Shown here: in pieces, positions 1 through 64,000 of the stretch
Position numbering within the stretch: position 1 is the first letter of the stretch
Layout: every line of letters begins with the position of its first letter
Origin: a virus
Length of the DNA stretch: 64,000 bases
Reading direction: 5' to 3' (one strand)
Virus record (IMG/VR): IMGVR_UViG_3300020171_000018
Span: 21,803-85,802 of that record
Translations under genes and position numbers: made by a program
The notes under the pieces: model-generated
What the model was told of the DNA's origin: nothing
Seen by the model: only the letters and a program-made list of their open reading frames with translations
Database searches by the model: none

Positions 1-239
1 TCACACCAGTCCAGCCACTTCTTGTCTTCGTAGTAGGCGTGCTGGGCCTCGGGCTGGAACAGGAACTCGGGGGCGGTTAGCCGGCCCCCATCAGGGAGTT
101 CCTTGACCGCACTGAACACGTATCGGCCAGTGGATGTGTCGCAGAAGCAGTCAACCTCATGGCCTTTGCTGCGAAGGAGTTGAGCGAGGGCCAAGACGCG
201 GGACTCGTTCCTCCAACTGCTAGCGATGTAGAGTCTCAT
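1..239 (-). CDS. Nucleoside 2-deoxyribosyltransferase-like protein (runs off window start)
   Basis: Hand translation MRLYIASSWRNESRVLALAQLLRSKGHEVDCF...EDKKWLDWC; the YIASSW start is typical of NDT-like proteins. Confidence 0.6.
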   Translation of the reverse strand, partial: MRLYIASSWRNESRVLALAQLLRSKGHEVDCFCDTSTGRYVFSAVKELPDGGRLTAPEFLFQPEAQHAYYEDKKWLDWC

Positions 240-240
240 G

Positions 241-393
241 CTACCCTCTGACCTGTTCTTGAGCCTTCTTGCCCCTCCAAGGGCACTTTCTACACGCCCA
301 ATCCTGCGTCCGCTGGCGCCACTCAACGAGGGCACCGCAGGCCGGGCACTTGGGCCTGCCTGGAACCTCTGAGGCAACTGTGGTCTTATTCAC
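241..393 (-). CDS. Small Zn-ribbon protein
   Basis: Hand-translated 50 aa with CPAC...CRKC; GGGGAG upstream of GTG. Confidence 0.5.
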   Translation of the reverse strand: MNKTTVASEVPGRPKCPACGALVEWRQRTQDWACRKCPWRGKKAQEQVRG

Positions 394-471
394 GGGTCAA
401 CTCCCCTTCTTGAAAATGAGGTAGAAGCAGTGTTTCCTTCCTAGCCAACTTGTCTCGTCTAATGAGCGCCA

Positions 472-750
472 TTAGCTAGCTGCTGTTTCCAAGAGACTCC
501 ATATTGGGTTCTCCTTCAGTCCCATCCTACACCCATAGATTTTGCTGTGGTCGAAAGCCCCCTCCTTGAAAATGAGTCTGCCAATTTGGATACCATCGGG
601 ATTGGTCACAAATACACTCCCCCACATAGGCGTCCCGTAGTATGGTAGTCGTGAGCCGACTTTGCCAACGGTGAAGCGGTAACTTGGGAACTCTTGCCCC
701 AAAGATAGGGCCTTCGCCTGCATTGAGTCCTCGCACTTGTGCCAATCCAT
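472..750 (-). CDS. Hypothetical protein
   Basis: ORF track; AAGGAG RBS. Confidence 0.55.
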   Translation of the reverse strand: MDWHKCEDSMQAKALSLGQEFPSYRFTVGKVGSRLPYYGTPMWGSVFVTNPDGIQIGRLIFKEGAFDHSKIYGCRMGLKENPIWSLLETAAS

Positions 751-830
751 ATCATATCTCCTTACGGTACTTGTACTTCCTCTCAGTGGAATCCCACTCT
801 ATGTAACCCTTCGAGACCGCCCCGCTTGCC

Positions 831-1169
831 CTATCCATGAGCCGGATCTTCGGGCTTGACCGCTGCTCCGGGTATGGGGTTGCCACGAAACCTGTTTGCG
901 GCCAACTTGCTGGCGGGGCGGTAAGAGATGCTGTCTCCCCTTGCACCCTCTGGCAGGTCTGACGGCTTAGCAATCCTGACAAATGACTCGCTGGGCGCTT
1001 GGATAGGATAGCGGGTCAGCAGGTACTTCCCCGTTGCGGGCCCGGCTGTGACCTGGGCAAGGAGGCATAGCGTACCCTTGCTGCGCCAAGTCTTAACCAC
1101 CGCAGTGGAGGCGTAGTAGCCACTCGGAGCGAAGTCAGCCTTTTTTAGGTCTCGCAGTCGAATGGTCAT
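831..1169 (-). CDS. Hypothetical protein
   Basis: AAGGAGG RBS, directly downstream of leftward promoter. Confidence 0.65.
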   Translation of the reverse strand: MTIRLRDLKKADFAPSGYYASTAVVKTWRSKGTLCLLAQVTAGPATGKYLLTRYPIQAPSESFVRIAKPSDLPEGARGDSISYRPASKLAANRFRGNPIPGAAVKPEDPAHG

Positions 1170-1230
1170 GGAGCCTCCTTGTACCCGTAGTCAGGCATCT
1201 ATCTCTCCCACTCTCGCCAGCGTTTCCCCT

Positions 1231-1259
1231 AGCATATCACCAACTGAAAACCCTGTCAA
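1231..1259 (-). promoter_or_regulatory. Sigma70-type leftward promoter
   Basis: TTGACA-17 bp-TATGCT with TGn extension. Confidence 0.75.
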
Positions 1260-1297
1260 GGGGCCAAAACTCGTACAAAATTGGGGGGTAAAGGGTA

Positions 1298-1326
1298 TTG
1301 ACATTGTGTGAAAGGGGGTGTACTAT
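1298..1326 (+). promoter_or_regulatory. Sigma70-type rightward (early) promoter
   Basis: TTGACA-17 bp-TACTAT, back to back with the leftward promoter. Confidence 0.8.
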
Positions 1327-1366
1327 TTCAGTGTACAGCGAGAGAATAGAAGGAGGGGGAGCGGCA

Positions 1367-1576
1367 ATGAGGAAGACGATGCTGACAGTCCGGGAGCAAA
1401 GGTTCGTGAACAACTTTGTGGGGTCGGAAGCGGGCCCCTACTGGCGCGCCAACTTGGAGGCTGACCTCGCCAGCTACCGCTACCCCCACACAGCAGCGGT
1501 GAGGGCGACCGTTGCGCGGTTGCAGGAGCAATACAACGCCACGGGGGCTTTCACACCCCTGCCCGAAACAATCTAG
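1367..1576 (+). CDS. Early hypothetical protein
   Basis: ATG after AAGGAGGGGGAG; the TTG start in the track is the -35 box. Confidence 0.65.
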   Translation: MRKTMLTVREQRFVNNFVGSEAGPYWRANLEADLASYRYPHTAAVRATVARLQEQYNATGAFTPLPETI

Positions 1577-1651
1577 CAGAGCCACCCCTTGCCCAGCGCA
1601 AGGGGCTAATGCCCAGCCCGGTGGCAAGGCCGGGCAGAAAGAAGGAATGAC

Positions 1652-1909
1652 ATGGCGACAATGCAGGAGCGCATCAACAAGCAAGGGCAGGCGTACATAG
1701 CGGGACTGGCAGCCACAGCCAAGAGTCTGTGGGCACTGGCCTGCAATGAGGATGGCATCCCGGTGGACAGCAAGTTCGCGGTCTTCTCGGACGGCAACCG
1801 GGCAGCCAAGCTCCACGACAGGGCAATGCAGCAGTATTTCGAGGCTCGCCAACAGTACGCCGATGGGGGGTATGTCGGCCTGAGGATTGAGCAGGGCAGA
1901 GCAAAGTAG
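1652..1909 (+). CDS. Early hypothetical protein
   Basis: RBS AAGGA, preceded by conserved hairpin motif. Confidence 0.65.
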   Translation: MATMQERINKQGQAYIAGLAATAKSLWALACNEDGIPVDSKFAVFSDGNRAAKLHDRAMQQYFEARQQYADGGYVGLRIEQGRAK

Positions 1910-2148
1910 GAACGCAGAAGAGGGAGGTAAGGCGATGGGACACGGGCAACTCGGCTGCTACAGAGCAATCAAGGTGACGGCCCCTTGCGGTCATGTACTC
2001 CTAGTGAGCATCCCCCCAACGCGGAGTGGGCAGCCTGGGGCAGCAGGCCGCCGAAACATTGAGAGGGCCAAGAACCGCCCATGCTGGAATTGCAGACAGA
2101 TACACCCTGGTCTTTAAGGGGAACGCAGAAGAGGGAGGTAAGGCGATG
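1909..2148 (+). repeat. 29-bp perfect direct repeat GGAACGCAGAAGAGGGAGGTAAGGCGATG (1909-1937, 2120-2148)
   Basis: Each copy runs from just after a stop codon through RBS and ATG. Confidence 0.9.
1935..2117 (+). CDS. Small Cys/His protein (CGH...CxxC)
   Basis: ATG supplied by the repeat; PCGH and CWNC. Confidence 0.55.
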   Translation: MGHGQLGCYRAIKVTAPCGHVLLVSIPPTRSGQPGAAGRRNIERAKNRPCWNCRQIHPGL

Positions 2149-2910
2149 ACATACAGGGAGCGCAAAGAGGCCAAGGCTGAGCGCCTCCGCGAGTGGGCGG
2201 CCAAGCGCAACGAGAAGGCCATAGCCGCCAGCGACAAAATGCACGCTATTATGGACAACATCCCCCTGGGCCAGCCAATCCTGGTCGGCCACCACTCCGA
2301 GGCCCATGCCCGACGCGACCAGGCCCGCATCGAAAGCAGCATGTCTGCTGTAGTGGAGAACACCCGCACGGCAGAGGCATTCGAGAGCCGCGCTGACAAC
2401 ATCGAGAAGGCCCTGGACCGCTCCATCTACTCGGACGACGACAACGCCATCGCAGCTCTGGAGGCCCGCATAGCCCAGCATGAGCGGGAGCGCGACCACA
2501 TGAAGAACATCAACGGCCTTTTTCGCAAGGCTGACGTGGCAGGACTGGCCGCGCTGGGCCTGGACTATAGCACCCTCAAGGCCAAGGTGGACAAGGCGTA
2601 CTCTTGGGAGAAGTCGCCCTACCCTGGATGGGCGCTGACCAACCTGGGCGCCCGCATTCGCACGGACAAGGAGCGCATGGAGACCATCAAGGCGCAATCG
2701 GCCCGCCACGAGCAGGCAGAGGCCAGCGGGGGCGTCACGGTGGAGGGTGCCGAGTGGGTGCGTGTGACGTTCGCAGAAAAGCCAGAGCGCGAAATCCTGA
2801 CGGCTCTCCGAGCTGCCGGCTTTTACTGGGGAGGTGGTTCCTGGAACGGGCAGAGGGCCAAGATACCCACCTGTGTGCCCATAGCCCAAGAAGCCCAAAA
2901 GGAATCTTAG
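2146..2910 (+). CDS. DUF3560 domain protein
   Basis: IPLGQPILVGHHSEAHARRD signature; C-terminal GFYW small domain. Confidence 0.85.
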   Translation: MTYRERKEAKAERLREWAAKRNEKAIAASDKMHAIMDNIPLGQPILVGHHSEAHARRDQARIESSMSAVVENTRTAEAFESRADNIEKALDRSIYSDDDNAIAALEARIAQHERERDHMKNINGLFRKADVAGLAALGLDYSTLKAKVDKAYSWEKSPYPGWALTNLGARIRTDKERMETIKAQSARHEQAEASGGVTVEGAEWVRVTFAEKPEREILTALRAAGFYWGGGSWNGQRAKIPTCVPIAQEAQKES

Positions 2911-2925
2911 AAGGAGATTGACACA

Positions 2926-3129
2926 ATGAAGCGTGAGTACATCATCTACGACTCAAGGCCCGCGTACTGCTTCGGCGGAGGGCACAAGTTCAACGCATTC
3001 CCGACCCACAACCAGCCCTGGGAAGTCGTGAGGGAGTTCTTGCCGGCTGATGTGTGCAACTACGCTCGCACTATCGCAGAGAACAAGCCTGCGGCAGTCA
3101 AGGAGGCCAAGAGACGTTGGGCCAAGTAA
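2926..3129 (+). CDS. Hypothetical protein
   Basis: AAGGAG RBS. Confidence 0.6.
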   Translation: MKREYIIYDSRPAYCFGGGHKFNAFPTHNQPWEVVREFLPADVCNYARTIAENKPAAVKEAKRRWAK

Positions 3130-3167
3130 CGCCCAGCCACGGCGAGACGTGGCGGAAAGAGGATAGC

Positions 3168-3353
3168 ATGATTGACGGAATGGCAGAAGCCAAAGCGCAC
3201 GAGAAGGCGCGAATCCACTCCAAGCACGGCCTAACGCGCTATGTGGTGTACGAGGGTGGCGAGTGGAGCACGGCAAGCGATTACGATATGGACACCTTCT
3301 ACGCTGGCAATCAGCCAGTCGCCTGCTACGTGGACGGGAAACGCGATAGCTAG
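3168..3353 (+). CDS. Hypothetical protein
   Basis: ATG after hairpin and GAGGA motif. Confidence 0.6.
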   Translation: MIDGMAEAKAHEKARIHSKHGLTRYVVYEGGEWSTASDYDMDTFYAGNQPVACYVDGKRDS

Positions 3354-3391
3354 CAGCCTGGTGGCAAGCCGAGGGGCGGAAAGAGGATACG

Positions 3392-3751
3392 ATGGCAACG
3401 ATGGCGGAACTGGTAGAGATATTCGGGGAGCCAATCTCCACCTACACCCGCGCCCAGGGCATCGAGGACGGCGTGTTGGTGGACGTGACCGAGTGGGCCA
3501 GCCCCCAACAGATGATGGGCGGATTCACGGTGCCCGTGGCAATGACGGCGGCTCTGTGGGCGAAGGTGGAGGCTCCCAAGGGCAGCCTACAGGACACACG
3601 GGGTCGCGCCCATGACGTGCTCTGGCTGGCGAGCTTGGCAGTGCGGCGCGGGCGGGAATATTACAAGGTCAAGCTCGGAAACCGCGCACCCGTGCTCCGC
3701 GTGGTGGTGGACGGCGACGGCGTAACCATCGGATACCCAGACGACTTCTAG
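3392..3751 (+). CDS. DUF6573-like protein
   Basis: ISTYTRAQGIEDGVLVDVT...FTVPVAMT...GRAHDVLW motifs. Confidence 0.7.
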   Translation: MATMAELVEIFGEPISTYTRAQGIEDGVLVDVTEWASPQQMMGGFTVPVAMTAALWAKVEAPKGSLQDTRGRAHDVLWLASLAVRRGREYYKVKLGNRAPVLRVVVDGDGVTIGYPDDF

Positions 3752-3763
3752 GGGAGGTCTAAC

Positions 3764-4273
3764 ATGACCATCTATCGCACGAGAGGTCGCATTCGCCAGC
3801 GGGTTCGCACACTCGCCAAACTCGCAGGCATCGAGCCGCCCATCGTCGCCTTCTCACGAGCGGAGGTTCTGGCGCACCGCCCCGACATGGGAGACGCCCG
3901 GCGGTCAATGTTCACCAAACGCGACGACTGCTACGGACGGGCCTGTCACGCTATCCCCGCTATAGACAACTGCCCAACTCATCCAGCCTTGATATGGTTC
4001 TCTATGCCAGTTGCCGACAGCACGCTGGCGCACGAGGTCAATCATCTCAGGACGCGAACCAGCCACAACACCCAGACCTTTGACCGCCAAGTGGCCGCAA
4101 TGGTGCGCGGCAAGGCCCCCACAGTCAAGTGGCATGATTACATCGTCACGGTTACTGTCTCGACGCGATACAAGGTGAGCGCACCATCACCAGCCGTCGC
4201 CAAGCAATCCTATAGGCGCGGCGAGGTACTGGACACCAAGCAGGCGCTGACCGCACGAAAGGGGGCAAAGTGA
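3764..4273 (+). CDS. Zincin/SprT-like metallopeptidase domain protein
   Basis: TLAHEVNH (HExxH) followed by H...F. Confidence 0.55.
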   Translation: MTIYRTRGRIRQRVRTLAKLAGIEPPIVAFSRAEVLAHRPDMGDARRSMFTKRDDCYGRACHAIPAIDNCPTHPALIWFSMPVADSTLAHEVNHLRTRTSHNTQTFDRQVAAMVRGKAPTVKWHDYIVTVTVSTRYKVSAPSPAVAKQSYRRGEVLDTKQALTARKGAK

Positions 4274-4536
4274 GATGAACAGCATAAGATTCCGCTTCTG
4301 GGGCCTGCTGTTTAAGTTCTGGTATCGGCTGGGGGAGTACAGTGGCCGCCGCGCTCAGGGGTGCGTTGACAGGATGCCTTGGTCCAAGCCCAAGAAGGAG
4401 GCCCAGCCATGAGTTGCGTAGGACGCCTGATACTACGCCTCTGGACATTCGTCTACGGCCGTCCGGCCCACACTCCTGTTATCTGGGGCGGGAGGGTCAT
4501 AATCATTCCTAATGAGCAAGGGCGGCGAGGGCGGCG

Positions 4537-5193
4537 ATGAGCCTAGAGACTACCCTTCCAGCCAAGGTGCAAATAGCCAACCTCTTTGCCAACTCAGGTC
4601 CCCAGGTCTCATCTTGGGCCAAGCTGGGGCGCCTAGTCAACCCTCCCATCTCCCGTGAGCGGGCCAGGGTGATAGGTCGCATCCTTGGCCTCTCCCTGCC
4701 CGAGAAGAATAGCTCGCACCTGTGCCAGTCCTGCGGCACAAAGGTACACCGGGCATCCAACATCTGCCGGGCCTGCAACAGTCAGAAGAGGTTCGCGGAC
4801 TCCTCGGTGGAGCTCACCTGCACTGGCTGCGGTGTCATCAAGCGGGTCCTGAAGTCCTACGCACGGGAGCTGGAACGGAGAGGCCACAAACGGTTCTACC
4901 ATGACCGGGCCTGCTTCTTGGCTCACGGCGGCAGGCCCCCTAGTGGATCCGTGGCGTCCATGCAGACCATCAAGCCCGGGGAGGCCAGGCGCATTGAGCA
5001 CCCAGATGTATCCTGCATATCCAGAAAGGCTCAGGGGCGGGGGTCTGGGTACATTTGCACTCTGGCCCATGCGTTCTATCGGACTGGGTGGAAAGGGGTG
5101 GTGTACCATGAGGGGGAGCATGTGGCGGTGGTAGTGAGGTTCCCAGAGTCAACCATTATCCCTTCATATGCCTATCTGGTTAACTCCCAATGA
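4537..5193 (+). CDS. HTH (sigma70 region 4-like) plus Zn-finger protein; C-terminus rewritten by an insertion
   Basis: ISRERARVI helix and three CxxC pairs; last 8 residues come from the TIR at 5167. Confidence 0.6.
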   Translation: MSLETTLPAKVQIANLFANSGPQVSSWAKLGRLVNPPISRERARVIGRILGLSLPEKNSSHLCQSCGTKVHRASNICRACNSQKRFADSSVELTCTGCGVIKRVLKSYARELERRGHKRFYHDRACFLAHGGRPPSGSVASMQTIKPGEARRIEHPDVSCISRKAQGRGSGYICTLAHAFYRTGWKGVVYHEGEHVAVVVRFPESTIIPSYAYLVNSQ

Positions 5194-5985
5194 TACTAGG
5201 GGTAGTAGGAGGATGTAAACGATGAGAAACGATACGTCGAGTGCATCTCGGCATGGTAGAATCCTGGGTAACGGTATCCTGTTGTGGGGCGCAACCGTTA
5301 TGATGATGGGGACGTTCTCAGCAGTATTCGCCTCTTACGCAGCAGGGGATATTGGATTCGGGCCAGCTATTGCCGTGGGACTCATTGCTGCTACGTTCTC
5401 TGCCTTACTGGCACTCTTTGGGGTACTCGGCGTGTGGTTGTGGCACCATTGGTTGCAGCCCAACCTGACATATGAGGTGCTCTTTCATCCGCATGTTGCT
5501 GGTGGGTGTGAATGGCCTCCAACGTCAGACCACGACATTCAATGGCAACAAAAGATGACTCGTCCTATTCCCGGGCCTCCTGATGGTGCTTTCATCTATC
5601 TACGGCTTCGAGCAACAATGGGGGGCACCGTTCGGGATGTTCATGTGCAATTCGTCACGCGACATTGGAAGCTGCATCCATCCTTGTGGCAGTGGGATGC
5701 AGCTACTCCCATTGTTGAACAACTTGAGGACCCCGTTACGGAGGGCAACCAAAGGGGTGGTCAAACGCTCACCTATAGCAAGCCAAAGGAACTGTCCAAA
5801 GGGGACTGCTTGTACCTTCGTCTAGTCGTTGCTGCTAGGAATCAATGGTCGGGCCACTTGGAGGTGAGTACACAGGCGGCCTATGGACAAAAGGGGTTCA
5901 TACGGCGCTCCGTTACTTTGGTATAAGAAAAGGGTAACTGGCTCTACAAGGGGTGGTAGTCTTGGGAGTTAACCAGATAGGCATA
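5167..5985. mobile_element. Non-autonomous IS1595-family (ISSod11-like ends) insertion cassette with one passenger gene
   Basis: Perfect 24-bp TIR TATGCCTATCTGGTTAACTCCCAA (5167-5190, 5962-5985); 8-bp TSD TCCCTTCA (5159-5166, 5986-5993); no transposase. Confidence 0.85.
5222..5926 (+). CDS. Passenger membrane protein (2 N-terminal TM segments plus beta domain)
   Basis: AGGAGG RBS; two hydrophobic segments. Confidence 0.75.
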   Translation: MRNDTSSASRHGRILGNGILLWGATVMMMGTFSAVFASYAAGDIGFGPAIAVGLIAATFSALLALFGVLGVWLWHHWLQPNLTYEVLFHPHVAGGCEWPPTSDHDIQWQQKMTRPIPGPPDGAFIYLRLRATMGGTVRDVHVQFVTRHWKLHPSLWQWDAATPIVEQLEDPVTEGNQRGGQTLTYSKPKELSKGDCLYLRLVVAARNQWSGHLEVSTQAAYGQKGFIRRSVTLV

Positions 5986-6124
5986 TCCCTTCAAACCCCT
6001 TCTAACACCCCCTGAAAACCAGTACCGCCAATAGTGGCCCAGGCTATCAGCGGCACCGGAAGGAGGGTCGCCACGAAGCGGCGAGGATGAATGCTAAGTA
6101 GGCGCTACTGCCATTGGCTCCTTC

Positions 6125-6592
6125 TCATGCTATCCTCAGTGGAGTCAGCACCCTCGTCCTGATGGTAGTCACCTTGCTGCGCACGTCTTCAATTTCGGAT
6201 ATGACGGCAGAGACGGCGATGCTCAGGCTGTAGGTCACGTAGTCAGCAGGAGCCAGCGGGTCATGTGGGTCAGGTCCATTGGCTGCTGCGGTGATGAAGT
6301 TGCCCCCTGTGATGCTTACTCGCACAAAGGATGGCCCTCCTCTGTCCGCAGCCTTCAGTCGCCAGCCGTTCAGCAGCTCCACGGTCAACCCGGTCTTGAG
6401 GCCACCACCTAGGTCATTCTGCCCGGATGCCCTGGCGACAATCTTGCTGTCCATGTGGTTCAGGTTGGCCGAGGCATCATGGGCAGAGTCGTAGATTTCT
6501 TGGAGCGTGATGGTCACGTAGGCTATCTGCAACTCCATAATCTGCGTATCGAAGTTGAAGTCGAACTTCCCAAAGGTCTGAGTGTTAGCCAC
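6125..6592 (-). CDS. Putative virion protein resembling the N-terminal domain of 6872-9364
   Basis: ITLQEIY...LLNGW versus SAQTMYSELQD...MINGW. Confidence 0.55.
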   Translation of the reverse strand: MANTQTFGKFDFNFDTQIMELQIAYVTITLQEIYDSAHDASANLNHMDSKIVARASGQNDLGGGLKTGLTVELLNGWRLKAADRGGPSFVRVSITGGNFITAAANGPDPHDPLAPADYVTYSLSIAVSAVISEIEDVRSKVTTIRTRVLTPLRIA

Positions 6593-6875
6593 TAGTGGCT
6601 TCCTGCAACAGGTCTAGCAGTTCGACTTTATGGGCTTTCTCGTTCTTGATGCCCCCCTCAAACATCAGAACATTCGCGTCGCACTGGTCAATCGCTGCCC
6701 TCAATGCCTTCGGGTCATACCGAGTCTTGCGGGGGAGGGACATTTTGACGCTCAACTGGCCCGCCCTCGCAAGCTCCATTACATGGTTCCAGCACAGCGG
6801 GAGGTTGTCCTCCCGCCGTGTGACCACAGCATCCTCGTGACACCCGTTCTGTCCGCAAGCACCTAAGTTCTTCAT
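6585..6875 (-). CDS. Small Cys-containing coiled-coil protein
   Basis: Overlaps both neighbours at start and stop. Confidence 0.6.
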   Translation of the reverse strand: MKNLGACGQNGCHEDAVVTRREDNLPLCWNHVMELARAGQLSVKMSLPRKTRYDPKALRAAIDQCDANVLMFEGGIKNEKAHKVELLDLLQEATSG

Positions 6876-9364
6876 GTGGCGTTCGGGTCTGGGGTGCGGG
6901 TGGCCGTTGCCGACAGACCCGTTGTGCCTATGCTCCCTGTAGACTCGAACGGTACGATTGGCACGCCTGCTGATTCCCTCACCCGGATAATCACCGAGAT
7001 TGCAGTCGTCTGCACGATGTCGTTGGACTCGCTTGCAGCGTCCGCCACGCGGTCCAGGTAGGGCACATAGGCGTCGTCGTCTGTACCATATGCCCTGACC
7101 AGCCTGTTTATCTGGTAGGTGTCAGTCGACACCTGACCAGCGATGGGCGGGCTGATGGTAAGCTCCGTGGCAGTCACCGCCGTCACATAGCTGCTGAGTG
7201 CCCGGGTGACGTTGTACACGATGTCTCCCACCAGCACGGGCTCTGCACCCAGCCAGTTGGCACCCGAGTTCACCATGAGGGTGGTTGTAGTATTTGCTGT
7301 GAGCGTCCCTGCGGAGTTCGTCACCACCGTCAGCACGAATGTGACGCCGCTAAAGCTGGAGAACCGATACCTGTCCTCGATTGCCAGTACCGTGTCAATG
7401 ACGCGGATGGCCGCTCGGTTGATGTCTTTGCCGTCTGGCACATCCAACTGAATGGTTGCGTGTCCGTCCCCATCGTCAGTGATAACGATGTCCAGGTCAC
7501 TCAGGTTGTTGCCCGCCGCCAGGTTGAACGTAGCGTGCTTGTGCTCAGCACCTACTGGGGTCTGCGTGGGGAGCTTGAGGACTGCCCCGCTGGCGTCCAC
7601 CTGGAATACAGCTACGGAGTCTCCAGCCACCAGACCGCCTACCGTGACAGGCACTGTGTTCGGCGGAGCCTGCGTTGAGCCGTCGTCTCCAATCAGGGTG
7701 TAGTTCTGCTTGTCCGCCGTCGCCATAAGCTTGACGTAGACGCCCCTGGCTCCGAACAGCTTGCCTCCTGCAAATGTACCGAAAGCGGCAGCTTTGGGAC
7801 TTGAGATTGCCGTCACAACGGTACAGTTGGCCGCCGTCAACGTCGGGGTAGTAATCTGCTCCGAGGTCTGGAAGGTCCCATCGAGCCGTGTCACCATGAG
7901 GTATCCCGCCGCACCTGAAGCAGTGGCACTGGCCACGACACCCTTTGCACCTGAGGTTCCACCCGTCACGACCTCGCCCACCACAGCGTTGCCCGTCGCA
8001 CCGTTGTAGTCGAGCCGTACCTCGACGCCCTTGTAAAACTGCCCCTGTACTGCTAGGGCTGCACCGGAGTCAATATCCGCTGTGACCCCACGTCGCATCC
8101 TGTACTGGAGCACCTCATAGGTGTCCTTCATCAACTCGGCGCTGCAGTCAATCTCGACGGAGTAAAGGATTGGGCCATTACCGTTGAGCAGGTCACGGCT
8201 GATGCGTCCAAAGGTGATGGTCACATCGGACTGCGGCGCAACAGCAGCATTGATGTTGGTGATGGTGCCTACCGTGGCGACAGCACTGCTGGACTGGCCT
8301 TCGAGTACGTCACCCACAGCTATGTCAAGGTGGCCTAGCTGCATGATGTCCAGCGTGATGGTCGGGTTGCTGCCGGACTTCGCTCGTATGTAGCCAACGA
8401 AGCCCTTGTTGGAAGGCGTCGTTGGGACCTTGATAACCTCACCCACCGTGAACGTCCCACTGGATGAGGTGGTGGTCAACCGCCTCGTGCCATCCGTGTT
8501 GTTGATGTCTGTGGCGGTGGCGAAGGCGATAACGCTGTTACCACCAATCTTGCTGGCCTCAAAGTTGTCGTACACGGTGCCCTCCTTATGGGCAAAGAAC
8601 TGTACGCGGCCAGCGTTTATAGCCTTTCCCGCCTCCTGCGTCGCCACTAGGATGTCTATCTGCCCCAGTGAGCCGAGGGCCCCGTTGGTCTCTGTGGCTG
8701 ATGCATGTTCTGGAAGCACCCCGATAGGGATGCCTACTGCCGACCTGTCCTGTACGGCGTACAGTTTGGTATCGGGAGTTCCCGCTACCTGGGCGTGAAT
8801 CGTGCCCAGGGTGCTGAACTGTGACCAGAAGTTCTCGCCGGTGGCGGAGCCGCCAGTTTGGAATGTGGCGGTGAAGTTGCCCGCAGCTACGGAGTTGCTG
8901 ACCGTATATGCCTCGGTTGCGTTGTTGAAGGTGCCGGTAAGTACTCTGATATAGACGACACCTATCTCCGAGCCATACCGCTGGTCCCAGCCCAGAATCT
9001 TTCCAGTGGCGGTCGATGTAGTACCCGTGATGGTCTCACCACGGTCATCGGCCTCGAACATCACGCCCGCGCCAGAGGCGTTATAGGAGATTGCTCGAAT
9101 CACCCCGGTCGCCCATCCACTGGTCGTGAGAGAGCCTGTCTTGATGTACTGAAGCGAGTCCGAGTCTATAAACCAGCCATTTATCATGGTGAACTGAGTC
9201 GGTGTCTGTGCCGACATGGGTACCTGGTCATCCATCTGGTTCAGGGCATCGAACAGGTCCTGCAACTCTGAGTACATCGTCTGGGCACTGTAAATGTCCG
9301 TTCCAGTCAGGTGCCGTATGATTTTGTTGGCATAGTCAATGCTGAAGTCGCTTAGGAATGCCAT
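6872..9364 (-). CDS. Large virion spike/receptor-binding-like protein
   Basis: 830 aa, G/T/A-rich; repeated GExITG(G/T)TSxAxG-type units. Confidence 0.6.
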   Translation of the reverse strand: MAFLSDFSIDYANKIIRHLTGTDIYSAQTMYSELQDLFDALNQMDDQVPMSAQTPTQFTMINGWFIDSDSLQYIKTGSLTTSGWATGVIRAISYNASGAGVMFEADDRGETITGTTSTATGKILGWDQRYGSEIGVVYIRVLTGTFNNATEAYTVSNSVAAGNFTATFQTGGSATGENFWSQFSTLGTIHAQVAGTPDTKLYAVQDRSAVGIPIGVLPEHASATETNGALGSLGQIDILVATQEAGKAINAGRVQFFAHKEGTVYDNFEASKIGGNSVIAFATATDINNTDGTRRLTTTSSSGTFTVGEVIKVPTTPSNKGFVGYIRAKSGSNPTITLDIMQLGHLDIAVGDVLEGQSSSAVATVGTITNINAAVAPQSDVTITFGRISRDLLNGNGPILYSVEIDCSAELMKDTYEVLQYRMRRGVTADIDSGAALAVQGQFYKGVEVRLDYNGATGNAVVGEVVTGGTSGAKGVVASATASGAAGYLMVTRLDGTFQTSEQITTPTLTAANCTVVTAISSPKAAAFGTFAGGKLFGARGVYVKLMATADKQNYTLIGDDGSTQAPPNTVPVTVGGLVAGDSVAVFQVDASGAVLKLPTQTPVGAEHKHATFNLAAGNNLSDLDIVITDDGDGHATIQLDVPDGKDINRAAIRVIDTVLAIEDRYRFSSFSGVTFVLTVVTNSAGTLTANTTTTLMVNSGANWLGAEPVLVGDIVYNVTRALSSYVTAVTATELTISPPIAGQVSTDTYQINRLVRAYGTDDDAYVPYLDRVADAASESNDIVQTTAISVIIRVRESAGVPIVPFESTGSIGTTGLSATATRTPDPNAT

Positions 9365-9379
9365 GTCGTCCTCCTCATG

Positions 9380-11116
9380 CTACAGATTTGGGTCTACCGA
9401 TAATGCTATGGTTGAAACCAGTCCCGTTGCAGGAATCGTTGAAGGAGTCGAAATGGGAACGTATCGGGTGCTTCCTACGGATGTCTTGCGCACCCGTATT
9501 GTAACGGCCTTTGGGGTTGAGCCAGGATAGCTTCCAGAGGCTATCCCGTCTGGCGCCACACTCAGTGTATTCATGTACTCATCGTTGGTCGTTGCGTCGT
9601 AGACGCCTACCCGTGCGTCTATCACTGCCACTGCGCCTTGGTCAACGATGGTCAGGGTAATATCCACTGAAGAAGAGAAGGTCATTGTGCCCGCGCCAGC
9701 GTTCTCTGCGGTCAGCCCTGTTGTGCCCCCAACAATGGCAACAACAGTGTTGCTGGCCCCCTCATAGCGTACAGCCAGAGCGACCGTTCCAAACGTGAGG
9801 TTGGTGAACGTCAGGGTAGGCGAGGGGGTACTCTCCACCACGATGGAGTGAAAGGCAGGGTTCACAAACAGCGAACTCTGGCAGTTTGTGCTGTTGTCCC
9901 ACTTCACTGCGCCGTCCAATGTCCCAACAATCGAGTTCAGTATGTTGCAGTTGCGGACTTTGGCTGCCCCTAGGTAGACACGTCCACAGGCATCGAACGT
10001 GGTGCCGAATATCTCGTCGCTAACGTCGCAGTTAGTGAAGTCAATGGCGTTGGCTTCGTCCGCCCGCTCACAGTTCTTGAAGGTTGTAGCATAGAGGTCA
10101 AAGTCCTCCACCGCAGCGGTCCTGGTAAGACGCCACCCCTGCCGTGTAGACCCTGAGTTGATTTCGGGGTTCGCCGCCACGGAGAAACTCGGCCCGCTGC
10201 GTCCTCGGTCAGTACCCACAGCCACGCCAAACGTAACCACCGTATCACCCGATGGAGTCGTGGCATTGCCCACCACATCAAGTCCCCAGTAGCACAGCCC
10301 CGCTGCGTCCTCGTCGGGAACCGCCTTGACCCTGCTGGTGCCGTTGTAGTACATGGGAGTTTCCCAGACAAGGTTTTCTGCCTGACTGGAGAAGGTCAAG
10401 CCTGCAGCCGCAACGGCGTCGCCCAGCACAAACTTACACCTACAGAAGAAGGTGCCTGCCTTTTCAATAATCATGCCGTAGCGTCGGCTCTTGGTACCCC
10501 AGTCCCAGTCCGCTATCTCCTTGAAGCCCGCACCTGCAACCGCCACGGTGCCGGATACCCGTATCTCACCACGCCCATAGCATATCTGGTCTATGGCGAA
10601 GTTCTGACCTTTGGCGGTGCCAGTCGTTGTGATTGTCGCTCCAAAGTACTGAATGCTGGAAAGGGTCAGTCCAGCGCCACCGTAGGTGGAACGTGTCTGA
10701 CTTGGGTCAATCACGTACATCACCCAACCATCACTATCAGGAATACCATAGTCAGAGCCACCCACGTAATACTCGTTATAATCAGTGGTAGTAGTACCAA
10801 GGCGAATGGAGAGGCCACCAAGCGCAAGAGTTTGGATTAGCTTTGGCGTGTTGCAGCGCAGCCACATGAAGATGAGCATCTTGTAGGCTGCTCCACCTGA
10901 GGCGAAGTTGAGTCCCGACCCCCTGTTGTACCACGCCCCCTTTGTGACTGCACCCGATACCGCTTTTGAGATACAACCAGCACCAGACCCAGCCGTCCGC
11001 TGCACCCAAGTGTCAGTTTCATCCACTATTGAAGTAGTGCCAATTTGAATCCACACTGACCCACCGGCATCGGCATCGTTCAGCACCGTTAGGTCTGTGC
11101 TTATTGCGAGTGTCAT
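9380..11116 (-). CDS. Virion protein (lectin-like N-terminus, beta-helix-like centre, Ig-like C-terminus)
   Basis: 578 aa beta-rich; xTFxNC/xTFDAC-type repeats. Confidence 0.5.
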   Translation of the reverse strand: MTLAISTDLTVLNDADAGGSVWIQIGTTSIVDETDTWVQRTAGSGAGCISKAVSGAVTKGAWYNRGSGLNFASGGAAYKMLIFMWLRCNTPKLIQTLALGGLSIRLGTTTTDYNEYYVGGSDYGIPDSDGWVMYVIDPSQTRSTYGGAGLTLSSIQYFGATITTTGTAKGQNFAIDQICYGRGEIRVSGTVAVAGAGFKEIADWDWGTKSRRYGMIIEKAGTFFCRCKFVLGDAVAAAGLTFSSQAENLVWETPMYYNGTSRVKAVPDEDAAGLCYWGLDVVGNATTPSGDTVVTFGVAVGTDRGRSGPSFSVAANPEINSGSTRQGWRLTRTAAVEDFDLYATTFKNCERADEANAIDFTNCDVSDEIFGTTFDACGRVYLGAAKVRNCNILNSIVGTLDGAVKWDNSTNCQSSLFVNPAFHSIVVESTPSPTLTFTNLTFGTVALAVRYEGASNTVVAIVGGTTGLTAENAGAGTMTFSSSVDITLTIVDQGAVAVIDARVGVYDATTNDEYMNTLSVAPDGIASGSYPGSTPKAVTIRVRKTSVGSTRYVPISTPSTIPATGLVSTIALSVDPNL

Positions 11117-11319
11117 GGATAAGCCTCGTCAAGTGCGGCCTGTAGCTCTGCCTCAGTCAGTGTATCATCCCACGGACCATTGTTCTTGACACCTCTCTCA
11201 ATAACACAGTGCCCCTTCACGCACATGACACCAAAGCGGGCAATGTTCACCTTGAGCACCCACACTATCTCCTTGTCCAGTGAGCATCGTCCATAGACCG
11301 CGACATCGCTTACTAGCAT
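11113..11319 (-). CDS. Small Cys-containing protein
   Basis: ATGA overlap with downstream gene. Confidence 0.55.
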   Translation of the reverse strand: MLVSDVAVYGRCSLDKEIVWVLKVNIARFGVMCVKGHCVIERGVKNNGPWDDTLTEAELQAALDEAYP

Positions 11320-11320
11320 A

Positions 11321-11833
11321 TTAAGCCACCCTCTTCCGCCAGAGCTGGTAGGTGTATGTCCTGTTCACACCTGCCATTTGCTGTAGCGTGAGCTTGAGGC
11401 CATACTTGGCAGGTTTGGTCGTAATGAATAGAACGAACAGGGTTTGAGCATCCAAGTAGGTCTCCTCCGCATACTTGAGATAGGTTGTAGGACCCGTCAC
11501 GAGGCTCATGTACTGGCGGATGATTAGCGTGTCGCCAGCCTGCATTGGACTCAGGCCAACATAGCCCTCTAAGTACCTGCTGGGGTTGCCTGCCGTCTCG
11601 TCTAGGATGATGTTCTGCTCAAGGCCGTCTGCGACGATGGTTCCCTCGATGGCGGCGTCGAAAGCTTCTATCCTATCTATGCGGGCCTTTCTGGCACCCG
11701 TACCAGCCTCGAAGGTCGCGTCCTCACCCAAGAGGTCCGTCCTGGGTTGACCGGTAAGAGCGGTCAGCGCCCTAGTCGCGTGTCCCCATATCTCACCTAC
11801 GCTTGCGCCTCCTCTAGCCGGAAAGTCAGGCAT
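11321..11833 (-). CDS. Putative minor capsid/vertex protein (beta-sandwich)
   Basis: C-domain paralogous to 11844-12200 and 63307-64000. Confidence 0.55.
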   Translation of the reverse strand: MPDFPARGGASVGEIWGHATRALTALTGQPRTDLLGEDATFEAGTGARKARIDRIEAFDAAIEGTIVADGLEQNIILDETAGNPSRYLEGYVGLSPMQAGDTLIIRQYMSLVTGPTTYLKYAEETYLDAQTLFVLFITTKPAKYGLKLTLQQMAGVNRTYTYQLWRKRVA

Positions 11834-11843
11834 GGCTTACCCC

Positions 11844-12200
11844 TCACATCTCGCTGAAGAACTCGTAATCTACATCAACATCCGGCCCTGCCACCGTCCG
11901 AACCGTGACCTTTAGCCCATAGGTATCCGGGCGCCCCTCGATAAAGACCACCGGGCTGGGCAGGGGTGCCGTATAGGTCTCCTGATGGTACTGTTGCCAA
12001 GCGCCCCCTGGCCTTACTTTCACGTAGAGCGCCACAACAACGGAGCCGCCCGGTGCCAACTTTGACAGGTCTACGTAGCCCGATAGTTTGTGGGGGACGC
12101 CCCCAGATGCCTCAACGAGTGGGGACTCTGCATTGCTGCACAGAACGCTCCCAGAGCCCAACTCGTAAAGTCCCCGCACCCTAACCGTAGTGATTCCCAT
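11844..12200 (-). CDS. Putative minor virion protein (beta-sandwich)
   Basis: GYVDLSKL...ETY...YGLKVT motif shared with neighbour. Confidence 0.55.
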   Translation of the reverse strand: MGITTVRVRGLYELGSGSVLCSNAESPLVEASGGVPHKLSGYVDLSKLAPGGSVVVALYVKVRPGGAWQQYHQETYTAPLPSPVVFIEGRPDTYGLKVTVRTVAGPDVDVDYEFFSEM

Positions 12201-12204
12201 GATT

Positions 12205-12771
12205 CTACCTTCGCCATCCTTCTTGCCCGGGGATGGCCGTTGCGTCCCCCTGCTCGATGGGGGTCTTTCCTTCAATGACGCTCAATCGAATAGCCGCCGT
12301 AGCCCCAGCCACCGCCGTTTGGAAGAACAACCTGTAGATAATCGGGTAGCGAAGGTCCACTCCGTAGCTCTCAGTTGGCAGTACGAAGTGGGCGTACATC
12401 AGAGCGTCCTGATTATTTATAGCCACACCTACATTGTTGGGCCCGTCGTTTATCACATTGAATGAGATGCAGGGTCTGGGCAACTCGAACCGAGTCACGG
12501 CGAAGCCTATGGTGCGCGAGTACCCCTTACTCCCCGTTGGAATCTTGCTCTCTTCCAACCTACGCAATCGGGCAAGCTGAGCGGCAGAGGCGGCCTGCAC
12601 AAGAAACGACATCACATCAGGCCGCATCCGGGCCTCATCCCCACTCAGCACCTCTGACCCCTGCAACCCCTGAGGAGTGGCAAGCGCCGACTCCTTCAGC
12701 AAGCGGGCCAAGTCTGTTCTGTCTAGGTCTGTTCTGTCTTGGTTACTGGGGTTACTGGCGTTTTGCGTCAC
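12205..12771 (-). CDS. Putative virion protein with small jelly-roll-like C-domain
   Basis: FNVINDGPNNVGV beta motif; GGAG RBS. Confidence 0.5.
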   Translation of the reverse strand: MTQNASNPSNQDRTDLDRTDLARLLKESALATPQGLQGSEVLSGDEARMRPDVMSFLVQAASAAQLARLRRLEESKIPTGSKGYSRTIGFAVTRFELPRPCISFNVINDGPNNVGVAINNQDALMYAHFVLPTESYGVDLRYPIIYRLFFQTAVAGATAAIRLSVIEGKTPIEQGDATAIPGQEGWRR

Positions 12772-13072
12772 GGTGTATCTCCACCTCGGTTGGCAGCAGC
12801 GTCACGGGGTCCCACCGAATCTTCCAGACTTCCTTGTTGGTGTACGTGGCAGGGGCAGCAATAGGGGCAGCAACAGGAGCGCTAATGCTGTTGTTGGGGT
12901 TGCGAGAACGCAGCCATACCACTAACCCTATGGCAGCAACTAATCCCACGGCCAGCCACAGGCCAGTGTTGTCACGGTGCTCTTTACGGTTCTCTCCGCT
13001 CTCTCTGCGGGCCAGCCTTCTTGACTTAGTCGCCACGATTAGCCCCCTCCCACTCCTGTTACGGCCCCCCAA
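12752..13072 (-). CDS. Basic single-TM membrane protein
   Basis: Arg-rich N-terminus, TM LWLAVGLVAAIGLVVWL, then RNP. Confidence 0.65.
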   Translation of the reverse strand: MGGRNRSGRGLIVATKSRRLARRESGENRKEHRDNTGLWLAVGLVAAIGLVVWLRSRNPNNSISAPVAAPIAAPATYTNKEVWKIRWDPVTLLPTEVEIHRDAKRQ

Positions 13073-13640
13073 TGGTAGCTAGGGGAGCAACCGTCTCAGG
13101 AGTCAACTTCCCGCCTGGTACGGTAGTCTCCATCCCATACACCCGCCCTTGAATCCAAGTCCTAGCCATAGCGTGATCCAACTCCCCGTCGTTGTCCAAG
13201 TCGTAGTAGGCTATGTCGGCGGGGAGACCCGCTTGACGGGCAAGACTGGCAGCCAGGATCGCCGTATCATCACAGTCTCTCCATTTTGGCACCTGTCCCT
13301 GGGCCAGCATAGAAGCGAACTCATCAGGACTCGTGATGCTCTCCATGCCAACTGGGTCATCAGTGTACCCCACCGTGTCCGATATGTAGGTCTGGATGGC
13401 CTGGGCCGCCTGAGGGGTGCCGGGGTTGGCGCCTGCTTGGGACAGCACCGAGCGGGCAAGGTGGCTCACGGACTCGCTCTGCTCCCCACGGTGCAGGAAC
13501 TCCTGAGAGGCTTGCATGACCTGATTGGCGGAGTCGGGGCTGATTGGGAACTGGACTACCTCGCCAATGCTGCTGCCGATACCTGGCCGCCCCTTGACCC
13601 CAGTAGACCCCAATCCTGACCCTTGGCTCAGTCTCAGCAC
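13059..13640 (-). CDS. Transglutaminase-like (papain-fold) putative cysteine protease
   Basis: YTDDP...DCDD (Cys)...DHA (His)...ETT (acidic) triad pattern. Confidence 0.8.
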   Translation of the reverse strand: MLRLSQGSGLGSTGVKGRPGIGSSIGEVVQFPISPDSANQVMQASQEFLHRGEQSESVSHLARSVLSQAGANPGTPQAAQAIQTYISDTVGYTDDPVGMESITSPDEFASMLAQGQVPKWRDCDDTAILAASLARQAGLPADIAYYDLDNDGELDHAMARTWIQGRVYGMETTVPGGKLTPETVAPLATIGGP

Positions 13641-13662
13641 TGCTACCCCCTCTCCCCGTATC

Positions 13663-14004
13663 TCACCCGTATCTTAGCACCAACGGGGGTGAGAATCGGA
13701 GGTTGTTCTTACCCGCTTTGCCTCGCAACACCTCAATTGTACCACTGCCCTCTAGGAAAGCCTCTTGTAATACACGGCCATAGAGGTCATCACCGGGGAG
13801 CACCCGCAACTCTCCAACCGATTTCCCACCAAGCAGCTCATCCAGTGACCAGACCGCCACGGCTCCACTATTGGGGAACACCACGGCGAGTTTTCGGTCG
13901 TGGGGCATTCCTCTGGACTCGTCTACGAACTCCACCAGTTGAAACCCAGTACCCCCCACGCCGTTACCGTGGTAGGCCACCTCATGCACCTTGATGCGCC
14001 CCAC
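13663..14004 (-). CDS. Hypothetical protein
   Basis: In operon; AAAGGGGG upstream. Confidence 0.6.
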   Translation of the reverse strand: MGRIKVHEVAYHGNGVGGTGFQLVEFVDESRGMPHDRKLAVVFPNSGAVAVWSLDELLGGKSVGELRVLPGDDLYGRVLQEAFLEGSGTIEVLRGKAGKNNLRFSPPLVLRYG

Positions 14005-14017
14005 TGCGCCCCCTTTC

Positions 14018-14335
14018 TCACTTCAATAGCCTGTTGACGACTTCCACTACCAAGCCGCCCAGGGCCACCGCTCCTGCCCAGGGGCTGAACTTGACTATGA
14101 TGTTGCGGGGCCTAGTCCTCTTCTGGTGGTTCTGCTCAAGGGTCTGCACCACCAAGTTGGGGATGGTCTGCTCCAAGCTTCTCACCATCCACCAGGCCGA
14201 GGAGAGTTGGATTGCAGTGGGAGTCGCGGACATGCCTCTCGCGGCCACCTCGTCCAGCCCTACCTCCACCAGCCTGTCCATCTGTGAGAGGTCCCTAGTT
14301 GGCGTCATATCGGTCTCCTCTTGGTGAGAGTCCAT
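14018..14335 (-). CDS. Small protein with C-terminal TM segment
   Basis: GAGGTG RBS; hydrophobic C-terminus. Confidence 0.55.
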   Translation of the reverse strand: MDSHQEETDMTPTRDLSQMDRLVEVGLDEVAARGMSATPTAIQLSSAWWMVRSLEQTIPNLVVQTLEQNHQKRTRPRNIIVKFSPWAGAVALGGLVVEVVNRLLK

Positions 14336-14436
14336 TGTGCCCCACCTCTTTGCGCACAGAATACCCAATCGTATTCTCTCCGTACAGGGAGAGGTGGCGC
14401 ATCAGTACAAAAGAGCGGGTCACACAAGTACCTACT

Positions 14437-16989
14437 TTACGCCCTTGTGGTCTTGTGGTAACTTGCGTCTCCCTTGAACCCCGTAGTGCCCGTCTTTCGG
14501 TACTCCCCAGACTTCTCGTTGTACCGATACCAGTGGTACAAGCCGCTTTTACGCACGCCAATGAGGCCACTGGGGTCACTATACCACCCCTTCGCCTTAT
14601 CTAGTTCCTTGACGCCTGTGGCACCTGGGTTGCGGAAGATGATGCTCCCGTTGACGTTGTAGAGCTGCGGGGCGGTCTTGAGCTCACCCCTGTTGGCGGC
14701 GTCCAGCTCTTGGAACGGGATAGAGTCGGGGTTCTTCTTCCCGCCCACCCCCTTTGCCCCTTTCACCCCTCGCACCCCCCTAGCCCCCCTGATGTACTCA
14801 TGGAGCGCCCCAGGGTACGCCTCAGGAGCAGCCCTAGACTCAGTGGGCTTGGTCTCAACCGTCCCCTCGGTGTGGACAAGGCCCCCTGGGGTGGTTGTGG
14901 ACTCCAGCACGGACTCAGGAGCGGGGGCATCGGGGAAGTCGGTGATGGAGCTGGCGTCCATCTCCCCAAAAGTGGGGTTGCGCTTGCCCTTGTGGTAGTG
15001 CGGCCCAATGTACCGCTTGCTGCCCTTAGTAAGTTGGTGCCCAATTGTGGCTACGAGGCCCTCTCCTTTTGCATCGTGGTAGTGCCTAGGGCCATGATGG
15101 GTCACTTTCCCGCGCCGAGAAGCATGGGTGTGCCAGTAGCCCTCTGGGTTTTGGGGGTTCTGCAGGGGCGGCTCAATCACCCTCCCTTTATCCCCAAGAG
15201 CTGGCGTCACCAGCGTCGCCAGCTCCTTCTGAGAGGTGTACTCCTCAGGGCCGGGCTGGATTGACACCCCAGCCCCGCAGCCACTGCACCGCCCGACTCC
15301 TACTGACCCAGACTCGAATGGTTGACCACAGGACGGGCATTTTAGCTCTGAAACGATTGACATTGGATTCTCCTTCCTTCTACCATATGTTCCCCCAGAG
15401 TGCCCATACCCGCCACGCTGCTTGTGAGGGGATGGGGCATTGGGGGGTATAAACGAGATTATAGGGGACTCCAAGGCCATCTCAAGGTTCAGGTATGCCA
15501 CTGTGCTACTCCAGCCAGAGTGGGCCTTGGCGAACTCCTTGGCCGCCCAGACCATTCGAGCGTGCCTGCTATCATCTTTACCCGCAAGGGCAGCTCTGGC
15601 AAGGTGATAGAGGTTCACAAGCTCAGCCTGTTCCCTTTTGTTGGCATATCTACTGGGATTCTTGCTCATATCAGCCTTCTCTCTAACAGGGCCTAGCCAC
15701 TCCTGACCCTTGCCCTTCTTCAACCCCAACTCTTTCAGGTACGCAAGGTCTCCTGCTGTGATGCTACCTTTGCCCTTGAAAGTCAACACATACTGCACGG
15801 ACGCCACGGGGCTTGGCCCAAACCACCCCGTAGGCCCAATGACTAGCTGCCCCTGAGCGTCCCACCTATTCGCTCTGAGCGTCCACCCAGGGGACATACG
15901 AGACAGGTCTGGCATATTGGTGGGATTCATGGTGAACAGTGGCAGCATCGCACCCCTCCAGGCACTTGGAACCTTCGGCCTCTTCAGCTTCTCCCCGGTA
16001 TCGCTCTTATAGTAGTGCTCCGCCATCCTGTCGTAGTACGTTTCCAGCTTCTTCAGCTTCTTCCCGTACTTCCGGCGTAGCTCTTCCTGCTCTTTGTAGA
16101 CGGGGAACTGGGCATGACCCATCTCACTCCACTCCAACATGCGCTTCGTCTTGAGCTGGACCTCAACGGGCAGGCCGTTCGACTCAACAAGCAGGTGGTA
16201 GGAGCGGTACAGGCCCTTGGGCTGGGTTATGTAGTCCTCCTCTTCTATCACATTGAACTCGCCACGAATCTTTTTCAGTCCAGCGTACAGGGAGTCCAAG
16301 GTGGAGAATACGACGCGGACGCCCGCTATGTCGGTTAGTGAGGATAGCTCAGTACCCCGCCTAGTCAGCTTCTCCATGATGCTCTCCACGGTCTTTAGCC
16401 GGGATGAGACCTTGCCGGGGAACATGCGCTCCAACTCTGTAGAGACCTGAGATAGGGACTCCCGGTAGCGTGCCTGGTACGCCTCGATGCTTGTGTCACT
16501 GAGGCCATTGGATCCCTCTGGGTTCCCCTTGGGCATCGTCTCAGAGGTGGTCAGCCACATTTTGTGACCCAATCCCAGCTTCTTAATCTCCTTCTGGGCG
16601 TCCCTTAGGCTACCAGCGAACACTAGCTTGCCATCGGAGACTCTGAATATCTTGTAGCTGGTGCTCTTGGGTATGGGGTTCCCGCTTCCTTCCTTGGTCT
16701 TCTCCAACAGTCCCAGAAACGCCTCGACCACTTCAGCCTCTGCCGCCATCTTGGTAGTGGCCCTTCTCGACCCCAGTTTCCTAGAGCCATCCCAGATAGC
16801 CCACTCCCAATCGTTGTGACCGAGCCTCTTCACCGCCGCCGAGTATTCCTGGAGGCCAAGGTAGGTCTCCCTGTCAGGGTGCAGGGCCTCCCATTCGTCA
16901 TGCCCCACAGAGCGCCAGGCTACCTTGTCCCGCATCTCCTGGAGGGCGAGCCGGCGCCTCATCAGCTTGAACTGTGTAGTCAAGGGCAT
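14437..16989 (-). CDS. Modular NP-punctuated protein containing a RelA/SpoT-type alarmone synthetase domain, Zn ribbon and His-rich module
   Basis: RLKTVESIMEKL...DIAGVRV...EEDYI..PK..YRSYH...EVQLKT; 10 Asn-Pro motifs between modules. Confidence 0.85.
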   Translation of the reverse strand: MPLTTQFKLMRRRLALQEMRDKVAWRSVGHDEWEALHPDRETYLGLQEYSAAVKRLGHNDWEWAIWDGSRKLGSRRATTKMAAEAEVVEAFLGLLEKTKEGSGNPIPKSTSYKIFRVSDGKLVFAGSLRDAQKEIKKLGLGHKMWLTTSETMPKGNPEGSNGLSDTSIEAYQARYRESLSQVSTELERMFPGKVSSRLKTVESIMEKLTRRGTELSSLTDIAGVRVVFSTLDSLYAGLKKIRGEFNVIEEEDYITQPKGLYRSYHLLVESNGLPVEVQLKTKRMLEWSEMGHAQFPVYKEQEELRRKYGKKLKKLETYYDRMAEHYYKSDTGEKLKRPKVPSAWRGAMLPLFTMNPTNMPDLSRMSPGWTLRANRWDAQGQLVIGPTGWFGPSPVASVQYVLTFKGKGSITAGDLAYLKELGLKKGKGQEWLGPVREKADMSKNPSRYANKREQAELVNLYHLARAALAGKDDSRHARMVWAAKEFAKAHSGWSSTVAYLNLEMALESPIISFIPPNAPSPHKQRGGYGHSGGTYGRRKENPMSIVSELKCPSCGQPFESGSVGVGRCSGCGAGVSIQPGPEEYTSQKELATLVTPALGDKGRVIEPPLQNPQNPEGYWHTHASRRGKVTHHGPRHYHDAKGEGLVATIGHQLTKGSKRYIGPHYHKGKRNPTFGEMDASSITDFPDAPAPESVLESTTTPGGLVHTEGTVETKPTESRAAPEAYPGALHEYIRGARGVRGVKGAKGVGGKKNPDSIPFQELDAANRGELKTAPQLYNVNGSIIFRNPGATGVKELDKAKGWYSDPSGLIGVRKSGLYHWYRYNEKSGEYRKTGTTGFKGDASYHKTTRA

Positions 16990-16991
16990 AC

Positions 16992-17402
16992 CTACCCCCC
17001 GCCCCCAAGAGTGCCCAGTAGTTCCATCACCTTTGCTCTCCCTCTCCCACCTTGATTCCTGTGCTCCCTCACAATCAACCAGTATAGCTGTCTCCCAAAC
17101 CTGTCCTTGGCTGGCCGGGAGTAGAACCCCTTGCTGGGTCTGTGCGGATACCCCAGACAGTGCGTTAACTCGTGAACCAGCCTCTTTCTGCGTTCATGCA
17201 CCCTTTGCTTGGCCCACTCAGGAGTCACCACAATCAGCTTCTTGGCCGGGACCGCCCAGATGTCTGGGTACTTCCCCCTGTACGTTGGCTCCTCTTGCAA
17301 ATACACCCGCTCCACCCCCATGATGGGGCACGCAACCTTCTCAAGCCAGTCCATGTCGGCCTGGTGAATCAGGACCGCTCCTCTGGCCAACTTGGCGGGC
17401 AT
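16992..17402 (-). CDS. Zincin-like metallopeptidase
   Basis: LVHELTHCLGYPH (HExxHxxGxxH). Confidence 0.7.
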   Translation of the reverse strand: MPAKLARGAVLIHQADMDWLEKVACPIMGVERVYLQEEPTYRGKYPDIWAVPAKKLIVVTPEWAKQRVHERRKRLVHELTHCLGYPHRPSKGFYSRPAKDRFGRQLYWLIVREHRNQGGRGRAKVMELLGTLGGGG

Positions 17403-17615
17403 CTACACTCTCGCCCTCTTAGCCCGCCGTGCCTCATTTATCAAGATAATCCAAGAGTCATTCGGGAGCAGGCCAGGCCCCTCAGCAATCATTAGCTCTC
17501 CCCTTGAGTTGAAATGCAACTTGACGGGCACGAGAGGCATCAGGGTGCCGTGCCGCTTCTCCAAGGCGCGGAGCTCCTGTTTCGAGAAGGAGACCATAAA
17601 CGAGGGGTTACGCAA
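17403..17615 (-). CDS. Small protein beginning MRNP
   Basis: AGGAGGTG RBS. Confidence 0.6.
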   Translation of the reverse strand: MRNPSFMVSFSKQELRALEKRHGTLMPLVPVKLHFNSRGELMIAEGPGLLPNDSWIILINEARRAKRARV

Positions 17616-17625
17616 GATGCACCTC

Positions 17626-19806
17626 CTAGCTCACCATCAGAGTGGCACCACAGTCACACTGGTACACCCCGGGGTCAGGGTTCCCGATTGACCCCTGGCA
17701 TGAGGGGCAGCTCAGAGATGGGTTCCTTCCGGGATTGCTCCTTCTGGGATTACCTGGGTTAGCCTCCACCGTCTTTGCCCCTGCTACCAGACTACTCACC
17801 ACCTCTTTACTCGGTGCCGCCACAAACAGCGGCATGATAACGATGTCCTGCATGACGCTCCCTGAGAACGTCCCGGGGCTGCTCTCGGTAGTCAGACCCA
17901 CTGATATGGTCTCGGTCTCCTTGAACGTCCTGACAACGGTGTCACTGAGGTAGCTTGCGTCAAAGGCTATGTACCGTCTCTTGTCTTGCCCCGTCCAATC
18001 TCCATTGAGAGACGCTGGCACCAGAGCGGCCTTGGGGTCAGAGTACGTGAATACCAGCAGCCTATCTCCGGCTATCCCCACTGTGCTCCAAGGCATGAAC
18101 CCCACCTGTTTGGACTCCTTGTACCTACCAGTAATCAGGCCCCCAGTTTCCGCAAGGGCCGCCACCAGTGCCCCAGCCCTCACATCGAAGCCCCACTCCT
18201 GCCCGGAAGGGATTAGTTGGGGGTAGTTGGGGAACTTGCCTAGTATCCCCTTGAACGATTGCTCCTTATCCCCAACGGCCACAACCAGACCGGGGACATC
18301 GCTGACCTCGGTGCTGATAATGCTGCCTGCCCTGTTCTTGTTCACAAAGGTCTCATAGCTGGATACTGGAACGAAGTCAATCAGGGCCTTGCCACCCTTG
18401 AGTGCCTTTGCAGGTATGCCAGACGCCCACTTTGCCAGCTCCTTAGCGGGGATGTTGGCCGTCCAATCACCCCTCCCCGCAGTCTCTAGGGTCAGTGATG
18501 CGTGGGCCAGCCGGAACCCGTCCGCCGCTGCCAGGTCTAGGAGCTCCCCCTGCTTCTGGATGTTGATGCAGGTAAGAGTGGGCCTTGCTCTGTCGGTAGC
18601 AGCGTACAGGGTTATGCGCTTGATTACGTCCACGAGCAGGTTGGCACTGATTGTTGAGGGGTCACCAGCGGGCTTGCCAATCCTAGACTTGGCTACCTCC
18701 TCAGCCTCCTGAGCAGCTTTGGCCTCAGCAGCCTCCTTCTGCTTCTTGCGCTCGGCGGCCTCCTTGACCTCTTGAATGGCCTGTTTCGCCAAGGGGTGGA
18801 GAGGCTTGACCTCATCCTCTGGGCCCCATCTACCGCCGCTGAACAGGTCGGAAGGCCCACCCAGCACGCCTACCGTGTCATCGCTTTGAGAGACGGGCCC
18901 TACCCCGACCTCCAGACTGTTTGCCTCCTCTAGGACCGGGCTGGGTGGGGGCAATTTTACCAGAACGAACTTCCCCTGCACATTTTGGAACTCCTCACCG
19001 CCTTGGGCCCCCGCAAACATAATGGGGAGAGAGTGCTTTGCTAGACTCTCTTCATGTTCCAGCCAGCTCCTCCAGTGCGGGTCAGCCTGCAACTCCTCCT
19101 TTGCTACAGCCCTAATGTAAGCTACATGGTGGGCTCCGTCAGCCCCCAACCAAGAGGCCATCTCATACCACTGGCCCAGTTTGAGCCCATATTTGTCGGC
19201 CTGCTTTTGGCGTTCCCCCTTGACCCTAGCTAGGGCCTGCCGTGATGCCCACTGGTAGCCGAATAAGGACCGATTGAACTTGCTTGTCTTGACCGCCTCA
19301 CCCAGCCCCACAATCCGGCTAATGGTCCGTCCCACCTTGTTGTTGCCTACAGGCTTGGGAGGGTGCATGGTGTCCATATTGGCCCACCGCACGGCCTCCC
19401 AAGCAGACGGCTCACTATGAACCCCTCGCTCTCTGGTAAGAATCTCTCGTAGCCTCTCGGTGCTAGGCTTGCCCCCGTACCTAGTGGACATTATCACGTA
19501 CCCCTCAGGGCCCTTCACTAGGTAGTAGTCCAGCCGTGGGTCCCCATAGCGCCCAGTAGTGCCGGGTTTGGAGGCGTATAGGACGGGCGTCTCGGTTATC
19601 AGCCCGTCCAAGGCAGCAATAGCCTGTTGCTGGGTGGCCTCAGCATCGGCAACAGCCTTGTCCAGCTTAGCAGCCTCACGGTCATACTCCCCTTGGTCTG
19701 GGGTAGAGGGGGGCATAGTGGTCTCCCCACGGTGGGAAGCCTCTACAGCCCAAGGTTCGCCAGCCTGTACATGCTCCTCAAAGGGCGGATTGCGGGACAT
19801 GCTCAC
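17626..19806 (-). CDS. Modular protein with partial DNA polymerase III beta clamp (domains II-III) and C-terminal Zn ribbon
   Basis: ATDRARPTLTCI, AADGFRLA, GKFPNYPQLIP, IAFDASYL, IMPL motifs; NP motifs only at the termini. Confidence 0.8.
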   Translation of the reverse strand: MSMSRNPPFEEHVQAGEPWAVEASHRGETTMPPSTPDQGEYDREAAKLDKAVADAEATQQQAIAALDGLITETPVLYASKPGTTGRYGDPRLDYYLVKGPEGYVIMSTRYGGKPSTERLREILTRERGVHSEPSAWEAVRWANMDTMHPPKPVGNNKVGRTISRIVGLGEAVKTSKFNRSLFGYQWASRQALARVKGERQKQADKYGLKLGQWYEMASWLGADGAHHVAYIRAVAKEELQADPHWRSWLEHEESLAKHSLPIMFAGAQGGEEFQNVQGKFVLVKLPPPSPVLEEANSLEVGVGPVSQSDDTVGVLGGPSDLFSGGRWGPEDEVKPLHPLAKQAIQEVKEAAERKKQKEAAEAKAAQEAEEVAKSRIGKPAGDPSTISANLLVDVIKRITLYAATDRARPTLTCINIQKQGELLDLAAADGFRLAHASLTLETAGRGDWTANIPAKELAKWASGIPAKALKGGKALIDFVPVSSYETFVNKNRAGSIISTEVSDVPGLVVAVGDKEQSFKGILGKFPNYPQLIPSGQEWGFDVRAGALVAALAETGGLITGRYKESKQVGFMPWSTVGIAGDRLLVFTYSDPKAALVPASLNGDWTGQDKRRYIAFDASYLSDTVVRTFKETETISVGLTTESSPGTFSGSVMQDIVIMPLFVAAPSKEVVSSLVAGAKTVEANPGNPRRSNPGRNPSLSCPSCQGSIGNPDPGVYQCDCGATLMVS

Positions 19807-19819
19807 TCTCCTAGGCAGC

Positions 19820-21211
19820 CTAACTCACTTGGAACTCAGCGCCACACCCGTCGCACCGATACGTGCCAGCGCCCAGGCTGCCCACCCCCTGGTTGCAGCC
19901 TGGGCAGGAAAGGGAGTCTGGGTTCCCTCTTGGTGTCCCTTCGTACTCTCGTATCAATCTGTCCTGAGTAGCGTTGTCGTACCCATGCCACACACCGGCG
20001 GTCACCTGAGCAATCCGCCTCTTGCCGAACTTGGGATACTCAGCCTTGATTCTGGGCAGCATCATGGCCCACCACTTGGCGGGGGGTCTGGTGGACTTCC
20101 CAGGCGCTGAGCGGGGATTCAGGGAAGGGGCACTCCCGCCTTCCCCCTCAACATACCTTTGGGCTACCTTGCGCGGCAGCGTCTCACGCTCTATCTTGGG
20201 TAGGCGCTCACTTACTAGCCGTTGTAGCTCATCCCGACCCTTCTCATTGGTAGGTCTGCCTACCCACATCTGCTCGACGCTGCCCTTGAATGGTAGCTCT
20301 ATTTGGCGCACGTCTGTGAGCCCATATTGGTCTACGAGCCATTGGTCAGGCCCCTCTTTTGTACCAAGATAGCGCCAACCCCTAACCGCCAACTCGGCAA
20401 TTAGCACATGGCGCTCACGGCCAGACCCAAACATCCACAGATTGCCCTCCAGCTTCTTGGTAACTGAGGTAATGCCCCGAAGGGAAGACGGCAGCGGCTT
20501 TCCACGAGGGTTAGTATGGTCAAGGCCAACCTGTTCAGGTCTTAGCCCTGCCTTGGCATAGGCAAAGCATGTCTTGTGGTAGGTGTGCAGCTTCCCCACC
20601 TTCACACCTCCAGCATAGATGGGGCGCGTGCAGAAGAAGCAGGTAGCCTTGCCCCTCTCCTGCTTTCGGGAGCGCCAGGTCCGCTTGGAGACGGCTGAGC
20701 GTTCGGCGTGAGAGAGGGGGTTCATGCAGCACCCTGGGTTCTTTCCACCACAACACCCAGCCCTGACCCCTGGGTTAGCTACTGGTTGGTAGGCGTGCTG
20801 CTCCACCCACTCCATAGCCTTGGCTCTAGCCTTAAACCAGCGCACCTTTGCCTTGCTGGGGGCTATCCAAGCTTTCGCCCTCCACGGCTTACCCTCGTGA
20901 CCCTGGGGGGCATCGGGGAAATAGGCCACACTCCCGTATTCCAGACCGGAGAGGTCACCCCAGAACATGATGCCCTTCTCCTGTCCGGCCCATTGGAGCT
21001 TACTGGGGTTGGACACGGGTTGCGTTACATGCTGCACTACCCCATCCCCGTCCCGCACAATTACGGGCCTCTCCACGGGCCCCTCTCCAACTCCCCTGAC
21101 AACCCCCTTGGTAATGGACTGAGCGCCGGACTGGGTAGTCTCAGGCCCAGGGTGCTCTACCCTGACTGTGGCTGTTGTTTCATTCAGACTGTTCGGATTA
21201 GCCATGTCCAC
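19820..21211 (-). CDS. Modular NP-punctuated basic protein with Zn fingers
   Basis: 8 NP motifs; CFFC...HKTC and terminal CPGC...CDGC. Confidence 0.75.
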   Translation of the reverse strand: MDMANPNSLNETTATVRVEHPGPETTQSGAQSITKGVVRGVGEGPVERPVIVRDGDGVVQHVTQPVSNPSKLQWAGQEKGIMFWGDLSGLEYGSVAYFPDAPQGHEGKPWRAKAWIAPSKAKVRWFKARAKAMEWVEQHAYQPVANPGVRAGCCGGKNPGCCMNPLSHAERSAVSKRTWRSRKQERGKATCFFCTRPIYAGGVKVGKLHTYHKTCFAYAKAGLRPEQVGLDHTNPRGKPLPSSLRGITSVTKKLEGNLWMFGSGRERHVLIAELAVRGWRYLGTKEGPDQWLVDQYGLTDVRQIELPFKGSVEQMWVGRPTNEKGRDELQRLVSERLPKIERETLPRKVAQRYVEGEGGSAPSLNPRSAPGKSTRPPAKWWAMMLPRIKAEYPKFGKRRIAQVTAGVWHGYDNATQDRLIREYEGTPRGNPDSLSCPGCNQGVGSLGAGTYRCDGCGAEFQVS

Positions 21212-21376
21212 GCTCCTTTAGTCCAACTGTTCTAAACACAATCACTCGGTCACACCTCTCACAGTACCGTACCGACCCAAGGCACCTGGCCCACTTCTTA
21301 GCCCTCTCAGCCCCCTTCACTTGGTACACCACTATCTCTCCCCAACGATGATTGCAGGCTGGCCCAGACCCCCCCT

Positions 21377-22042
21377 TCACCCAACCACGCCCCTAGAAGT
21401 CAACTGAGGGTATCGGTCGCCCCCCTTCACCTTGGCTATGAACAGCCCCTTGCCGTGCTCGTCTGTGAATACCCAATACTCGGTGCCGACCTTCCCACTT
21501 CCCAAGTCGCCCACCTCATGCTCCCAAAGGCTGCCAGCCCGTTTGGAGGGCTTCCAAGATTCGTAAACAAAGGAGCGAAGCCTCCCAATTACGATGCCCC
21601 TCTTGGGGTAGTCCTCTATCTCCACCTCTACCAGCTCTTGGGGCTCGGTCTCGTGGAACTCCCGGTACTTCTTGACCAGCTCAGGGGGGAGATTGGATAC
21701 ATCCATTTGGGCCTGAGGGTTCTTCTGCACGTTGTCTCGTGGGTTCCCTTGTACCCCCCTTGGCAGTATCTCTAGCAGGTTGATTTCCGTTCGGTAGTAC
21801 CGTCTCTTGGGGGTTATGACCTCTACTTGACCCGTGAAGGGAATCCACACTCCCTCCCCAGTGCTAAGGCCATGCTCTCCCTTGTTGGTGACTGTGAATA
21901 TCCTCGATGGGGGCATAGTGACCACTGGGTACTGCCCCTCCAACAGGGCAAAGGAGACGTTCTTGACCCTATCCCCCACTCTGACTTTACTAGCTGGAAC
22001 CAACTTCCCACTCACTATGACACCCCTCAAAATACCAGCCAT
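21377..22042 (-). CDS. Two-domain protein joined by an NP-NP linker
   Basis: GNPRDNVQKNP separates an SH3-like part from a YREFH...WEHE domain. Confidence 0.65.
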   Translation of the reverse strand: MAGILRGVIVSGKLVPASKVRVGDRVKNVSFALLEGQYPVVTMPPSRIFTVTNKGEHGLSTGEGVWIPFTGQVEVITPKRRYYRTEINLLEILPRGVQGNPRDNVQKNPQAQMDVSNLPPELVKKYREFHETEPQELVEVEIEDYPKRGIVIGRLRSFVYESWKPSKRAGSLWEHEVGDLGSGKVGTEYWVFTDEHGKGLFIAKVKGGDRYPQLTSRGVVG

Positions 22043-22121
22043 CTTCCCAGTGAAATGCCATCCAAACGCCTCCTCATTGGGTTATAGCCCCCTTCTGGCG
22101 CTCCTGACGCTCCCAAGCCCT

Positions 22122-22670
22122 TTACGCCCACTTGGCATCGAACCCGCTCAGAGCCGCCCCTGACACCACTCTCAGCACTCCCACATCAGTGTCAATCAGC
22201 GTGAACCCTGAGTCATCCAAGAACGCCGCCGCGCCGTAGAGGGTTGTCAACGCACTATCCACCACCCAGATGTAGGCGTCGAAGGTGCGCCCGGCCCAGG
22301 CCGACTCTATGAGCAGCGCCACCGGGGTAGAGAGGGTCTGCTGCACTACGCCGACCGTACCCCTGCTTGGCGTGGTGAATGCGGACACGGTGTACTTCCC
22401 GTCGGCCAGGTTGGCGCCGTCGTTGAAGTCACCTGAGCCCTTCTTCAGCCCGATGAGCACCCAGAACAAGGTGGCCGGGCCCACCCAGTTGTACTGCACG
22501 TCCGTGACTCTCAGGTACTCACCCGGATTCTTGTTCAACGGCAGGGAGCCGGGATTGAGCGCCCCGAGGCCCCGCCCGACCATCCCCACTCGAAACCCGC
22601 TCATCCTGCTCACGTGGTTGCTCATCCGGTGCTTGCTCACTGTTCCCTCGTTGCTCATCCTGATGGCCAT
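22122..22670 (-). CDS. Putative virion protein (basic RMSN leader, two NP motifs, beta domain)
   Basis: AGGAGG RBS; RMS(N/G) three times. Confidence 0.65.
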   Translation of the reverse strand: MAIRMSNEGTVSKHRMSNHVSRMSGFRVGMVGRGLGALNPGSLPLNKNPGEYLRVTDVQYNWVGPATLFWVLIGLKKGSGDFNDGANLADGKYTVSAFTTPSRGTVGVVQQTLSTPVALLIESAWAGRTFDAYIWVVDSALTTLYGAAAFLDDSGFTLIDTDVGVLRVVSGAALSGFDAKWA

Positions 22671-22710
22671 GTCAGCCTCCTGCCAGCTCTGTTAGCTCCA
22701 CCCGACTTTG

Positions 22711-23421
22711 TTAGCTCCACTTCACTGCGATGTTTGATAGGACCCCTTCTGGTGGCGGCGGTGGCGGCGGGGGAGGAGGAGGGGTAGTGCCCTTGCCCCC
22801 CAGCATCAACAGCGCACCAACCCCTACTGCCGCTATACCCAACATCCCGCCCCCGCCCCCCTTTTCTGGGTTGCGTGGGTTGCGTGGGTTGCGCCGTACA
22901 CGGGGAACCACACCCTTCTTCGCCAGGGCCTGGTATGCGATGAACAGCCCCCCACCAATGAGAAGGAGCGGCCCCAGACCAGCGGCTATTCCTCCCCCGA
23001 TGTCTTTCCATGAAGAGCGCGCCAGCTTGAACGTCAACGCCCCAAACAGGGCTAGTATTCCGATGGCAATAGCGATTACAATGATGGCTGGCCAGGCCCC
23101 TATGCCCCCGCTTCTGGACCCCACTCCGTTCTCCGTCACAACCCCGTTCCGGACCGTGCCGCTGGACTCCCTCTCAGGCGCCCCCTCCATGTCCACCGTC
23201 ACCCGATACCCGTCGAATATCGGGGCCGTGTCCTGCTCAATGACGTAGTGGAGGAGCTTCCCCCGGAGTCCCGGAGTCCACCCGGTTCCGGCGTTTATAG
23301 CGGCTGCAATGGTGCCAGAGAGCCCCGGAGTCCCAGAGAACGCCATCACCAACTGACTGGAGGGGCCGTGGTAGCTGTCACCCCGGGGCGTAGTCACCTC
23401 TCTTGATATAGCGTAGGCCAT
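22711..23421 (-). CDS. Multi-TM membrane protein with RRNPRNPRNP and poly-Pro
   Basis: Three hydrophobic segments; GGAGG RBS. Confidence 0.75.
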   Translation of the reverse strand: MAYAISREVTTPRGDSYHGPSSQLVMAFSGTPGLSGTIAAAINAGTGWTPGLRGKLLHYVIEQDTAPIFDGYRVTVDMEGAPERESSGTVRNGVVTENGVGSRSGGIGAWPAIIVIAIAIGILALFGALTFKLARSSWKDIGGGIAAGLGPLLLIGGGLFIAYQALAKKGVVPRVRRNPRNPRNPEKGGGGGMLGIAAVGVGALLMLGGKGTTPPPPPPPPPPPEGVLSNIAVKWS

Positions 23422-23423
23422 GA

Positions 23424-23654
23424 TTACCTCCCTTGACCCGGTTGACCGCGCCTTGGTTGACCGCGCCCCCGGGTGTCATATGGGGCGTTTATGTATCGCT
23501 CGACCTCCACGGCGTCAACATACAGGATTCCCCGTACCTTGACCCCGTGGAGGTCGTTGGCCTTTATCATGCGATAGATGGTGATGAGGGGCTTTCCAAG
23601 CTCCTGAGATACCCTTTTGACCGTCAAGAGAACTAGGGAGCCGTCATCCGCCAC
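23424..23654 (-). CDS. Excisionase-like HTH DNA-binding protein
   Basis: LLTVKRVSQELGKPLITIYRMIKANDLHGVKV. Confidence 0.7.
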   Translation of the reverse strand: MADDGSLVLLTVKRVSQELGKPLITIYRMIKANDLHGVKVRGILYVDAVEVERYINAPYDTRGRGQPRRGQPGQGR

Positions 23655-23727
23655 GTCAACACCACCAATTTCTACAAGTTTTTCAGCTTTTGATACCTAG
23701 AATACTACCCCCTTTATCACGTTGTTG

Positions 23728-24066
23728 TCAAGTGGCCCTCTTAGATGAAGCCAACAGCTCCTTGTTGGTCGGCCCCATACCATCCCCGGTTCGCCGAAGT
23801 GCGTCAAACAACGTTTCAAGCTCGTCCCTGCATCTGGTACACAAGTTGAAGCCTGTACGTGGAGGCTCCGTGCCGGGAGGGTTTGCGCAATGATGCTGGA
23901 ACCTCGTATCTACCCAGGCGCGGTGCCTATCGCAGGTATCCTTCTTGCACATCGCACAGGCGGTACTGGCCTCGTCTGGGAGAGTTGGTTCACACAGGTC
24001 ACAGATATAGATTACCTTGGTTGTCTTCATCAGGAGAAACCTCCTTCGTTGCTCAATGATTCGCAT
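23728..24066 (-). CDS. Zn-finger protein
   Basis: CDLC, CAMC..DTCDRH, LCTRC; similar to 37753-38046. Confidence 0.55.
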   Translation of the reverse strand: MRIIEQRRRFLLMKTTKVIYICDLCEPTLPDEASTACAMCKKDTCDRHRAWVDTRFQHHCANPPGTEPPRTGFNLCTRCRDELETLFDALRRTGDGMGPTNKELLASSKRAT

Positions 24067-24127
24067 ACAGCAACCCCTCCTTACCACACTGCGCCATAAA
24101 GCCCCCGGATTTACCCGTGGGGAGTAG

Positions 24128-24694
24128 TCACCAAGCCCCAGGCAGCTTCCTAAAGGCATTCAACGCCCTGATTCGCATGTTGGGGCCATTGGTCACTGCT
24201 ACTACAGCCACCCTCTCCATTTCTGGGGGCGTGATAAGCACCAACCAGTGGAGCACTATCAGCAACCCCTCAGGCCGAGTGACTCTAGCGGCCTCTCTTG
24301 CCATGATATTGGGTCTGGGGTACGGATACCCCCAGTAGGCGGCCCGACTCTCGTCATATGGCGGGTCGCATATCACTATTCCAAAGAGGCTGTCAGCAAA
24401 GGGCAGGTGGCAGGCATCCGCTAGAACAGTAGGTCTAACAGCCGGGTTCATGTCCACTGACATCCCCTCTTTGACTAGCCCAGAGCAGACGAACAGGACA
24501 GGCTCCTCCCAGCCTATGCGCTCTTTGATGCGCTCAAGAAGCAGGCCAGGAAAGCGTTGGGCATACTTGCCCGTGGCCCTGGGGAGCGCCCACACCTCAG
24601 TCTTACCTATCTGGTGGTACTGTCCAGAGCCCCCAGCCCAGCGATTAGGAGTAGGAGTGGGTTGAGTCACAGCGACGGAAGGCCGCTCACTCAC
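24128..24694 (-). CDS. Minimal amino-DNA methyltransferase-like protein
   Basis: VCSG, VDMNP, DACHLPF, CDPPY; start uncertain. Confidence 0.7.
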   Translation of the reverse strand: MSERPSVAVTQPTPTPNRWAGGSGQYHQIGKTEVWALPRATGKYAQRFPGLLLERIKERIGWEEPVLFVCSGLVKEGMSVDMNPAVRPTVLADACHLPFADSLFGIVICDPPYDESRAAYWGYPYPRPNIMAREAARVTRPEGLLIVLHWLVLITPPEMERVAVVAVTNGPNMRIRALNAFRKLPGAW

Positions 24695-24980
24695 GTCGTA
24701 CCAACTTCCATCTTGGGAACCACCCCTGACTTCGCATCTTGGCCAGGGCAAACACCAGCATGTTTATGGCATCCAAGGCATCATCCTTTGCCTTGTAGGG
24801 GGGAGTCTCTACCAGTAGATGGGACTTTGGCACCTCTACCAAGCTCCCCCTCTTGGCCTTGTACGCAGCCTGCCCCATTAGCTCCTCCACCGAAAAGTGT
24901 TTCCACAGGTCTGCATAGGGGGAGTCCTTGTGGATCTGGAAGGCCACAGAGATTATGGAGTCGTACTCGTCTCTGGTCAT
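24687..24980 (-). CDS. All-alpha MazG-like / nucleotide-modification-associated protein
   Basis: Y..LW...KAKR...DDALDAIN helical pattern. Confidence 0.45.
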   Translation of the reverse strand: MTRDEYDSIISVAFQIHKDSPYADLWKHFSVEELMGQAAYKAKRGSLVEVPKSHLLVETPPYKAKDDALDAINMLVFALAKMRSQGWFPRWKLVRRE

Positions 24981-25450
24981 GGCCTGCCCTCTCGCGGAGA
25001 CACAAGGGCCTTGGGGAGCTGCAACCCAACCTGCCCCTGATACCGTCCCCGGTACAGCGGCTCGTCCACTGCCAGCTTCAGGTAGGAGATGGACCACACC
25101 TTCATGCACGGCTCTATCCTGATGCCGTAGCAGGAGCCGTTGAATACCTCCATCGTGAGGGTGCCCTTGAACCCAGGGTCCGCCACTGTTGGAGGGGCCA
25201 TCAACCCCAGCCTTGCCCAGGTGGAGCGGAGGCAGATAAGGCCAATGACTCCCGCAGGCACCTCAACAGTCTCTATAGTGGAGGCAAGAATCCGTCTCAT
25301 GGGTGGGATGACCATAGGCAGGGCGATGGGCTCCCAGAACATCCTATCTATGGACTCTTGATTGGTAGCATCTATGAACAGGGCTGGCAAGATTCGATTA
25401 TCCTGGGGGTGCCTCTCGAACACTACCCTGTCAGCAATTGTCAGATCCAT
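24977..25450 (-). CDS. dcd: dCTP deaminase (trimeric dUTPase superfamily)
   Basis: SID, LRSTWARLGL, ADPGFKGTLTMEVFN, YRGRYQGQ. Confidence 0.9.
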   Translation of the reverse strand: MDLTIADRVVFERHPQDNRILPALFIDATNQESIDRMFWEPIALPMVIPPMRRILASTIETVEVPAGVIGLICLRSTWARLGLMAPPTVADPGFKGTLTMEVFNGSCYGIRIEPCMKVWSISYLKLAVDEPLYRGRYQGQVGLQLPKALVSPREGRP

Positions 25451-25454
25451 GTTT

Positions 25455-25802
25455 CTACCCCCCTTTCCGTTCGACTATCAACCGAGTCCCAGGCACTCCA
25501 ACCTTTGTGGCCTGCTCGATGATCCTCGGACTCACCCCGAGGGTCAGGAGTGCCTGCTTATCCAAGGTTGCCCGGCCCTGAGTCGGTGCCAGAGATACCT
25601 CGTATCCACCGGCGTACCAGGCCCTGGGCAGCTCCAACTCAACTGCGGCATCCAGTAGGGCCTGCTTGAGCCTGTCCTCCTCTTCTTTCAGGGCCGCAAG
25701 AGCCTCATGGGTGTTGAAGTAGTCTTGGGCCAGAACGGACATTCTCTGGGCGTCTGAACCAGCGAGAACTAGTGGCTCTACCTTAGTCTCCGCCACTGAC
25801 AC
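25455..25802 (-). CDS. Hypothetical coiled-coil phage protein
   Basis: GGAGGTG RBS. Confidence 0.6.
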   Translation of the reverse strand: MSVAETKVEPLVLAGSDAQRMSVLAQDYFNTHEALAALKEEEDRLKQALLDAAVELELPRAWYAGGYEVSLAPTQGRATLDKQALLTLGVSPRIIEQATKVGVPGTRLIVERKGG

Positions 25803-25954
25803 ACCTCCTACTCACTTGCCAAGAATCCGGGCCCGGGCATCCCTGAACTGCTTCCATATCCCCTCTCTGGCCTCCTTCCATGTCTTCTCTATCGCCCTCA
25901 GCGCCTCATCCCGCTCCCGCCGCGCTCTCTGTAGCTCACTCTTGATGCTCATGG

Positions 25955-26386
25955 CTACCCTCCTTTCGTTTCCTGCTTTGATCTGGTTCTACGGGGCCTT
26001 CTTGTCACCGTGGTCCTCTCCGTGACGTTCTCAGCCATGTAGTGTGCGGGGCAATCGTGCCCAAACAGCCCACACGACCTGTTCGTTTGCTGATGTACTG
26101 ACCCACCAGGCATCTTCATGCCAGGCAGGGGATAGACTTCCACAAGCCCCCCGTATGGGCAGAATCCCGCCTTGAGGCAGGGGTGCTCAACGTCCTGGGA
26201 GACTACCCTCTCACAGTTGACCCAGAGACCCTTGTGGAAGTCCCAGAGGGCACGCTTCTGTGTTTCGGGGTCTGGAATACCCACCCTGAGTGCGTTAGAC
26301 ACGGCCTCATCGTAGGCTGCGTAGGCTCTGTAAACATCGTCGCTTTCGCCCTCGGGGTTCTTGGAACCTTTGCTGTTGCTACTCAT
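25955..26386 (-). CDS. Cys-cluster protein
   Basis: PCLKAGFCPYG..VE.YPL...CGLFGHDCP. Confidence 0.55.
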   Translation of the reverse strand: MSSNSKGSKNPEGESDDVYRAYAAYDEAVSNALRVGIPDPETQKRALWDFHKGLWVNCERVVSQDVEHPCLKAGFCPYGGLVEVYPLPGMKMPGGSVHQQTNRSCGLFGHDCPAHYMAENVTERTTVTRRPRRTRSKQETKGG

Positions 26387-26400
26387 GCCTCTACTCCTCT

Positions 26401-29037
26401 TTATCTCCAATCTAGCTTCTCCATTTCGCCCCACCTGTACCCCACCTTGGCATCGCACGGCGTCGGCACGTCCAACTTCACCGCCGACTCCATGATTGGC
26501 ACAACCAGTCCCGCCAGCTCCTCCACCTCCCAGGCCGGGCACTCAAACACCAACTCGTCATGCACCTGTAGAATCATCCTGCCCTGCAACCTAGCCTTTT
26601 GGAGTGCCCAGTCAATCCGTATCATGGCTATCTTGAGGATGTCTGCGGCTGTCCCTTGGACCGGCATGTTGACGGCCATCCTGATGCCCTCAGCCCGCTC
26701 CTTCCTGATTGGCGAGTAGGCCTCAGGCACCCACCTCACCCGATTGAACATATCTTTGACCCACCCCCTCTCTAGTATCTCAGCCTCTTTGGTCTTCATG
26801 TAGGCCCTGACACCTTGATACGTCTCAAACCAGGTGTTCAGGTGCCCCTGCCAGTCCTCCACGCCGATGTTCCTGTCCTGCTTGTAAAGGCCCATCGCCG
26901 AGATGCCATAAATGACGCCGAAGTTGACCCTCTTGGCGGCCTTCCTCTCATCGGGGGTTATCTGCTGGGCCAACTTCTCGTACATATAGGTTGCGGTCTC
27001 GGCGTGAAGGTCCCGCCCCTCCCTGAACGCACGCAGCATTACAGGGTCTTGGCTGAGATGGGCCATGCAGCGCATCTCTATCTGTGAGGCGTCCACCGAT
27101 AGCAGCACCCAGTCCCAGGATGGGGCCGTAAACACCCTACGCACCACCAACCCGTACCCCTCTACAGGTACATTCTGTACATTTGGAGCCTCGGATGAGA
27201 GGCGCCCAGTCGCCGTCCGGGTCTGCTTGTAGGTGGTTCGTATTCTGCCATCTGGATGCACAATCCTGGGGTACACGTCTATGTACGTCCCCTTGAGCTT
27301 CTCTATCTCCCTGTGCTCCATGATGGCATCCACAACCGGGTGCCGGCCCTTCAGCTCCTCCAGCACATCATCGTCCGTGGAGATGCCACCAGTCGGGGTT
27401 CGCTTGGTGGGCTTCAACCCTAATCTGTCGAACAGGAGCCACGCCACCTGCTGGGGAGAAGATACGTTGAAGGGTGTCCCTGCCTCCCACCACACCTGGC
27501 CCAGGGCGTCCTCCAACTTCTCAGCCATCTCCTTGGCTATCCGCTCGTTCTCAACCCTGTCCCAATACAACCCCTGAGCTGTCATGCGGTTCAGTATGGG
27601 CACTAGGGGCAACTCTATATCCCACAGCAGTGACCCCATATCCCAATGCTTGATTTGGCGTTCGAGCACCGGCCTGAGCTGGTGAGTTGCGATTGCGTCC
27701 ATCGCTGAGTAGCGAACCCACTTGGCCTCAGTGGGCACATCAGCGATGGTCGGGTGAGGCACCGTTAGCCCCGTGGCCCGCTCTATGGCCTCCCTCTCCA
27801 CCGCCTCAAGGTTCCCTACCAGTTTGAATCCGTCCGCCCCCTGCCCCACCTTCTTGGCCATAGATCCCAGCTTCCTCTCTAGGGGCTGGTGCTTGTGCGT
27901 CTTTAGCAGGATGTCGGTCTTGCCTTTGTTCCACTCCCACCTGTCCTCTGGGGGCATGGGGCCGTACTTGTGCTTGGCGGCCTCCAAGAGGTAGCGTTTG
28001 ACCTTCTCGGCCCCATACTGGCCCACTAGGTCATCGTAGCGGGCCATCTTCAAGCCAAGGTCACGGTAGGCCAACTCTTTCAGGGCCTGACTCTCCTTCC
28101 CCAAAAGGTAGGCCGCAATCATGGAGTCAAACACGGTCTTGTCAACCTTGATACTGACCGACTCAAGGACTCTTACATCGTAAAGTGCGTTGTGCATCAC
28201 CACCACCAGCCCGGGCCTGTTCAGGGCCTCAGTTAGCCTCTTGGCCCCGTCTGCCCCCAGGTCATCCCGATGCACCACGTACCCAGTCCGACCATCCGTG
28301 CTAAATGACATGCAGAACAGGCCCCGCTCGTCTGATTCTGTGTCCACCGCCACACTAGGGGACTGGCTGATGGCCTCCACCACTGTGTCCACACTTACTC
28401 TGATGGTCACGAGGTCTGGTCTGGAGTTGTCCCTGCTGAACCTCAGGCCATCCGCCAGAAACGCCCCTAGTGCCTTGAAGTCATCCATCACCAGCTTCCT
28501 GAACCGGGCCTGCCTGAGTCCCGCCGCCGGGTGATAGCATGGGAACACGACCGTCCTATGCCCCGCCACCATGACCTCCTTGGGCAGTCCATGAGTCTGG
28601 CTGACTGTGAGAGTGGGATCATTTAGCACCCAGCGAATCGCAGCGGCACCTACGGGGATGATGAGCTTGGGGCGCATGGCGCGAATCTCATCAACTAGCC
28701 AAAGAGTGGTGCAGATGGAGACCGCTTCTTCTGGGGGGGTGCCACTCCCCGTGGCGCTTGACAGGCAATTTATAGTATTAGTGAGCAGCACCCCTGTTCT
28801 GCCCAGCCCCGCTATCTCCAACAACTCATTCAGGTATCTCCCGGCGTTTCCAATGAATGGTATGCCCCCCGATTCAGGGTCCGCCTCTTCCTTGCCGGGC
28901 TGCTCCCCAATCAGCATGACCTCTAGCTCATCGTCGGCCCACCAAGGGGGAACAGGGATACCGTGCTTGCCAGCCAGGGAGCAGGAGGCGCAGGAGCGCA
29001 CGCCGTCAGCTATCTGGGAGAGTTGGGTGGAGTTCAC
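26401..29037 (-). CDS. polA: Family A DNA polymerase with N-terminal family-4 uracil-DNA glycosylase domain and 3'-5' exonuclease
   Basis: CASC..IGEQPGKEE...FIG.AG...YHPA; AVDTE, HNALYD; TGRLSS..PNVQN, DASQIEMR, KRVNFGVIYG, QVHDEL. Confidence 0.95.
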   Translation of the reverse strand: MNSTQLSQIADGVRSCASCSLAGKHGIPVPPWWADDELEVMLIGEQPGKEEADPESGGIPFIGNAGRYLNELLEIAGLGRTGVLLTNTINCLSSATGSGTPPEEAVSICTTLWLVDEIRAMRPKLIIPVGAAAIRWVLNDPTLTVSQTHGLPKEVMVAGHRTVVFPCYHPAAGLRQARFRKLVMDDFKALGAFLADGLRFSRDNSRPDLVTIRVSVDTVVEAISQSPSVAVDTESDERGLFCMSFSTDGRTGYVVHRDDLGADGAKRLTEALNRPGLVVVMHNALYDVRVLESVSIKVDKTVFDSMIAAYLLGKESQALKELAYRDLGLKMARYDDLVGQYGAEKVKRYLLEAAKHKYGPMPPEDRWEWNKGKTDILLKTHKHQPLERKLGSMAKKVGQGADGFKLVGNLEAVEREAIERATGLTVPHPTIADVPTEAKWVRYSAMDAIATHQLRPVLERQIKHWDMGSLLWDIELPLVPILNRMTAQGLYWDRVENERIAKEMAEKLEDALGQVWWEAGTPFNVSSPQQVAWLLFDRLGLKPTKRTPTGGISTDDDVLEELKGRHPVVDAIMEHREIEKLKGTYIDVYPRIVHPDGRIRTTYKQTRTATGRLSSEAPNVQNVPVEGYGLVVRRVFTAPSWDWVLLSVDASQIEMRCMAHLSQDPVMLRAFREGRDLHAETATYMYEKLAQQITPDERKAAKRVNFGVIYGISAMGLYKQDRNIGVEDWQGHLNTWFETYQGVRAYMKTKEAEILERGWVKDMFNRVRWVPEAYSPIRKERAEGIRMAVNMPVQGTAADILKIAMIRIDWALQKARLQGRMILQVHDELVFECPAWEVEELAGLVVPIMESAVKLDVPTPCDAKVGYRWGEMEKLDWR

Positions 29038-30767
29038 TGGGCGTTCTTCTGGGCGTCCCTTGGGTCAACCATTCTGTTCGCCGCAATGTCCAGATAGTGC
29101 TGGTCTTGGTCTATCCCGATGCACTCGAACCCCTCCAAGATACAGGCGAGGCGAGTCGTACCTGAGCCTATGAAGGGGTCAAGGACTACGCCATTGGGGG
29201 GAGTGATAAGCCTGCACAGCCACCGCATCAAGTCAAGGGGTTTACAGGTGGGGTGATCCGCCTTGATGCCTGTCCCCCCTAGCCCGTATTCCCGTTCAGA
29301 GCGCGAAGCCTTAGAGGTATAGAAGAACCTGCTAACAGGCCCGCTATCCCCGTAGTTGCGAATCAGCTCGCGCCTACTGCCATCTGGATGATCTGTGCGC
29401 CCCTCCATACGCCGCCAAGCATTTAGAGTACCTGAACCGTCTGTGATGCGGAATGAGCCGCCTTTGCGCTCCCCTGCTTGCTCGTCCAGTAATTGGGCAG
29501 CCCCTTCATCTAGCAGCAGGTTGGCGGGCCAGCGGCCCTCTGTACTCAACTCACCACTGCTAGTGCGGGACTTGGTGTGCAGAATCGGGTTCGCCCGCCT
29601 ATCCGACTCTATCGGATGGAGAAGAGGTTTTGACCCAGGGATGCGACATGCCCCAATGTTCAACCCGCCCACACTCCATCGAAGGACGTTCTGGGCCACT
29701 GTTGGCTCCGACAGGGGCTTGCGAACTAGGATAATTGGCTCATAGCTGGGTTTAAGAGCGACGTTCCATCCACGCCAGACGGACAATGTTCCCAATCCCG
29801 GCCCGGAAGCAAGCACGGGAACAAAAGCACCTGGGATGGTGCTCAAACTCAAGCTTCCTACGCTCAAACCGTTTACCGCAAGACAAGCAGAATACCATGA
29901 CCCATTTACTTGGATGCCTGATTGGGGGGTGAAAGTCTCTTGTGTGAGCAGCCCAATCAAGCAGGATAAGGTTTTCAGGTCGGTTGTCATCTCGTTGGTG
30001 ATTCCCATGATGGACGTGCTCGTTCGGCTGCAATCGCCGTTGGATGATGCCTTCCATGATGACATCGTGTTCAAGGCGATAGTCACCATTGGGGCATCTG
30101 ACCGCGATATAGCCATCACTACGCTTGAACCGTCCGCCCTTCCAATTTCCATTAGCAACGCCTCGGCGTCCCCTGGCCGGATTAGAGCAAGGGCGGCTGC
30201 AATAGGTTCCTTCACCTCTTCGGATTTGAGACAAAAAAACTCGGAACGTTGTACCACATGCGGGACATTGGCGCTCAACAGACATTTTTCTACCTCCTCT
30301 CGGAGATAGTTTACCACATTCAGACCTTTCGGGAACCCAGTTCCGAAAAGATACATAAGACAGTCCCTCACCTCAAACCCAGCGTCCTCAAGAGCGCACA
30401 TGAGCCTGTGATGGGTTCGAGTCCCTCCGAACACCAAGGCATGACCCCCGGGCTTGAGGACTCGCAGGGCTTCAACGGCCCAGGTCTTGTGCCACTCTTG
30501 GGCAGACAAGCCAGCATGATAGCGCGGCTTTGCACCACCAGCACCGAACCAGGTCTTCCCACTAATCCCTGGTATGCCCTCCTTACCATCTTTAGGCAAA
30601 CGCCAATCGCCCGCTAGTTTGTCCCACTCTTTGCCCATGAACTCCAATCCATACGGGGGATCAGTCACGATTGCATCCACCGAGCTCTCTGCCATCTCAG
30701 CCATGACAACCCTACAGTCCCCCAGATACAGGGTGGTTGTCAAGTCCTCGTAGTACGGTGCTCTCAT
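29034..30767 (-). CDS. Beta-class N6A/N4C DNA methyltransferase with an in-frame ~180-codon insertion
   Basis: TDPPY, HPTCKP, VLDPFIGSGTT. Confidence 0.9.
   Translation of the reverse strand: MRAPYYEDLTTTLYLGDCRVVMAEMAESSVDAIVTDPPYGLEFMGKEWDKLAGDWRLPKDGKEGIPGISGKTWFGAGGAKPRYHAGLSAQEWHKTWAVEALRVLKPGGHALVFGGTRTHHRLMCALEDAGFEVRDCLMYLFGTGFPKGLNVVNYLREEVEKCLLSANVPHVVQRSEFFCLKSEEVKEPIAAALALIRPGDAEALLMEIGRADGSSVVMAISRSDAPMVTIALNTMSSWKASSNGDCSRTSTSIMGITNEMTTDLKTLSCLIGLLTQETFTPQSGIQVNGSWYSACLAVNGLSVGSLSLSTIPGAFVPVLASGPGLGTLSVWRGWNVALKPSYEPIILVRKPLSEPTVAQNVLRWSVGGLNIGACRIPGSKPLLHPIESDRRANPILHTKSRTSSGELSTEGRWPANLLLDEGAAQLLDEQAGERKGGSFRITDGSGTLNAWRRMEGRTDHPDGSRRELIRNYGDSGPVSRFFYTSKASRSEREYGLGGTGIKADHPTCKPLDLMRWLCRLITPPNGVVLDPFIGSGTTRLACILEGFECIGIDQDQHYLDIAANRMVDPRDAQKNAQ
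29752..30285 (-). CDS. HNH endonuclease with Zn fingers, nested out of frame inside the MTase gene
   Basis: NWKGG...GYI...EH.VIME...EHVHHGNHQRDDNRPENL; own GGAGGT RBS 6 nt before ATG. Confidence 0.85.
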   Translation of the reverse strand: MSVERQCPACGTTFRVFLSQIRRGEGTYCSRPCSNPARGRRGVANGNWKGGRFKRSDGYIAVRCPNGDYRLEHDVIMEGIIQRRLQPNEHVHHGNHQRDDNRPENLILLDWAAHTRDFHPPIRHPSKWVMVFCLSCGKRFERRKLEFEHHPRCFCSRACFRAGIGNIVRLAWMERRS

Positions 30768-31025
30768 TTAGTAGCCGCTGCCCGTTGTGAGCACATAGGT
30801 AAAGAAAGCGCTGCCCATTCCCCGACGCAACCTTGCCCGGATTCTGTTGTAGCCCGCCCCCATGTCCACCTGCAACTGCGGAACAGTGGTCGCCCCGCAC
30901 TTATCACAGGTCAGGGTCTTGGGGAACCCCCTTACCCTTTGACTCAGCGCATCGGTGCCGCAGTACCAGCACATTGGACTGACTCTATGGGTAGTCGGTG
31001 TCCATCGGACGTTTATCATACCCAT
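30768..31025 (-). CDS. Zn-ribbon protein
   Basis: CWYC...CDKC; AGGAGG RBS. Confidence 0.6.
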   Translation of the reverse strand: MGMINVRWTPTTHRVSPMCWYCGTDALSQRVRGFPKTLTCDKCGATTVPQLQVDMGAGYNRIRARLRRGMGSAFFTYVLTTGSGY

Positions 31026-31073
31026 TGAACCCTCCTCCTACGATGCTCTATAGCGCTTTCTTGTCCGTAATCT

Positions 31074-31709
31074 CTACTGTCCTATCACCAAGAGAGCAGG
31101 ATCAAGCACGGCCCCCTGCTCCTTATTGGCCTTTTCGCCCTCATTGCCAATCTGCGTCTTCAGGTTGTGCCAAATACGGAGTTCCTCGCCATGTACCCAG
31201 CACGTAGCCAACATGCTGACAGCAGCGCCGTACATGAATCCAGTAATGCCCTCAAGGTCGGCTTCGTGAGACACCTCTTTAGCAATATCCACCAACTTGG
31301 TGCCTGTGGCCATGCGGGCTTCCATAAGGTTGGCCCAGCGTGCTGCATACCTCACACAAGCAGCACCATATGGATCCTTGTTGAACTTAACCCAGGTATT
31401 CCACTTGGTAACGTTGGTGACAGTGAACGGCTTGATGCCCTCAGCGGCGGCAGCTTCGGCACGGCGTTGCGCTTCTGCGCGCTCGGCAAGCACTCGCTGG
31501 CCCTCAGGTGAGGCTTCCCACCTCTGATGGCGGCGGTTCACCTCCGCGAAGTATTCGTTGACCATGAGCAGGGGGTCACTATCGGGGTTGGCTGTAATCG
31601 ACACGTCGTTGAATGTGGTCGTTACTACCCTGCGGCTCTCAGATGCCCGCTTTGCCATGCGCCGTGTGACCTGTTCTATGGTTTCACCAACCATCGGCTC
31701 GTCCTTCAT
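31074..31709 (-). CDS. Conserved phage hypothetical protein
   Basis: GITGFMYGAAV..L..CW.HGEEL..WHN motif. Confidence 0.65.
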   Translation of the reverse strand: MKDEPMVGETIEQVTRRMAKRASESRRVVTTTFNDVSITANPDSDPLLMVNEYFAEVNRRHQRWEASPEGQRVLAERAEAQRRAEAAAAEGIKPFTVTNVTKWNTWVKFNKDPYGAACVRYAARWANLMEARMATGTKLVDIAKEVSHEADLEGITGFMYGAAVSMLATCWVHGEELRIWHNLKTQIGNEGEKANKEQGAVLDPALLVIGQ

Positions 31710-31963
31710 TTACTTCTCCTTCCTTAGTCATTGTCGCTCTCCTACCTGTGATTCCCTTTTAGCTGACTCTCTAGAAGAACAGCCACAAACCGCTAACGTC
31801 CTTGAAGCCGAGAGCGGGAAGGTATCCAGCCAATGGGGTATGAGGTAGGATAGCTCCCCAACTTATCATCACTATCCACATACAAAACATGTAGGCAGGT
31901 ACGAAAAGCACCGCAAGCCCTATGTAGTAGAAGGGATCCGAGTTGTCTTCCATACTATTCCTC

Positions 31964-32734
31964 CTATAACGCTCTCTTGTCCCACCGCTTGTGTATCTCA
32001 GCCACAACCCCCTTGCTGACCACTGACCCGAATCCCTCTATCCCCCGCCACTCAGACACAGAGGCATTCACCATCTCCGCAATACTCCCAAAGTGCTTGG
32101 CCGCCGCAATCGCCCTCTTCGGCCCCAATAGCGGGTGCTCTCTGGTCCCACTGAGGGCCAGCGCCACCCTCTCCAGCATCGTGGCCTCCCCGAACATGAA
32201 CGGGTCCGGAGGCTTGACCAAGGGCGCAGGCATGGGCGTCTGGTAGGAATCGTACAGGCTAAGAATAGTCCGCGCCACCTCTCTGTCGCTCTCTACCCAC
32301 TTTACCAGCACCCCCATCTCCTGCCGGGCGGTATCCCAGGCACAAAGGCTATGGTACATGAACCCGGATGACTTCCAGACCACTTTCCCATCCCTGCTCC
32401 TTCCTGCCATGTACTCCAGCAGGCCCTCAGTACCCACCCTAACCCCCTGACGATTGATTATCACCCAAGACCTATCATAGGCGTGCAGCATCCCCGCAAG
32501 TTGCCAGTTAGCCCTCCCCGATTCTATGTCCCCCGTGAGGGACCTGACCTTCTTGTACTCAATCCCAATCTGGATCGGTTTGGAGTGGTGGTCCACCCCG
32601 AAGAAGGCGTAGTCTCCAAACTCCAACTCCGTTATCTCTACGGCCCTACCCAGTATAGATAGGATGGCAGGAGAGGATGCCTGCTCCCGGCGGTCTGCGA
32701 GGATGACTGGGGGGGCCTCTTCGCCACTCGACAT
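31964..32734 (-). CDS. ERCC4/XPF-like nuclease with HhH motifs
   Basis: ADRRE, LEFGDY, IEYK, GIEGFG. Confidence 0.8.
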   Translation of the reverse strand: MSSGEEAPPVILADRREQASSPAILSILGRAVEITELEFGDYAFFGVDHHSKPIQIGIEYKKVRSLTGDIESGRANWQLAGMLHAYDRSWVIINRQGVRVGTEGLLEYMAGRSRDGKVVWKSSGFMYHSLCAWDTARQEMGVLVKWVESDREVARTILSLYDSYQTPMPAPLVKPPDPFMFGEATMLERVALALSGTREHPLLGPKRAIAAAKHFGSIAEMVNASVSEWRGIEGFGSVVSKGVVAEIHKRWDKRAL

Positions 32735-32740
32735 ACTCCC

Positions 32741-33028
32741 CTACCAGACTGCGATGAACCAGTAGTTCGACTTGTTGACCACGCATAGCCTCTCCTCAAC
32801 AGGCCCCTTGATTAAGTAGTTGCCATTTGGCGCTATCTTCTCGGTGGCAGCCAAGGTGAACGTGTACCTCTCTACGGACTCAATGGTTCCCTTGAGGGCC
32901 ACCTGAGCTGAGAACCAGACCGTGACCAACTTCCCCATTAGGCCCTTGAGCTGGTCTATGTCGTAGGGTGAAAGAGGTTTGCTCTCCTTGCCTTGGGAGC
33001 CTTGGGGGCCTTGTGGATGTTCAGGCAT
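32741..33028 (-). CDS. Sm/Hfq-like RNA-binding protein
   Basis: LVTVWF...LKGTIESVERYTFTL...VVNKSN resembles the Sm1/Sm2 pattern. Confidence 0.5.
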   Translation of the reverse strand: MPEHPQGPQGSQGKESKPLSPYDIDQLKGLMGKLVTVWFSAQVALKGTIESVERYTFTLAATEKIAPNGNYLIKGPVEERLCVVNKSNYWFIAVW

Positions 33029-33079
33029 TATTGTCTCCCTGTTGTTTGTCCAGTTCCCCGCTCAGTGTCTTGGCCCGAC

Positions 33080-33862
33080 TCAGGGGTATATCAGGTCCAA
33101 AACCCTCGGTATGGTCAACCCCTGCTCAACCGTGGTGTCATACGGGGGCTCCGCATCCACTGCGAACTCCGCCCCGTACAGCCACGCAGCCAACCTGCAG
33201 TCAACCACATTCGCTACAAACCCACGCCTAGAATGATGCTCCGTTCGCACATTCATCTGCACCAGATATGGACTCTGGTTGAACCCCCGCCTCACCTGCT
33301 TGCCGGTCGCCTTGTCGTTCACATACTCCCCATGGAGCTGGAATGTGACCAGCAGGTTCACATCGGTCTCGTAGGCGTCCTTGTATATCTGCGACTGCTC
33401 GGCGTTGACTGGCCCATAGTCCCTGGGGAGCACCTGGGTGAGCTTACCAAACCGGGCCAGCCTGTGCAGCTCCCACATCTCCGACCCTGAGTCAATAGCA
33501 ATAGAGGCTGCGTTCTTCAGGGCATACTTGTAGTCGCCCACGAACTGCTCCCAGGTCTCCAGGTACTTGTCCTTGTCGGCCTGTATCGGCACCTCCGGCA
33601 CATCGTAGTGGGCCACGTAGATGTCCCCTGGGCCGAACTCTGTCAGCCCCAAGAACTTGTCCACCACCCCTTCTAGGCCCTTGTCAAAGTTCATCACGTA
33701 GAGGGGCTGAGGGGCGGTCAGTGCCAAGGTGCTCTTGCCGGACTTCTCACCCCCCTCTACGGCGGCGATTATGCGCCTCTTGGTGGAGACTGTGGCTGGC
33801 TTGAATCGAGTGGTGCGGTCTGTGGTGGGTTGTATTTTGTCAACGGCCTTAGGTACGGGCAT
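33080..33862 (-). CDS. AAA_24/Sak4-like P-loop ATPase
   Basis: GGEKSGKS, NFDKG, IAIDS. Confidence 0.75.
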   Translation of the reverse strand: MPVPKAVDKIQPTTDRTTRFKPATVSTKRRIIAAVEGGEKSGKSTLALTAPQPLYVMNFDKGLEGVVDKFLGLTEFGPGDIYVAHYDVPEVPIQADKDKYLETWEQFVGDYKYALKNAASIAIDSGSEMWELHRLARFGKLTQVLPRDYGPVNAEQSQIYKDAYETDVNLLVTFQLHGEYVNDKATGKQVRRGFNQSPYLVQMNVRTEHHSRRGFVANVVDCRLAAWLYGAEFAVDAEPPYDTTVEQGLTIPRVLDLIYP

Positions 33863-34271
33863 CGCTCTGGGCCTCCTGCATGGGAATCAGGAGTATGAGC
33901 AAGTCATAGGCGCGTTTGGCCTCTCGGTCAAAGCGGAAATCTGGACTACGCACGTTCCTGTCCAACTCGTGCAAAACGCCCAACAGGGTAGAGGCTGCTT
34001 GGTACGAGGGCATCTGCTCCTTGGTCAACCTGTGTGCCCACACAATTCCCCCAGCCAGCATGATGTCCGCCGCACTCGAAATCGAGAACCCTTGGAGAAC
34101 CCGGGACGCCTCTTCCCAAGACTTCACCAAGAGTTCCAGCTTGCCCAGGGCCTCGTTCACGGTTGAGTCTGCCTGACTCACCGTGCTGGCCCTGAGGGTG
34201 TTCAGGGATTCCTGGGCCTCCTTGACCACTTGCTTCTTGTAGGACTCTAAGGCTTGCGAAATGCTAGACAT
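33849..34271 (-). CDS. Hypothetical protein
   Basis: AAGGAGG RBS. Confidence 0.6.
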   Translation of the reverse strand: MSSISQALESYKKQVVKEAQESLNTLRASTVSQADSTVNEALGKLELLVKSWEEASRVLQGFSISSAADIMLAGGIVWAHRLTKEQMPSYQAASTLLGVLHELDRNVRSPDFRFDREAKRAYDLLILLIPMQEAQSDART

Positions 34272-34289
34272 GACTAACCTCCTTGGTCT

Positions 34290-35036
34290 TTACTCTCCTG
34301 TCAGTATCTTGTCAGATTCCTCCACCAGTACCGCCCACCCCTCCTCCACACTCAGCCCCACCCCTAGCCTATCGCACACCCCCTTCACCGGGCACCTCGG
34401 ACAGAACCTCGTTTTATCCACTGTCTGTGGCGGAATCGGCCCCTCAGCCGCCATCGCCCTCTCCACCACATCCCTGCCCGACACAATGGTCCGCCAATGC
34501 TCCTCCAACTCCCTAGGGGTAAAACTCACCCTGTACCTGTCTGGCCCCCTTGGAGCTGGCGGCGCATAGTTGCCGTTGACCCAGAGCACCGCTAGCCCCG
34601 CCTCTCCTTGAATGTACTCAGGCCTCAGCCTCACCATGTAGAGGTAGGCTCCAATTTGCACGAACCACTCCCAATGGGCTTCTGGGCCTTTGTTGCTCGA
34701 TGTCCAGGTTGCCTTGGCCTCCCAGATTCTCCCACCCTCCACCCAGTCGGGAGTGCCCAGAATGCCGTCCAACACGAGCCCTGGGTGCCTTGTAGTCCCC
34801 TCTGGGGCAGTGGGGGCCAGCAGGTTCTCCCAAGCCTCTCCCACACCGAACAGGGTCAGGGTCTCTCGGGAGATGTTGTACTGACCCATGACTCGGATTA
34901 TGAATGTGCGCCTGAGACACACAATAAAATCCGAAATGTGCGGGTCTGGCCTGGGGTTAGCTATGATTCCCCCAGTCTGCCCAGGTTGCCCCTGTTCCCC
35001 TGCTGTTCCTACTGCCCCAAAGGGTTCTATCTTCAC
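34290..35036 (-). CDS. Solo Cas4-like PD-(D/E)XK exonuclease
   Basis: SDF..CLR, GTPD, EAK, Q...Y, CPRCPVKGVC. Confidence 0.8.
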   Translation of the reverse strand: MKIEPFGAVGTAGEQGQPGQTGGIIANPRPDPHISDFIVCLRRTFIIRVMGQYNISRETLTLFGVGEAWENLLAPTAPEGTTRHPGLVLDGILGTPDWVEGGRIWEAKATWTSSNKGPEAHWEWFVQIGAYLYMVRLRPEYIQGEAGLAVLWVNGNYAPPAPRGPDRYRVSFTPRELEEHWRTIVSGRDVVERAMAAEGPIPPQTVDKTRFCPRCPVKGVCDRLGVGLSVEEGWAVLVEESDKILTGE

Positions 35037-35066
35037 ATCAAGCCTTTCACCGAACTGGAGCTGGGT

Positions 35067-35864
35067 TTATGGTGTGCTCAGATTCCCCTCAGTCTCCACC
35101 AGCAGCCCGGCCTCCACCATCGCCCTGAGGCTTCTCATGGCCGTTTGCTTGGTGGCGTTGTCGGCCACCTTGACCTCCGGGTTCGCCTTCTGCAACTCCT
35201 CCAGCTTCCTGCCCATTATCTGGCCGGGCAGCTTGGTTCGGGCGATGGTGCCGCCGTTGATCTTGATGACGGCGTACACCAAGTTGGTGATGTCCTCACT
35301 GATGGCCTGAGGCTCAGCGACCCCCTCAGCAGCCTCTGTACCCGTCGCTGGGGCCGTCGCGGGCTTCCCGCCCTTCTTGTACGCCTGTCCGGGCTTTCCC
35401 ACGAGCCTGGTTGGGAGCAGTATGGTCGGCTGCCGAACAGTCGCCCCATCTTCAGACGCAGACCTGAACCCGGTGGTGGTGGGCTTGCGCTCCACGTAGA
35501 GCTTGTACCCTACCAGCCACTTGAGGTCTGGGGCGTCGGTCTCCTTCTTGGGAATGCCGCAGTTCACGCACTCCCGCAGGAACTGGGCCAGGTTGCTCGT
35601 CTTGACCAGACCATCCCTCGGGGCGTCCTCCACGGTCTGTCTGTCCTCGCTCACCACCCACTCGTCGGGGGCACCGCTGAGCGGGTATATCTGTTCGGCC
35701 TCCTCCGCTGGGGGATCCAAGGGCTTCATTTTGAGGTGGGCCGCCATGACCGTCACTCCCCTGCCAGGGTAAGTGAACGGCTCAAAGCTGTAGCCCGTTA
35801 TCTCGACTACGGACTTGTCCAGTAGCCCTTCTTCTTGCTTTTCTACCGAGAATGTAAAGGCCAT
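35067..35864 (-). CDS. Putative single-stranded DNA-binding protein
   Basis: Position between helicase and exonuclease; beta-rich core with a low-complexity linker. Confidence 0.4.
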   Translation of the reverse strand: MAFTFSVEKQEEGLLDKSVVEITGYSFEPFTYPGRGVTVMAAHLKMKPLDPPAEEAEQIYPLSGAPDEWVVSEDRQTVEDAPRDGLVKTSNLAQFLRECVNCGIPKKETDAPDLKWLVGYKLYVERKPTTTGFRSASEDGATVRQPTILLPTRLVGKPGQAYKKGGKPATAPATGTEAAEGVAEPQAISEDITNLVYAVIKINGGTIARTKLPGQIMGRKLEELQKANPEVKVADNATKQTAMRSLRAMVEAGLLVETEGNLSTP

Positions 35865-35921
35865 GTTGGGCTGTTCTCCTTTCGTGACCCGTTTCGACTT
35901 CTACTTTAGCTACCATGTTAG

Positions 35922-37595
35922 CTACCGTGGTTCCAATGGATCCGGTAGGGTTGCATACTCCCTCCATGCTTGCTGGAACCACCAAGGAAAGAACCTATTG
36001 TATTGTCGTCTAAACCACCTCCATGTATCATCCAAGACAATCGTTTCACTCCAATCCGTCTCTGACCTGATTGCTCGGAAGCTCTGTTGAATTAGCGTAG
36101 TGGCAGCCACATACGCGGCGTAATCTGGGTCTTGGGCCTCTCTGGCCTTGAGCTGATTGGTCTGTGTGGTCGGGAACGGCACCTTGGGGAGAATCTGATA
36201 CCTGGCCAGATTTCCCATCAAATCAAGCCCAATTCCCGCCCTTGGGGATATTAGGACCGCCGGAGGGTCAGCCGCCTTGAACTCCTCCAGCGGCCCATCC
36301 CCATTCCCCCGCTCATGGACGTAGAACAGCGACCTGTGCTGCGTCCGGGCCAGAATCGCCTCTTGGAGCCAATATGAAACAGAGTGCACCACCCCCTTTC
36401 TATCGAGCCTTCGTCCTATCACCTGGTCAATCCTGGCCGCCAGAGTATCCAGCTCCTCTGACGTGACCTGATAGCGCATCTTGGCCGTTGGCACGTATAT
36501 CACTGGCCTATTCTCCACTGGCCAGCGACAGGGGTATGAGGCATAGTCCCACTGCCCATCTGGAACCCCCAGCAGGTGGGCGTACATCTTCCCATCGGGC
36601 ATGGTGCCACTCATAAACACAACTTTGCTCTCCGCCAATGTGTAGATGTCTTGGGCAAACTCTCCCACCCAGATTGGCTTGAGGTCAGCACCCACTAGGG
36701 AGCCCGGGGAAATCTCCGCCCCGTGTCTCCTGCGGTGCCGAGCATCCGCGGCAATGATGGGCTCCACCACCCAGCTCTCGGGCTTCATAACGGAGATTCG
36801 CAGCAGGGCATCCACCAGGGTTTCGGCCTTCTTGAGACCCTTGGCCGTCTCCCTTGGTATGTCGTCGTTGGTGCCCCCCTGCGTGGCCTCCTTGACCCGT
36901 CCGGCCCATCCTGCCAACTCCTGTCGGGCCAACTTGAGGGTCTCCTTGGCCCAGGCTGCCCAGTCCTCTACCTTCTCGCTGGCTGGTAGCCCAATATCCG
37001 CATCCAATCCCAACACCTGTTCTAGTTGTGGGAGCGTGACTCTGACGGATACTAATTGCATTAGCCAGCCCTCAAGCAAATGGGCCTCATCCACAATGAT
37101 GGTGTGCCATTTACCCAGGCCGCCCCCAAACTTGTTGGCGTACCAGAAGTAGGCGACGTTGGTAATGAGGATTCTGGTGGTCTGGGCTTCCCTCTTGGCG
37201 TCGTAGTAGGAACAGCCCCCGTCTCTTAGCTCACACTTGAACCCGAGATGGCAGGGACCCTCTTCTACGGTTAGGAATGGTTTGAGGGCGCAACTATGTT
37301 CGCTCATTCCTTTCATCACGAACGCCTGCCCCTCGAACTCTTGTGCGTATTGATCTTGGAGACTTTTGAGGGGCACAAGGATAGCCACTCGTTGGTCATC
37401 CATGAGAAGTTGAGCAATGGACATGGCGACAACCGACTTGCCGGAGCCAGGAGGTGCCTCACGAATGGTGTATCTCTTGGGGGAGGAAAGAATAGAAGAA
37501 GTCATGCGCCACTGGTCCCGACGCCAGCTAGGGTGCTTGAACCCCAAATCCGTTGGGGGGAAAGGCGCATCGTCTACAGGTGGCCGTCTGGTCAC
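35922..37595 (-). CDS. DinG/XPD-like SF2 helicase
   Basis: APPGSGKS, Cys cluster, VDEAH, MSGT, KVPFP, Q..R.IRS..D. Confidence 0.9.
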   Translation of the reverse strand: MTRRPPVDDAPFPPTDLGFKHPSWRRDQWRMTSSILSSPKRYTIREAPPGSGKSVVAMSIAQLLMDDQRVAILVPLKSLQDQYAQEFEGQAFVMKGMSEHSCALKPFLTVEEGPCHLGFKCELRDGGCSYYDAKREAQTTRILITNVAYFWYANKFGGGLGKWHTIIVDEAHLLEGWLMQLVSVRVTLPQLEQVLGLDADIGLPASEKVEDWAAWAKETLKLARQELAGWAGRVKEATQGGTNDDIPRETAKGLKKAETLVDALLRISVMKPESWVVEPIIAADARHRRRHGAEISPGSLVGADLKPIWVGEFAQDIYTLAESKVVFMSGTMPDGKMYAHLLGVPDGQWDYASYPCRWPVENRPVIYVPTAKMRYQVTSEELDTLAARIDQVIGRRLDRKGVVHSVSYWLQEAILARTQHRSLFYVHERGNGDGPLEEFKAADPPAVLISPRAGIGLDLMGNLARYQILPKVPFPTTQTNQLKAREAQDPDYAAYVAATTLIQQSFRAIRSETDWSETIVLDDTWRWFRRQYNRFFPWWFQQAWREYATLPDPLEPR

Positions 37596-37752
37596 GGTGG
37601 CCCCTTTTCTATGTTCCTGACAGGCTAGGTTCCAGTTTTGGGGCCCCAGCAGTCTCTTGTCGAAACGGGCCCCAATCCTATCCCAGTGTTAGCTCACAGA
37701 CTCGGCAAAAGCTATTGCCGTGCGCTTCGCATCACCTTCCCGGCTGCGTCTG

Positions 37753-38046
37753 TCAGACCTGCATAGGCCCCCGGTCAGACAATGCTCTCTTGGTATAGAA
37801 AGAGTCCCAGATAAACTTATGCCTTTCGGCGGTCAAATAGGAGCGTATGCTGCCGAGATGTTCTGCATTATGATTACAGCAAACGAGGAAACGCAAACTT
37901 CCAAGGCTTGACCCCGGTAGTCGCATCTCTACCGAGTGTGTATCACACAAGTCGGCACCGCAGATGATGCAGGGGCTAATAGCTACATTGTCGCACTTCG
38001 GCATGTCACAGAGTAGGAACATCTTGGTTATCTCACGAATACTCAT
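37753..38046 (-). CDS. Zn-finger protein
   Basis: CD..KC, CIICGADLCDTH; GAGGAGG RBS. Confidence 0.6.
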   Translation of the reverse strand: MSIREITKMFLLCDMPKCDNVAISPCIICGADLCDTHSVEMRLPGSSLGSLRFLVCCNHNAEHLGSIRSYLTAERHKFIWDSFYTKRALSDRGPMQV

Positions 38047-38100
38047 GCTACCTCCTCTTTATCCCGCTTACCTTGAGGTACTTCGGGGGGGGGGGGGCAT

Positions 38101-38982
38101 CTACGGGTAGAAAGACCCCTTACTCTCACTCCCGCCCCCGTTCACTTCTACCGCCTGCAACTCCTCGCGCCTCTCCACGGTCGGGTGCTCTCTCCAGCTC
38201 ATCAACTGCCCCATCCCCTCCCCGTTATCCTCCACCAAGAGTGTCAGGTTCCAACCCCTAGAGGCCAGACCATGCAAGGCCGAGCCGTACATGGGAGTAT
38301 TCTCCACCTGCGCCCAAAAGAACCTGCGCCATTCTAGGCTCCCAATCCCGTCCAAAACCGCCTTGAGTTGGGTGAGTTGCTCATATATCCCCGACCAATC
38401 CCCGACCTTCATGCTCATATCCAGGGTATGGGCGTACCCCACTATGGCGCTGGCTGCCTTGCCCTTGAGCCGCGTTCTCTCGCCAAACTCGAAAAAAATA
38501 TCACTTGCTGCTATTGCCGAGTTGTCTACATCCAGCACATCCATGCTCATGCCCTGCACCACGTAGGCGACACAAGTACGCACAAAATCAGAGGGGGTCT
38601 TGAAATGCGCCCGATAGGTCTCGCATATCTGGTGGACGTAATGGGCCATCTCCGGTGGCACCACCACGTCAAACCTCTCCTTGTGGCCCTTCTCGTCGGT
38701 TGAGCGGACATGCGGCGAGAGGGAGTCAGAGTCCAAGGTCTTAGTGACACCGGCGAGGTCCGCTAGGGAGATGCGAGAGCCGTGAGCCGTTCGTGGGAGG
38801 TCGGAGAAGGGGGTCTGTTGGTCAAAGGTCCGCTGGTCAAACCCGGGGTCAATAGAGGAGGCTGGGGGGGCCGAGAGGGTCAGGGGAGATGAGGGGGCCG
38901 CAGCAGTAGAAGTAGGGGTAGGAAGTGCGATGGAGCCGTGGCCGTCGTGGGCGTTCTCTCGCCCAGCACTATTTCGTCTCAT
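38101..38982 (-). CDS. Ribbon-helix-helix domain regulator
   Basis: ERFDVVVPPEMAHYV...FKTPSDFVR; GGAGG RBS. Confidence 0.55.
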   Translation of the reverse strand: MRRNSAGRENAHDGHGSIALPTPTSTAAAPSSPLTLSAPPASSIDPGFDQRTFDQQTPFSDLPRTAHGSRISLADLAGVTKTLDSDSLSPHVRSTDEKGHKERFDVVVPPEMAHYVHQICETYRAHFKTPSDFVRTCVAYVVQGMSMDVLDVDNSAIAASDIFFEFGERTRLKGKAASAIVGYAHTLDMSMKVGDWSGIYEQLTQLKAVLDGIGSLEWRRFFWAQVENTPMYGSALHGLASRGWNLTLLVEDNGEGMGQLMSWREHPTVERREELQAVEVNGGGSESKGSFYP

Positions 38983-39201
38983 CAAGATCCTCCGAGGCGG
39001 CTCGTAGGTTTTAGGCCGGGTCTCAAACAGGCATTGTAGAGCATACACTAGGGGTCAAGGGCTCCGCAATAGAACGGAAGTACAGGTGCAGCGGCGTGGT
39101 CACTTCGGCTCCACCACAGTAGCAGGCATAAGGGAGACGACGCCCCGCTTGACCATCATGTAGTACCTCTCAGCGCTCTAGGCTGGAGGTATCCTACACG
39201 A

Positions 39202-39238
39202 CTTCGGGGTACTAGTCCATAGTTACGCAACGGAGCCC
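39202..39238 (-). repeat. Orphan IS6-like end; inverted copy of 54110-54146
   Basis: 35/37 identity to GGGCACCGTTGCGTAACTATGGACTAGTACCCCAAAG. Confidence 0.85.
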
Positions 39239-39263
39239 TTGGTTCCTAACGCTAACGGCGTGG

Positions 39264-39542
39264 TCACGATGGCTCCTCCTGCGCCTTGTGCCACGCCATA
39301 TGTTCTCGCCAAGCGCGTAGAGACCGCCCACCGTCTATCTCCTCCCTGACAAGGGCCGCCTGAACACCGCAGTAGCGGCAGCGTCCACAATCGCAAGAAG
39401 GACAAACATCGGTGCCGCCCATCGAGGCTTCAAGAACACGTTCACCACAGACACGGCAGGGGGCGTTCTCGTCATACTCCACGACGACACACCCACCACC
39501 AATTAGGGGATACCGTGTTAGGGGATACCGTGCTGTTTTCAT
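39264..39542 (-). CDS. Cys-rich Zn-finger protein
   Basis: CRVC, CPSCDCGRCRYC. Confidence 0.6.
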   Translation of the reverse strand: MKTARYPLTRYPLIGGGCVVVEYDENAPCRVCGERVLEASMGGTDVCPSCDCGRCRYCGVQAALVREEIDGGRSLRAWREHMAWHKAQEEPS

Positions 39543-39985
39543 GCTTGCTCCTTCTGCGCCAGCGCCGTTAGCAGACACTCACCATCCTTGAAGGTCGTCC
39601 CTCTGTTCTCCTCCCAGCTCGTGACGTGAATCGTTGGCATCTTCGATGCTGGATGCCAAATGACATGGACTACATAACCCGCGTTGGCAAGTGCAGGCTC
39701 CCACACCCGCCTGTCCAGCGAGGCCATCCAGCCACGGCCACCACAAGGCTGACACACATCTAGTTCCTCACCACCATGTTTCAAGCTCTTTCGCCACGCT
39801 CTACGTGTGCCTCCGCAGTTTTTGCACAGCACCCGCACGGAGTCGTCGAAGACAAACACCTTGCCCGTACCGTGGCAATCAGGGCACTCTTGAAGGTTGT
39901 GGAATCCTAGACCATGACAACCTAGGCACAGCCGATGCATCCCCGCCAACTGCGTGGCGAGGGCATCACGCCCATTTGTAGTCAT
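39539..39985 (-). CDS. Protein with DnaJ-type CxxCxGxG zinc fingers
   Basis: Four CxxCxG repeats. Confidence 0.7.
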   Translation of the reverse strand: MTTNGRDALATQLAGMHRLCLGCHGLGFHNLQECPDCHGTGKVFVFDDSVRVLCKNCGGTRRAWRKSLKHGGEELDVCQPCGGRGWMASLDRRVWEPALANAGYVVHVIWHPASKMPTIHVTSWEENRGTTFKDGECLLTALAQKEQA

Positions 39986-40165
39986 GTCTCAGTTCTCCTT
40001 CGTCATCAAGTACTCCCCTTGTTTTCGCCTCGCTCTGGCACAAGCAGGGGCCGTTGTGCCGACTAGGGAGTGCGCACTCACGCCAACGAGTACAACGGGC
40101 AGTACGATTTGGCTTTCGGGGGATTCCCGCCAGCATCCGCACGAGGGCAAGAGTCTCCTCTTGGT

Positions 40166-40414
40166 TCACGTATCTCCTTTGCCCCCCAGTTGGGCAACTA
40201 GCGCCCATATCTGCTCTCGCTCCTCTTGGCTGGTGTATGCAGACTCACTGCCCCAATAGCTTTCTGTGACCGTAAGCACATATTTCAGCGCCGCCGCTAG
40301 CGCCTCCACCGTGCGGCAGAGGTCAAGGGTGCTATCTAGCGCAACTTCTTGCCAAGGTCCCTCCAACTTTCTTTGTTTGGCTTCGCGCACCTGCTCCAGC
40401 GACATGATGGTCAT
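40166..40414 (-). CDS. Hypothetical protein
   Basis: GGAGGTG RBS. Confidence 0.55.
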   Translation of the reverse strand: MTIMSLEQVREAKQRKLEGPWQEVALDSTLDLCRTVEALAAALKYVLTVTESYWGSESAYTSQEEREQIWALVAQLGGKGDT

Positions 40415-40566
40415 GCTTCACCTCCAACCTTCAAGCAAGGCATCTAACTCGAACATCTCCCAATCCTCGCCGTCCATGTAGGTCTCCTGGTAGTAGCACT
40501 TGAATAACTCTACAATCTCTTCGGCTATCATGCTTCACCTCTCACTATTGCTGGCCCGCCGCCTGG

Positions 40567-40785
40567 CTACTGCCCCGACCTCAAGGTAGTCAGGACATCG
40601 TTGTGCCCCAACCCGTACTGGTCTATTACCGCCAAGAATGCAGCCTCTGGATACGCCTGTGATTCTCCGCGCCGCTCCCTGTAGGCATTTAGTGCCTTCA
40701 TGCCCTCAATAGTTGCCAGAGCCGCCACGCACTGGCTGAAGACGAAGGCTACTTGTCGCATGGTAAGGACATCGTAACTATTCAT
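40567..40785 (-). CDS. Conserved small phage protein
   Basis: IEGMKALN..R..RGESQAY.E..F motif. Confidence 0.6.
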   Translation of the reverse strand: MNSYDVLTMRQVAFVFSQCVAALATIEGMKALNAYRERRGESQAYPEAAFLAVIDQYGLGHNDVLTTLRSGQ

Positions 40786-40904
40786 GGCTCTCTTCTCCTC
40801 TCTACTATTGCTGCCCGCCGCTCGGCGTGTGTACGCTACCCTCTGCCCCGTCGGGCAAAGTCGCCGATACCTGACAGTAGACACGGCGGGCTTGCTGGCG
40901 CTGT

Positions 40905-41300
40905 CTACTTTGGCATCTCAACGTCAATATCAGGTATGATAACGGATGGCCTGAATATCACCCTGTAGCGGTAGGCGTCCGCGCGTACAGGTTCCAGTTG
41001 CTCCACGAAGTAGCTGACGTTGTCTGATAGGCCCAGGAAGTGCTTCTTGTAGGTGCTAGGCCCTACCTTGCAAGTCACAGAGAGTTCACTTGACGGGTCA
41101 TAGTTGCCTAGTGAACACAGTCCTTCGATAGTTAGCAGGTATGTGTCCGTGATGCCGTTGAAGAACACAATCCTACGTGTAACCTCGAATTGGTCTGCCG
41201 CCTTTGATACGTTCTTTGAAGCTACGTCCGCTTCTGAAGAACAGGCTACCAGGGCCAGGACGCCGGCAACGAGGACGAGTAGGCACAGTAGCTTCTTCAT
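40905..41300 (-). CDS. Phage lipoprotein
   Basis: MKK signal peptide with lipobox LVAC; AAGGAGG RBS. Confidence 0.8.
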   Translation of the reverse strand: MKKLLCLLVLVAGVLALVACSSEADVASKNVSKAADQFEVTRRIVFFNGITDTYLLTIEGLCSLGNYDPSSELSVTCKVGPSTYKKHFLGLSDNVSYFVEQLEPVRADAYRYRVIFRPSVIIPDIDVEMPK

Positions 41301-41319
41301 GTCTCCTCCTTCAATTAGT

Positions 41320-41870
41320 GGGCTTGCTGGCGCTGGCCCAGCTTGCGCACTGCTTTCGGGTGGTCTCCACCACCAGCGCCAGCCTTGGCAGCCTTGCCGC
41401 AGGAGAACTTGCCCTTTCGGGTAGCTGTCGTCCCACGACTGCCCTATCCTTCCCCGCCGACTGCCACGGGAAGGCCCTTGCCCTCCCTGACGGAGCGGGC
41501 CCCTCAAACTGGCGGTTGCGCTTTTGTCTGTGGCCCTCTGCCACCACGTCCACGCCAGTTATTAGGCATTGTAGCGTGCTGGCACCCCTCGTCTATTAAG
41601 GCATCTCCTGATACGTCCACAAGAGTCTGGCAACTCACCAGTCCGAGCCTGTGGACTGCTCTTGTGCTGGACTCCTAGTTGTCCGCACATGCCACCAGCA
41701 CGCTACGACTCAGAGCCTACATTAGTCTCCATCGCCGACCGGACACTTCCACCAGGCCACTGCCATCCTTTGGCGACTCCGGCAGCACCTACACCGTTCT
41801 GGTTTCGCGGTGTCCACGATACATCGTCTCGTGAACTCGCCCTCGGCTCTGAGTAGTCGCCTAAGTCGTT
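41320..41870 (-). ncRNA. Candidate large structured non-coding RNA
   Basis: No credible ORF; many stems, GNRA loops and a long-range 10-bp helix. Confidence 0.45.
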
Positions 41871-41894
41871 AAAACCCTTCTACGGGCTACCCAC

Positions 41895-42050
41895 CTACGT
41901 TGACTTTGGAATCCCTATAGGCTCCACAGGCTCCACAGGCTCCACAGGCTTCTGGCAACGAGGGCATCGGCGCACCTCTACCTTCCGTGGAGCCCAACTG
42001 TGCCCGCAGAAGGCGCAGGTGACCATAGTTACTGGGACGTTGACCGGCAT
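41895..42050 (-). CDS. Small Zn-ribbon protein (CxxCGHxWxPR...CPRC), first gene of the leftward operon
   Basis: Hand translation; GGAGG RBS; PVE x3 from a 9-bp tandem repeat. Confidence 0.7.
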   Translation of the reverse strand: MPVNVPVTMVTCAFCGHSWAPRKVEVRRCPRCQKPVEPVEPVEPIGIPKST

Positions 42051-42074
42051 TGCAAACCTCCGACGTTATGATAT

Positions 42075-42103
42075 ATGATATACTCTAATAATTCCACCGT
42101 CAA
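42075..42103 (-). promoter_or_regulatory. Sigma70-type promoter of the replication operon
   Basis: TTGACG-17 bp-TATCAT. Confidence 0.7.
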
Positions 42104-42248
42104 GGGGGGTGTTTGGTGACAGCCATAGGCAAGCCCCGCCGAACCATAATCGTCACTCCGGCCAGATCCCCTATTCCACCCAGACCTGATCCCAGCCCCA
42201 TGCCGACAAGGGAACCTACGGTGGAGCCCCAAGTGGAGCCTCAGAGGG

Positions 42249-42953
42249 TTGGAGGGAGTCAGTAACTTGGGTAAACAGAAAAGGCCCAGACCAATCCTGC
42301 CCATAGGTCACCGCCGAGAGCCGATTGTCGCCTATCGTAGCTGGAATGTGCTGGCGGATTCCGGGGGTTGGCGTCTAGCAAGTAATAGAAGCAGCGGGAG
42401 TAACAGCCCCGCTATTTGGCCCCCCTTTGAGCCCACAGTAGCGTCTTGCCTTCACCCGCACCTTCGCCAACCAAAGGGGCACGGTCTGGCCCCCGCTGAG
42501 GGGTGCTCCTGCGGCATTTATGGCCGCAGAGCCTGTTCTATGACTGGGTTGCGCTGGGGGCATATTGTTGGGGCAGTTTCGCTGTGGGGTAAGGTGATAG
42601 GACACCAGAGCGGGTACAGGGCCGAGTATGCCTATCCACATACCCTGTTAGCAGCTAGTTGCTGCCTGTGTGGGAAACTACGCCCATTTGGCCGGATGCA
42701 GTTCTTTGCAATCCCAGACTTATTTGGGGCTGTGGGGGGCCGGGGGCGCGTTGCATCAGTCTCATTTCTATGCCTGGGGTGCTCTTTGGGCTCCACAGTT
42801 GCGGACCAACTATTTCTACGCCCGGTATCCCTACTGCTGGATGCCCTACAGACCTGTTATGGAGTAGAGGTCATAGACAACTTTGAGCAGCCACGAAGGA
42901 GGCCAAAGAAGGCCAGAGGCGATCAACAGCCTCTATGTAACGAGACACGATAG
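42249..42953 (+). CDS. Conserved hypothetical protein
   Basis: AYRSW...CSCGIY...G.V.LWG.V..H..GYRAE motif; start uncertain. Confidence 0.6.
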   Translation: MEGVSNLGKQKRPRPILPIGHRREPIVAYRSWNVLADSGGWRLASNRSSGSNSPAIWPPFEPTVASCLHPHLRQPKGHGLAPAEGCSCGIYGRRACSMTGLRWGHIVGAVSLWGKVIGHQSGYRAEYAYPHTLLAASCCLCGKLRPFGRMQFFAIPDLFGAVGGRGRVASVSFLCLGCSLGSTVADQLFLRPVSLLLDALQTCYGVEVIDNFEQPRRRPKKARGDQQPLCNETR

Positions 42954-42954
42954 A

Positions 42955-45081
42955 ATGCCCCTAACCGCGCTCGACGGGATTCTAGGCGACCTTAATGAAT
43001 CTCAACTCCAGGCCGTGGTCGCGGATACAGACCACCCCATACTCGTACTTGCGGGCCCGGGTGCCGGAAAAACTAGAACACTTGTTCACAGAATAGCTTA
43101 CATCATAGACTACCTCGGCTTCCCCGCTGACTCCATCCTCGCCGTGACCTTCAGTCGGGCCGCCGCTGCCGAGATGCGTCGGCGCTTGCACTTACTGCTT
43201 GGCCCCAGAGCCCGAGACCTCCGCGCCTCCACAATCCACTCCTACTGCTACGACTTGATGCACCGTAGAGGGGTTGACTCCAAGCCCATTGAGTACGACG
43301 CCCAAAAGCGGTTTGTCACGGACTACATCAAGACTGCCCTGATAGCCCAACCCAAGCTCAGGGATGTCCTCAACCCCACTCAATGGCGCTGGGCGCTGAG
43401 CTGGATAGATGCAGCCAAGGACGAGCTTATTCCCCCTGCCCACTCCCTGAAATGGTTTGCAGACCATATCCAGACCAACCTCCGCTCTGTTCCAGAGATG
43501 GCTCGGGGCGTGGCAGCAGTTGAGGCCCCTCTGCTGACTGACCTCTACACCAAATACCAAACACACATGCACGCAGAGGGCCTAGTGGACTTTAGCGACA
43601 TGCTCGTATACGCCCTAGGCACGTTTAGGACAGAGCCAGCGGTTTTGGCCCAAGAACAGGAATGGTACAGGTATGTCTGTGTTGACGAGTTACAGGACAC
43701 TTCGGCCATCCAGTATCAAATACTCTCCCTCGTTGCCAAGCACACTCACCTCTTTGTGGTAGCTGACGAAATGCAGGCGGTCTATGCGTTCAGAAACGCT
43801 GACCCTAACCATAATGTCCTTGCCTTCTTAAAAAGGCATCCACAGGGGGAAATCATCAAACTTGAGTGCAACTATCGCTCCACCCGAACCATAGTCAATG
43901 TGGCTAACAGGCTCTTGGCAGCAGCCCCCTATGAAGACGACAGGTACAGAAAGGTGCTCCAACCTCGGCCAGACGCTCAAGAGGGCCTACAAGTAGAGGT
44001 GAGCTACCACCGTGATGACCAAGAAGAGGCAGACTCGGTTGCAGACAAGATAGAGGCTCTAATCGGCGCCACGGGCTACCTGCCCCAAGACATCTTCGTG
44101 CTCTATCGCACCAACGCCCAGTCCGCCCCGATCGAGCGTGCCCTGTCAGCCCGGGACATCCCCCATGTGCTCATGGCTGGCCTGGGCTTCTGGGAGCGGT
44201 CCGCCACGAAGGACATGATGGCGTATCTGCGCCTCTACAACAAACGGTTCGACAACTCAGCCTTTGAGCGGGTCTGCAACTACGCTTCAATCCACATGTC
44301 CACCAGCGGCACCAGGTATCTTGGCCGGAAGTTTGTGGAAGCCTGCAAACAGCTCAACCCCGACTCCTATTGGGACGCGACGGTGAGCATGGCCCAGAAC
44401 CCACCTGAGAAGAGCTGGCGCCCAGGCATCCACGACTTCATTCGCATGATGGCAGGGGCCCCCAAGTCAGACTCCTTGGGCTGGTCTCTGCCGGAACTCG
44501 TGCTCTACTTCACCAAGCAGTATGACCATCACAGACAGATGGAGGACACCACGGACTCAACCGGGTGGCTCACGGGGAGCGCTATTGCTAGTCTGTCCCG
44601 GAGGTTCCCCAGCCTGCCCAGACTGATTGCCTACTCAGTCAAGGAGAGCAAAAAAACCAAGAGCGAGGCTGAGTCGTACAAGTCGGTGGTCTTAGGGACA
44701 ATCCATTCAGCCAAGGGCCTTGAACGAAAGGTGGTATTTGGCATTGGTATCACGGACTCCCTCCTGCCACACTATCTGAGTAGGAACCTGTATAGCCCCT
44801 GGTTGCCGCCGCCCGTGCTTCTCTCAATTTCGGATGAAAGACGGGTATGCTTTGTGTTAATAAGTCGCGCTGCCGAACGGTTGTACCTCTCTTGCCCAAT
44901 GAGCAACGGGTGGAAGCCCAACATGCGCCCCAGCAGGTTCCTTGAGGAGATGGGGCTGCTGGACATAGCTCAGGTGCCAGAGGCATACAGGGGGGCCGTG
45001 GAGAGGGCGAGGAGTGAGAAGTGGGCAGACGAGCCCCCTGATAAGGCTGGACATAGAACACTGAGCGAGGGCAGCCAGTGA
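42955..45081 (+). CDS. UvrD/PcrA/Rep-like SF1 helicase
   Basis: AGPGAGKT, VDELQDT, Q.VY.FR.A, NYRS, YRTNAQS, TIHSAKGLE. Confidence 0.95.
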   Translation: MPLTALDGILGDLNESQLQAVVADTDHPILVLAGPGAGKTRTLVHRIAYIIDYLGFPADSILAVTFSRAAAAEMRRRLHLLLGPRARDLRASTIHSYCYDLMHRRGVDSKPIEYDAQKRFVTDYIKTALIAQPKLRDVLNPTQWRWALSWIDAAKDELIPPAHSLKWFADHIQTNLRSVPEMARGVAAVEAPLLTDLYTKYQTHMHAEGLVDFSDMLVYALGTFRTEPAVLAQEQEWYRYVCVDELQDTSAIQYQILSLVAKHTHLFVVADEMQAVYAFRNADPNHNVLAFLKRHPQGEIIKLECNYRSTRTIVNVANRLLAAAPYEDDRYRKVLQPRPDAQEGLQVEVSYHRDDQEEADSVADKIEALIGATGYLPQDIFVLYRTNAQSAPIERALSARDIPHVLMAGLGFWERSATKDMMAYLRLYNKRFDNSAFERVCNYASIHMSTSGTRYLGRKFVEACKQLNPDSYWDATVSMAQNPPEKSWRPGIHDFIRMMAGAPKSDSLGWSLPELVLYFTKQYDHHRQMEDTTDSTGWLTGSAIASLSRRFPSLPRLIAYSVKESKKTKSEAESYKSVVLGTIHSAKGLERKVVFGIGITDSLLPHYLSRNLYSPWLPPPVLLSISDERRVCFVLISRAAERLYLSCPMSNGWKPNMRPSRFLEEMGLLDIAQVPEAYRGAVERARSEKWADEPPDKAGHRTLSEGSQ

Positions 45082-45335
45082 CCATTGGGATAGACCTTGA
45101 CCACACCAACCCCGGTGCCCACTGCTCCTACCGAGACGCCCTGAGAGCCATGACCAAGTTGGGCATCACCCTGGAACGCACCAGCCCTACCCTGCTGGCT
45201 ATTCGGTGCGCTACTGAGCCTGAGCCCCAAGTCTTGGACATCCTCAAGGCGTACAGGCAGGAGCTGCTGGACCTGGCAGGGTTGGACTGGTGGACTGGGG
45301 ATATTGTCGTGCTGGGGCCGGGGGATGCCCAGTAA
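45078..45335 (+). CDS. TubC-N-like small domain protein
   Basis: LGITL....LAI...LDILKAYRQELL pattern. Confidence 0.5.
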   Translation: MTIGIDLDHTNPGAHCSYRDALRAMTKLGITLERTSPTLLAIRCATEPEPQVLDILKAYRQELLDLAGLDWWTGDIVVLGPGDAQ

Positions 45336-45361
45336 CTCCCACAGCCCAGTCCCCCTGTACC

Positions 45362-45396
45362 CCCTGAGGTCAACCCTGAGGTCAACCCTGAGGCCA
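45362..45396 (+). repeat. Three tandem 12-bp iteron-like repeats CCCTGAGGTCAA (third imperfect)
   Basis: Copies start at 45362, 45374 and 45386. Confidence 0.85.
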
Positions 45397-45440
45397 CCCT
45401 GCCCCCTGCATCCCCAATACCCCCTAAGACCCCCTCTTAG

Positions 45441-45874
45441 TCTTAGTATATAGGCGTTTTGAAAAAAATCTAGGTGGAAATTTGGCAGTAGCCGATTCCT
45501 GTCATATTAGCTACTATCATGGCCTAGTTGTATAGCTATTACCACTAACATTACCCAACCACTGTCACCATCTAGGTTATGGGGTTCGAGGGTATTACTA
45601 TCATTTTCGACGCCCCAGAAAAAAGGCGGTTTTCTGGCATTGAGTCGGTGCGTATCAAGGTTCATGCGTCGGCTACTCCCGTTCTGTAAAACGGCCTCCT
45701 GTTTTTCAGAGATGATAGTAAAATCCCCCACCGAACAGTTTTTGTATGTGTATGAACGGCAAGAATGTTAGTGACTAGATATGGGAATCCTCTGCAGGCA
45801 GTAGGTGTGGATGACATTCTCGTATCTGTTCATTAAACTACTTGAAAATTTTTCAAAACGCCTATATACTAAGA
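45441..45874. other. Probable replication origin: 26-bp perfect inverted repeat around an AT-richer non-coding spacer
   Basis: TCTTAGTATATAGGCGTTTTGAAAAA at 45441-45466 and its reverse complement at 45849-45874. Confidence 0.55.
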
Positions 45875-45927
45875 GTACTAAGGGGGTGTGGGGGGTTTTG
45901 AGGGAAGTTCTGTGGAGGAGGTGTTTG

Positions 45928-46233
45928 ATGACCGTGCTTCAAGCAGTGGGCTCTAATAACTCTGTGGACTCCGCCAGCGTGCCTGAGCTCTTGGAGGCGC
46001 TAGCAAAACAGTGGAGAACATCTCCCTACGCCGTTTACCGTTGGTATAGGCGGGGGACGGCTGTCTCTGAGACGGTCCCAATGGGCTCGGACCATCTCAG
46101 CACCAACCAACTCGTGGCGGCCCTCGCGGAGCGTTGGGATGTGTCCCCCGGCAGTCTTTATCGATACCTGGTTGCTGAGGAGGAACGCCGTTCCAATCCC
46201 AAGTCGGCAGTTCGGAGGGTTCGACATGCCTAG
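45928..46233 (+). CDS. Double HTH protein
   Basis: Two LA..W.(T/V)SP..(V/L)YR units; GGAGGAGG RBS. Confidence 0.65.
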   Translation: MTVLQAVGSNNSVDSASVPELLEALAKQWRTSPYAVYRWYRRGTAVSETVPMGSDHLSTNQLVAALAERWDVSPGSLYRYLVAEEERRSNPKSAVRRVRHA

Positions 46234-47182
46234 GAGAAACGGTTCTGTTGCGGTAGAGGATATGCCGCTACTCCGAGCCAAGAACTCTGTTGACTCTGCC
46301 AGCGTGAATCAGGCTGTGGGGCGCATTGCCCAACTGCGCGGGGTCTCGGCCAACACAGTGTATCGGTGGTTACGGCGTGGGGAGCAACGCCACTCGGCTA
46401 TCGGTCGCATTCCCCAAGAGACCACTGAGTCCTATTGGGATGCCATTACTAGTCAAGCCCAAGCTATTGTGCTTGGCATAGGGGTGGCAAAGGGTCGGGA
46501 CAAGAAACAGGTGGTCTCACTGTACCTCTCTGCCCGGATCTTGGAGAACTTAGACAGAATCTCCGTGGCCCTGACCCCGCTACTTAGGGTGAAGCTCAAG
46601 CGCCCAGATGTAATTAGCGTCCTTGCAGCCGCCACGATGGGCGCCAAGGCCGTCTCAGACGCCATAGTAGAAGACCCCTCAGTGTGGCAGGGCCGCCTTC
46701 TCAAGCAGCTCCGTAAATGGAGCCACGACACAGAAGAAGAGTTCGACAAACACTACTGGATTTGGAAGCAGGAGGAGCTGGAGTGGAGGGCTAGCCACCA
46801 GAAGGAAGTCTGGGCTATTGAGTCCCCCCCGGGCCCGTTTGACCCCGCTAACATTAGGTGGGCTGTAGGGGCGGGCACCAAGCACATGCAAGAGGCGTGC
46901 TACCGGGTGCTGGATTACGCCAAGGCCATGAAGGAAGCCATCCCACCTGAGCAGTGGGAGTGGTACGCTGCACACTTGATTGAGTCCTGGGGGTGGAAGG
47001 CGGCCTTTGCGACGGTTGAGGAAGAGGGGGGCCTGATTACGGGAGCGGAAGGGTGGGAGCGGGCCAAGGAGTTCTATGACTATGGGTGGATTCTGACCAC
47101 CAGATGGGCAACGCCTCAGTGGGAGTACGGGCCGGATGTAGCGCACAGACTGGTCAACAGAAGGATCAGGAACAAGAACTAG
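46226..47182 (+). CDS. HTH-containing protein
   Basis: IAQLRGVSANTVYRWLRR; GGAGG RBS. Confidence 0.65.
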   Translation: MPRRNGSVAVEDMPLLRAKNSVDSASVNQAVGRIAQLRGVSANTVYRWLRRGEQRHSAIGRIPQETTESYWDAITSQAQAIVLGIGVAKGRDKKQVVSLYLSARILENLDRISVALTPLLRVKLKRPDVISVLAAATMGAKAVSDAIVEDPSVWQGRLLKQLRKWSHDTEEEFDKHYWIWKQEELEWRASHQKEVWAIESPPGPFDPANIRWAVGAGTKHMQEACYRVLDYAKAMKEAIPPEQWEWYAAHLIESWGWKAAFATVEEEGGLITGAEGWERAKEFYDYGWILTTRWATPQWEYGPDVAHRLVNRRIRNKN

Positions 47183-47383
47183 TCAAAACAAATGTGGCCC
47201 CAGGAGTCGTCATCCCAGGGCCACCAGCCTGTCAGGGACCGCCACCGTTCGGAGGTCGTAGGGTGAGACAAGCCCTACTGACCTACTGGATAGAGATTAG
47301 CACAGGGATTCTATTGTTGTCAAGTGGGGGCGGTTCTGGTCTACGAACGGTGCTGGTCTGGAAGTAGTAGGATAGGAATAACC

Positions 47384-47590
47384 ATGCATACTGACTGGGG
47401 CTTGGATGAGGAACCCGTAGAGAGCAGTACCGTATGGGTCATCTGTGCTAAATGTGGCGGAGCGCGCCATCTGGTCTTTGGTCGCCCAGAGGCCACACCA
47501 CACTGGTTTTGTCAGGATGTAGTGGTTTGGATACAGCCAGGACAGCATGTCGAGGTAGCATACTTGGATAAGGGTAATGGCGCTACTTGA
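47384..47590 (+). CDS. Small Cys-containing protein
   Basis: CAKC; AGGA RBS. Confidence 0.5.
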   Translation: MHTDWGLDEEPVESSTVWVICAKCGGARHLVFGRPEATPHWFCQDVVVWIQPGQHVEVAYLDKGNGAT

Positions 47591-47670
47591 GGCGCATCCA
47601 GCGGCACCGCATATCCTCACGGTTTAAGCGCTGGCCCGGTTCTGTTCCTCAAAACTCGTGCTCAAACCCC

Positions 47671-47699
47671 TTGACAGGCATGTTACAACATGATAACAT
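47671..47699 (+). promoter_or_regulatory. Sigma70 promoter with palindromic operator in the spacer
   Basis: TTGACA-17 bp-TAACAT; CATGTT-AC-AACATG at 47679-47692. Confidence 0.7.
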
Positions 47700-47789
47700 T
47701 CCCAGCGTCGGTAGTGAGGTTGGGGTTACTTCATACTAGAAATACACCCTAGCCGTTCCTCTCCGACAGCAGGACTCTCCTTGCCCGAG

Positions 47790-47951
47790 ATGACGCGCAC
47801 ACCCCCAGTTGACCTAGAGGCCGCCAAGTGGCGGGGGTTCAGGAAGCGGCTGATAGACCAGAAGAGGTCCTTTGCCAGTTGGCTCCGCGAGAAGATAGAC
47901 CAGGCCCTCTCGGAGCCAACTGACAATCAGGATAGTGGCAGGGGTGGCTAG
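47790..47951 (+). CDS. Small RHH/CopG-like regulator (53 aa)
   Basis: Hand translation MTRTPPVDLEAAKWRGFRKRLIDQKRSFASWLREKIDQAL. Confidence 0.55.
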   Translation: MTRTPPVDLEAAKWRGFRKRLIDQKRSFASWLREKIDQALSEPTDNQDSGRGG

Positions 47952-48253
47952 TTCCAGCCCGCCCCTGAGCTGCCCGTGCTCCTCCCACTGAAGTCCACCA
48001 ACTCCTCGCCTGAGAACGTCGCCCACATAAATCCTCCTCCTAAAGAGGGGGCTACCAGTAGCACATGACCCCTAGGGAGCCTCCTGCCCGCCAGAACAGT
48101 ATCCCTGTTGCTGTAGATGCCCGTGAGAGTTTTGAATCTCCATCGAGGTGCCCGCTCCCCCATCCACCCATTCACACTCACCACGGAGCCAATGGGCACT
48201 CGTCTGAGGGGAATCTTGCCCACACCTCTAGCGATTGTCTTGCAGGCGCGCAT
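47948..48253 (-). CDS. Basic hypothetical protein
   Basis: GGGAGG RBS after the ATPase stop. Confidence 0.5.
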   Translation of the reverse strand: MRACKTIARGVGKIPLRRVPIGSVVSVNGWMGERAPRWRFKTLTGIYSNRDTVLAGRRLPRGHVLLVAPSLGGGFMWATFSGEELVDFSGRSTGSSGAGWN

Positions 48254-48263
48254 ACGGGCCTCC

Positions 48264-49874
48264 CTAGCCTCCAAAGGATAAAGGCAGGTCACCGGGGCCA
48301 TCTGACTGAGCTCTATGCCTGGGAGCCTGTAGTCCGGGGATGTTTGGCACCACGACAGACTGGGCCTCTGCTTGAGCGGGTTGCTCACCGCCAAACTGCG
48401 AGCCCGACATGACCGCCTCTTCCTCGGCTCTGACGGATGCATAAGCCCTGTTCAAGTCATTCGACAGCGCCCCAAGGGTGCCGCCTCTGGGGATGTACCT
48501 GCTCATGTCTCGATGCCCGCGAGCTGGCCTTTGGGTCTCTGCTTGCCTAGAGGTCATTGGCCCAATAGTCCCAAGGGTGGGTACGGGGCTGGGCAGGGCG
48601 GGCTGGTTGGCCCCCATACCCGGGAGCACATACGCTCCCTGAGCTCCTTGGCCCCTGTAAGCGCCTCCAATACGCCTGTACTTTGCTATCTCGTGGGTCA
48701 TCCAAGCGGGCCTCTCGTACTTAATCATCCCCTGATGCTCGGAGTCCATGAAGCCGTAGATGTACTTGACTCGCTCCTCCCTAGGAATGGCGTCGAAGGC
48801 GGCCTTGGCCTGGCGCAGAGTATAGAGCATCTTCCTGCGCTCAGTGACCTCGAACATTGGGTCGGGGGGTTTGAGGAAGATGATGTCGGACCTGATGCCG
48901 GCTTTGTTGATATCTGAGCTGTCCTGCACTGTGCAGACCAATAGGATGCCACGGTGGGCCACGGTGTTTTGTAGCTCCTCAAAGGTCAGGCCAAGTTGGG
49001 ACATTGAGCGTTTGGAGTTGATGTAGAGTGAGGCGTCGTCCAGAATCACGGCGCACCCAGCGGGAACCTGCTGCATGAGAGGCCCCAAGAGGTGGTGCGG
49101 GACGGCAATCATGTTAGGCGGGAGAGGAATGTTGGCACTGGGGCCTACCCAGAATATCGGGTAGCCACCGTGCTTTTGCTGCCACTTAGCGGCCAAGGGT
49201 CCCGCAGCGAAGGTTGTCTTCCCGGAGTTTCTTCTGCCCACGACGAACACGGAGAGGTACTCACTATTCAGGGCCTCCTCCAACCAGGCTGGCCACTGTT
49301 CCCCAACCGAGCCTATACCGCTTAGCCCCCCCATCGGGTTGACACCCCCAGCTATCCCAGCAATGGACGCCACAATCTTGCTCTGAATAGCCGTGGCTAT
49401 CTGGGTGATGCTGGACTGGAACCCCTGCCTGAGCCCCCGACCTACGGCGTCCCCGAGGAACTTGCCCAAATCCAGGCCGGAGAACGGGCTGGTCTCCTCA
49501 TGGGTCCCTTCATGGATGGGTTGGGCTGGGGCTGGGAATTGGCTGGGCGTCTGGGGTCCCACCTGAGGGCCAGAGGGCATCATGGACTGGCCCCCGGGCA
49601 TCATCGTCTGAGGCATGGTCTGGTAGGGCTGCTGGTAGGGCTGTAGCGCGTTCTGCTGGTAGGGTTGCATGGCGTTCTGCGGGGCGTTCTGACCCACGCC
49701 GCGACGCTTGCGCCCACGGACTGGCCCGGGGGCCTGCATGAAGGGCTGCTGGGGGCCTTGGGACTGACCCTGGGGCTGAGCTGGCATCATAGGGGTTGGG
49801 ACTGGGATGTAGATGATGTCGGGAGTCAGAACCTTTCTTCGAGTGGTTGCCCTTGTTGTCTTTCTCCTTGGCAT
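48264..49874 (-). CDS. FtsK/A32/Zot-like P-loop ATPase, putative genome-packaging ATPase, with Q/P-rich tails
   Basis: VVGRRNSGKT, VILDDA, AHRG...TVQ. Confidence 0.7.
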   Translation of the reverse strand: MPRRKTTRATTRRKVLTPDIIYIPVPTPMMPAQPQGQSQGPQQPFMQAPGPVRGRKRRGVGQNAPQNAMQPYQQNALQPYQQPYQTMPQTMMPGGQSMMPSGPQVGPQTPSQFPAPAQPIHEGTHEETSPFSGLDLGKFLGDAVGRGLRQGFQSSITQIATAIQSKIVASIAGIAGGVNPMGGLSGIGSVGEQWPAWLEEALNSEYLSVFVVGRRNSGKTTFAAGPLAAKWQQKHGGYPIFWVGPSANIPLPPNMIAVPHHLLGPLMQQVPAGCAVILDDASLYINSKRSMSQLGLTFEELQNTVAHRGILLVCTVQDSSDINKAGIRSDIIFLKPPDPMFEVTERRKMLYTLRQAKAAFDAIPREERVKYIYGFMDSEHQGMIKYERPAWMTHEIAKYRRIGGAYRGQGAQGAYVLPGMGANQPALPSPVPTLGTIGPMTSRQAETQRPARGHRDMSRYIPRGGTLGALSNDLNRAYASVRAEEEAVMSGSQFGGEQPAQAEAQSVVVPNIPGLQAPRHRAQSDGPGDLPLSFGG

Positions 49875-49964
49875 TGTGGTTCTCCTTGCCTATCGGGTTG
49901 ACTCCTAATGATGCTAAATTGATACCATAGGTTGGGGCTATGCATTCAAGGAGGCGCCACTTTT

Positions 49965-50186
49965 ATGAACAAGTCTGCCCTGCGTGAAACCATCAGGAAA
50001 TCCATTGCCTACCAGTTCAACACAACCTCTGGGCACGGTCTTAGCTCGGCTCAAGTTGCAACCCTTTCTACCTACATCGCTGCTGGTATTGCTGATGCCC
50101 TTGCCGATCAGTTGGACGCTGAAATTACTCAGGCTTTTGAGCATCACCTAGCTGCTTATGCACATACTCGGCTCCAAGTCCGGTAG
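49965..50186 (+). CDS. Hypothetical protein
   Basis: AAGGAGG upstream; opposite strand to neighbours. Confidence 0.45.
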   Translation: MNKSALRETIRKSIAYQFNTTSGHGLSSAQVATLSTYIAAGIADALADQLDAEITQAFEHHLAAYAHTRLQVR

Positions 50187-50568
50187 CGTTGAGTTGTAGA
50201 TAGGACGCAACGGCAGTTCGGTCAATCAACACAACCGCTTGCTCGGTTGTGAGTCCACAGGCATCTTTCAGAAACTTGAAATCAGCGGCCATCTGATAGG
50301 CTGCCAACGAGGGTGCTACCCCCTTGTCTGCTAGACTCATTACTCGAAGCCGCCCAAGTGCCAATGGTGCCGTTGGAGGATAGATTCCAGGGGGGACACG
50401 GAGTTCCCCTCCGTGAGTCACCATTGCATCCACCAATTGGTGCAGTGGACTAGCGCAGTAGTCGCGGGTACCACTACCACCCTTTGTATCTTTGGGAGTC
50501 AACCAGATAGGCAAAGGGTTCTGGTCCCCACCACTTACTGCTTCTCCTTGGGGTTCGGATGCGTCCAT
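50125..50568 (-). CDS. Hypothetical protein
   Basis: AAGGAGG RBS. Confidence 0.5.
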   Translation of the reverse strand: MDASEPQGEAVSGGDQNPLPIWLTPKDTKGGSGTRDYCASPLHQLVDAMVTHGGELRVPPGIYPPTAPLALGRLRVMSLADKGVAPSLAAYQMAADFKFLKDACGLTTEQAVVLIDRTAVASYLQLNATGLGAEYVHKQLGDAQKPE

Positions 50569-50569
50569 G

Positions 50570-52252
50570 CTAACCCTCCTTGTTGCTATCATCGTTGCTA
50601 TCATCATCCACCAGAGTAGGCACGATGTCAACCACGGCTGCTACGGGAGCGGGACTCTTGGGCTTGTCTGGGGGCCGCACTACTACCGCAACCCCGCTGC
50701 CCCCGCTGCCCCCATCATCGGGCCCATTCTCTCCGACCCCGCTGATGTCGTCACCCCCACTATCACCCTGAGCCTCCCCAGCCCCCTCTACCCCCGCTCG
50801 ATTCATGCTGTTTTCAACCGCCTTGTAGGTGAGGTCAATCCCCTGTTTGACCGAGGTGAGCCAAGTGGTGCCAGCGGGGGTTATGAGCACGGCAGCAACC
50901 GCAGATACAGTGTCAAGGGCTTTCGCATCCATTGTCGCAGAGGCCAGCACCCTGATAAACGGGTTGTCCAAGAGCTTCTTGACCTCGGACAGCAGCACTC
51001 GGACCTCATCCACGGTGAACTCGTGCAGGATGACCTCGAGCTCACTGAGGCCGGGCTTCTGCGCCTGGAGGTCAGCATAGAGTTTCTGTACAAACTCGGT
51101 GGGCCTGAGAGAGAGGGCGTTCTTGAGCCAGTCCCAGTCGGCGGCCTTGAGCAGCCCCATGAGGTCAGTGCCCTTGAGGCGGGTCTTGAGCTTGTTGAGG
51201 AGTTGAGCCGTGTCCACTGGGGCCTCCTGGGTTGTAGGCTGCATTGTAGGTTGCACGGGTTGGGGTGCCCGTGGTTGGGGCCCTGACTGTGGGGCACCAG
51301 CGCGTTGTGGCTGCCCAGGGCCAAGGGCGGGCTGCTGAGGCGCCCCACCAACTTGGGGCTGGGTCGGAGCGGGCGGCTGCTGGGGTATCAGGGCTGTAAG
51401 CCTGGCAACTAGTGGCTCTAGTTGCTGTGTACGTGCTAACTCCATTACGAGGTCTATCAGGCTAGTCTTGTGCGTGTCCTCCGAATCGCCCGTACCCGTT
51501 CGCCGCACAAAGCCATACTTTTCAGCCCGCGCTATAGCCTTGTCCAACTTGTCCAGTGGGTCTTCATCCTCCTCGTCACCTTCCTCCTTGGGGGGTTTTA
51601 TGTTAAACGCCTTGTAGAGTCTGGCCGTGGCTACCTTGTCCCGTATAGCAGGGTTGCTGTCCAACATGGCAAGGGCGTCGTCAGTGGCACGCTCATCCAG
51701 ACGTTCTTGAAAGGTCTTGGGCTTCTCGGCCTCCTTTTTTCGGGCCTCTCGGATAGCCTCATCCGGGGTCTGCCACTTGGGGGCGCCGGGAAACTTGTAC
51801 CCAATCACAGGCCCGGTGTAGGCGGCGCTCTTGGCATAGATTACATACTCGCCCCCGCCGAACTGCGGGACCCAGTGCTGCTCGATGTCCTCCCGGCTGG
51901 GCATGTCGGAGACGTACTCCCCAATTGTGACCAAGGAGACGCTGCCAAGTCGAACAGGTTTTCTAACCTCGAACTTGGGCACGGGGAAGGCTTCACTGCG
52001 GGAGCGGCGAATGCGCTCTATTAGGCGAATGTTGTTGAGAACCTTGCGGTTCAGCTCCCAGTTGAAGTCGTCACCACTATTGACTACATACGGGAGGGAG
52101 CGGTAGGGGGCGAAGCGATCCCCCGAACCCTCCGGGGCGGCACCATCTTCGGATTCGTCCAGTTCGTCGGGGTAGAAATCGTCGCCGGGCTTGATGAGAC
52201 GGACGTGTTTGCCACGGGAGAAGAGTTTTAGAGGGTTGAGTGAGATACCCAT
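50570..52252 (-). CDS. Large helical protein with Q/P-rich linker
   Basis: 560 aa; AGGAGGT RBS; upstream of the ATPase. Confidence 0.7.
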   Translation of the reverse strand: MGISLNPLKLFSRGKHVRLIKPGDDFYPDELDESEDGAAPEGSGDRFAPYRSLPYVVNSGDDFNWELNRKVLNNIRLIERIRRSRSEAFPVPKFEVRKPVRLGSVSLVTIGEYVSDMPSREDIEQHWVPQFGGGEYVIYAKSAAYTGPVIGYKFPGAPKWQTPDEAIREARKKEAEKPKTFQERLDERATDDALAMLDSNPAIRDKVATARLYKAFNIKPPKEEGDEEDEDPLDKLDKAIARAEKYGFVRRTGTGDSEDTHKTSLIDLVMELARTQQLEPLVARLTALIPQQPPAPTQPQVGGAPQQPALGPGQPQRAGAPQSGPQPRAPQPVQPTMQPTTQEAPVDTAQLLNKLKTRLKGTDLMGLLKAADWDWLKNALSLRPTEFVQKLYADLQAQKPGLSELEVILHEFTVDEVRVLLSEVKKLLDNPFIRVLASATMDAKALDTVSAVAAVLITPAGTTWLTSVKQGIDLTYKAVENSMNRAGVEGAGEAQGDSGGDDISGVGENGPDDGGSGGSGVAVVVRPPDKPKSPAPVAAVVDIVPTLVDDDSNDDSNKEG

Positions 52253-52489
52253 GAGAGTAGTGACCTCCTATGCGGGCATTTGGGCCAGTTGGCGGGCGGA
52301 CTGGGGTTACTGTACATAGACACCCTCTATTGTGGTTCTGCTCTGCGGATGCACTACCAAACGCTCGGGAGCACTACCAGTCTGCCGACCACGGCCTACA
52401 GAAGGCCCGGACAGACGCAGCAGATGCGCTCAGGGCGTGGGAGGACGCTAAGGCAGAGTTTGCCTTATACGAGGCCTTTTGCAAAACGC

Positions 52490-52690
52490 CTAAGAAACCC
52501 TAACCTCTTTTGCGGCTTCGTACCTTCTCGCCAAGGCCCACAACCATCTGCTTGGGTCCTGCACGTCGTCAGTGTGGTAGTGCAGGTGAATCTGGTCTCC
52601 GAATACCTCCCTGAGTTTCTCGAATAGCAGGGACTCCTCTAACGGAAGTAACGCCTCTTTGTTACTGTTGAAGTGGAAATGTACATCCAT
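52490..52690 (-). CDS. Hypothetical protein
   Basis: AAGGAG RBS. Confidence 0.5.
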   Translation of the reverse strand: MDVHFHFNSNKEALLPLEESLLFEKLREVFGDQIHLHYHTDDVQDPSRWLWALARRYEAAKEVRVS

Positions 52691-52850
52691 TGGCTACTCC
52701 TTTCCTTTCACTACTTCTGCCCAGCAGTACCTCTATTGTACCCCACTTGACAAACGGTTTTCTAGAGGGGCGCATCAAGGTAATGTACAATAATTGACTT
52801 CCCTTATAACTGAATTGACCCGTACCCTATGGCTAGTATATCATGGTTGC

Positions 52851-53351
52851 ATGAATGAAAAAAGACGTGGCCGCCCACCACGTCAAACAAAACTGGGGGA
52901 ACCGCCTCCTGAGTCCGCCTACGGAGTGGCTCTGAACTACGGCCTGCTGGAACGGATCACAAAGCATTCCCAATCCAGCAGACCCAGTGAGCAACCTCGC
53001 AACACCCCCTTGGGGCGCCATACGGTGTTACAGATACTTTGGGCACTCATGCAGGGCGCTAGGGGCTACGAGATACGACATAGCCTCGGTCTGACCAGTA
53101 GATTCTCCATAATCAATGCTAAGGTTTGGTATTACAACCACCCAGAGAAGATTAGAGAGATGCAGCCCTACTGGGAGATGCGAGACCCAGATACTCACAA
53201 GGTGGCATATCGGTGTATGGTATGTGGCTCCATCAAGGCCACTAAGCTGGAGGTGGAGGCGCACTGCGTCAGAGAGGTTATTCCAGAGGCGTACCTGACG
53301 CTCCACTGGCCGTTCACGCCTGAGGAGACTGAGATTTTAGGAGGGATGTAG
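52851..53351 (+). CDS. AT-hook/HTH/C2H2-like regulator, probably leaderless
   Basis: RRGRPP and CMVC...HC; TTGACC-18-TATCAT ends 6 nt before ATG. Confidence 0.6.
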   Translation: MNEKRRGRPPRQTKLGEPPPESAYGVALNYGLLERITKHSQSSRPSEQPRNTPLGRHTVLQILWALMQGARGYEIRHSLGLTSRFSIINAKVWYYNHPEKIREMQPYWEMRDPDTHKVAYRCMVCGSIKATKLEVEAHCVREVIPEAYLTLHWPFTPEETEILGGM

Positions 53352-53518
53352 CTATGTGGAATGTAGCTATGTGGTGGGCTATCAGAGTCGGTGCTGTCCT
53401 TGGCATATTCATTCTTGCTACCCTGCTTTCAGTTGTATTGAGGGTTCTGGGGCAGGCTGCTAGCTATCACATTACCCATCGGAAGCACATTCTACGCTAA
53501 CGCATAGGAGGCCCAGAA

Positions 53519-53869
53519 ATGACCACTCAGCCGCAACCCCCAGCACCCCAGCTCAAGCCTGAGATCATCCCGGCGGTCACGGGTGATGTCAGGGTGCCCC
53601 TCTACGCCACGGGAGCGGGCGGGGAGTTTCTGTCTCTCTATATTATTGCCTACAGGAACCCGGAGACCGGTGAGCTGGGGCCACACCCACAGACCGGCCA
53701 GTACCCGATGGTGTGTCCTGACTGTAAACGGGGGGAGCTGAAAGGCGGGGAAATCTATGGCCCCAACAACCTACGAAGGTGGGTGTGTGGTTGGTGTGGG
53801 ATAGCATGGCAGACTCGGAACGGGATGTACAAGGGCCCAAGGTATGCAGTCGGGCTTGAGAGTTGCTAG
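53519..53869 (+). CDS. Zn-ribbon protein
   Basis: CPDC...CGWC; AGGAGG RBS. Confidence 0.6.
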   Translation: MTTQPQPPAPQLKPEIIPAVTGDVRVPLYATGAGGEFLSLYIIAYRNPETGELGPHPQTGQYPMVCPDCKRGELKGGEIYGPNNLRRWVCGWCGIAWQTRNGMYKGPRYAVGLESC

Positions 53870-53887
53870 AGAAGGAGAGGGGAAACG

Positions 53888-54097
53888 ATGCCTACGCTAG
53901 GTGAGCAAAGGGTGAGGTTGGACTTCAACCCGTCCGAGGATACGCGAGTTGATGTGTTCAAGCAGCTCACCGCCCAACTAATTGACCATTGTGAGTTGAT
54001 GAAGAGCCAAGGGAGGGACGCACGGCTTTGCGCCCTGGCACAAACGGCCTACGAGGAAGCCGCCATGTGGGCCGTAAAAGCTGCTACTTCGCCATAG
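53888..54097 (+). CDS. Acb2/Tad1-like helical hairpin protein (putative immune-signal sponge)
   Basis: FNPS...R..ALAQTAYEEAAMWAVKA. Confidence 0.65.
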   Translation: MPTLGEQRVRLDFNPSEDTRVDVFKQLTAQLIDHCELMKSQGRDARLCALAQTAYEEAAMWAVKAATSP

Positions 54098-54109
54098 ATC
54101 GCAGGGGAT

Positions 54110-54146
54110 GGGCACCGTTGCGTAACTATGGACTAGTACCCCAAAG
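54110..54146 (+). repeat. Orphan IS6-like end; inverted copy of 39202-39238
   Basis: Begins GGCACCGTTGC, similar to the IS26 end GGCACTGTTGC. Confidence 0.85.
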
Positions 54147-54592
54147 CTTGCTAGGGTCAAACTAACACATGGAGGAGGGTAAGATGGCATCAGGCAAGAA
54201 TCAGGCCAAAGAACAGACAGAGGCGACACCCAGCAGGGCAGCCAAACAACTAGTGGCTGACTACCGCTACCTTTTGTCAACTCCAGCTATTGGAACCGAT
54301 GCCTTGGAGCTGCTCAAGTTGCTTGTGGAAGACGCAAAGACGGACCGTGCCTCTAGGCTTTGGTAGAGGGCGCTCCCTCTATAGCTGCGGCAACCTCTTT
54401 GTACACGGCTCCGAATTGGCGAAGAAGGGCTCCAGTCGGACTTGGTTGACATGACTTTGGGTCATAGCTACCCTCTAGGCGGAATACGTCTAGGGGGTTC
54501 CGATGGGAAAGTGGAAGCCAACCCGAATACCACGTCCAAAAGGCGGTTTCTGGGTAGAGTTGGTGGAGGCATGGCAAGTGGAACGAGCTAAC

Positions 54593-55456
54593 ATGGCCTA
54601 TTGGCAGGTGACATGCAAGTTCTGTGGGGGGACCCGCGTGGTCAAGTACGGCACCTATCACGGCGTACAGCGGTTCCTATGCCGGAGCTGTAACCGAAAG
54701 TTTGCCGACAACAACGCCCCTCCGCACATGCAATTCCCTACTGCTGCCATAGCCTCAGCCCTGAACCAGTTCTATCAGACTACCTCGCTGGATAAGATTC
54801 GTACCCAGCTAGACCTAGACCAGCACCCCTACCCAGGCCACGCGACGGTGTACGAATGGGTAGTAAAGTACACCAAGAAGGCAGTTGAGGCTCTTAGCGG
54901 AGTAACGGTTAACACTGGCAAAATCTGGGTGGCCGACGAAACGATGCTGCTGGTGGCAGGCAGCAAGACCAAAGAGGGGTCAGAGAACACAGCTTGGTTC
55001 TGGGATGTCTTGGATGAGGACTCTAGGTTTCTTCTTGCCTCACACTTGTCTCAGACTCGGACCACCCGCGACGCCGAAACTCTTTTTCAGCGGGCCGCAG
55101 AGGTAGCTACTAGGCCGCCTAGATTCATAGTCACTGATAAGCTGTCAGCCTATTTGGATGGGATTGAACGGGTATTCGGAGGTGACACCATTCATATCCA
55201 ATCTCATGGGATGCGCTCTAGTACCAATATCAACTTGGTGGAGAGGTTTCATGGCACGATTAAGGACAGAACCAACCTGATGCGGGGGCTTCACTCGCTT
55301 GTGACGGCTAGGTTCGTAATGAGTGGATGGGCGATTCACTACAACTACATGAGGAAGCACCAAGCGCTAGGGGGCAAGACACCCGCTGAGGTGGCGGGTG
55401 TGGAGGCACCGTTTAAGAGCTGGCTAGAAGTAATACAGCTAGAAGGGAGAGTCTAA
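54593..55456 (+). CDS. IS6-like DDE transposase with N-terminal Zn ribbon
   Basis: CKFC..CRSC; WVADET, VTDKL.AY, N.VERFHG..K.R. Confidence 0.9.
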   Translation: MAYWQVTCKFCGGTRVVKYGTYHGVQRFLCRSCNRKFADNNAPPHMQFPTAAIASALNQFYQTTSLDKIRTQLDLDQHPYPGHATVYEWVVKYTKKAVEALSGVTVNTGKIWVADETMLLVAGSKTKEGSENTAWFWDVLDEDSRFLLASHLSQTRTTRDAETLFQRAAEVATRPPRFIVTDKLSAYLDGIERVFGGDTIHIQSHGMRSSTNINLVERFHGTIKDRTNLMRGLHSLVTARFVMSGWAIHYNYMRKHQALGGKTPAEVAGVEAPFKSWLEVIQLEGRV

Positions 55457-55833
55457 TGGCGTTAGCTGACAAAGATGTTCTTCGTAGAATGCGGAGGCCC
55501 CAAACGGTACGAGACTATGGGGAGCTGGCGGAAGTTCGCACCAGAAGGATAGAAAAGCACTTAGGGCTTGCTGTAGTCCTACCCGACGAGGAGTTGCTTG
55601 AGATATACAGAGACTTGGAGCGCGAAGCCCAGGCCAATAAGTGTGAAGCCTGCAACAAAGAATCTGGTGCCGCATCGAAGGAACCCGCCCAGTGGTCGGT
55701 TGGGAGTAGGTTCATCAGGAAGACCACTAAAGTGCTCAACGTGAAGGCCACCGCGCTCAATTTCCTCAGCCTCTTTCTCAGGCACGGCAATGGCAAAGGC
55801 AAGGATACAAGCTCCAATAAAGTTAAACACTAG
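55456..55833 (+). CDS. IS passenger hypothetical protein
   Basis: TAATG coupling to transposase. Confidence 0.5.
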   Translation: MALADKDVLRRMRRPQTVRDYGELAEVRTRRIEKHLGLAVVLPDEELLEIYRDLEREAQANKCEACNKESGAASKEPAQWSVGSRFIRKTTKVLNVKATALNFLSLFLRHGNGKGKDTSSNKVKH

Positions 55834-55945
55834 CCCAACAAAGGTGAACCAAGAGGCTGAGTCTAGGTGGTGCAGGTGAATCACAAGCGCATTCTAGGGC
55901 AGCTAGGGAGAGGGGAATAGCTAATGTCCGCCATTACTGATGTTA

Positions 55946-56257
55946 TTATCGAGATGGCTCGTGACCTTCGTCGTCGGGAAGTAGGGCAAGAAGAATGCGT
56001 TGATTGTTCTCCACAATCAGGTCTACCAAGGACTCCACGAACGCAACCTGAATACCCACCTTATTGGCGGGTGGGGCTTCGAGGAGGGCGGCTATCGCTT
56101 CAAGTGCTTTTGGGGTGCCGCTCTCGCCGTGTGTGGCCGCTTCACCCTGGGAGACTGTCTGTCCGAATCGAGCTCTCGTCAGTTCAGCGAGGCGTTCACT
56201 CAAGGCATCTCTGTTTAGTAGAAGCCGTATCAAGGCTTCCTTTTCTTCGGGTGTCAT
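55946..56257 (-). CDS. IS passenger hypothetical protein (leaderless)
   Basis: TTGACA in the right TIR-17 bp-TACAAT, 6 nt before ATG. Confidence 0.65.
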   Translation of the reverse strand: MTPEEKEALIRLLLNRDALSERLAELTRARFGQTVSQGEAATHGESGTPKALEAIAALLEAPPANKVGIQVAFVESLVDLIVENNQRILLALLPDDEGHEPSR

Positions 56258-56325
56258 GGCTGCATTGTAAAGGGCACCACGCTAGGTGTCAACCAAGTCC
56301 GACTGGAACCCTGTAAGACCCCCAC

Positions 56326-56355
56326 TTGACAATTGACCGATAAACCCCTTACCAT
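56326..56355 (+). promoter_or_regulatory. Promoter of the structural operon
   Basis: TTGACA-18 bp-TACCAT. Confidence 0.55.
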
Positions 56356-56386
56356 AGGGTTGTCGTTTGGCCCGCACTGGGGCCAC

Positions 56387-56435
56387 AAAGGGACCGAGCA
56401 CCAGCGAGAAGGTGTTGTCGGTCCCTTTTCGTTTG
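56387..56435 (+). terminator. Terminator/attenuator-like hairpin in the operon leader
   Basis: AAAGGGACCGA / TCGGTCCCTTT 11-bp stem followed by TCGTTT. Confidence 0.5.
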
Positions 56436-56559
56436 TGCTCGAAAGTATCGGACCCAAGACTCAGGACTCAGGGCAGTAGAGCCAAAGCGAAACGACAGAT
56501 AAGCCAGACGCTCGTAAGGCTGCCCCAGTAGAACCATAATCTACTTGGGAGGTGTACGA

Positions 56560-57066
56560 GTGCCTACGGTTACACTTATCAAGGGAAACCCCGCGAACCC
56601 CAGACGCCACAGGCGCCACTACCGCAGGAACCCCGGAGCCCTCGCGGCCGCAACCAGATCCCTACCCGAATTGGGCGATGCCGTTGCGGGCGTGCTGGGC
56701 GCAGGCGTGGTCCTGACCGTCCCCGCGATGGTGATGAAGACCAGCACGGGCTGGACAAGAGTGCTGGTTGGCGGTCTCATTGGCTTGGGCGGTGCCTGGG
56801 CGACACGCCAGTTCGTCAACCCCAAGGCTGGCAATGCATTTGGGCTGGGCGCTGCTGTCATAGTGCTGGGCCAGGCAGTGGGCGTCGCCACCCAGGGCAA
56901 GTGGGGCATCCCGCTCACCCTGACCGTCGTGCCGCCAATGGAAGGCCGACTCTCCGCCCCCACTCCTCAGCCGACACTGATGAGTGGCATGGACAGGAGC
57001 GTGGGTGCCTTCGTGGATACCACATACGGGGGCGAGAACAGCGCCCTGAACCCACCGTTGGTCTAG
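56560..57066 (+). CDS. Virion membrane protein with Arg/His-rich NP-repeat N-terminus
   Basis: GGAGGTG RBS; KGNPANPRRHRRHYRRNP then three hydrophobic segments. Confidence 0.7.
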   Translation: MPTVTLIKGNPANPRRHRRHYRRNPGALAAATRSLPELGDAVAGVLGAGVVLTVPAMVMKTSTGWTRVLVGGLIGLGGAWATRQFVNPKAGNAFGLGAAVIVLGQAVGVATQGKWGIPLTLTVVPPMEGRLSAPTPQPTLMSGMDRSVGAFVDTTYGGENSALNPPLV

Positions 57067-57176
57067 GGGTATCGGTCTAAGGGCCGGTCTAACCTGAACG
57101 TGGAATACCCTGAACATGGAACACCCTGAACAGGCCCGGCTAGGAATAGTCGGGAAGTAGCAGGAAGGAGAAACCG

Positions 57177-57713
57177 ATGTCGTGCATAGTACCAGTCTCG
57201 GAACTCAGCATTGATGCCATACGGAACATGAAACTCAAGGCTCGCCGGATGCTCACGGAGCTGATGGTGCGGGCTGGCAAGGTGCAGGCCCCCAATCAGG
57301 TAGCCGTGCGGGACATTCGCGCCAACGATGACCTCACTATCGCCAACGGCGCAGATACCAACGAGTTCATCACGCCGGCTCTGGTAGCAGCCACCAACCT
57401 CACCTACGTCAACGCGCTGCTGGCTGCCAACAGGTATCTGGCCATTTACGCCGTGGCGATTGACTCCACGCTCCCCGCCCCCATCACCATGCTGTTCCAG
57501 GTCGGCCCCGGTGGAACCACCACTAGGGCTTACGTGGACCTCCAGAAGCTCTACGTGCATGATGAGTTCGTGGGCTACCTGGATGACCCGGTGGTGTACC
57601 AGCCCTCCGACCAGATGTTCATTGCGATGGAAATAGGTCGCACTGACGCAGCCGGCCAGAGGGTGGTCTTGATCGGGTACGTGGCTGAGCCTATGGGCCA
57701 GAGCATCAGCTAG
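57177..57713 (+). CDS. Putative major capsid protein (single jelly roll)
   Basis: 178 aa; N-terminal helix then alternating beta pattern; strong RBS; C-ending codon bias; first soluble gene of the block. Confidence 0.55.
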   Translation: MSCIVPVSELSIDAIRNMKLKARRMLTELMVRAGKVQAPNQVAVRDIRANDDLTIANGADTNEFITPALVAATNLTYVNALLAANRYLAIYAVAIDSTLPAPITMLFQVGPGGTTTRAYVDLQKLYVHDEFVGYLDDPVVYQPSDQMFIAMEIGRTDAAGQRVVLIGYVAEPMGQSIS

Positions 57714-57901
57714 ACCCAAAACCTAGAACCAAGGTCTGTCGGCTTTGTCTCCGGGCCGCGGTGTCCATACGGCTCCTAGGGGGTGACACGGGGAACACCC
57801 CCTAGAACCCCCAAAAGAAAAGACGGGGGGAATCCCCTGGGAGCCTTGACGGGGAGCAGTACCAGAATCTAGGAGCAGACAAGCAGACAAGGAGCAAGAA
57901 C

Positions 57902-58354
57902 ATGCCACAGTCGCAAAGAGTGAACAGAGTACTCAACATCCTGATGGGATTCAGGCTCTCATACCGTTTGATACCCGCCGTAGCAGCCGGTGCGGCAACT
58001 CCGGGTGTACCAGTCACTTCTGGCGCTCCCGGCGTCGGCGCAGACGTGAACCTCGTGGCAGCCAAGGGCATCGTAGTTGACTTCTGGGCGTGCCAGTTCA
58101 ACTTGGACACCCAGGGCGGTGCCATCCAGATAATGGAACTTCATGTGTGGCAGGGAGCGGCGGTCTGGGCCATAGGAACCCAGATTTCATCGTTCCGCTA
58201 CCACCCGTCACTGGTCACTCCCAACATCGGGGCCATCCCGGTTGGGCCGTACCCGGTACGGCTCTTGGCCAACGCCCAAGTGCAGATGGCCGCAGCTGGC
58301 GCGGCGGCCAGGGTGCTGGGTGTGTCCCTCCTGTATGGGGTGAACTTCATCTAA
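57902..58354 (+). CDS. Putative minor capsid protein (beta-sandwich)
   Basis: Ala/Gly/Val-rich beta pattern. Confidence 0.5.
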   Translation: MPQSQRVNRVLNILMGFRLSYRLIPAVAAGAATPGVPVTSGAPGVGADVNLVAAKGIVVDFWACQFNLDTQGGAIQIMELHVWQGAAVWAIGTQISSFRYHPSLVTPNIGAIPVGPYPVRLLANAQVQMAAAGAAARVLGVSLLYGVNFI

Positions 58355-58446
58355 CCCAAGGCATGTGGGGCTGGATGAGGGCTCGAACTGGGGCTCTCAT
58401 CCAGCCAAGGTGTGTTACTCCAAAGAGTAAATAAGGAGAGAACACA

Positions 58447-58849
58447 AGTGACAAGAGTGACAAGCAGGAACATTGCAGGACTGGGGCTCTGGTGTAGGGT
58501 CAGGTCTCTCTTTGACAAGCCCTTCTTTGACAAGCCCTCGCTCAAGACTAACGACTTGGAACAGAAATGGGTGTGCGTGGTCCCCATTGCGGCTCTGGGT
58601 GGCGGACTGGGGGCCGTTTGGCTTCCTCTTCGGGACATGCGACGGGAGCAACTGCCGGACAACAGGCCCTCACGATGCGCCAAGTATGCATGGAGAGCGA
58701 CAACGGAGCACGAGGGTGTCTGCTATAAGGTGTGTTGCTTCTCAGATGAGCCCGCTCTTCTCCAACCCGCAGACTATGTTTGGGTGATTGAGAGGCCCCC
58801 AGTACCTGTCGCGGATGCCTCTTTGGCGGCAGTAGGGGCTGGCATATGA
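58447..58849 (+). CDS. Hypothetical protein
   Basis: AAGGAG RBS; ATGA overlap with next gene. Confidence 0.45.
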
Positions 58850-59754
58850 GCAAGGGCAACAGGATGATTGACTACACCGACAAATCCACGGCGGCCAAAA
58901 TCCCAGCAACCTTTGATAGGCACAACAGACTGCTGGAGAGCTTCACCAAGTTGCAAGAGGTGCAGGAATACTACAAATTGGGGCAGCAAGCATTGGAGCA
59001 GGGTCTTGGGGTGTCAATTTGCCACCTAGGGTGTGGGATTTGCTGCCGGGTTAATGTGCCTATCGCAATGGGCGTGGAGGCTCGGAACATCATCTCTTGG
59101 GCGCTTGGTAGAGGCCCGCTGTTCCTTGAGGGGCTTTTGGACAGATGCGAGAACTGGCTCATTAGCGCAGACGGCCCAACTCATGCTAGGGAAGGGATAA
59201 TCGTAGGTATCATTCCTCGAAAGATACTTGGGGAGTTCCAGACTCTACAAGGGTCACAGTGTCCGTTCCTCAACCCCGACACCACTTGTGTGATCCACGG
59301 AGCACGCCCTATTGTCTGTCAAGCCTTTGGTGTGACCCGTGACCCAGCCCCTATTTGCCCAAGGCCACTTGGGTCGGGGGAGCGTCGAGACCTCATGGCC
59401 ATCATTTCAGGCCCGTCCGTGGATGCTCTGAGGCGCAAAGTCCAACTGATGCGACAGGCGGCCAGTGAAGGGAATCCAGCCTGGGGTGCCAGCGGGCTCC
59501 TGCCGACAATGCTCTTGGCCGCTGGTAGACCAGAGAGGCTAAAGGCACTCATAGCCGAAAACCGCATACCCTCTGCCAAGCTCCTGATGGTAGCTGGGGA
59601 GTATCACGGGCTACTTTGGCAGGACCAGTTGGACGGGGCCAGACAGGGGGTGCCCGGGGAGCTACTCATTGAGCACGACAAGGGCCTTGAAACAGACGGC
59701 ATAGACAGGCGGGACCTGGAGAGGGCCAAGCAGGAGTTCAGGCAACTTGTGTAA
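58846..59754 (+). CDS. YkgJ/CxxCxxCC-family Fe-S/Zn cluster protein
   Basis: CHLGCGICC...CPFL...CVIHGARPIVC. Confidence 0.85.
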   Translation: MSKGNRMIDYTDKSTAAKIPATFDRHNRLLESFTKLQEVQEYYKLGQQALEQGLGVSICHLGCGICCRVNVPIAMGVEARNIISWALGRGPLFLEGLLDRCENWLISADGPTHAREGIIVGIIPRKILGEFQTLQGSQCPFLNPDTTCVIHGARPIVCQAFGVTRDPAPICPRPLGSGERRDLMAIISGPSVDALRRKVQLMRQAASEGNPAWGASGLLPTMLLAAGRPERLKALIAENRIPSAKLLMVAGEYHGLLWQDQLDGARQGVPGELLIEHDKGLETDGIDRRDLERAKQEFRQLV

Positions 59755-59763
59755 CAGGAGAGA

Positions 59764-60066
59764 ATGATGACCACCAGAAGCAAGAAACCTAAGCCCACTG
59801 GGGCTGCTCCGGCTGCTCCGGTTGCTCCGATTCCAGCTCCTACCCCAATCGTGGCTGCGGTGCCCGCGCCAAGGGTGCTAGAGACGCCAAAGGCAGAAGT
59901 GGAGGTTGGGAGCCTCGCCCCCGGTGACTCCTTCCAGCTCGATGGGAGGAGCTGTCGGCGTGAAGGGGGCGTGGGGGATGAGGTGGTGGTCTTGCAGATA
60001 GGGGCGGAAGGGGGTCACGGCGCCAGGTATTTCATGCAGGCGGATACCAAGGTCGTAAAGACATAG
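59764..60066 (+). CDS. Pro/Ala-rich small protein
   Basis: AGGAG RBS; AP-rich linker plus small beta domain. Confidence 0.6.
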   Translation: MMTTRSKKPKPTGAAPAAPVAPIPAPTPIVAAVPAPRVLETPKAEVEVGSLAPGDSFQLDGRSCRREGGVGDEVVVLQIGAEGGHGARYFMQADTKVVKT

Positions 60067-60096
60067 AAAATACGAAATCAGTCACGGAGGTGTGAA

Positions 60097-60747
60097 ATCG
60101 CTACGCTTACGTTCGCAAGATGGTTCGAACCTGCTCCCGTCCAAGCGGTAGTGCTCCCCGGAGAGAACATTGGAATCTACGTCTCCGGGCAGTACCAGTT
60201 CTACCGGGTGCCCTTTGTGGAGGCAATCCCGTCATCCCGGCAGATGACGCAGAACCTGGGCGTAGTGGGTGCAAACGCCTCCAGCGGCGGCGGCACCCCG
60301 ACGCAGATAACGGTGACGGACGTGCCCGATGGCTATTTTGGGCACTTCCGCTGGATGCCCATTGATGACGCCGAGATAGAGCTGTTCGAGAGCCTGAGCG
60401 TCGGACGGTACGCGACTCTTGGCACTAGGGGTCGGGTGAATGTGCAAACAGGGCTAGTGGACCCGACCTGGGCCTCCACCACCATTGGCGTGTTCGGCGC
60501 TCAGCGGTCTGCATTCATGCTGGCGTGGAACATTGCGGCCATTGGCCTGACCCAGAGCAGGATCAAGTTCTGGGGGTACAAGTATACCTTGGTGCCCTTC
60601 GCCCCGAGCTGGAATATCATCCTGCACAGGATTGCGTTCGCTCAGCCGACGGGTGACCTGACGGCGAGCATGACCCCGGAGCAGAAGAAGCAACTCGCTG
60701 ACTTCAGGGCGACGCTCGTTCCCGCTGAGGGCTTCACGGCGGCTTAG
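60097..60747 (+). CDS. Putative second capsid protein; probable ATC start (first canonical start is GTG 60151)
   Basis: Beta-rich; GGAGGTG at 60086-60092 precedes in-frame ATC. Confidence 0.5.
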   Translation: MATLTFARWFEPAPVQAVVLPGENIGIYVSGQYQFYRVPFVEAIPSSRQMTQNLGVVGANASSGGGTPTQITVTDVPDGYFGHFRWMPIDDAEIELFESLSVGRYATLGTRGRVNVQTGLVDPTWASTTIGVFGAQRSAFMLAWNIAAIGLTQSRIKFWGYKYTLVPFAPSWNIILHRIAFAQPTGDLTASMTPEQKKQLADFRATLVPAEGFTAA

Positions 60748-60817
60748 ACCTAACCCTGATGACCCTGAGGAGAGCCATAAGCCCAGAAACCCGGTAAAAG
60801 AACATGGAGGCGCTACG

Positions 60818-61198
60818 ATGACCATGCTAGTAACAGTGCCATCTAGGGACATAGTTGAGGCGCAGGCAGGCTCCAAGCTCAAGAATGGTGGCCTCATCTC
60901 ACTGATTGCAAACGCTACACCCCTGACGGTCTACACCATGCCGACGGGGCTGACGGCCAGGCTATGGGCGCTCGAGGTGTTCAACGGGAACGCCGCTGAC
61001 ACCATTGTCTCCATAGGCACGGGGTTGGCCCCGCTGGTGCTCGCCATCCCTAGGCTGTTTGTAGGCGCGGGCCTTCACGACATAATTCCGCTGCCCCCGT
61101 TCGAGTTCTCGGCCAACATTACGGCGGAGGCGTCGGTGGCAGGGGCCGCTCCCGCCAACGTGGCCGTGATTCTCTACGTCGTTAGCATCGGCGGGTAG
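60818..61198 (+). CDS. Putative minor virion protein (jelly-roll-like)
   Basis: VYTMP...LEVFNGN beta pattern; GGAGG RBS. Confidence 0.55.
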   Translation: MTMLVTVPSRDIVEAQAGSKLKNGGLISLIANATPLTVYTMPTGLTARLWALEVFNGNAADTIVSIGTGLAPLVLAIPRLFVGAGLHDIIPLPPFEFSANITAEASVAGAAPANVAVILYVVSIGG

Positions 61199-61254
61199 AG
61201 GGGAGCATTAGCCTCTCTACATTGAGGTGGTAGGTTGAGGCGGCAGGAGGAGCT

Positions 61255-61611
61255 ATGGGTCAGATAGAGATTGCCTCTTTTACGCTAACGGTTGCTGCGT
61301 CAACAGAGGCTACCGCGCGACAGAACGCCCAAGTTGCTGGCCGCATATTTGAGGTCGGAATCCATTGGCCGGGCGGGTGCAACGGGTTGGTGCGCGTGAG
61401 GGTCTCTCACGGCGCTGTACAAATCGTGCCACGAGACGGGGGGCTGGCGATGGATAATGTGCTGGCTCCCTACCAGGTGGATGAACCAATAGCCAGGGGG
61501 GAACCCCTAGAGGTGGTTGTCCAGAACACAGACGGGGCCTGGCCGCACACAATCACCGTTACTGCCTCCATTAGAAAGGCGGCCAGTAGCGCCGGTGGGG
61601 GCGGAAAGTGA
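61255..61611 (+). CDS. Putative minor virion protein (jelly-roll-like)
   Basis: IHWPGGC.GLV.V...N.D..WPHTITV. Confidence 0.55.
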   Translation: MGQIEIASFTLTVAASTEATARQNAQVAGRIFEVGIHWPGGCNGLVRVRVSHGAVQIVPRDGGLAMDNVLAPYQVDEPIARGEPLEVVVQNTDGAWPHTITVTASIRKAASSAGGGGK

Positions 61612-62096
61612 CGACTCAGACCACTCGACTCATTCCCGCTGTAGGAATAGGCTTCCCCGACTACAGCCGTGGCATCTCCACACAGACTGTGCCCCTGATT
61701 CGCAGCGCAGATGATCAGTACGCCTTTTCGGCCTGGGACTCGGTACTGATAGCCGATGGAGCAAGCACGATAATTGACATTCCAGCCACCCCCCTCATCA
61801 GTGGGGTTCCGACCGTCGTGATATGCTACGACTTCTACTCCTCTATGGACGCAGATGGGTTGTGTATGATGGTGGTGCAATCTGTCTCGGCGGCCCCGGT
61901 GGTGGTGTCACAGGTGGTACGCAAGTTGGGCTATGGGCTAGTGGAAGAGCACTTGGCTGTTGGGTATCCGTTCCAAAACATCATACGCCTCACGCTCCAG
62001 AACCGGACGGGTCAGGCGAGGACTTTCACTTACGGCGTCCTCGGCGTGTGGACGAGTAAGCAGACATTCAACCTAACGAGCACACCTGTACCATGA
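61608..62096 (+). CDS. Putative vertex/spike protein with GxPDY N-terminal motif
   Basis: IPAVGIGFPDYS. Confidence 0.5.
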   Translation: MTTQTTRLIPAVGIGFPDYSRGISTQTVPLIRSADDQYAFSAWDSVLIADGASTIIDIPATPLISGVPTVVICYDFYSSMDADGLCMMVVQSVSAAPVVVSQVVRKLGYGLVEEHLAVGYPFQNIIRLTLQNRTGQARTFTYGVLGVWTSKQTFNLTSTPVP

Positions 62097-62602
62097 TAAC
62101 TACTACAACACCCATCCCCGCTGTAGGAGTAGGCAGGCCGGATTACACGCAGAACATTGCGTGGGCGGCGGTGTCAACCCAGCGTGGGGTGCAGATACGG
62201 CAAACCTTTCATGCCTATGGCACCAATGTGGATACCTTGCCCTACCCTAACGCTTATGGAATGGTCGTGCCTTGGTACAACCACAGCAGCGCTGTGGTGT
62301 ATGTGGTGCCAGATGACCTTCCGGCACACATGCAGAGCCTCCACCTGACTACTCCGCGAGACGTGCTGAAAACCATCCAGCTTTTCCGTTTCGCTTCCTG
62401 GGCTGACTATCTCCTCTGGAATGTGGAGAAGCTGGAGGGTGAGCTCTGGGGGTATGGCGCGCTGACGCTGCGCTGGTCCAAGGGTATGCCAGCGGTGACG
62501 GGGAGGGTCTACGTGATAGGCTTTGGCGAGTTCTCCAACGAGGTGCACTTCGACGTGAGCATCCAGTTGCACAACATCCTGGAAGAGGTAGTGTATGGCT
62601 AA
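62093..62602 (+). CDS. Putative vertex/spike protein with GxPDY N-terminal motif
   Basis: IPAVGVGRPDYT. Confidence 0.5.
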   Translation: MITTTTPIPAVGVGRPDYTQNIAWAAVSTQRGVQIRQTFHAYGTNVDTLPYPNAYGMVVPWYNHSSAVVYVVPDDLPAHMQSLHLTTPRDVLKTIQLFRFASWADYLLWNVEKLEGELWGYGALTLRWSKGMPAVTGRVYVIGFGEFSNEVHFDVSIQLHNILEEVVYG

Positions 62603-62969
62603 GCCGGACGACCTCAACAAGCCGGGGCCTCCACTCAAGCCGGAGCCGGAGCCGGAGCCCAAGCCGAAGCCGGAGCCGGACAAGCCCTCGGAGCCAACGG
62701 GGGACGTGACATCTGTGGTGCCCACTGAGCGGATTTGGTACGAGGTGGGGAAGCCTGAGAAGCATGAGGTGGTGCATTTCCCCTCTGCCCCAATCGGCCC
62801 AGGTCTGAAGTTCTACCATGCCACGGGTGTCACGCAACTCCTTCTCCGTGAGGGACACAGCAAAGAGGCTACAGGTGCCTTTCTCATAGTCGTGAATCCG
62901 CGGGAGAGGGCACAGGAGAAGAAGGAGAAGCGGGAGAGGGAGAAGAGGGAGAAGGAGACGAAGACATGA
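62595..62969 (+). CDS. PE/PK-repeat protein
   Basis: KPEPEPEPKPKPEP and EK-rich tail. Confidence 0.6.
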   Translation: MAKPDDLNKPGPPLKPEPEPEPKPKPEPDKPSEPTGDVTSVVPTERIWYEVGKPEKHEVVHFPSAPIGPGLKFYHATGVTQLLLREGHSKEATGAFLIVVNPRERAQEKKEKREREKREKETKT

Positions 62970-63307
62970 CAGAGCAGCGAAGGGTAGTGGAGATAAACCC
63001 CCTAGCTCCTGTGAGCATTACGTCTCTGCCACTGATCACTAGCGCCATCAGCACGGTGGCGGTGGCTATCGTGACCACCGTGGTCCTGGTGGCAACGGCG
63101 GCTAGACGCTACGCCTGCATAGTCAACACGGGGCCGACGTGGGTGTACCTGGCCTTCGCCGAGCCGGCAGTAGTGGGGCGAGGTATCCCCCTGGCCCCCA
63201 ATGGGCTGGGCAGCTACGAGATAACGCTGCTGAACCCGTTTGTTGGCGCTGTCAACGCTATAGCTAATGGTGCGGCCAGCAGCGTGGCTGTAGAGGAGGC
63301 TACGTGA
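62966..63307 (+). CDS. Putative small virion beta-sandwich protein
   Basis: RRYACIVNTGPTWVYL...GIPL.P.G.GSY. Confidence 0.55.
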   Translation: MTEQRRVVEINPLAPVSITSLPLITSAISTVAVAIVTTVVLVATAARRYACIVNTGPTWVYLAFAEPAVVGRGIPLAPNGLGSYEITLLNPFVGAVNAIANGAASSVAVEEAT

Positions 63308-64000
63308 TGCTGCGAAACTCCGAAAAGAGCTTCACCGAGCGGCTATCCTTTTTGGGGACCGTCTCGGGAATCGTGGGTGCGCCGAACTTCCAGTGCGCCA
63401 ACCTGATAGGCCATGACCCCGACTTTTTTGAAGGCTACTGGGTCTATGTTATCTGGGACGCGGGTGGTCTTGGCGGCGCTCCCCAGAGGCAGCAGCTAGT
63501 CTGCACCGGGTATGTCAGCGCCACCGGAGACCTCGCGGTAGGTGCCTTTGCGCCTGCTATTGCCATAGGGGATAAAGTCCTTCTAATCCATCCGTCACTA
63601 GCAGCATCCATTACATCGGGTGTGGACATTAGCACCATACTCGCGCTCGTGAGCGCTGAGCTGACACTGGACGAGGACAATGGTGTGGTCACTGCCACTG
63701 GCTTGGGCACCGAGGACAACGTGTACATCAATGCGGGCCCTGCGGGGGAGTTCGAGCCCCGCGTGGTGAAGATAGACCTGGACCTCATGGTGGGTGGCGA
63801 TACCACGGTTATCAGATACTACGAGCGCCTGACGCCAGGCGTTGGATGGTGGCTCATGGATTATGAAGCTTACAGCGGAATAGACGGCGGCCTGCTGGAT
63901 GGCGTCAAGGCCATCTGCGTCGAGATGCAGCCCAATAGGTTTGGGGTGCGCGTCACGCTTGAGCAAACAGCGGGTGCCGTTAAGAACTACCAGTGGCAGA
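63307..64000 (+). CDS. Putative virion protein (runs off window end)
   Basis: Hand-translated open frame from TGATG overlap; C-domain paralogous to 11321-11833. Confidence 0.7.
   Translation, partial: MLRNSEKSFTERLSFLGTVSGIVGAPNFQCANLIGHDPDFFEGYWVYVIWDAGGLGGAPQRQQLVCTGYVSATGDLAVGAFAPAIAIGDKVLLIHPSLAASITSGVDISTILALVSAELTLDEDNGVVTATGLGTEDNVYINAGPAGEFEPRVVKIDLDLMVGGDTTVIRYYERLTPGVGWWLMDYEAYSGIDGGLLDGVKAICVEMQPNRFGVRVTLEQTAGAVKNYQWQ

Follow-up and report, generated by a model that had tools for sequence, protein, structure and literature searches.

A complete 85.7-kb groundwater virus genome with a B204/A32-like ATPase and no recognizable tailed-phage hallmark genes

Introduction

Packaging ATPases of the B204 and A32/P9 type are found in tailless membrane-containing viruses, i.e. 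the Turriviridae, Tectiviridae, Corticoviridae, Nucleocytoviricota and Halopanivirales. In the Halopanivirales, which include Thermus phage P23-77 (Matshushitaviridae) and SH1-like haloarchaeal viruses, the ATPase gene adjoins two capsid genes. As the original prediction had stated, the genomes of described single-jelly-roll viruses are far smaller than the one studied here, with 17,036 bp in P23-77 and ∼20 kbp in the Portogloboviridae (PMC8459092). The genome of the portoglobovirus Sulfolobus polyhedral virus 1 (SPV1), which infects Saccharolobus, is circular (PMC8459092). The IME1 elements of Dehalococcoides have a size of 21-28 kb, carry an ATPase gene with small transmembrane (TM) coat candidates immediately behind it, and possess a lone Cmr6/4-like gene (bioRxiv 10.64898/2026.09.15.751708). 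Here, we analyzed a 64-kb window, meaning the whole stretch of DNA under study, from an uncultured groundwater virus. On balance, we favor the reading that this virus, probably one of Dehalococcoidia, is not a tailed phage, and that the region represents the virion-assembly part of a complete genome.

Results

Genome completeness and gene content

The window is part of a complete genome of 85,693 bp; the record comprises 85,802 nt and its ends overlap by 109 nt. In IMG/VR the record is filed as a virus and annotated with direct terminal repeats and a CheckV completeness of 100%. The genome is dsDNA, either circular or terminally redundant, and no physical termini were seen. Identical pieces of it are present in groundwater metagenomes from three studies. 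Relatives are very rare: a word-indexed search of 5.8 billion proteins yielded two homologues of the ATPase described below, and none were found in IMG/VR.

The lack of head-tail genes initially noticed in the 64 kb extends to the whole genome. Among ∼75 ORFs, including all of at least 240 aa, no terminase, portal, capsid or tail family was detected with Pfam or with PHROGs, the latter being applied to most of the ORFs that Pfam left unexplained. All ORFs of at least 350 aa were scanned in Pfam except c10176, which was compared with PHROGs only and corresponds to a DNA methyltransferase. PF03237 and PF05065 had no match in any of the six frames. Thus, profile searches of the remaining contig revealed neither terminase nor portal, and no HK97 capsid either. 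Profiles normally detect the large subunit of the terminase, even if a phage is very divergent. Four proteins of the whole genome contain a Walker A motif, namely DinG, UvrD, an AAA_24 recombination ATPase and the B204-like ATPase, and a long helical protein resembling a tape measure was not found. This absence of head-tail genes covers the whole genome at the level of profiles, and a very divergent portal or capsid protein may be among the orphans of 463, 560, 578 and 830 aa.

The replication genes were all identified by Pfam as predicted. They comprise a UDG-exonuclease-family A DNA polymerase fusion on the minus strand (26401..29037; DNA_pol_A 2.9e-123, UDG, exo1), a DinG-like helicase (35922-37595), a UvrD helicase (42883-45081), ERCC4 (31964-32734) and a PD-(D/E)XK nuclease (34290-35036), the latter being the nuclease that had been described as Cas4-like. 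The polymerase, which forms the core of this phage-like module, is 26-29% identical to PolA proteins of Caudoviricetes, and the replication set is Caudoviricetes-like. In addition, the genome encodes the anti-Thoeris protein Tad4 (1e-31), a tyrosine integrase/recombinase, IS elements and methyltransferases. PolA, the helicases and Tad4 may have been taken from the tailed-phage gene pool or be common to it.

A B204/A32-like ATPase and its operon partner

The minus-strand gene at 48264..49874 encodes a 536-aa ATPase of the FtsK-HerA superfamily (A32/B204/P9/Zot type), as indicated by sequence and an AlphaFold model. The P-loop domain (residues ∼185-425; Walker A GRRNSGKT, Walker B ILDD) is flanked on either side by P/Q-rich disordered arms. 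The model of this domain (pLDDT 89.9) matched best the B204 packaging NTPase of STIV/STIV2, HerA, A32-like ATPases and Zot, so the proposed A32/Zot-like assignment is upheld by structure. In Foldseek, B204 ranked ahead of Zot by three orders of magnitude. VIA scores for HerA, VirB4 and TcpA were about equal to that for B204, and therefore the ATPase fold alone is no proof of packaging. The protein has no hydrophobic membrane anchor, and there is no small TM gene cluster directly downstream of its gene. We consider this small, soluble ATPase, which in the model is structurally closest to B204/A32/P9, the only candidate of the genome for a packaging or morphogenesis motor.

Upstream of the ATPase gene lies a minus-strand gene (50570..52252) for an acidic, largely helical protein of 560 aa with P/Q-rich linkers and no family in Pfam or PHROG. 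Its homologues are syntenic and located directly upstream of the ATPase in three groundwater contigs (L003, L004, L005). Hence, the ATPase and the 500-560-aa acidic protein form a conserved operon, and an assembly or scaffold-like role of the partner is conceivable. To our knowledge, this partner has no counterpart in viruses with B204/A32/P9-type ATPases. The ATPase itself also differs from these enzymes, with only 13-16% identity and with its domain embedded between arms of ∼190 aa (N-terminal) and ∼110 aa (C-terminal). In size, the genome exceeds those of the bacterial and archaeal members of these viruses by a factor of 3 to 8.

A plus-strand block of small beta-rich and membrane proteins

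Divergent from the ATPase operon is a plus-strand block, at the head of which lies a gene for a Cys-rich, zinc-finger-like protein of 116 aa (53519..53869). This gene is kept in relatives: tblastn matches were obtained in L003 and L005, with the same divergent arrangement. An IS transposase of the DDE type (IS240/IS6-like; 54503..55456, plus strand; Pfam DDE_Tnp_IS240 3.5e-15) is inserted in the block. In accordance with the membrane proteins proposed earlier, Kyte-Doolittle analysis revealed ∼10 proteins with hydrophobic segments in the block, e.g. those at 56545-57066, 58412-58849, 60818-61198 and 62966-63307. The first of these (56545..57066, plus strand) has 173 aa, two hydrophobic segments and an Arg/His-rich N-terminal arm (pI 11.6). 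A promoter-like site is located before its gene, at 56326-56355.

The block also encodes many small acidic beta-rich proteins as well as beta-helix, lectin and dockerin proteins. From 57177 to the end of the window, the small genes exhibit a coding GC1/GC2/GC3 pattern, and many of the ORFs have GGAGG ribosome-binding sites. Their products are acidic, low in K+R and high in V/I/Y/F/W/T. In a 98.8%-identical strain, the differences within 62093-62602 fall on third codon positions (62311-62326). Taken together, these features confirm the predicted run of small beta-rich genes. The plus-strand genes of this run include those for an Ala/Gly/Val-rich basic orphan of 150 aa (57902..58354), a 302-aa protein with a CxxCxxCC metal-binding domain (58846..59754; Pfam PF03692, 1e-4) and two small proteins of 126 and 118 aa (60818..61611), the former with two hydrophobic segments. 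They are followed by adjacent paralogues of 162 and 169 aa (61608..62602) with a common N-terminal IPAVGxGxPDY region (BLASTP 5e-4; hhalign probability 74%) and 38-39% of the beta-formers V/I/Y/F/W/T. The last part of the window (62966..64000) encodes a 113-aa hydrophobic protein and a 237-aa acidic protein; the ORF of the latter crosses the contig junction, ends at contig position 126 and has a paralogue at window positions 11321-11833. Beyond the window the block extends a further 9.6 kb and encodes ConA-like lectin proteins, beta-helix proteins of 366 and 966 aa, an HExxH membrane protein, two dockerin proteins and one holin-like protein with two TM segments. A 239-aa protein matches phrog_8510 ('virion structural protein'). 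This match, the beta-helix and lectin proteins of receptor-binding type and Tad4 point to a viral lifestyle.

Candidate coat proteins

The leading coat candidate is an acidic protein of 178 aa (57177..57713, plus strand; AAGGAG ribosome-binding site, GC3 0.78) with an N-terminal helix followed by a beta-rich domain. It has only two homologues (87-89% identical) and no sequence similarity to VP16 or VP17 of the Halopanivirales. No capsid protein was identified by fold or family, with folding tried on this one candidate (AF2 model, pLDDT 38). Its ESM Atlas model (pLDDT 0.82) resembles unnamed viral clusters of 184-200 aa (TM 0.79-0.89). A second candidate is the beta-rich protein of 198-217 aa encoded at 60097..60747 (plus strand; GGAGG at 60086-60090, GC3 0.79), which starts either with the ATC at 60097, in frame and six bases past the GGAGG, or with the GTG at 60151, the first canonical start codon. 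Pfam and PHROGs assigned it to no family, and its Atlas model was poor (pLDDT 0.32); feature matches of 0.91-0.92 to viral clusters serve as leads only. The few labelled members of the Atlas clusters near both candidates are Uroviricota. These neighbors could be accessory structural proteins of tailed phages, and the label may be a default for uncultured viruses. Elsewhere, on the minus strand (22122..23421), a conserved pair consists of a 236-aa protein with three TM segments (RRNPRNPRNP) and a 182-aa beta-rich protein (22122-22670). The latter, which has the highest GC3 in the genome (0.84), is an alternative coat candidate. The pair is recognizable by tblastn in L003 and L004, and its conservation is supported by position plus weak similarity (E 0.002).

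Nature of the particle

The lineage is a real and probably non-tailed virus, the virion type of which we infer from its genes. At least one of the small beta-rich proteins would form the shell, with the 178-aa protein, the paralogues of 162/169 aa and the 182-aa protein as candidates, and this shell would cover or surround a lipid layer carrying the small membrane proteins. The ATPase would pump DNA through a special vertex into the preformed shell, and the beta-helix and lectin proteins would act as host-recognition spikes. Of the original claim of a large tailless virus, the lack of hallmark genes, the A32-type ATPase and the membrane-rich block stand, and the genome is complete; the single-jelly-roll capsid is a hypothesis, and the tailless particle itself is deduced. 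Such a particle would share with the Halopanivirales the tailless design, the A32-like ATPase, many small membrane proteins and beta-rich structural proteins of only 160-200 aa, two of which are encoded side by side. In contrast to these viruses, the ATPase gene lies in a separate divergent operon ∼7 kb from the coat candidates, the genome is 85.7 kb, against 17 kb in P23-77, and it encodes a family A polymerase together with many helicases and nucleases. A small-protein shell over a lipid layer would also resemble SPV1, as would the Arg-rich arms on membrane proteins, which could condense DNA; unlike in SPV1, a gene for a putative packaging ATPase is present, the genome is larger by a factor of four and the host is probably bacterial.

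A highly divergent tailed phage, with terminase, portal and HK97 capsid beyond the reach of Pfam and PHROG profiles, is unlikely. The small beta-rich genes would then encode connector, tail or decoration proteins, consistent with the Uroviricota labels near the 178-aa and 198-aa proteins, and the beta-helix and lectin proteins, typical of tail spikes, and the phrog_8510 match would fit as well, as would the Caudoviricetes-like replication set and the large orphans. However, no large terminase appeared in any ORF of at least 350 aa or in six frames, the Walker A proteins are confined to the four named above, a tape-measure-like protein is missing, and ∼10 proteins with hydrophobic segments would be unusual in a structural block of a tailed phage.

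It is also rather unlikely that the virus is a giant relative of the IME1 elements with a non-icosahedral particle (filamentous, pleomorphic or spindle-like) that is released by budding or extrusion. In that case, the ATPase would act in membrane-associated assembly like inovirus pI/Zot, and the coat would be made of small hydrophobic proteins. The ATPase belongs to the same broad family as those of IME1 and inoviruses, small hydrophobic proteins are numerous, and the Chloroflexota association, a dsDNA genome without tailed-phage hallmarks and a tyrosine recombinase are common to both. A distant ATPase homologue on a Dehalococcoidia contig is also followed by small TM proteins, as in IME1 (bioRxiv 10.64898/2026.09.15.751708). 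Against this stand the anchor-less ATPase without a downstream TM cluster, the Foldseek ranking of B204 above Zot, the ATPase as sole gene in common with Dehalococcoidia elements and a genome (86 kb) that exceeds IME1 in size by a factor of three to four; the abundance of soluble acidic proteins rich in beta structure, the large spikes and the holin-like gene better fit a lytic shelled particle. We give least credence to a plasmid-like or other mobile element, which is quite unlikely. There, the ATPase would function in the transfer or partition of DNA, and the cell would display the beta-helix, lectin and dockerin proteins on its surface as adhesins. Cell-surface proteins indeed often contain dockerin and lectin domains, a tyrosine integrase, IS elements and methyltransferases are present in the genome, and a proven capsid protein is lacking. 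Yet no relaxase, T4SS or partition family occurred in any scanned ORF, with its single domain of ∼220 aa the ATPase resembles B204/A32 and not a VirB4/VirD4 protein of 600-800 aa, and Tad4 belongs to an anti-Thoeris family described from phages. The long co-oriented runs of small acidic orphans are virus-like, as is the IMG/VR record with its terminal repeats.

Host association

The host of the non-tailed virus favored here is probably a Dehalococcoidia (Chloroflexota) bacterium, a suggestion made earlier that gained some support. The closest ATPase homologue comes from a Chloroflexota MAG, and the nearest species-genome relatives of the transposase are found in Dehalococcoidales/Dehalococcoidia MAGs (42-46% identity). 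Beyond the ATPase, no genes common to the genome and Dehalococcoidia elements were found. The ATPase profile matched 7/401 Dehalococcoidia genomes, and the contig with the IME1 layout (L019), from a Dehalococcoidia MAG, encodes its ATPase homologue at a phmmer E-value of 4.7e-9.

Genome content and replication genes

The window corresponds to positions 21803-85802 of a single contig. This contig comprises 85,802 nt, and its first 109 nt recur at its end, giving a genome of ~85,693 bp. The IMG/VR record describes a virus with direct terminal repeats, and CheckV completeness was 100%. Thus, the whole ~85,693-bp genome was open to examination. A gene map was built from the GC1/GC2/GC3 coding pattern and contains ~125 genes, many with GGAGG-type sites ahead of them. 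Pfam searches identified a UDG-exonuclease-PolA fusion (26401-29037; DNA_pol_A, 2.9e-123), a DinG-like helicase (35922-37595), UvrD (42883-45081), ERCC4 (31964-32734), a PD-(D/E)XK nuclease (34290-35036) and an AAA_24 ATPase (33080-33862). Over its full length, the PolA shares 26-29% identity with PolAs of Caudoviricetes, both cultured and uncultured; the earlier description of the replication genes as tailed-phage-like is therefore fair. Pfam also identified two DNA methyltransferases. ORF c10176 is a DNA methyltransferase by PHROGs, and a tyrosine integrase is encoded as well.

Within the replication module, a 211-aa protein (31074-31709, minus strand) matches the type I Thoeris inhibitor Tad4 (Pfam PF25186, 9.6e-32). 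This match argues for a virus of bacteria and implies a host with Thoeris defence. An 850-aa protein containing a RelA/SpoT synthetase domain (14437-16989, minus strand; Pfam, 1.4e-22) and a 726-aa protein containing DNA polymerase III beta-clamp domains (17626-19806, minus strand; Pfam) lie in a long minus-strand block that starts with a lineage-conserved membrane protein.

Search for tailed-phage hallmarks

About 75 ORFs, including all of at least 240 aa, were scanned. Those of at least 350 aa were all run in Pfam, except c10176 (PHROGs only), and those that Pfam left unexplained were also run in PHROGs. No ORF among the ~75 fell into a Pfam/PHROGs family for terminase, portal, capsid, scaffold, protease, tail tube, sheath or tape measure. 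The original prediction had proposed scanning the rest of the contig for terminase and portal genes, and neither was matched among these ORFs of the whole genome. Six-frame searches of the genome at E<=10 gave no match to Terminase_6N (PF03237) or Phage_capsid (PF05065). A Walker A motif occurs in only four proteins genome-wide, namely DinG, UvrD, AAA_24 and a 536-aa ATPase. The latter is the sole candidate morphogenesis ATPase, and no terminase is found among its top 50 structural neighbours. The large terminase subunit that marks Caudoviricetes was thus found neither by family scans nor in six frames nor by structural comparison of this ATPase. For an HK97-fold major capsid protein, sequence-level searches gave no Pfam/PHROGs family and no PF05065 match. 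The same applies to family matches for portal, tail tube and tape-measure proteins, with orphans of 463-830 aa judged by sequence. There is no long helical tape-measure-like ORF; a 966-aa protein consists of a threefold beta-helix repeat. Taken as sequence evidence, the absence of these hallmarks would count strongly against a terminase and more weakly against a portal and capsid.

A putative packaging ATPase of the B204/A32 type

The 536-aa ATPase (48264-49874, minus strand) carries a P-loop domain at residues ~185-425 between P/Q-rich low-complexity arms. Walker A and Walker B are both found in this small single-domain P-loop fold of the FtsK-HerA superfamily. A word-indexed search of 5.8 billion proteins yielded only two homologues, one of them from a Chloroflexota MAG (78% identity). 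Full HMMER against 1.84 billion cluster representatives returned 182 matches at E<1e-3, 11 of them at E<1e-30. Weak Pfam matches among 60 homologues were to Zot (17/60) and Pox_A32 (4/60), and also to AAA and nSTAND3; a PDB sequence search with the ATPase domain returned nothing.

An AlphaFold2 model was calculated from the 60-sequence alignment (pLDDT 89.9, pTM 0.85). In Foldseek against the PDB, ranks 1-14 were occupied by the genome-packaging NTPase B204 of STIV/STIV2 (E 5e-8 to 8e-7), followed by HerA, TcpA, VirB4, the Zot N-domain and FtsK. The top BFVD matches were A32-like packaging ATPases of giant viruses and poxviruses, together with virophage, Corticoviridae and sphaerolipovirus PH1 ATPases and inovirus Zot. 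VIA scores were 15.7 for HerA, 15.3 for B204 and 11.8 for FtsK. The initial assignment as an A32/Zot-like ATPase is hence borne out at the fold level. Behind Walker B, the motif (R/H-x-G ... Q ... R) known from packaging ATPases of membrane-containing viruses is present, and 13 homologues conserve AH(R/K)G-x6-TVQDSSD-x-NKAG-x-R. The corresponding region of the P23-77 (Thermus phage) packaging ATPase aligns with it (hhalign probability 83.8%, E 8e-6). Since the 536-aa protein has no hydrophobic anchor, it fits B204/A32/P9 better than pI/Zot. The gene downstream encodes a 70-aa non-hydrophobic protein. In one homologue (P0012, 441 aa), an insertion resembling a LAGLIDADG homing endonuclease/intein precedes the Walker A region, and Pfam LAGLIDADG_3 was found in 3/60 homologues.

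A plus-strand block of candidate shell genes

A promoter-like site (56326-56355) heads a run of plus-strand genes. First comes a membrane protein of 173 aa that bears an Arg/His-rich arm (56545-57066, plus strand), followed by the 178-aa protein proposed as coat candidate (57177-57713, plus strand; AAGGAG site, GC3 0.78). Behind it lie, in order, genes for proteins of 150, 145, 302 (CxxCxxCC), 100, 198, 126, 118, 162, 169, 124, 113 and 237 aa. The proteins of this block are acidic, with few Lys and Arg and many beta-forming residues, and about ten have hydrophobic segments. The candidate shell proteins have no Pfam/PHROGs family. The 162-aa and 169-aa proteins are paralogues by BLAST, and hhalign among 15 small structural proteins recovered only the two paralogue pairs already found by BLAST. 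In a 98.8%-identical strain, the gene of the 169-aa paralogue differs from the reference at third codon positions. A 14-bp GC-rich hairpin (57770-57850, plus strand) lies in the 188-nt gap behind the 178-aa gene (fold z-score -2.0 for 57700-57910) and may be an attenuator or an RNA-stabilising element of a highly expressed gene. The 198-aa gene (60097-60747, plus strand) has a GGAGG at 60086-60090 and an in-frame ATC at 60097, with the first canonical start, a GTG, 54 nt further on. It shares its frame with the preceding 100-aa gene, and a single TAG at 60064 separates the two.

The block extends past the end of the window, where the last ORF (63304-) spans the junction and stops at contig position 126, and continues to about contig position 9659. 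This outer part encodes two lectin-domain proteins (239 and 454 aa; Laminin_G_3, ~1e-12), a 366-aa beta-helix protein and the 966-aa protein (contig 5085-7985), in which three ~260-aa beta-helix-like repeats precede a C-terminal lectin-like domain. Also encoded are a three-TM protein with an HExxH metalloprotease motif (HEAAH; contig 4137-4664), two type I dockerin proteins (contig 4675-5001 and 8256-9179; 2.8e-14 and 5.3e-8), one of which ends in a TM segment at its C-terminus, and a holin-like protein with two TM segments.

The fold of the coat candidates was then considered. Only two homologues of the 178-aa protein were found (87-89% identity), and a further search at E<=10 added none. AlphaFold2 on this alignment gave no usable fold (pLDDT 38). 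The ESM Atlas model of the exact sequence is confident (pLDDT 0.82, pTM 0.85), and its neighbours are three unnamed viral clusters of 184-200 aa (TM 0.79-0.89). These neighbours place the 178-aa protein in a recurrent viral fold family, whichever fold that is. The few labelled members of these clusters are assigned to Uroviricota, a label that pipelines may give to uncultured dsDNA viruses by default. For the 198-aa protein the ESM Atlas model is poor (pLDDT 0.32), and feature matches of 0.91-0.92, including DUF6711, are leads only. No mention of DUF6711 was found in the literature, and PF20458 had no match in the genome. PDB sequence searches with the 178-aa profile, the 198-aa protein and a further 182-aa candidate returned nothing. 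Sequence comparison with P23-77 VP16 and VP17 was likewise blank, which carries little weight.

Relatives in groundwater share a conserved core

In IMG/VR, no relatives were detected with the ATPase (as a single sequence and as a profile), the 198-aa protein, PolA, the 178-aa profile or the profile of the 560-aa acidic protein encoded upstream of the ATPase. In 50,697 GenBank phage records, tblastn with the ATPase and with the 178-aa protein gave no match, and neither did a search of species genomes with the ATPase profile pattern. A metagenome scan revealed three related contigs (L003-L005) from the 0.1-µm fraction of Hainich aquifer well H14, with the same G+C content as the present genome (57.6%); L003 comes from a 51.8-kb contig. 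In common with the genome studied here, they carry the ATPase (39-41% identity), a 500-560-aa acidic protein immediately upstream (here 50570-52252, minus strand), a divergently transcribed 116-aa Cys-rich protein, a 221-aa protein and a three-TM protein whose basic stretch is of the RRNP type. A 182-234-aa beta-rich protein is also shared, judging by its position and a weak similarity. Here, this is the 182-aa candidate (22122-22670), whose gene has the highest GC3 in the genome (0.84) and lies outside the region of the original prediction (48264-64000).

Nonulosonic-acid and glycosylation genes flank the ATPase operon in the Hainich relatives, in place of the small-protein run, so the run at 57-64 kb is not counted within the conserved core. 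This virus-borne sugar-modification cluster (L003 1-8058 and 10785-18251; L004 3754-11601) encodes the nonulosonic-acid synthase NeuB, three MptE-like proteins, a class III aminotransferase, a DUF4910 protein and a phosphatase, and is absent from the present genome. Arg-rich stretches ending in Asn-Pro occur at the N-termini of several ATPase homologues from other contigs (P0008, P0015-P0017: RRRKNP, RRNPHP, RRSNPRRNP, HRNP) and in two membrane proteins here (RRNPRNPRNP in 22711-23421; RRHRRHYRRNP in 56545-57066). The motif is therefore common to the lineage and not peculiar to this genome.

Comparison with known virus groups

In viruses of the SPV1 type, jelly-roll coat proteins lie over a membrane and a nucleoprotein coil. 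The P23-77 genome (17,036 bp) carries ORF13, ORF16 and ORF17 within 2.7 kb on one strand. In contrast to this ATPase/small MCP/large MCP operon of Halopanivirales, the ATPase is here on the opposite strand and at least 7.3 kb from the coat candidates. Portogloboviridae have genomes of about 20 kbp, compared with 85.7 kb here (PMC8459092). Described single-jelly-roll viruses are indeed well under this size, as had been stated.

On balance, we lean towards a non-tailed virus using a B204/A32-type motor, which is probably membrane-containing and spike-bearing. A very divergent tailed phage would agree with the PolA similarity and with the Uroviricota labels; set against the lack of a terminase match in family scans and in six frames, it appears quite unlikely. 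Budding or extrusion of an IME1-like virus was also considered. IME1 are 21-28-kb dsDNA elements of Dehalococcoides without tailed-phage hallmarks; among their genes are those for a tyrosine recombinase, a Cmr6/4-like protein and a pI-like ATPase, and the ATPase is followed by small TM proteins (bioRxiv 10.64898/2026.09.15.751708). The tyrosine integrase of the present genome resembles them in this respect. An ATPase followed by small TM proteins is also seen on a contig (L019) of a Dehalococcoidia MAG that matches the ATPase profile. However, the layout of inovirus pI/Zot and IME1, an anchored ATPase followed by small hydrophobic coat genes, is not found here, and the Dehalococcoidia elements detected by HMM have nothing but a distant ATPase in common with the present genome. 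An IME1-like virus is thus an unlikely explanation. A non-viral element, with the integrase on one side and the Tad4 match on the other, seems very unlikely.

Host and distribution

Chloroflexota/Dehalococcoidia had been suggested as host on a weak hint, which has since gained some support. Comparing the IS transposase (54503-55456) with species genomes, as had been recommended, placed its nearest relatives in Dehalococcoidales and Dehalococcoidia MAGs (42-46% identity). The ATPase profile matches 7/401 sampled Dehalococcoidia genomes. Together with the closest ATPase homologue, which is from the Chloroflexota MAG, these three lines point to a putative host in Chloroflexota/Dehalococcoidia.

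It is quite possible, if short of probable, that the genome represents an undescribed high-rank lineage of large (~86 kb) tailless membrane-containing viruses of Dehalococcoidia, combining an A32/B204-type motor, a shell made up of small proteins (of a single-jelly-roll fold, possibly, or a new one) and tailed-phage-style replication and anti-defence genes. To our knowledge, the tailless membrane-containing viruses described so far from bacteria and archaea are all small, with genomes of about 10-31 kb, whereas large prokaryotic dsDNA viruses are assumed to be tailed. The present genome would be 3-5x larger than that of any bacterial or archaeal virus of this build known to us. Literature searches returned no account of large bacterial viruses built in this way. 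If the lineage is real, the architecture with an A32/B204-type motor would scale to large genomes in bacteria, as in eukaryotic giant viruses, and replication and anti-defence modules would be freely exchanged between the two great virus lineages. Dehalococcoidia, which are important for groundwater bioremediation, would then have non-tailed viruses of two kinds. Since standard pipelines call such contigs tailed phages by default, many members of the lineage may be filed wrongly.

Groundwater metagenomes of three studies contain identical pieces of this region. The sequencing runs containing the region include no RNA data sets, and no molecule ends are visible in its metagenome contigs. A very small public run (2.6 million letters, 2021) contains a 1292-nt contig of 61315-62606 with 98.8% identity at a depth of 56. 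If this run is a single-cell or enrichment data set, the host could be named from it.
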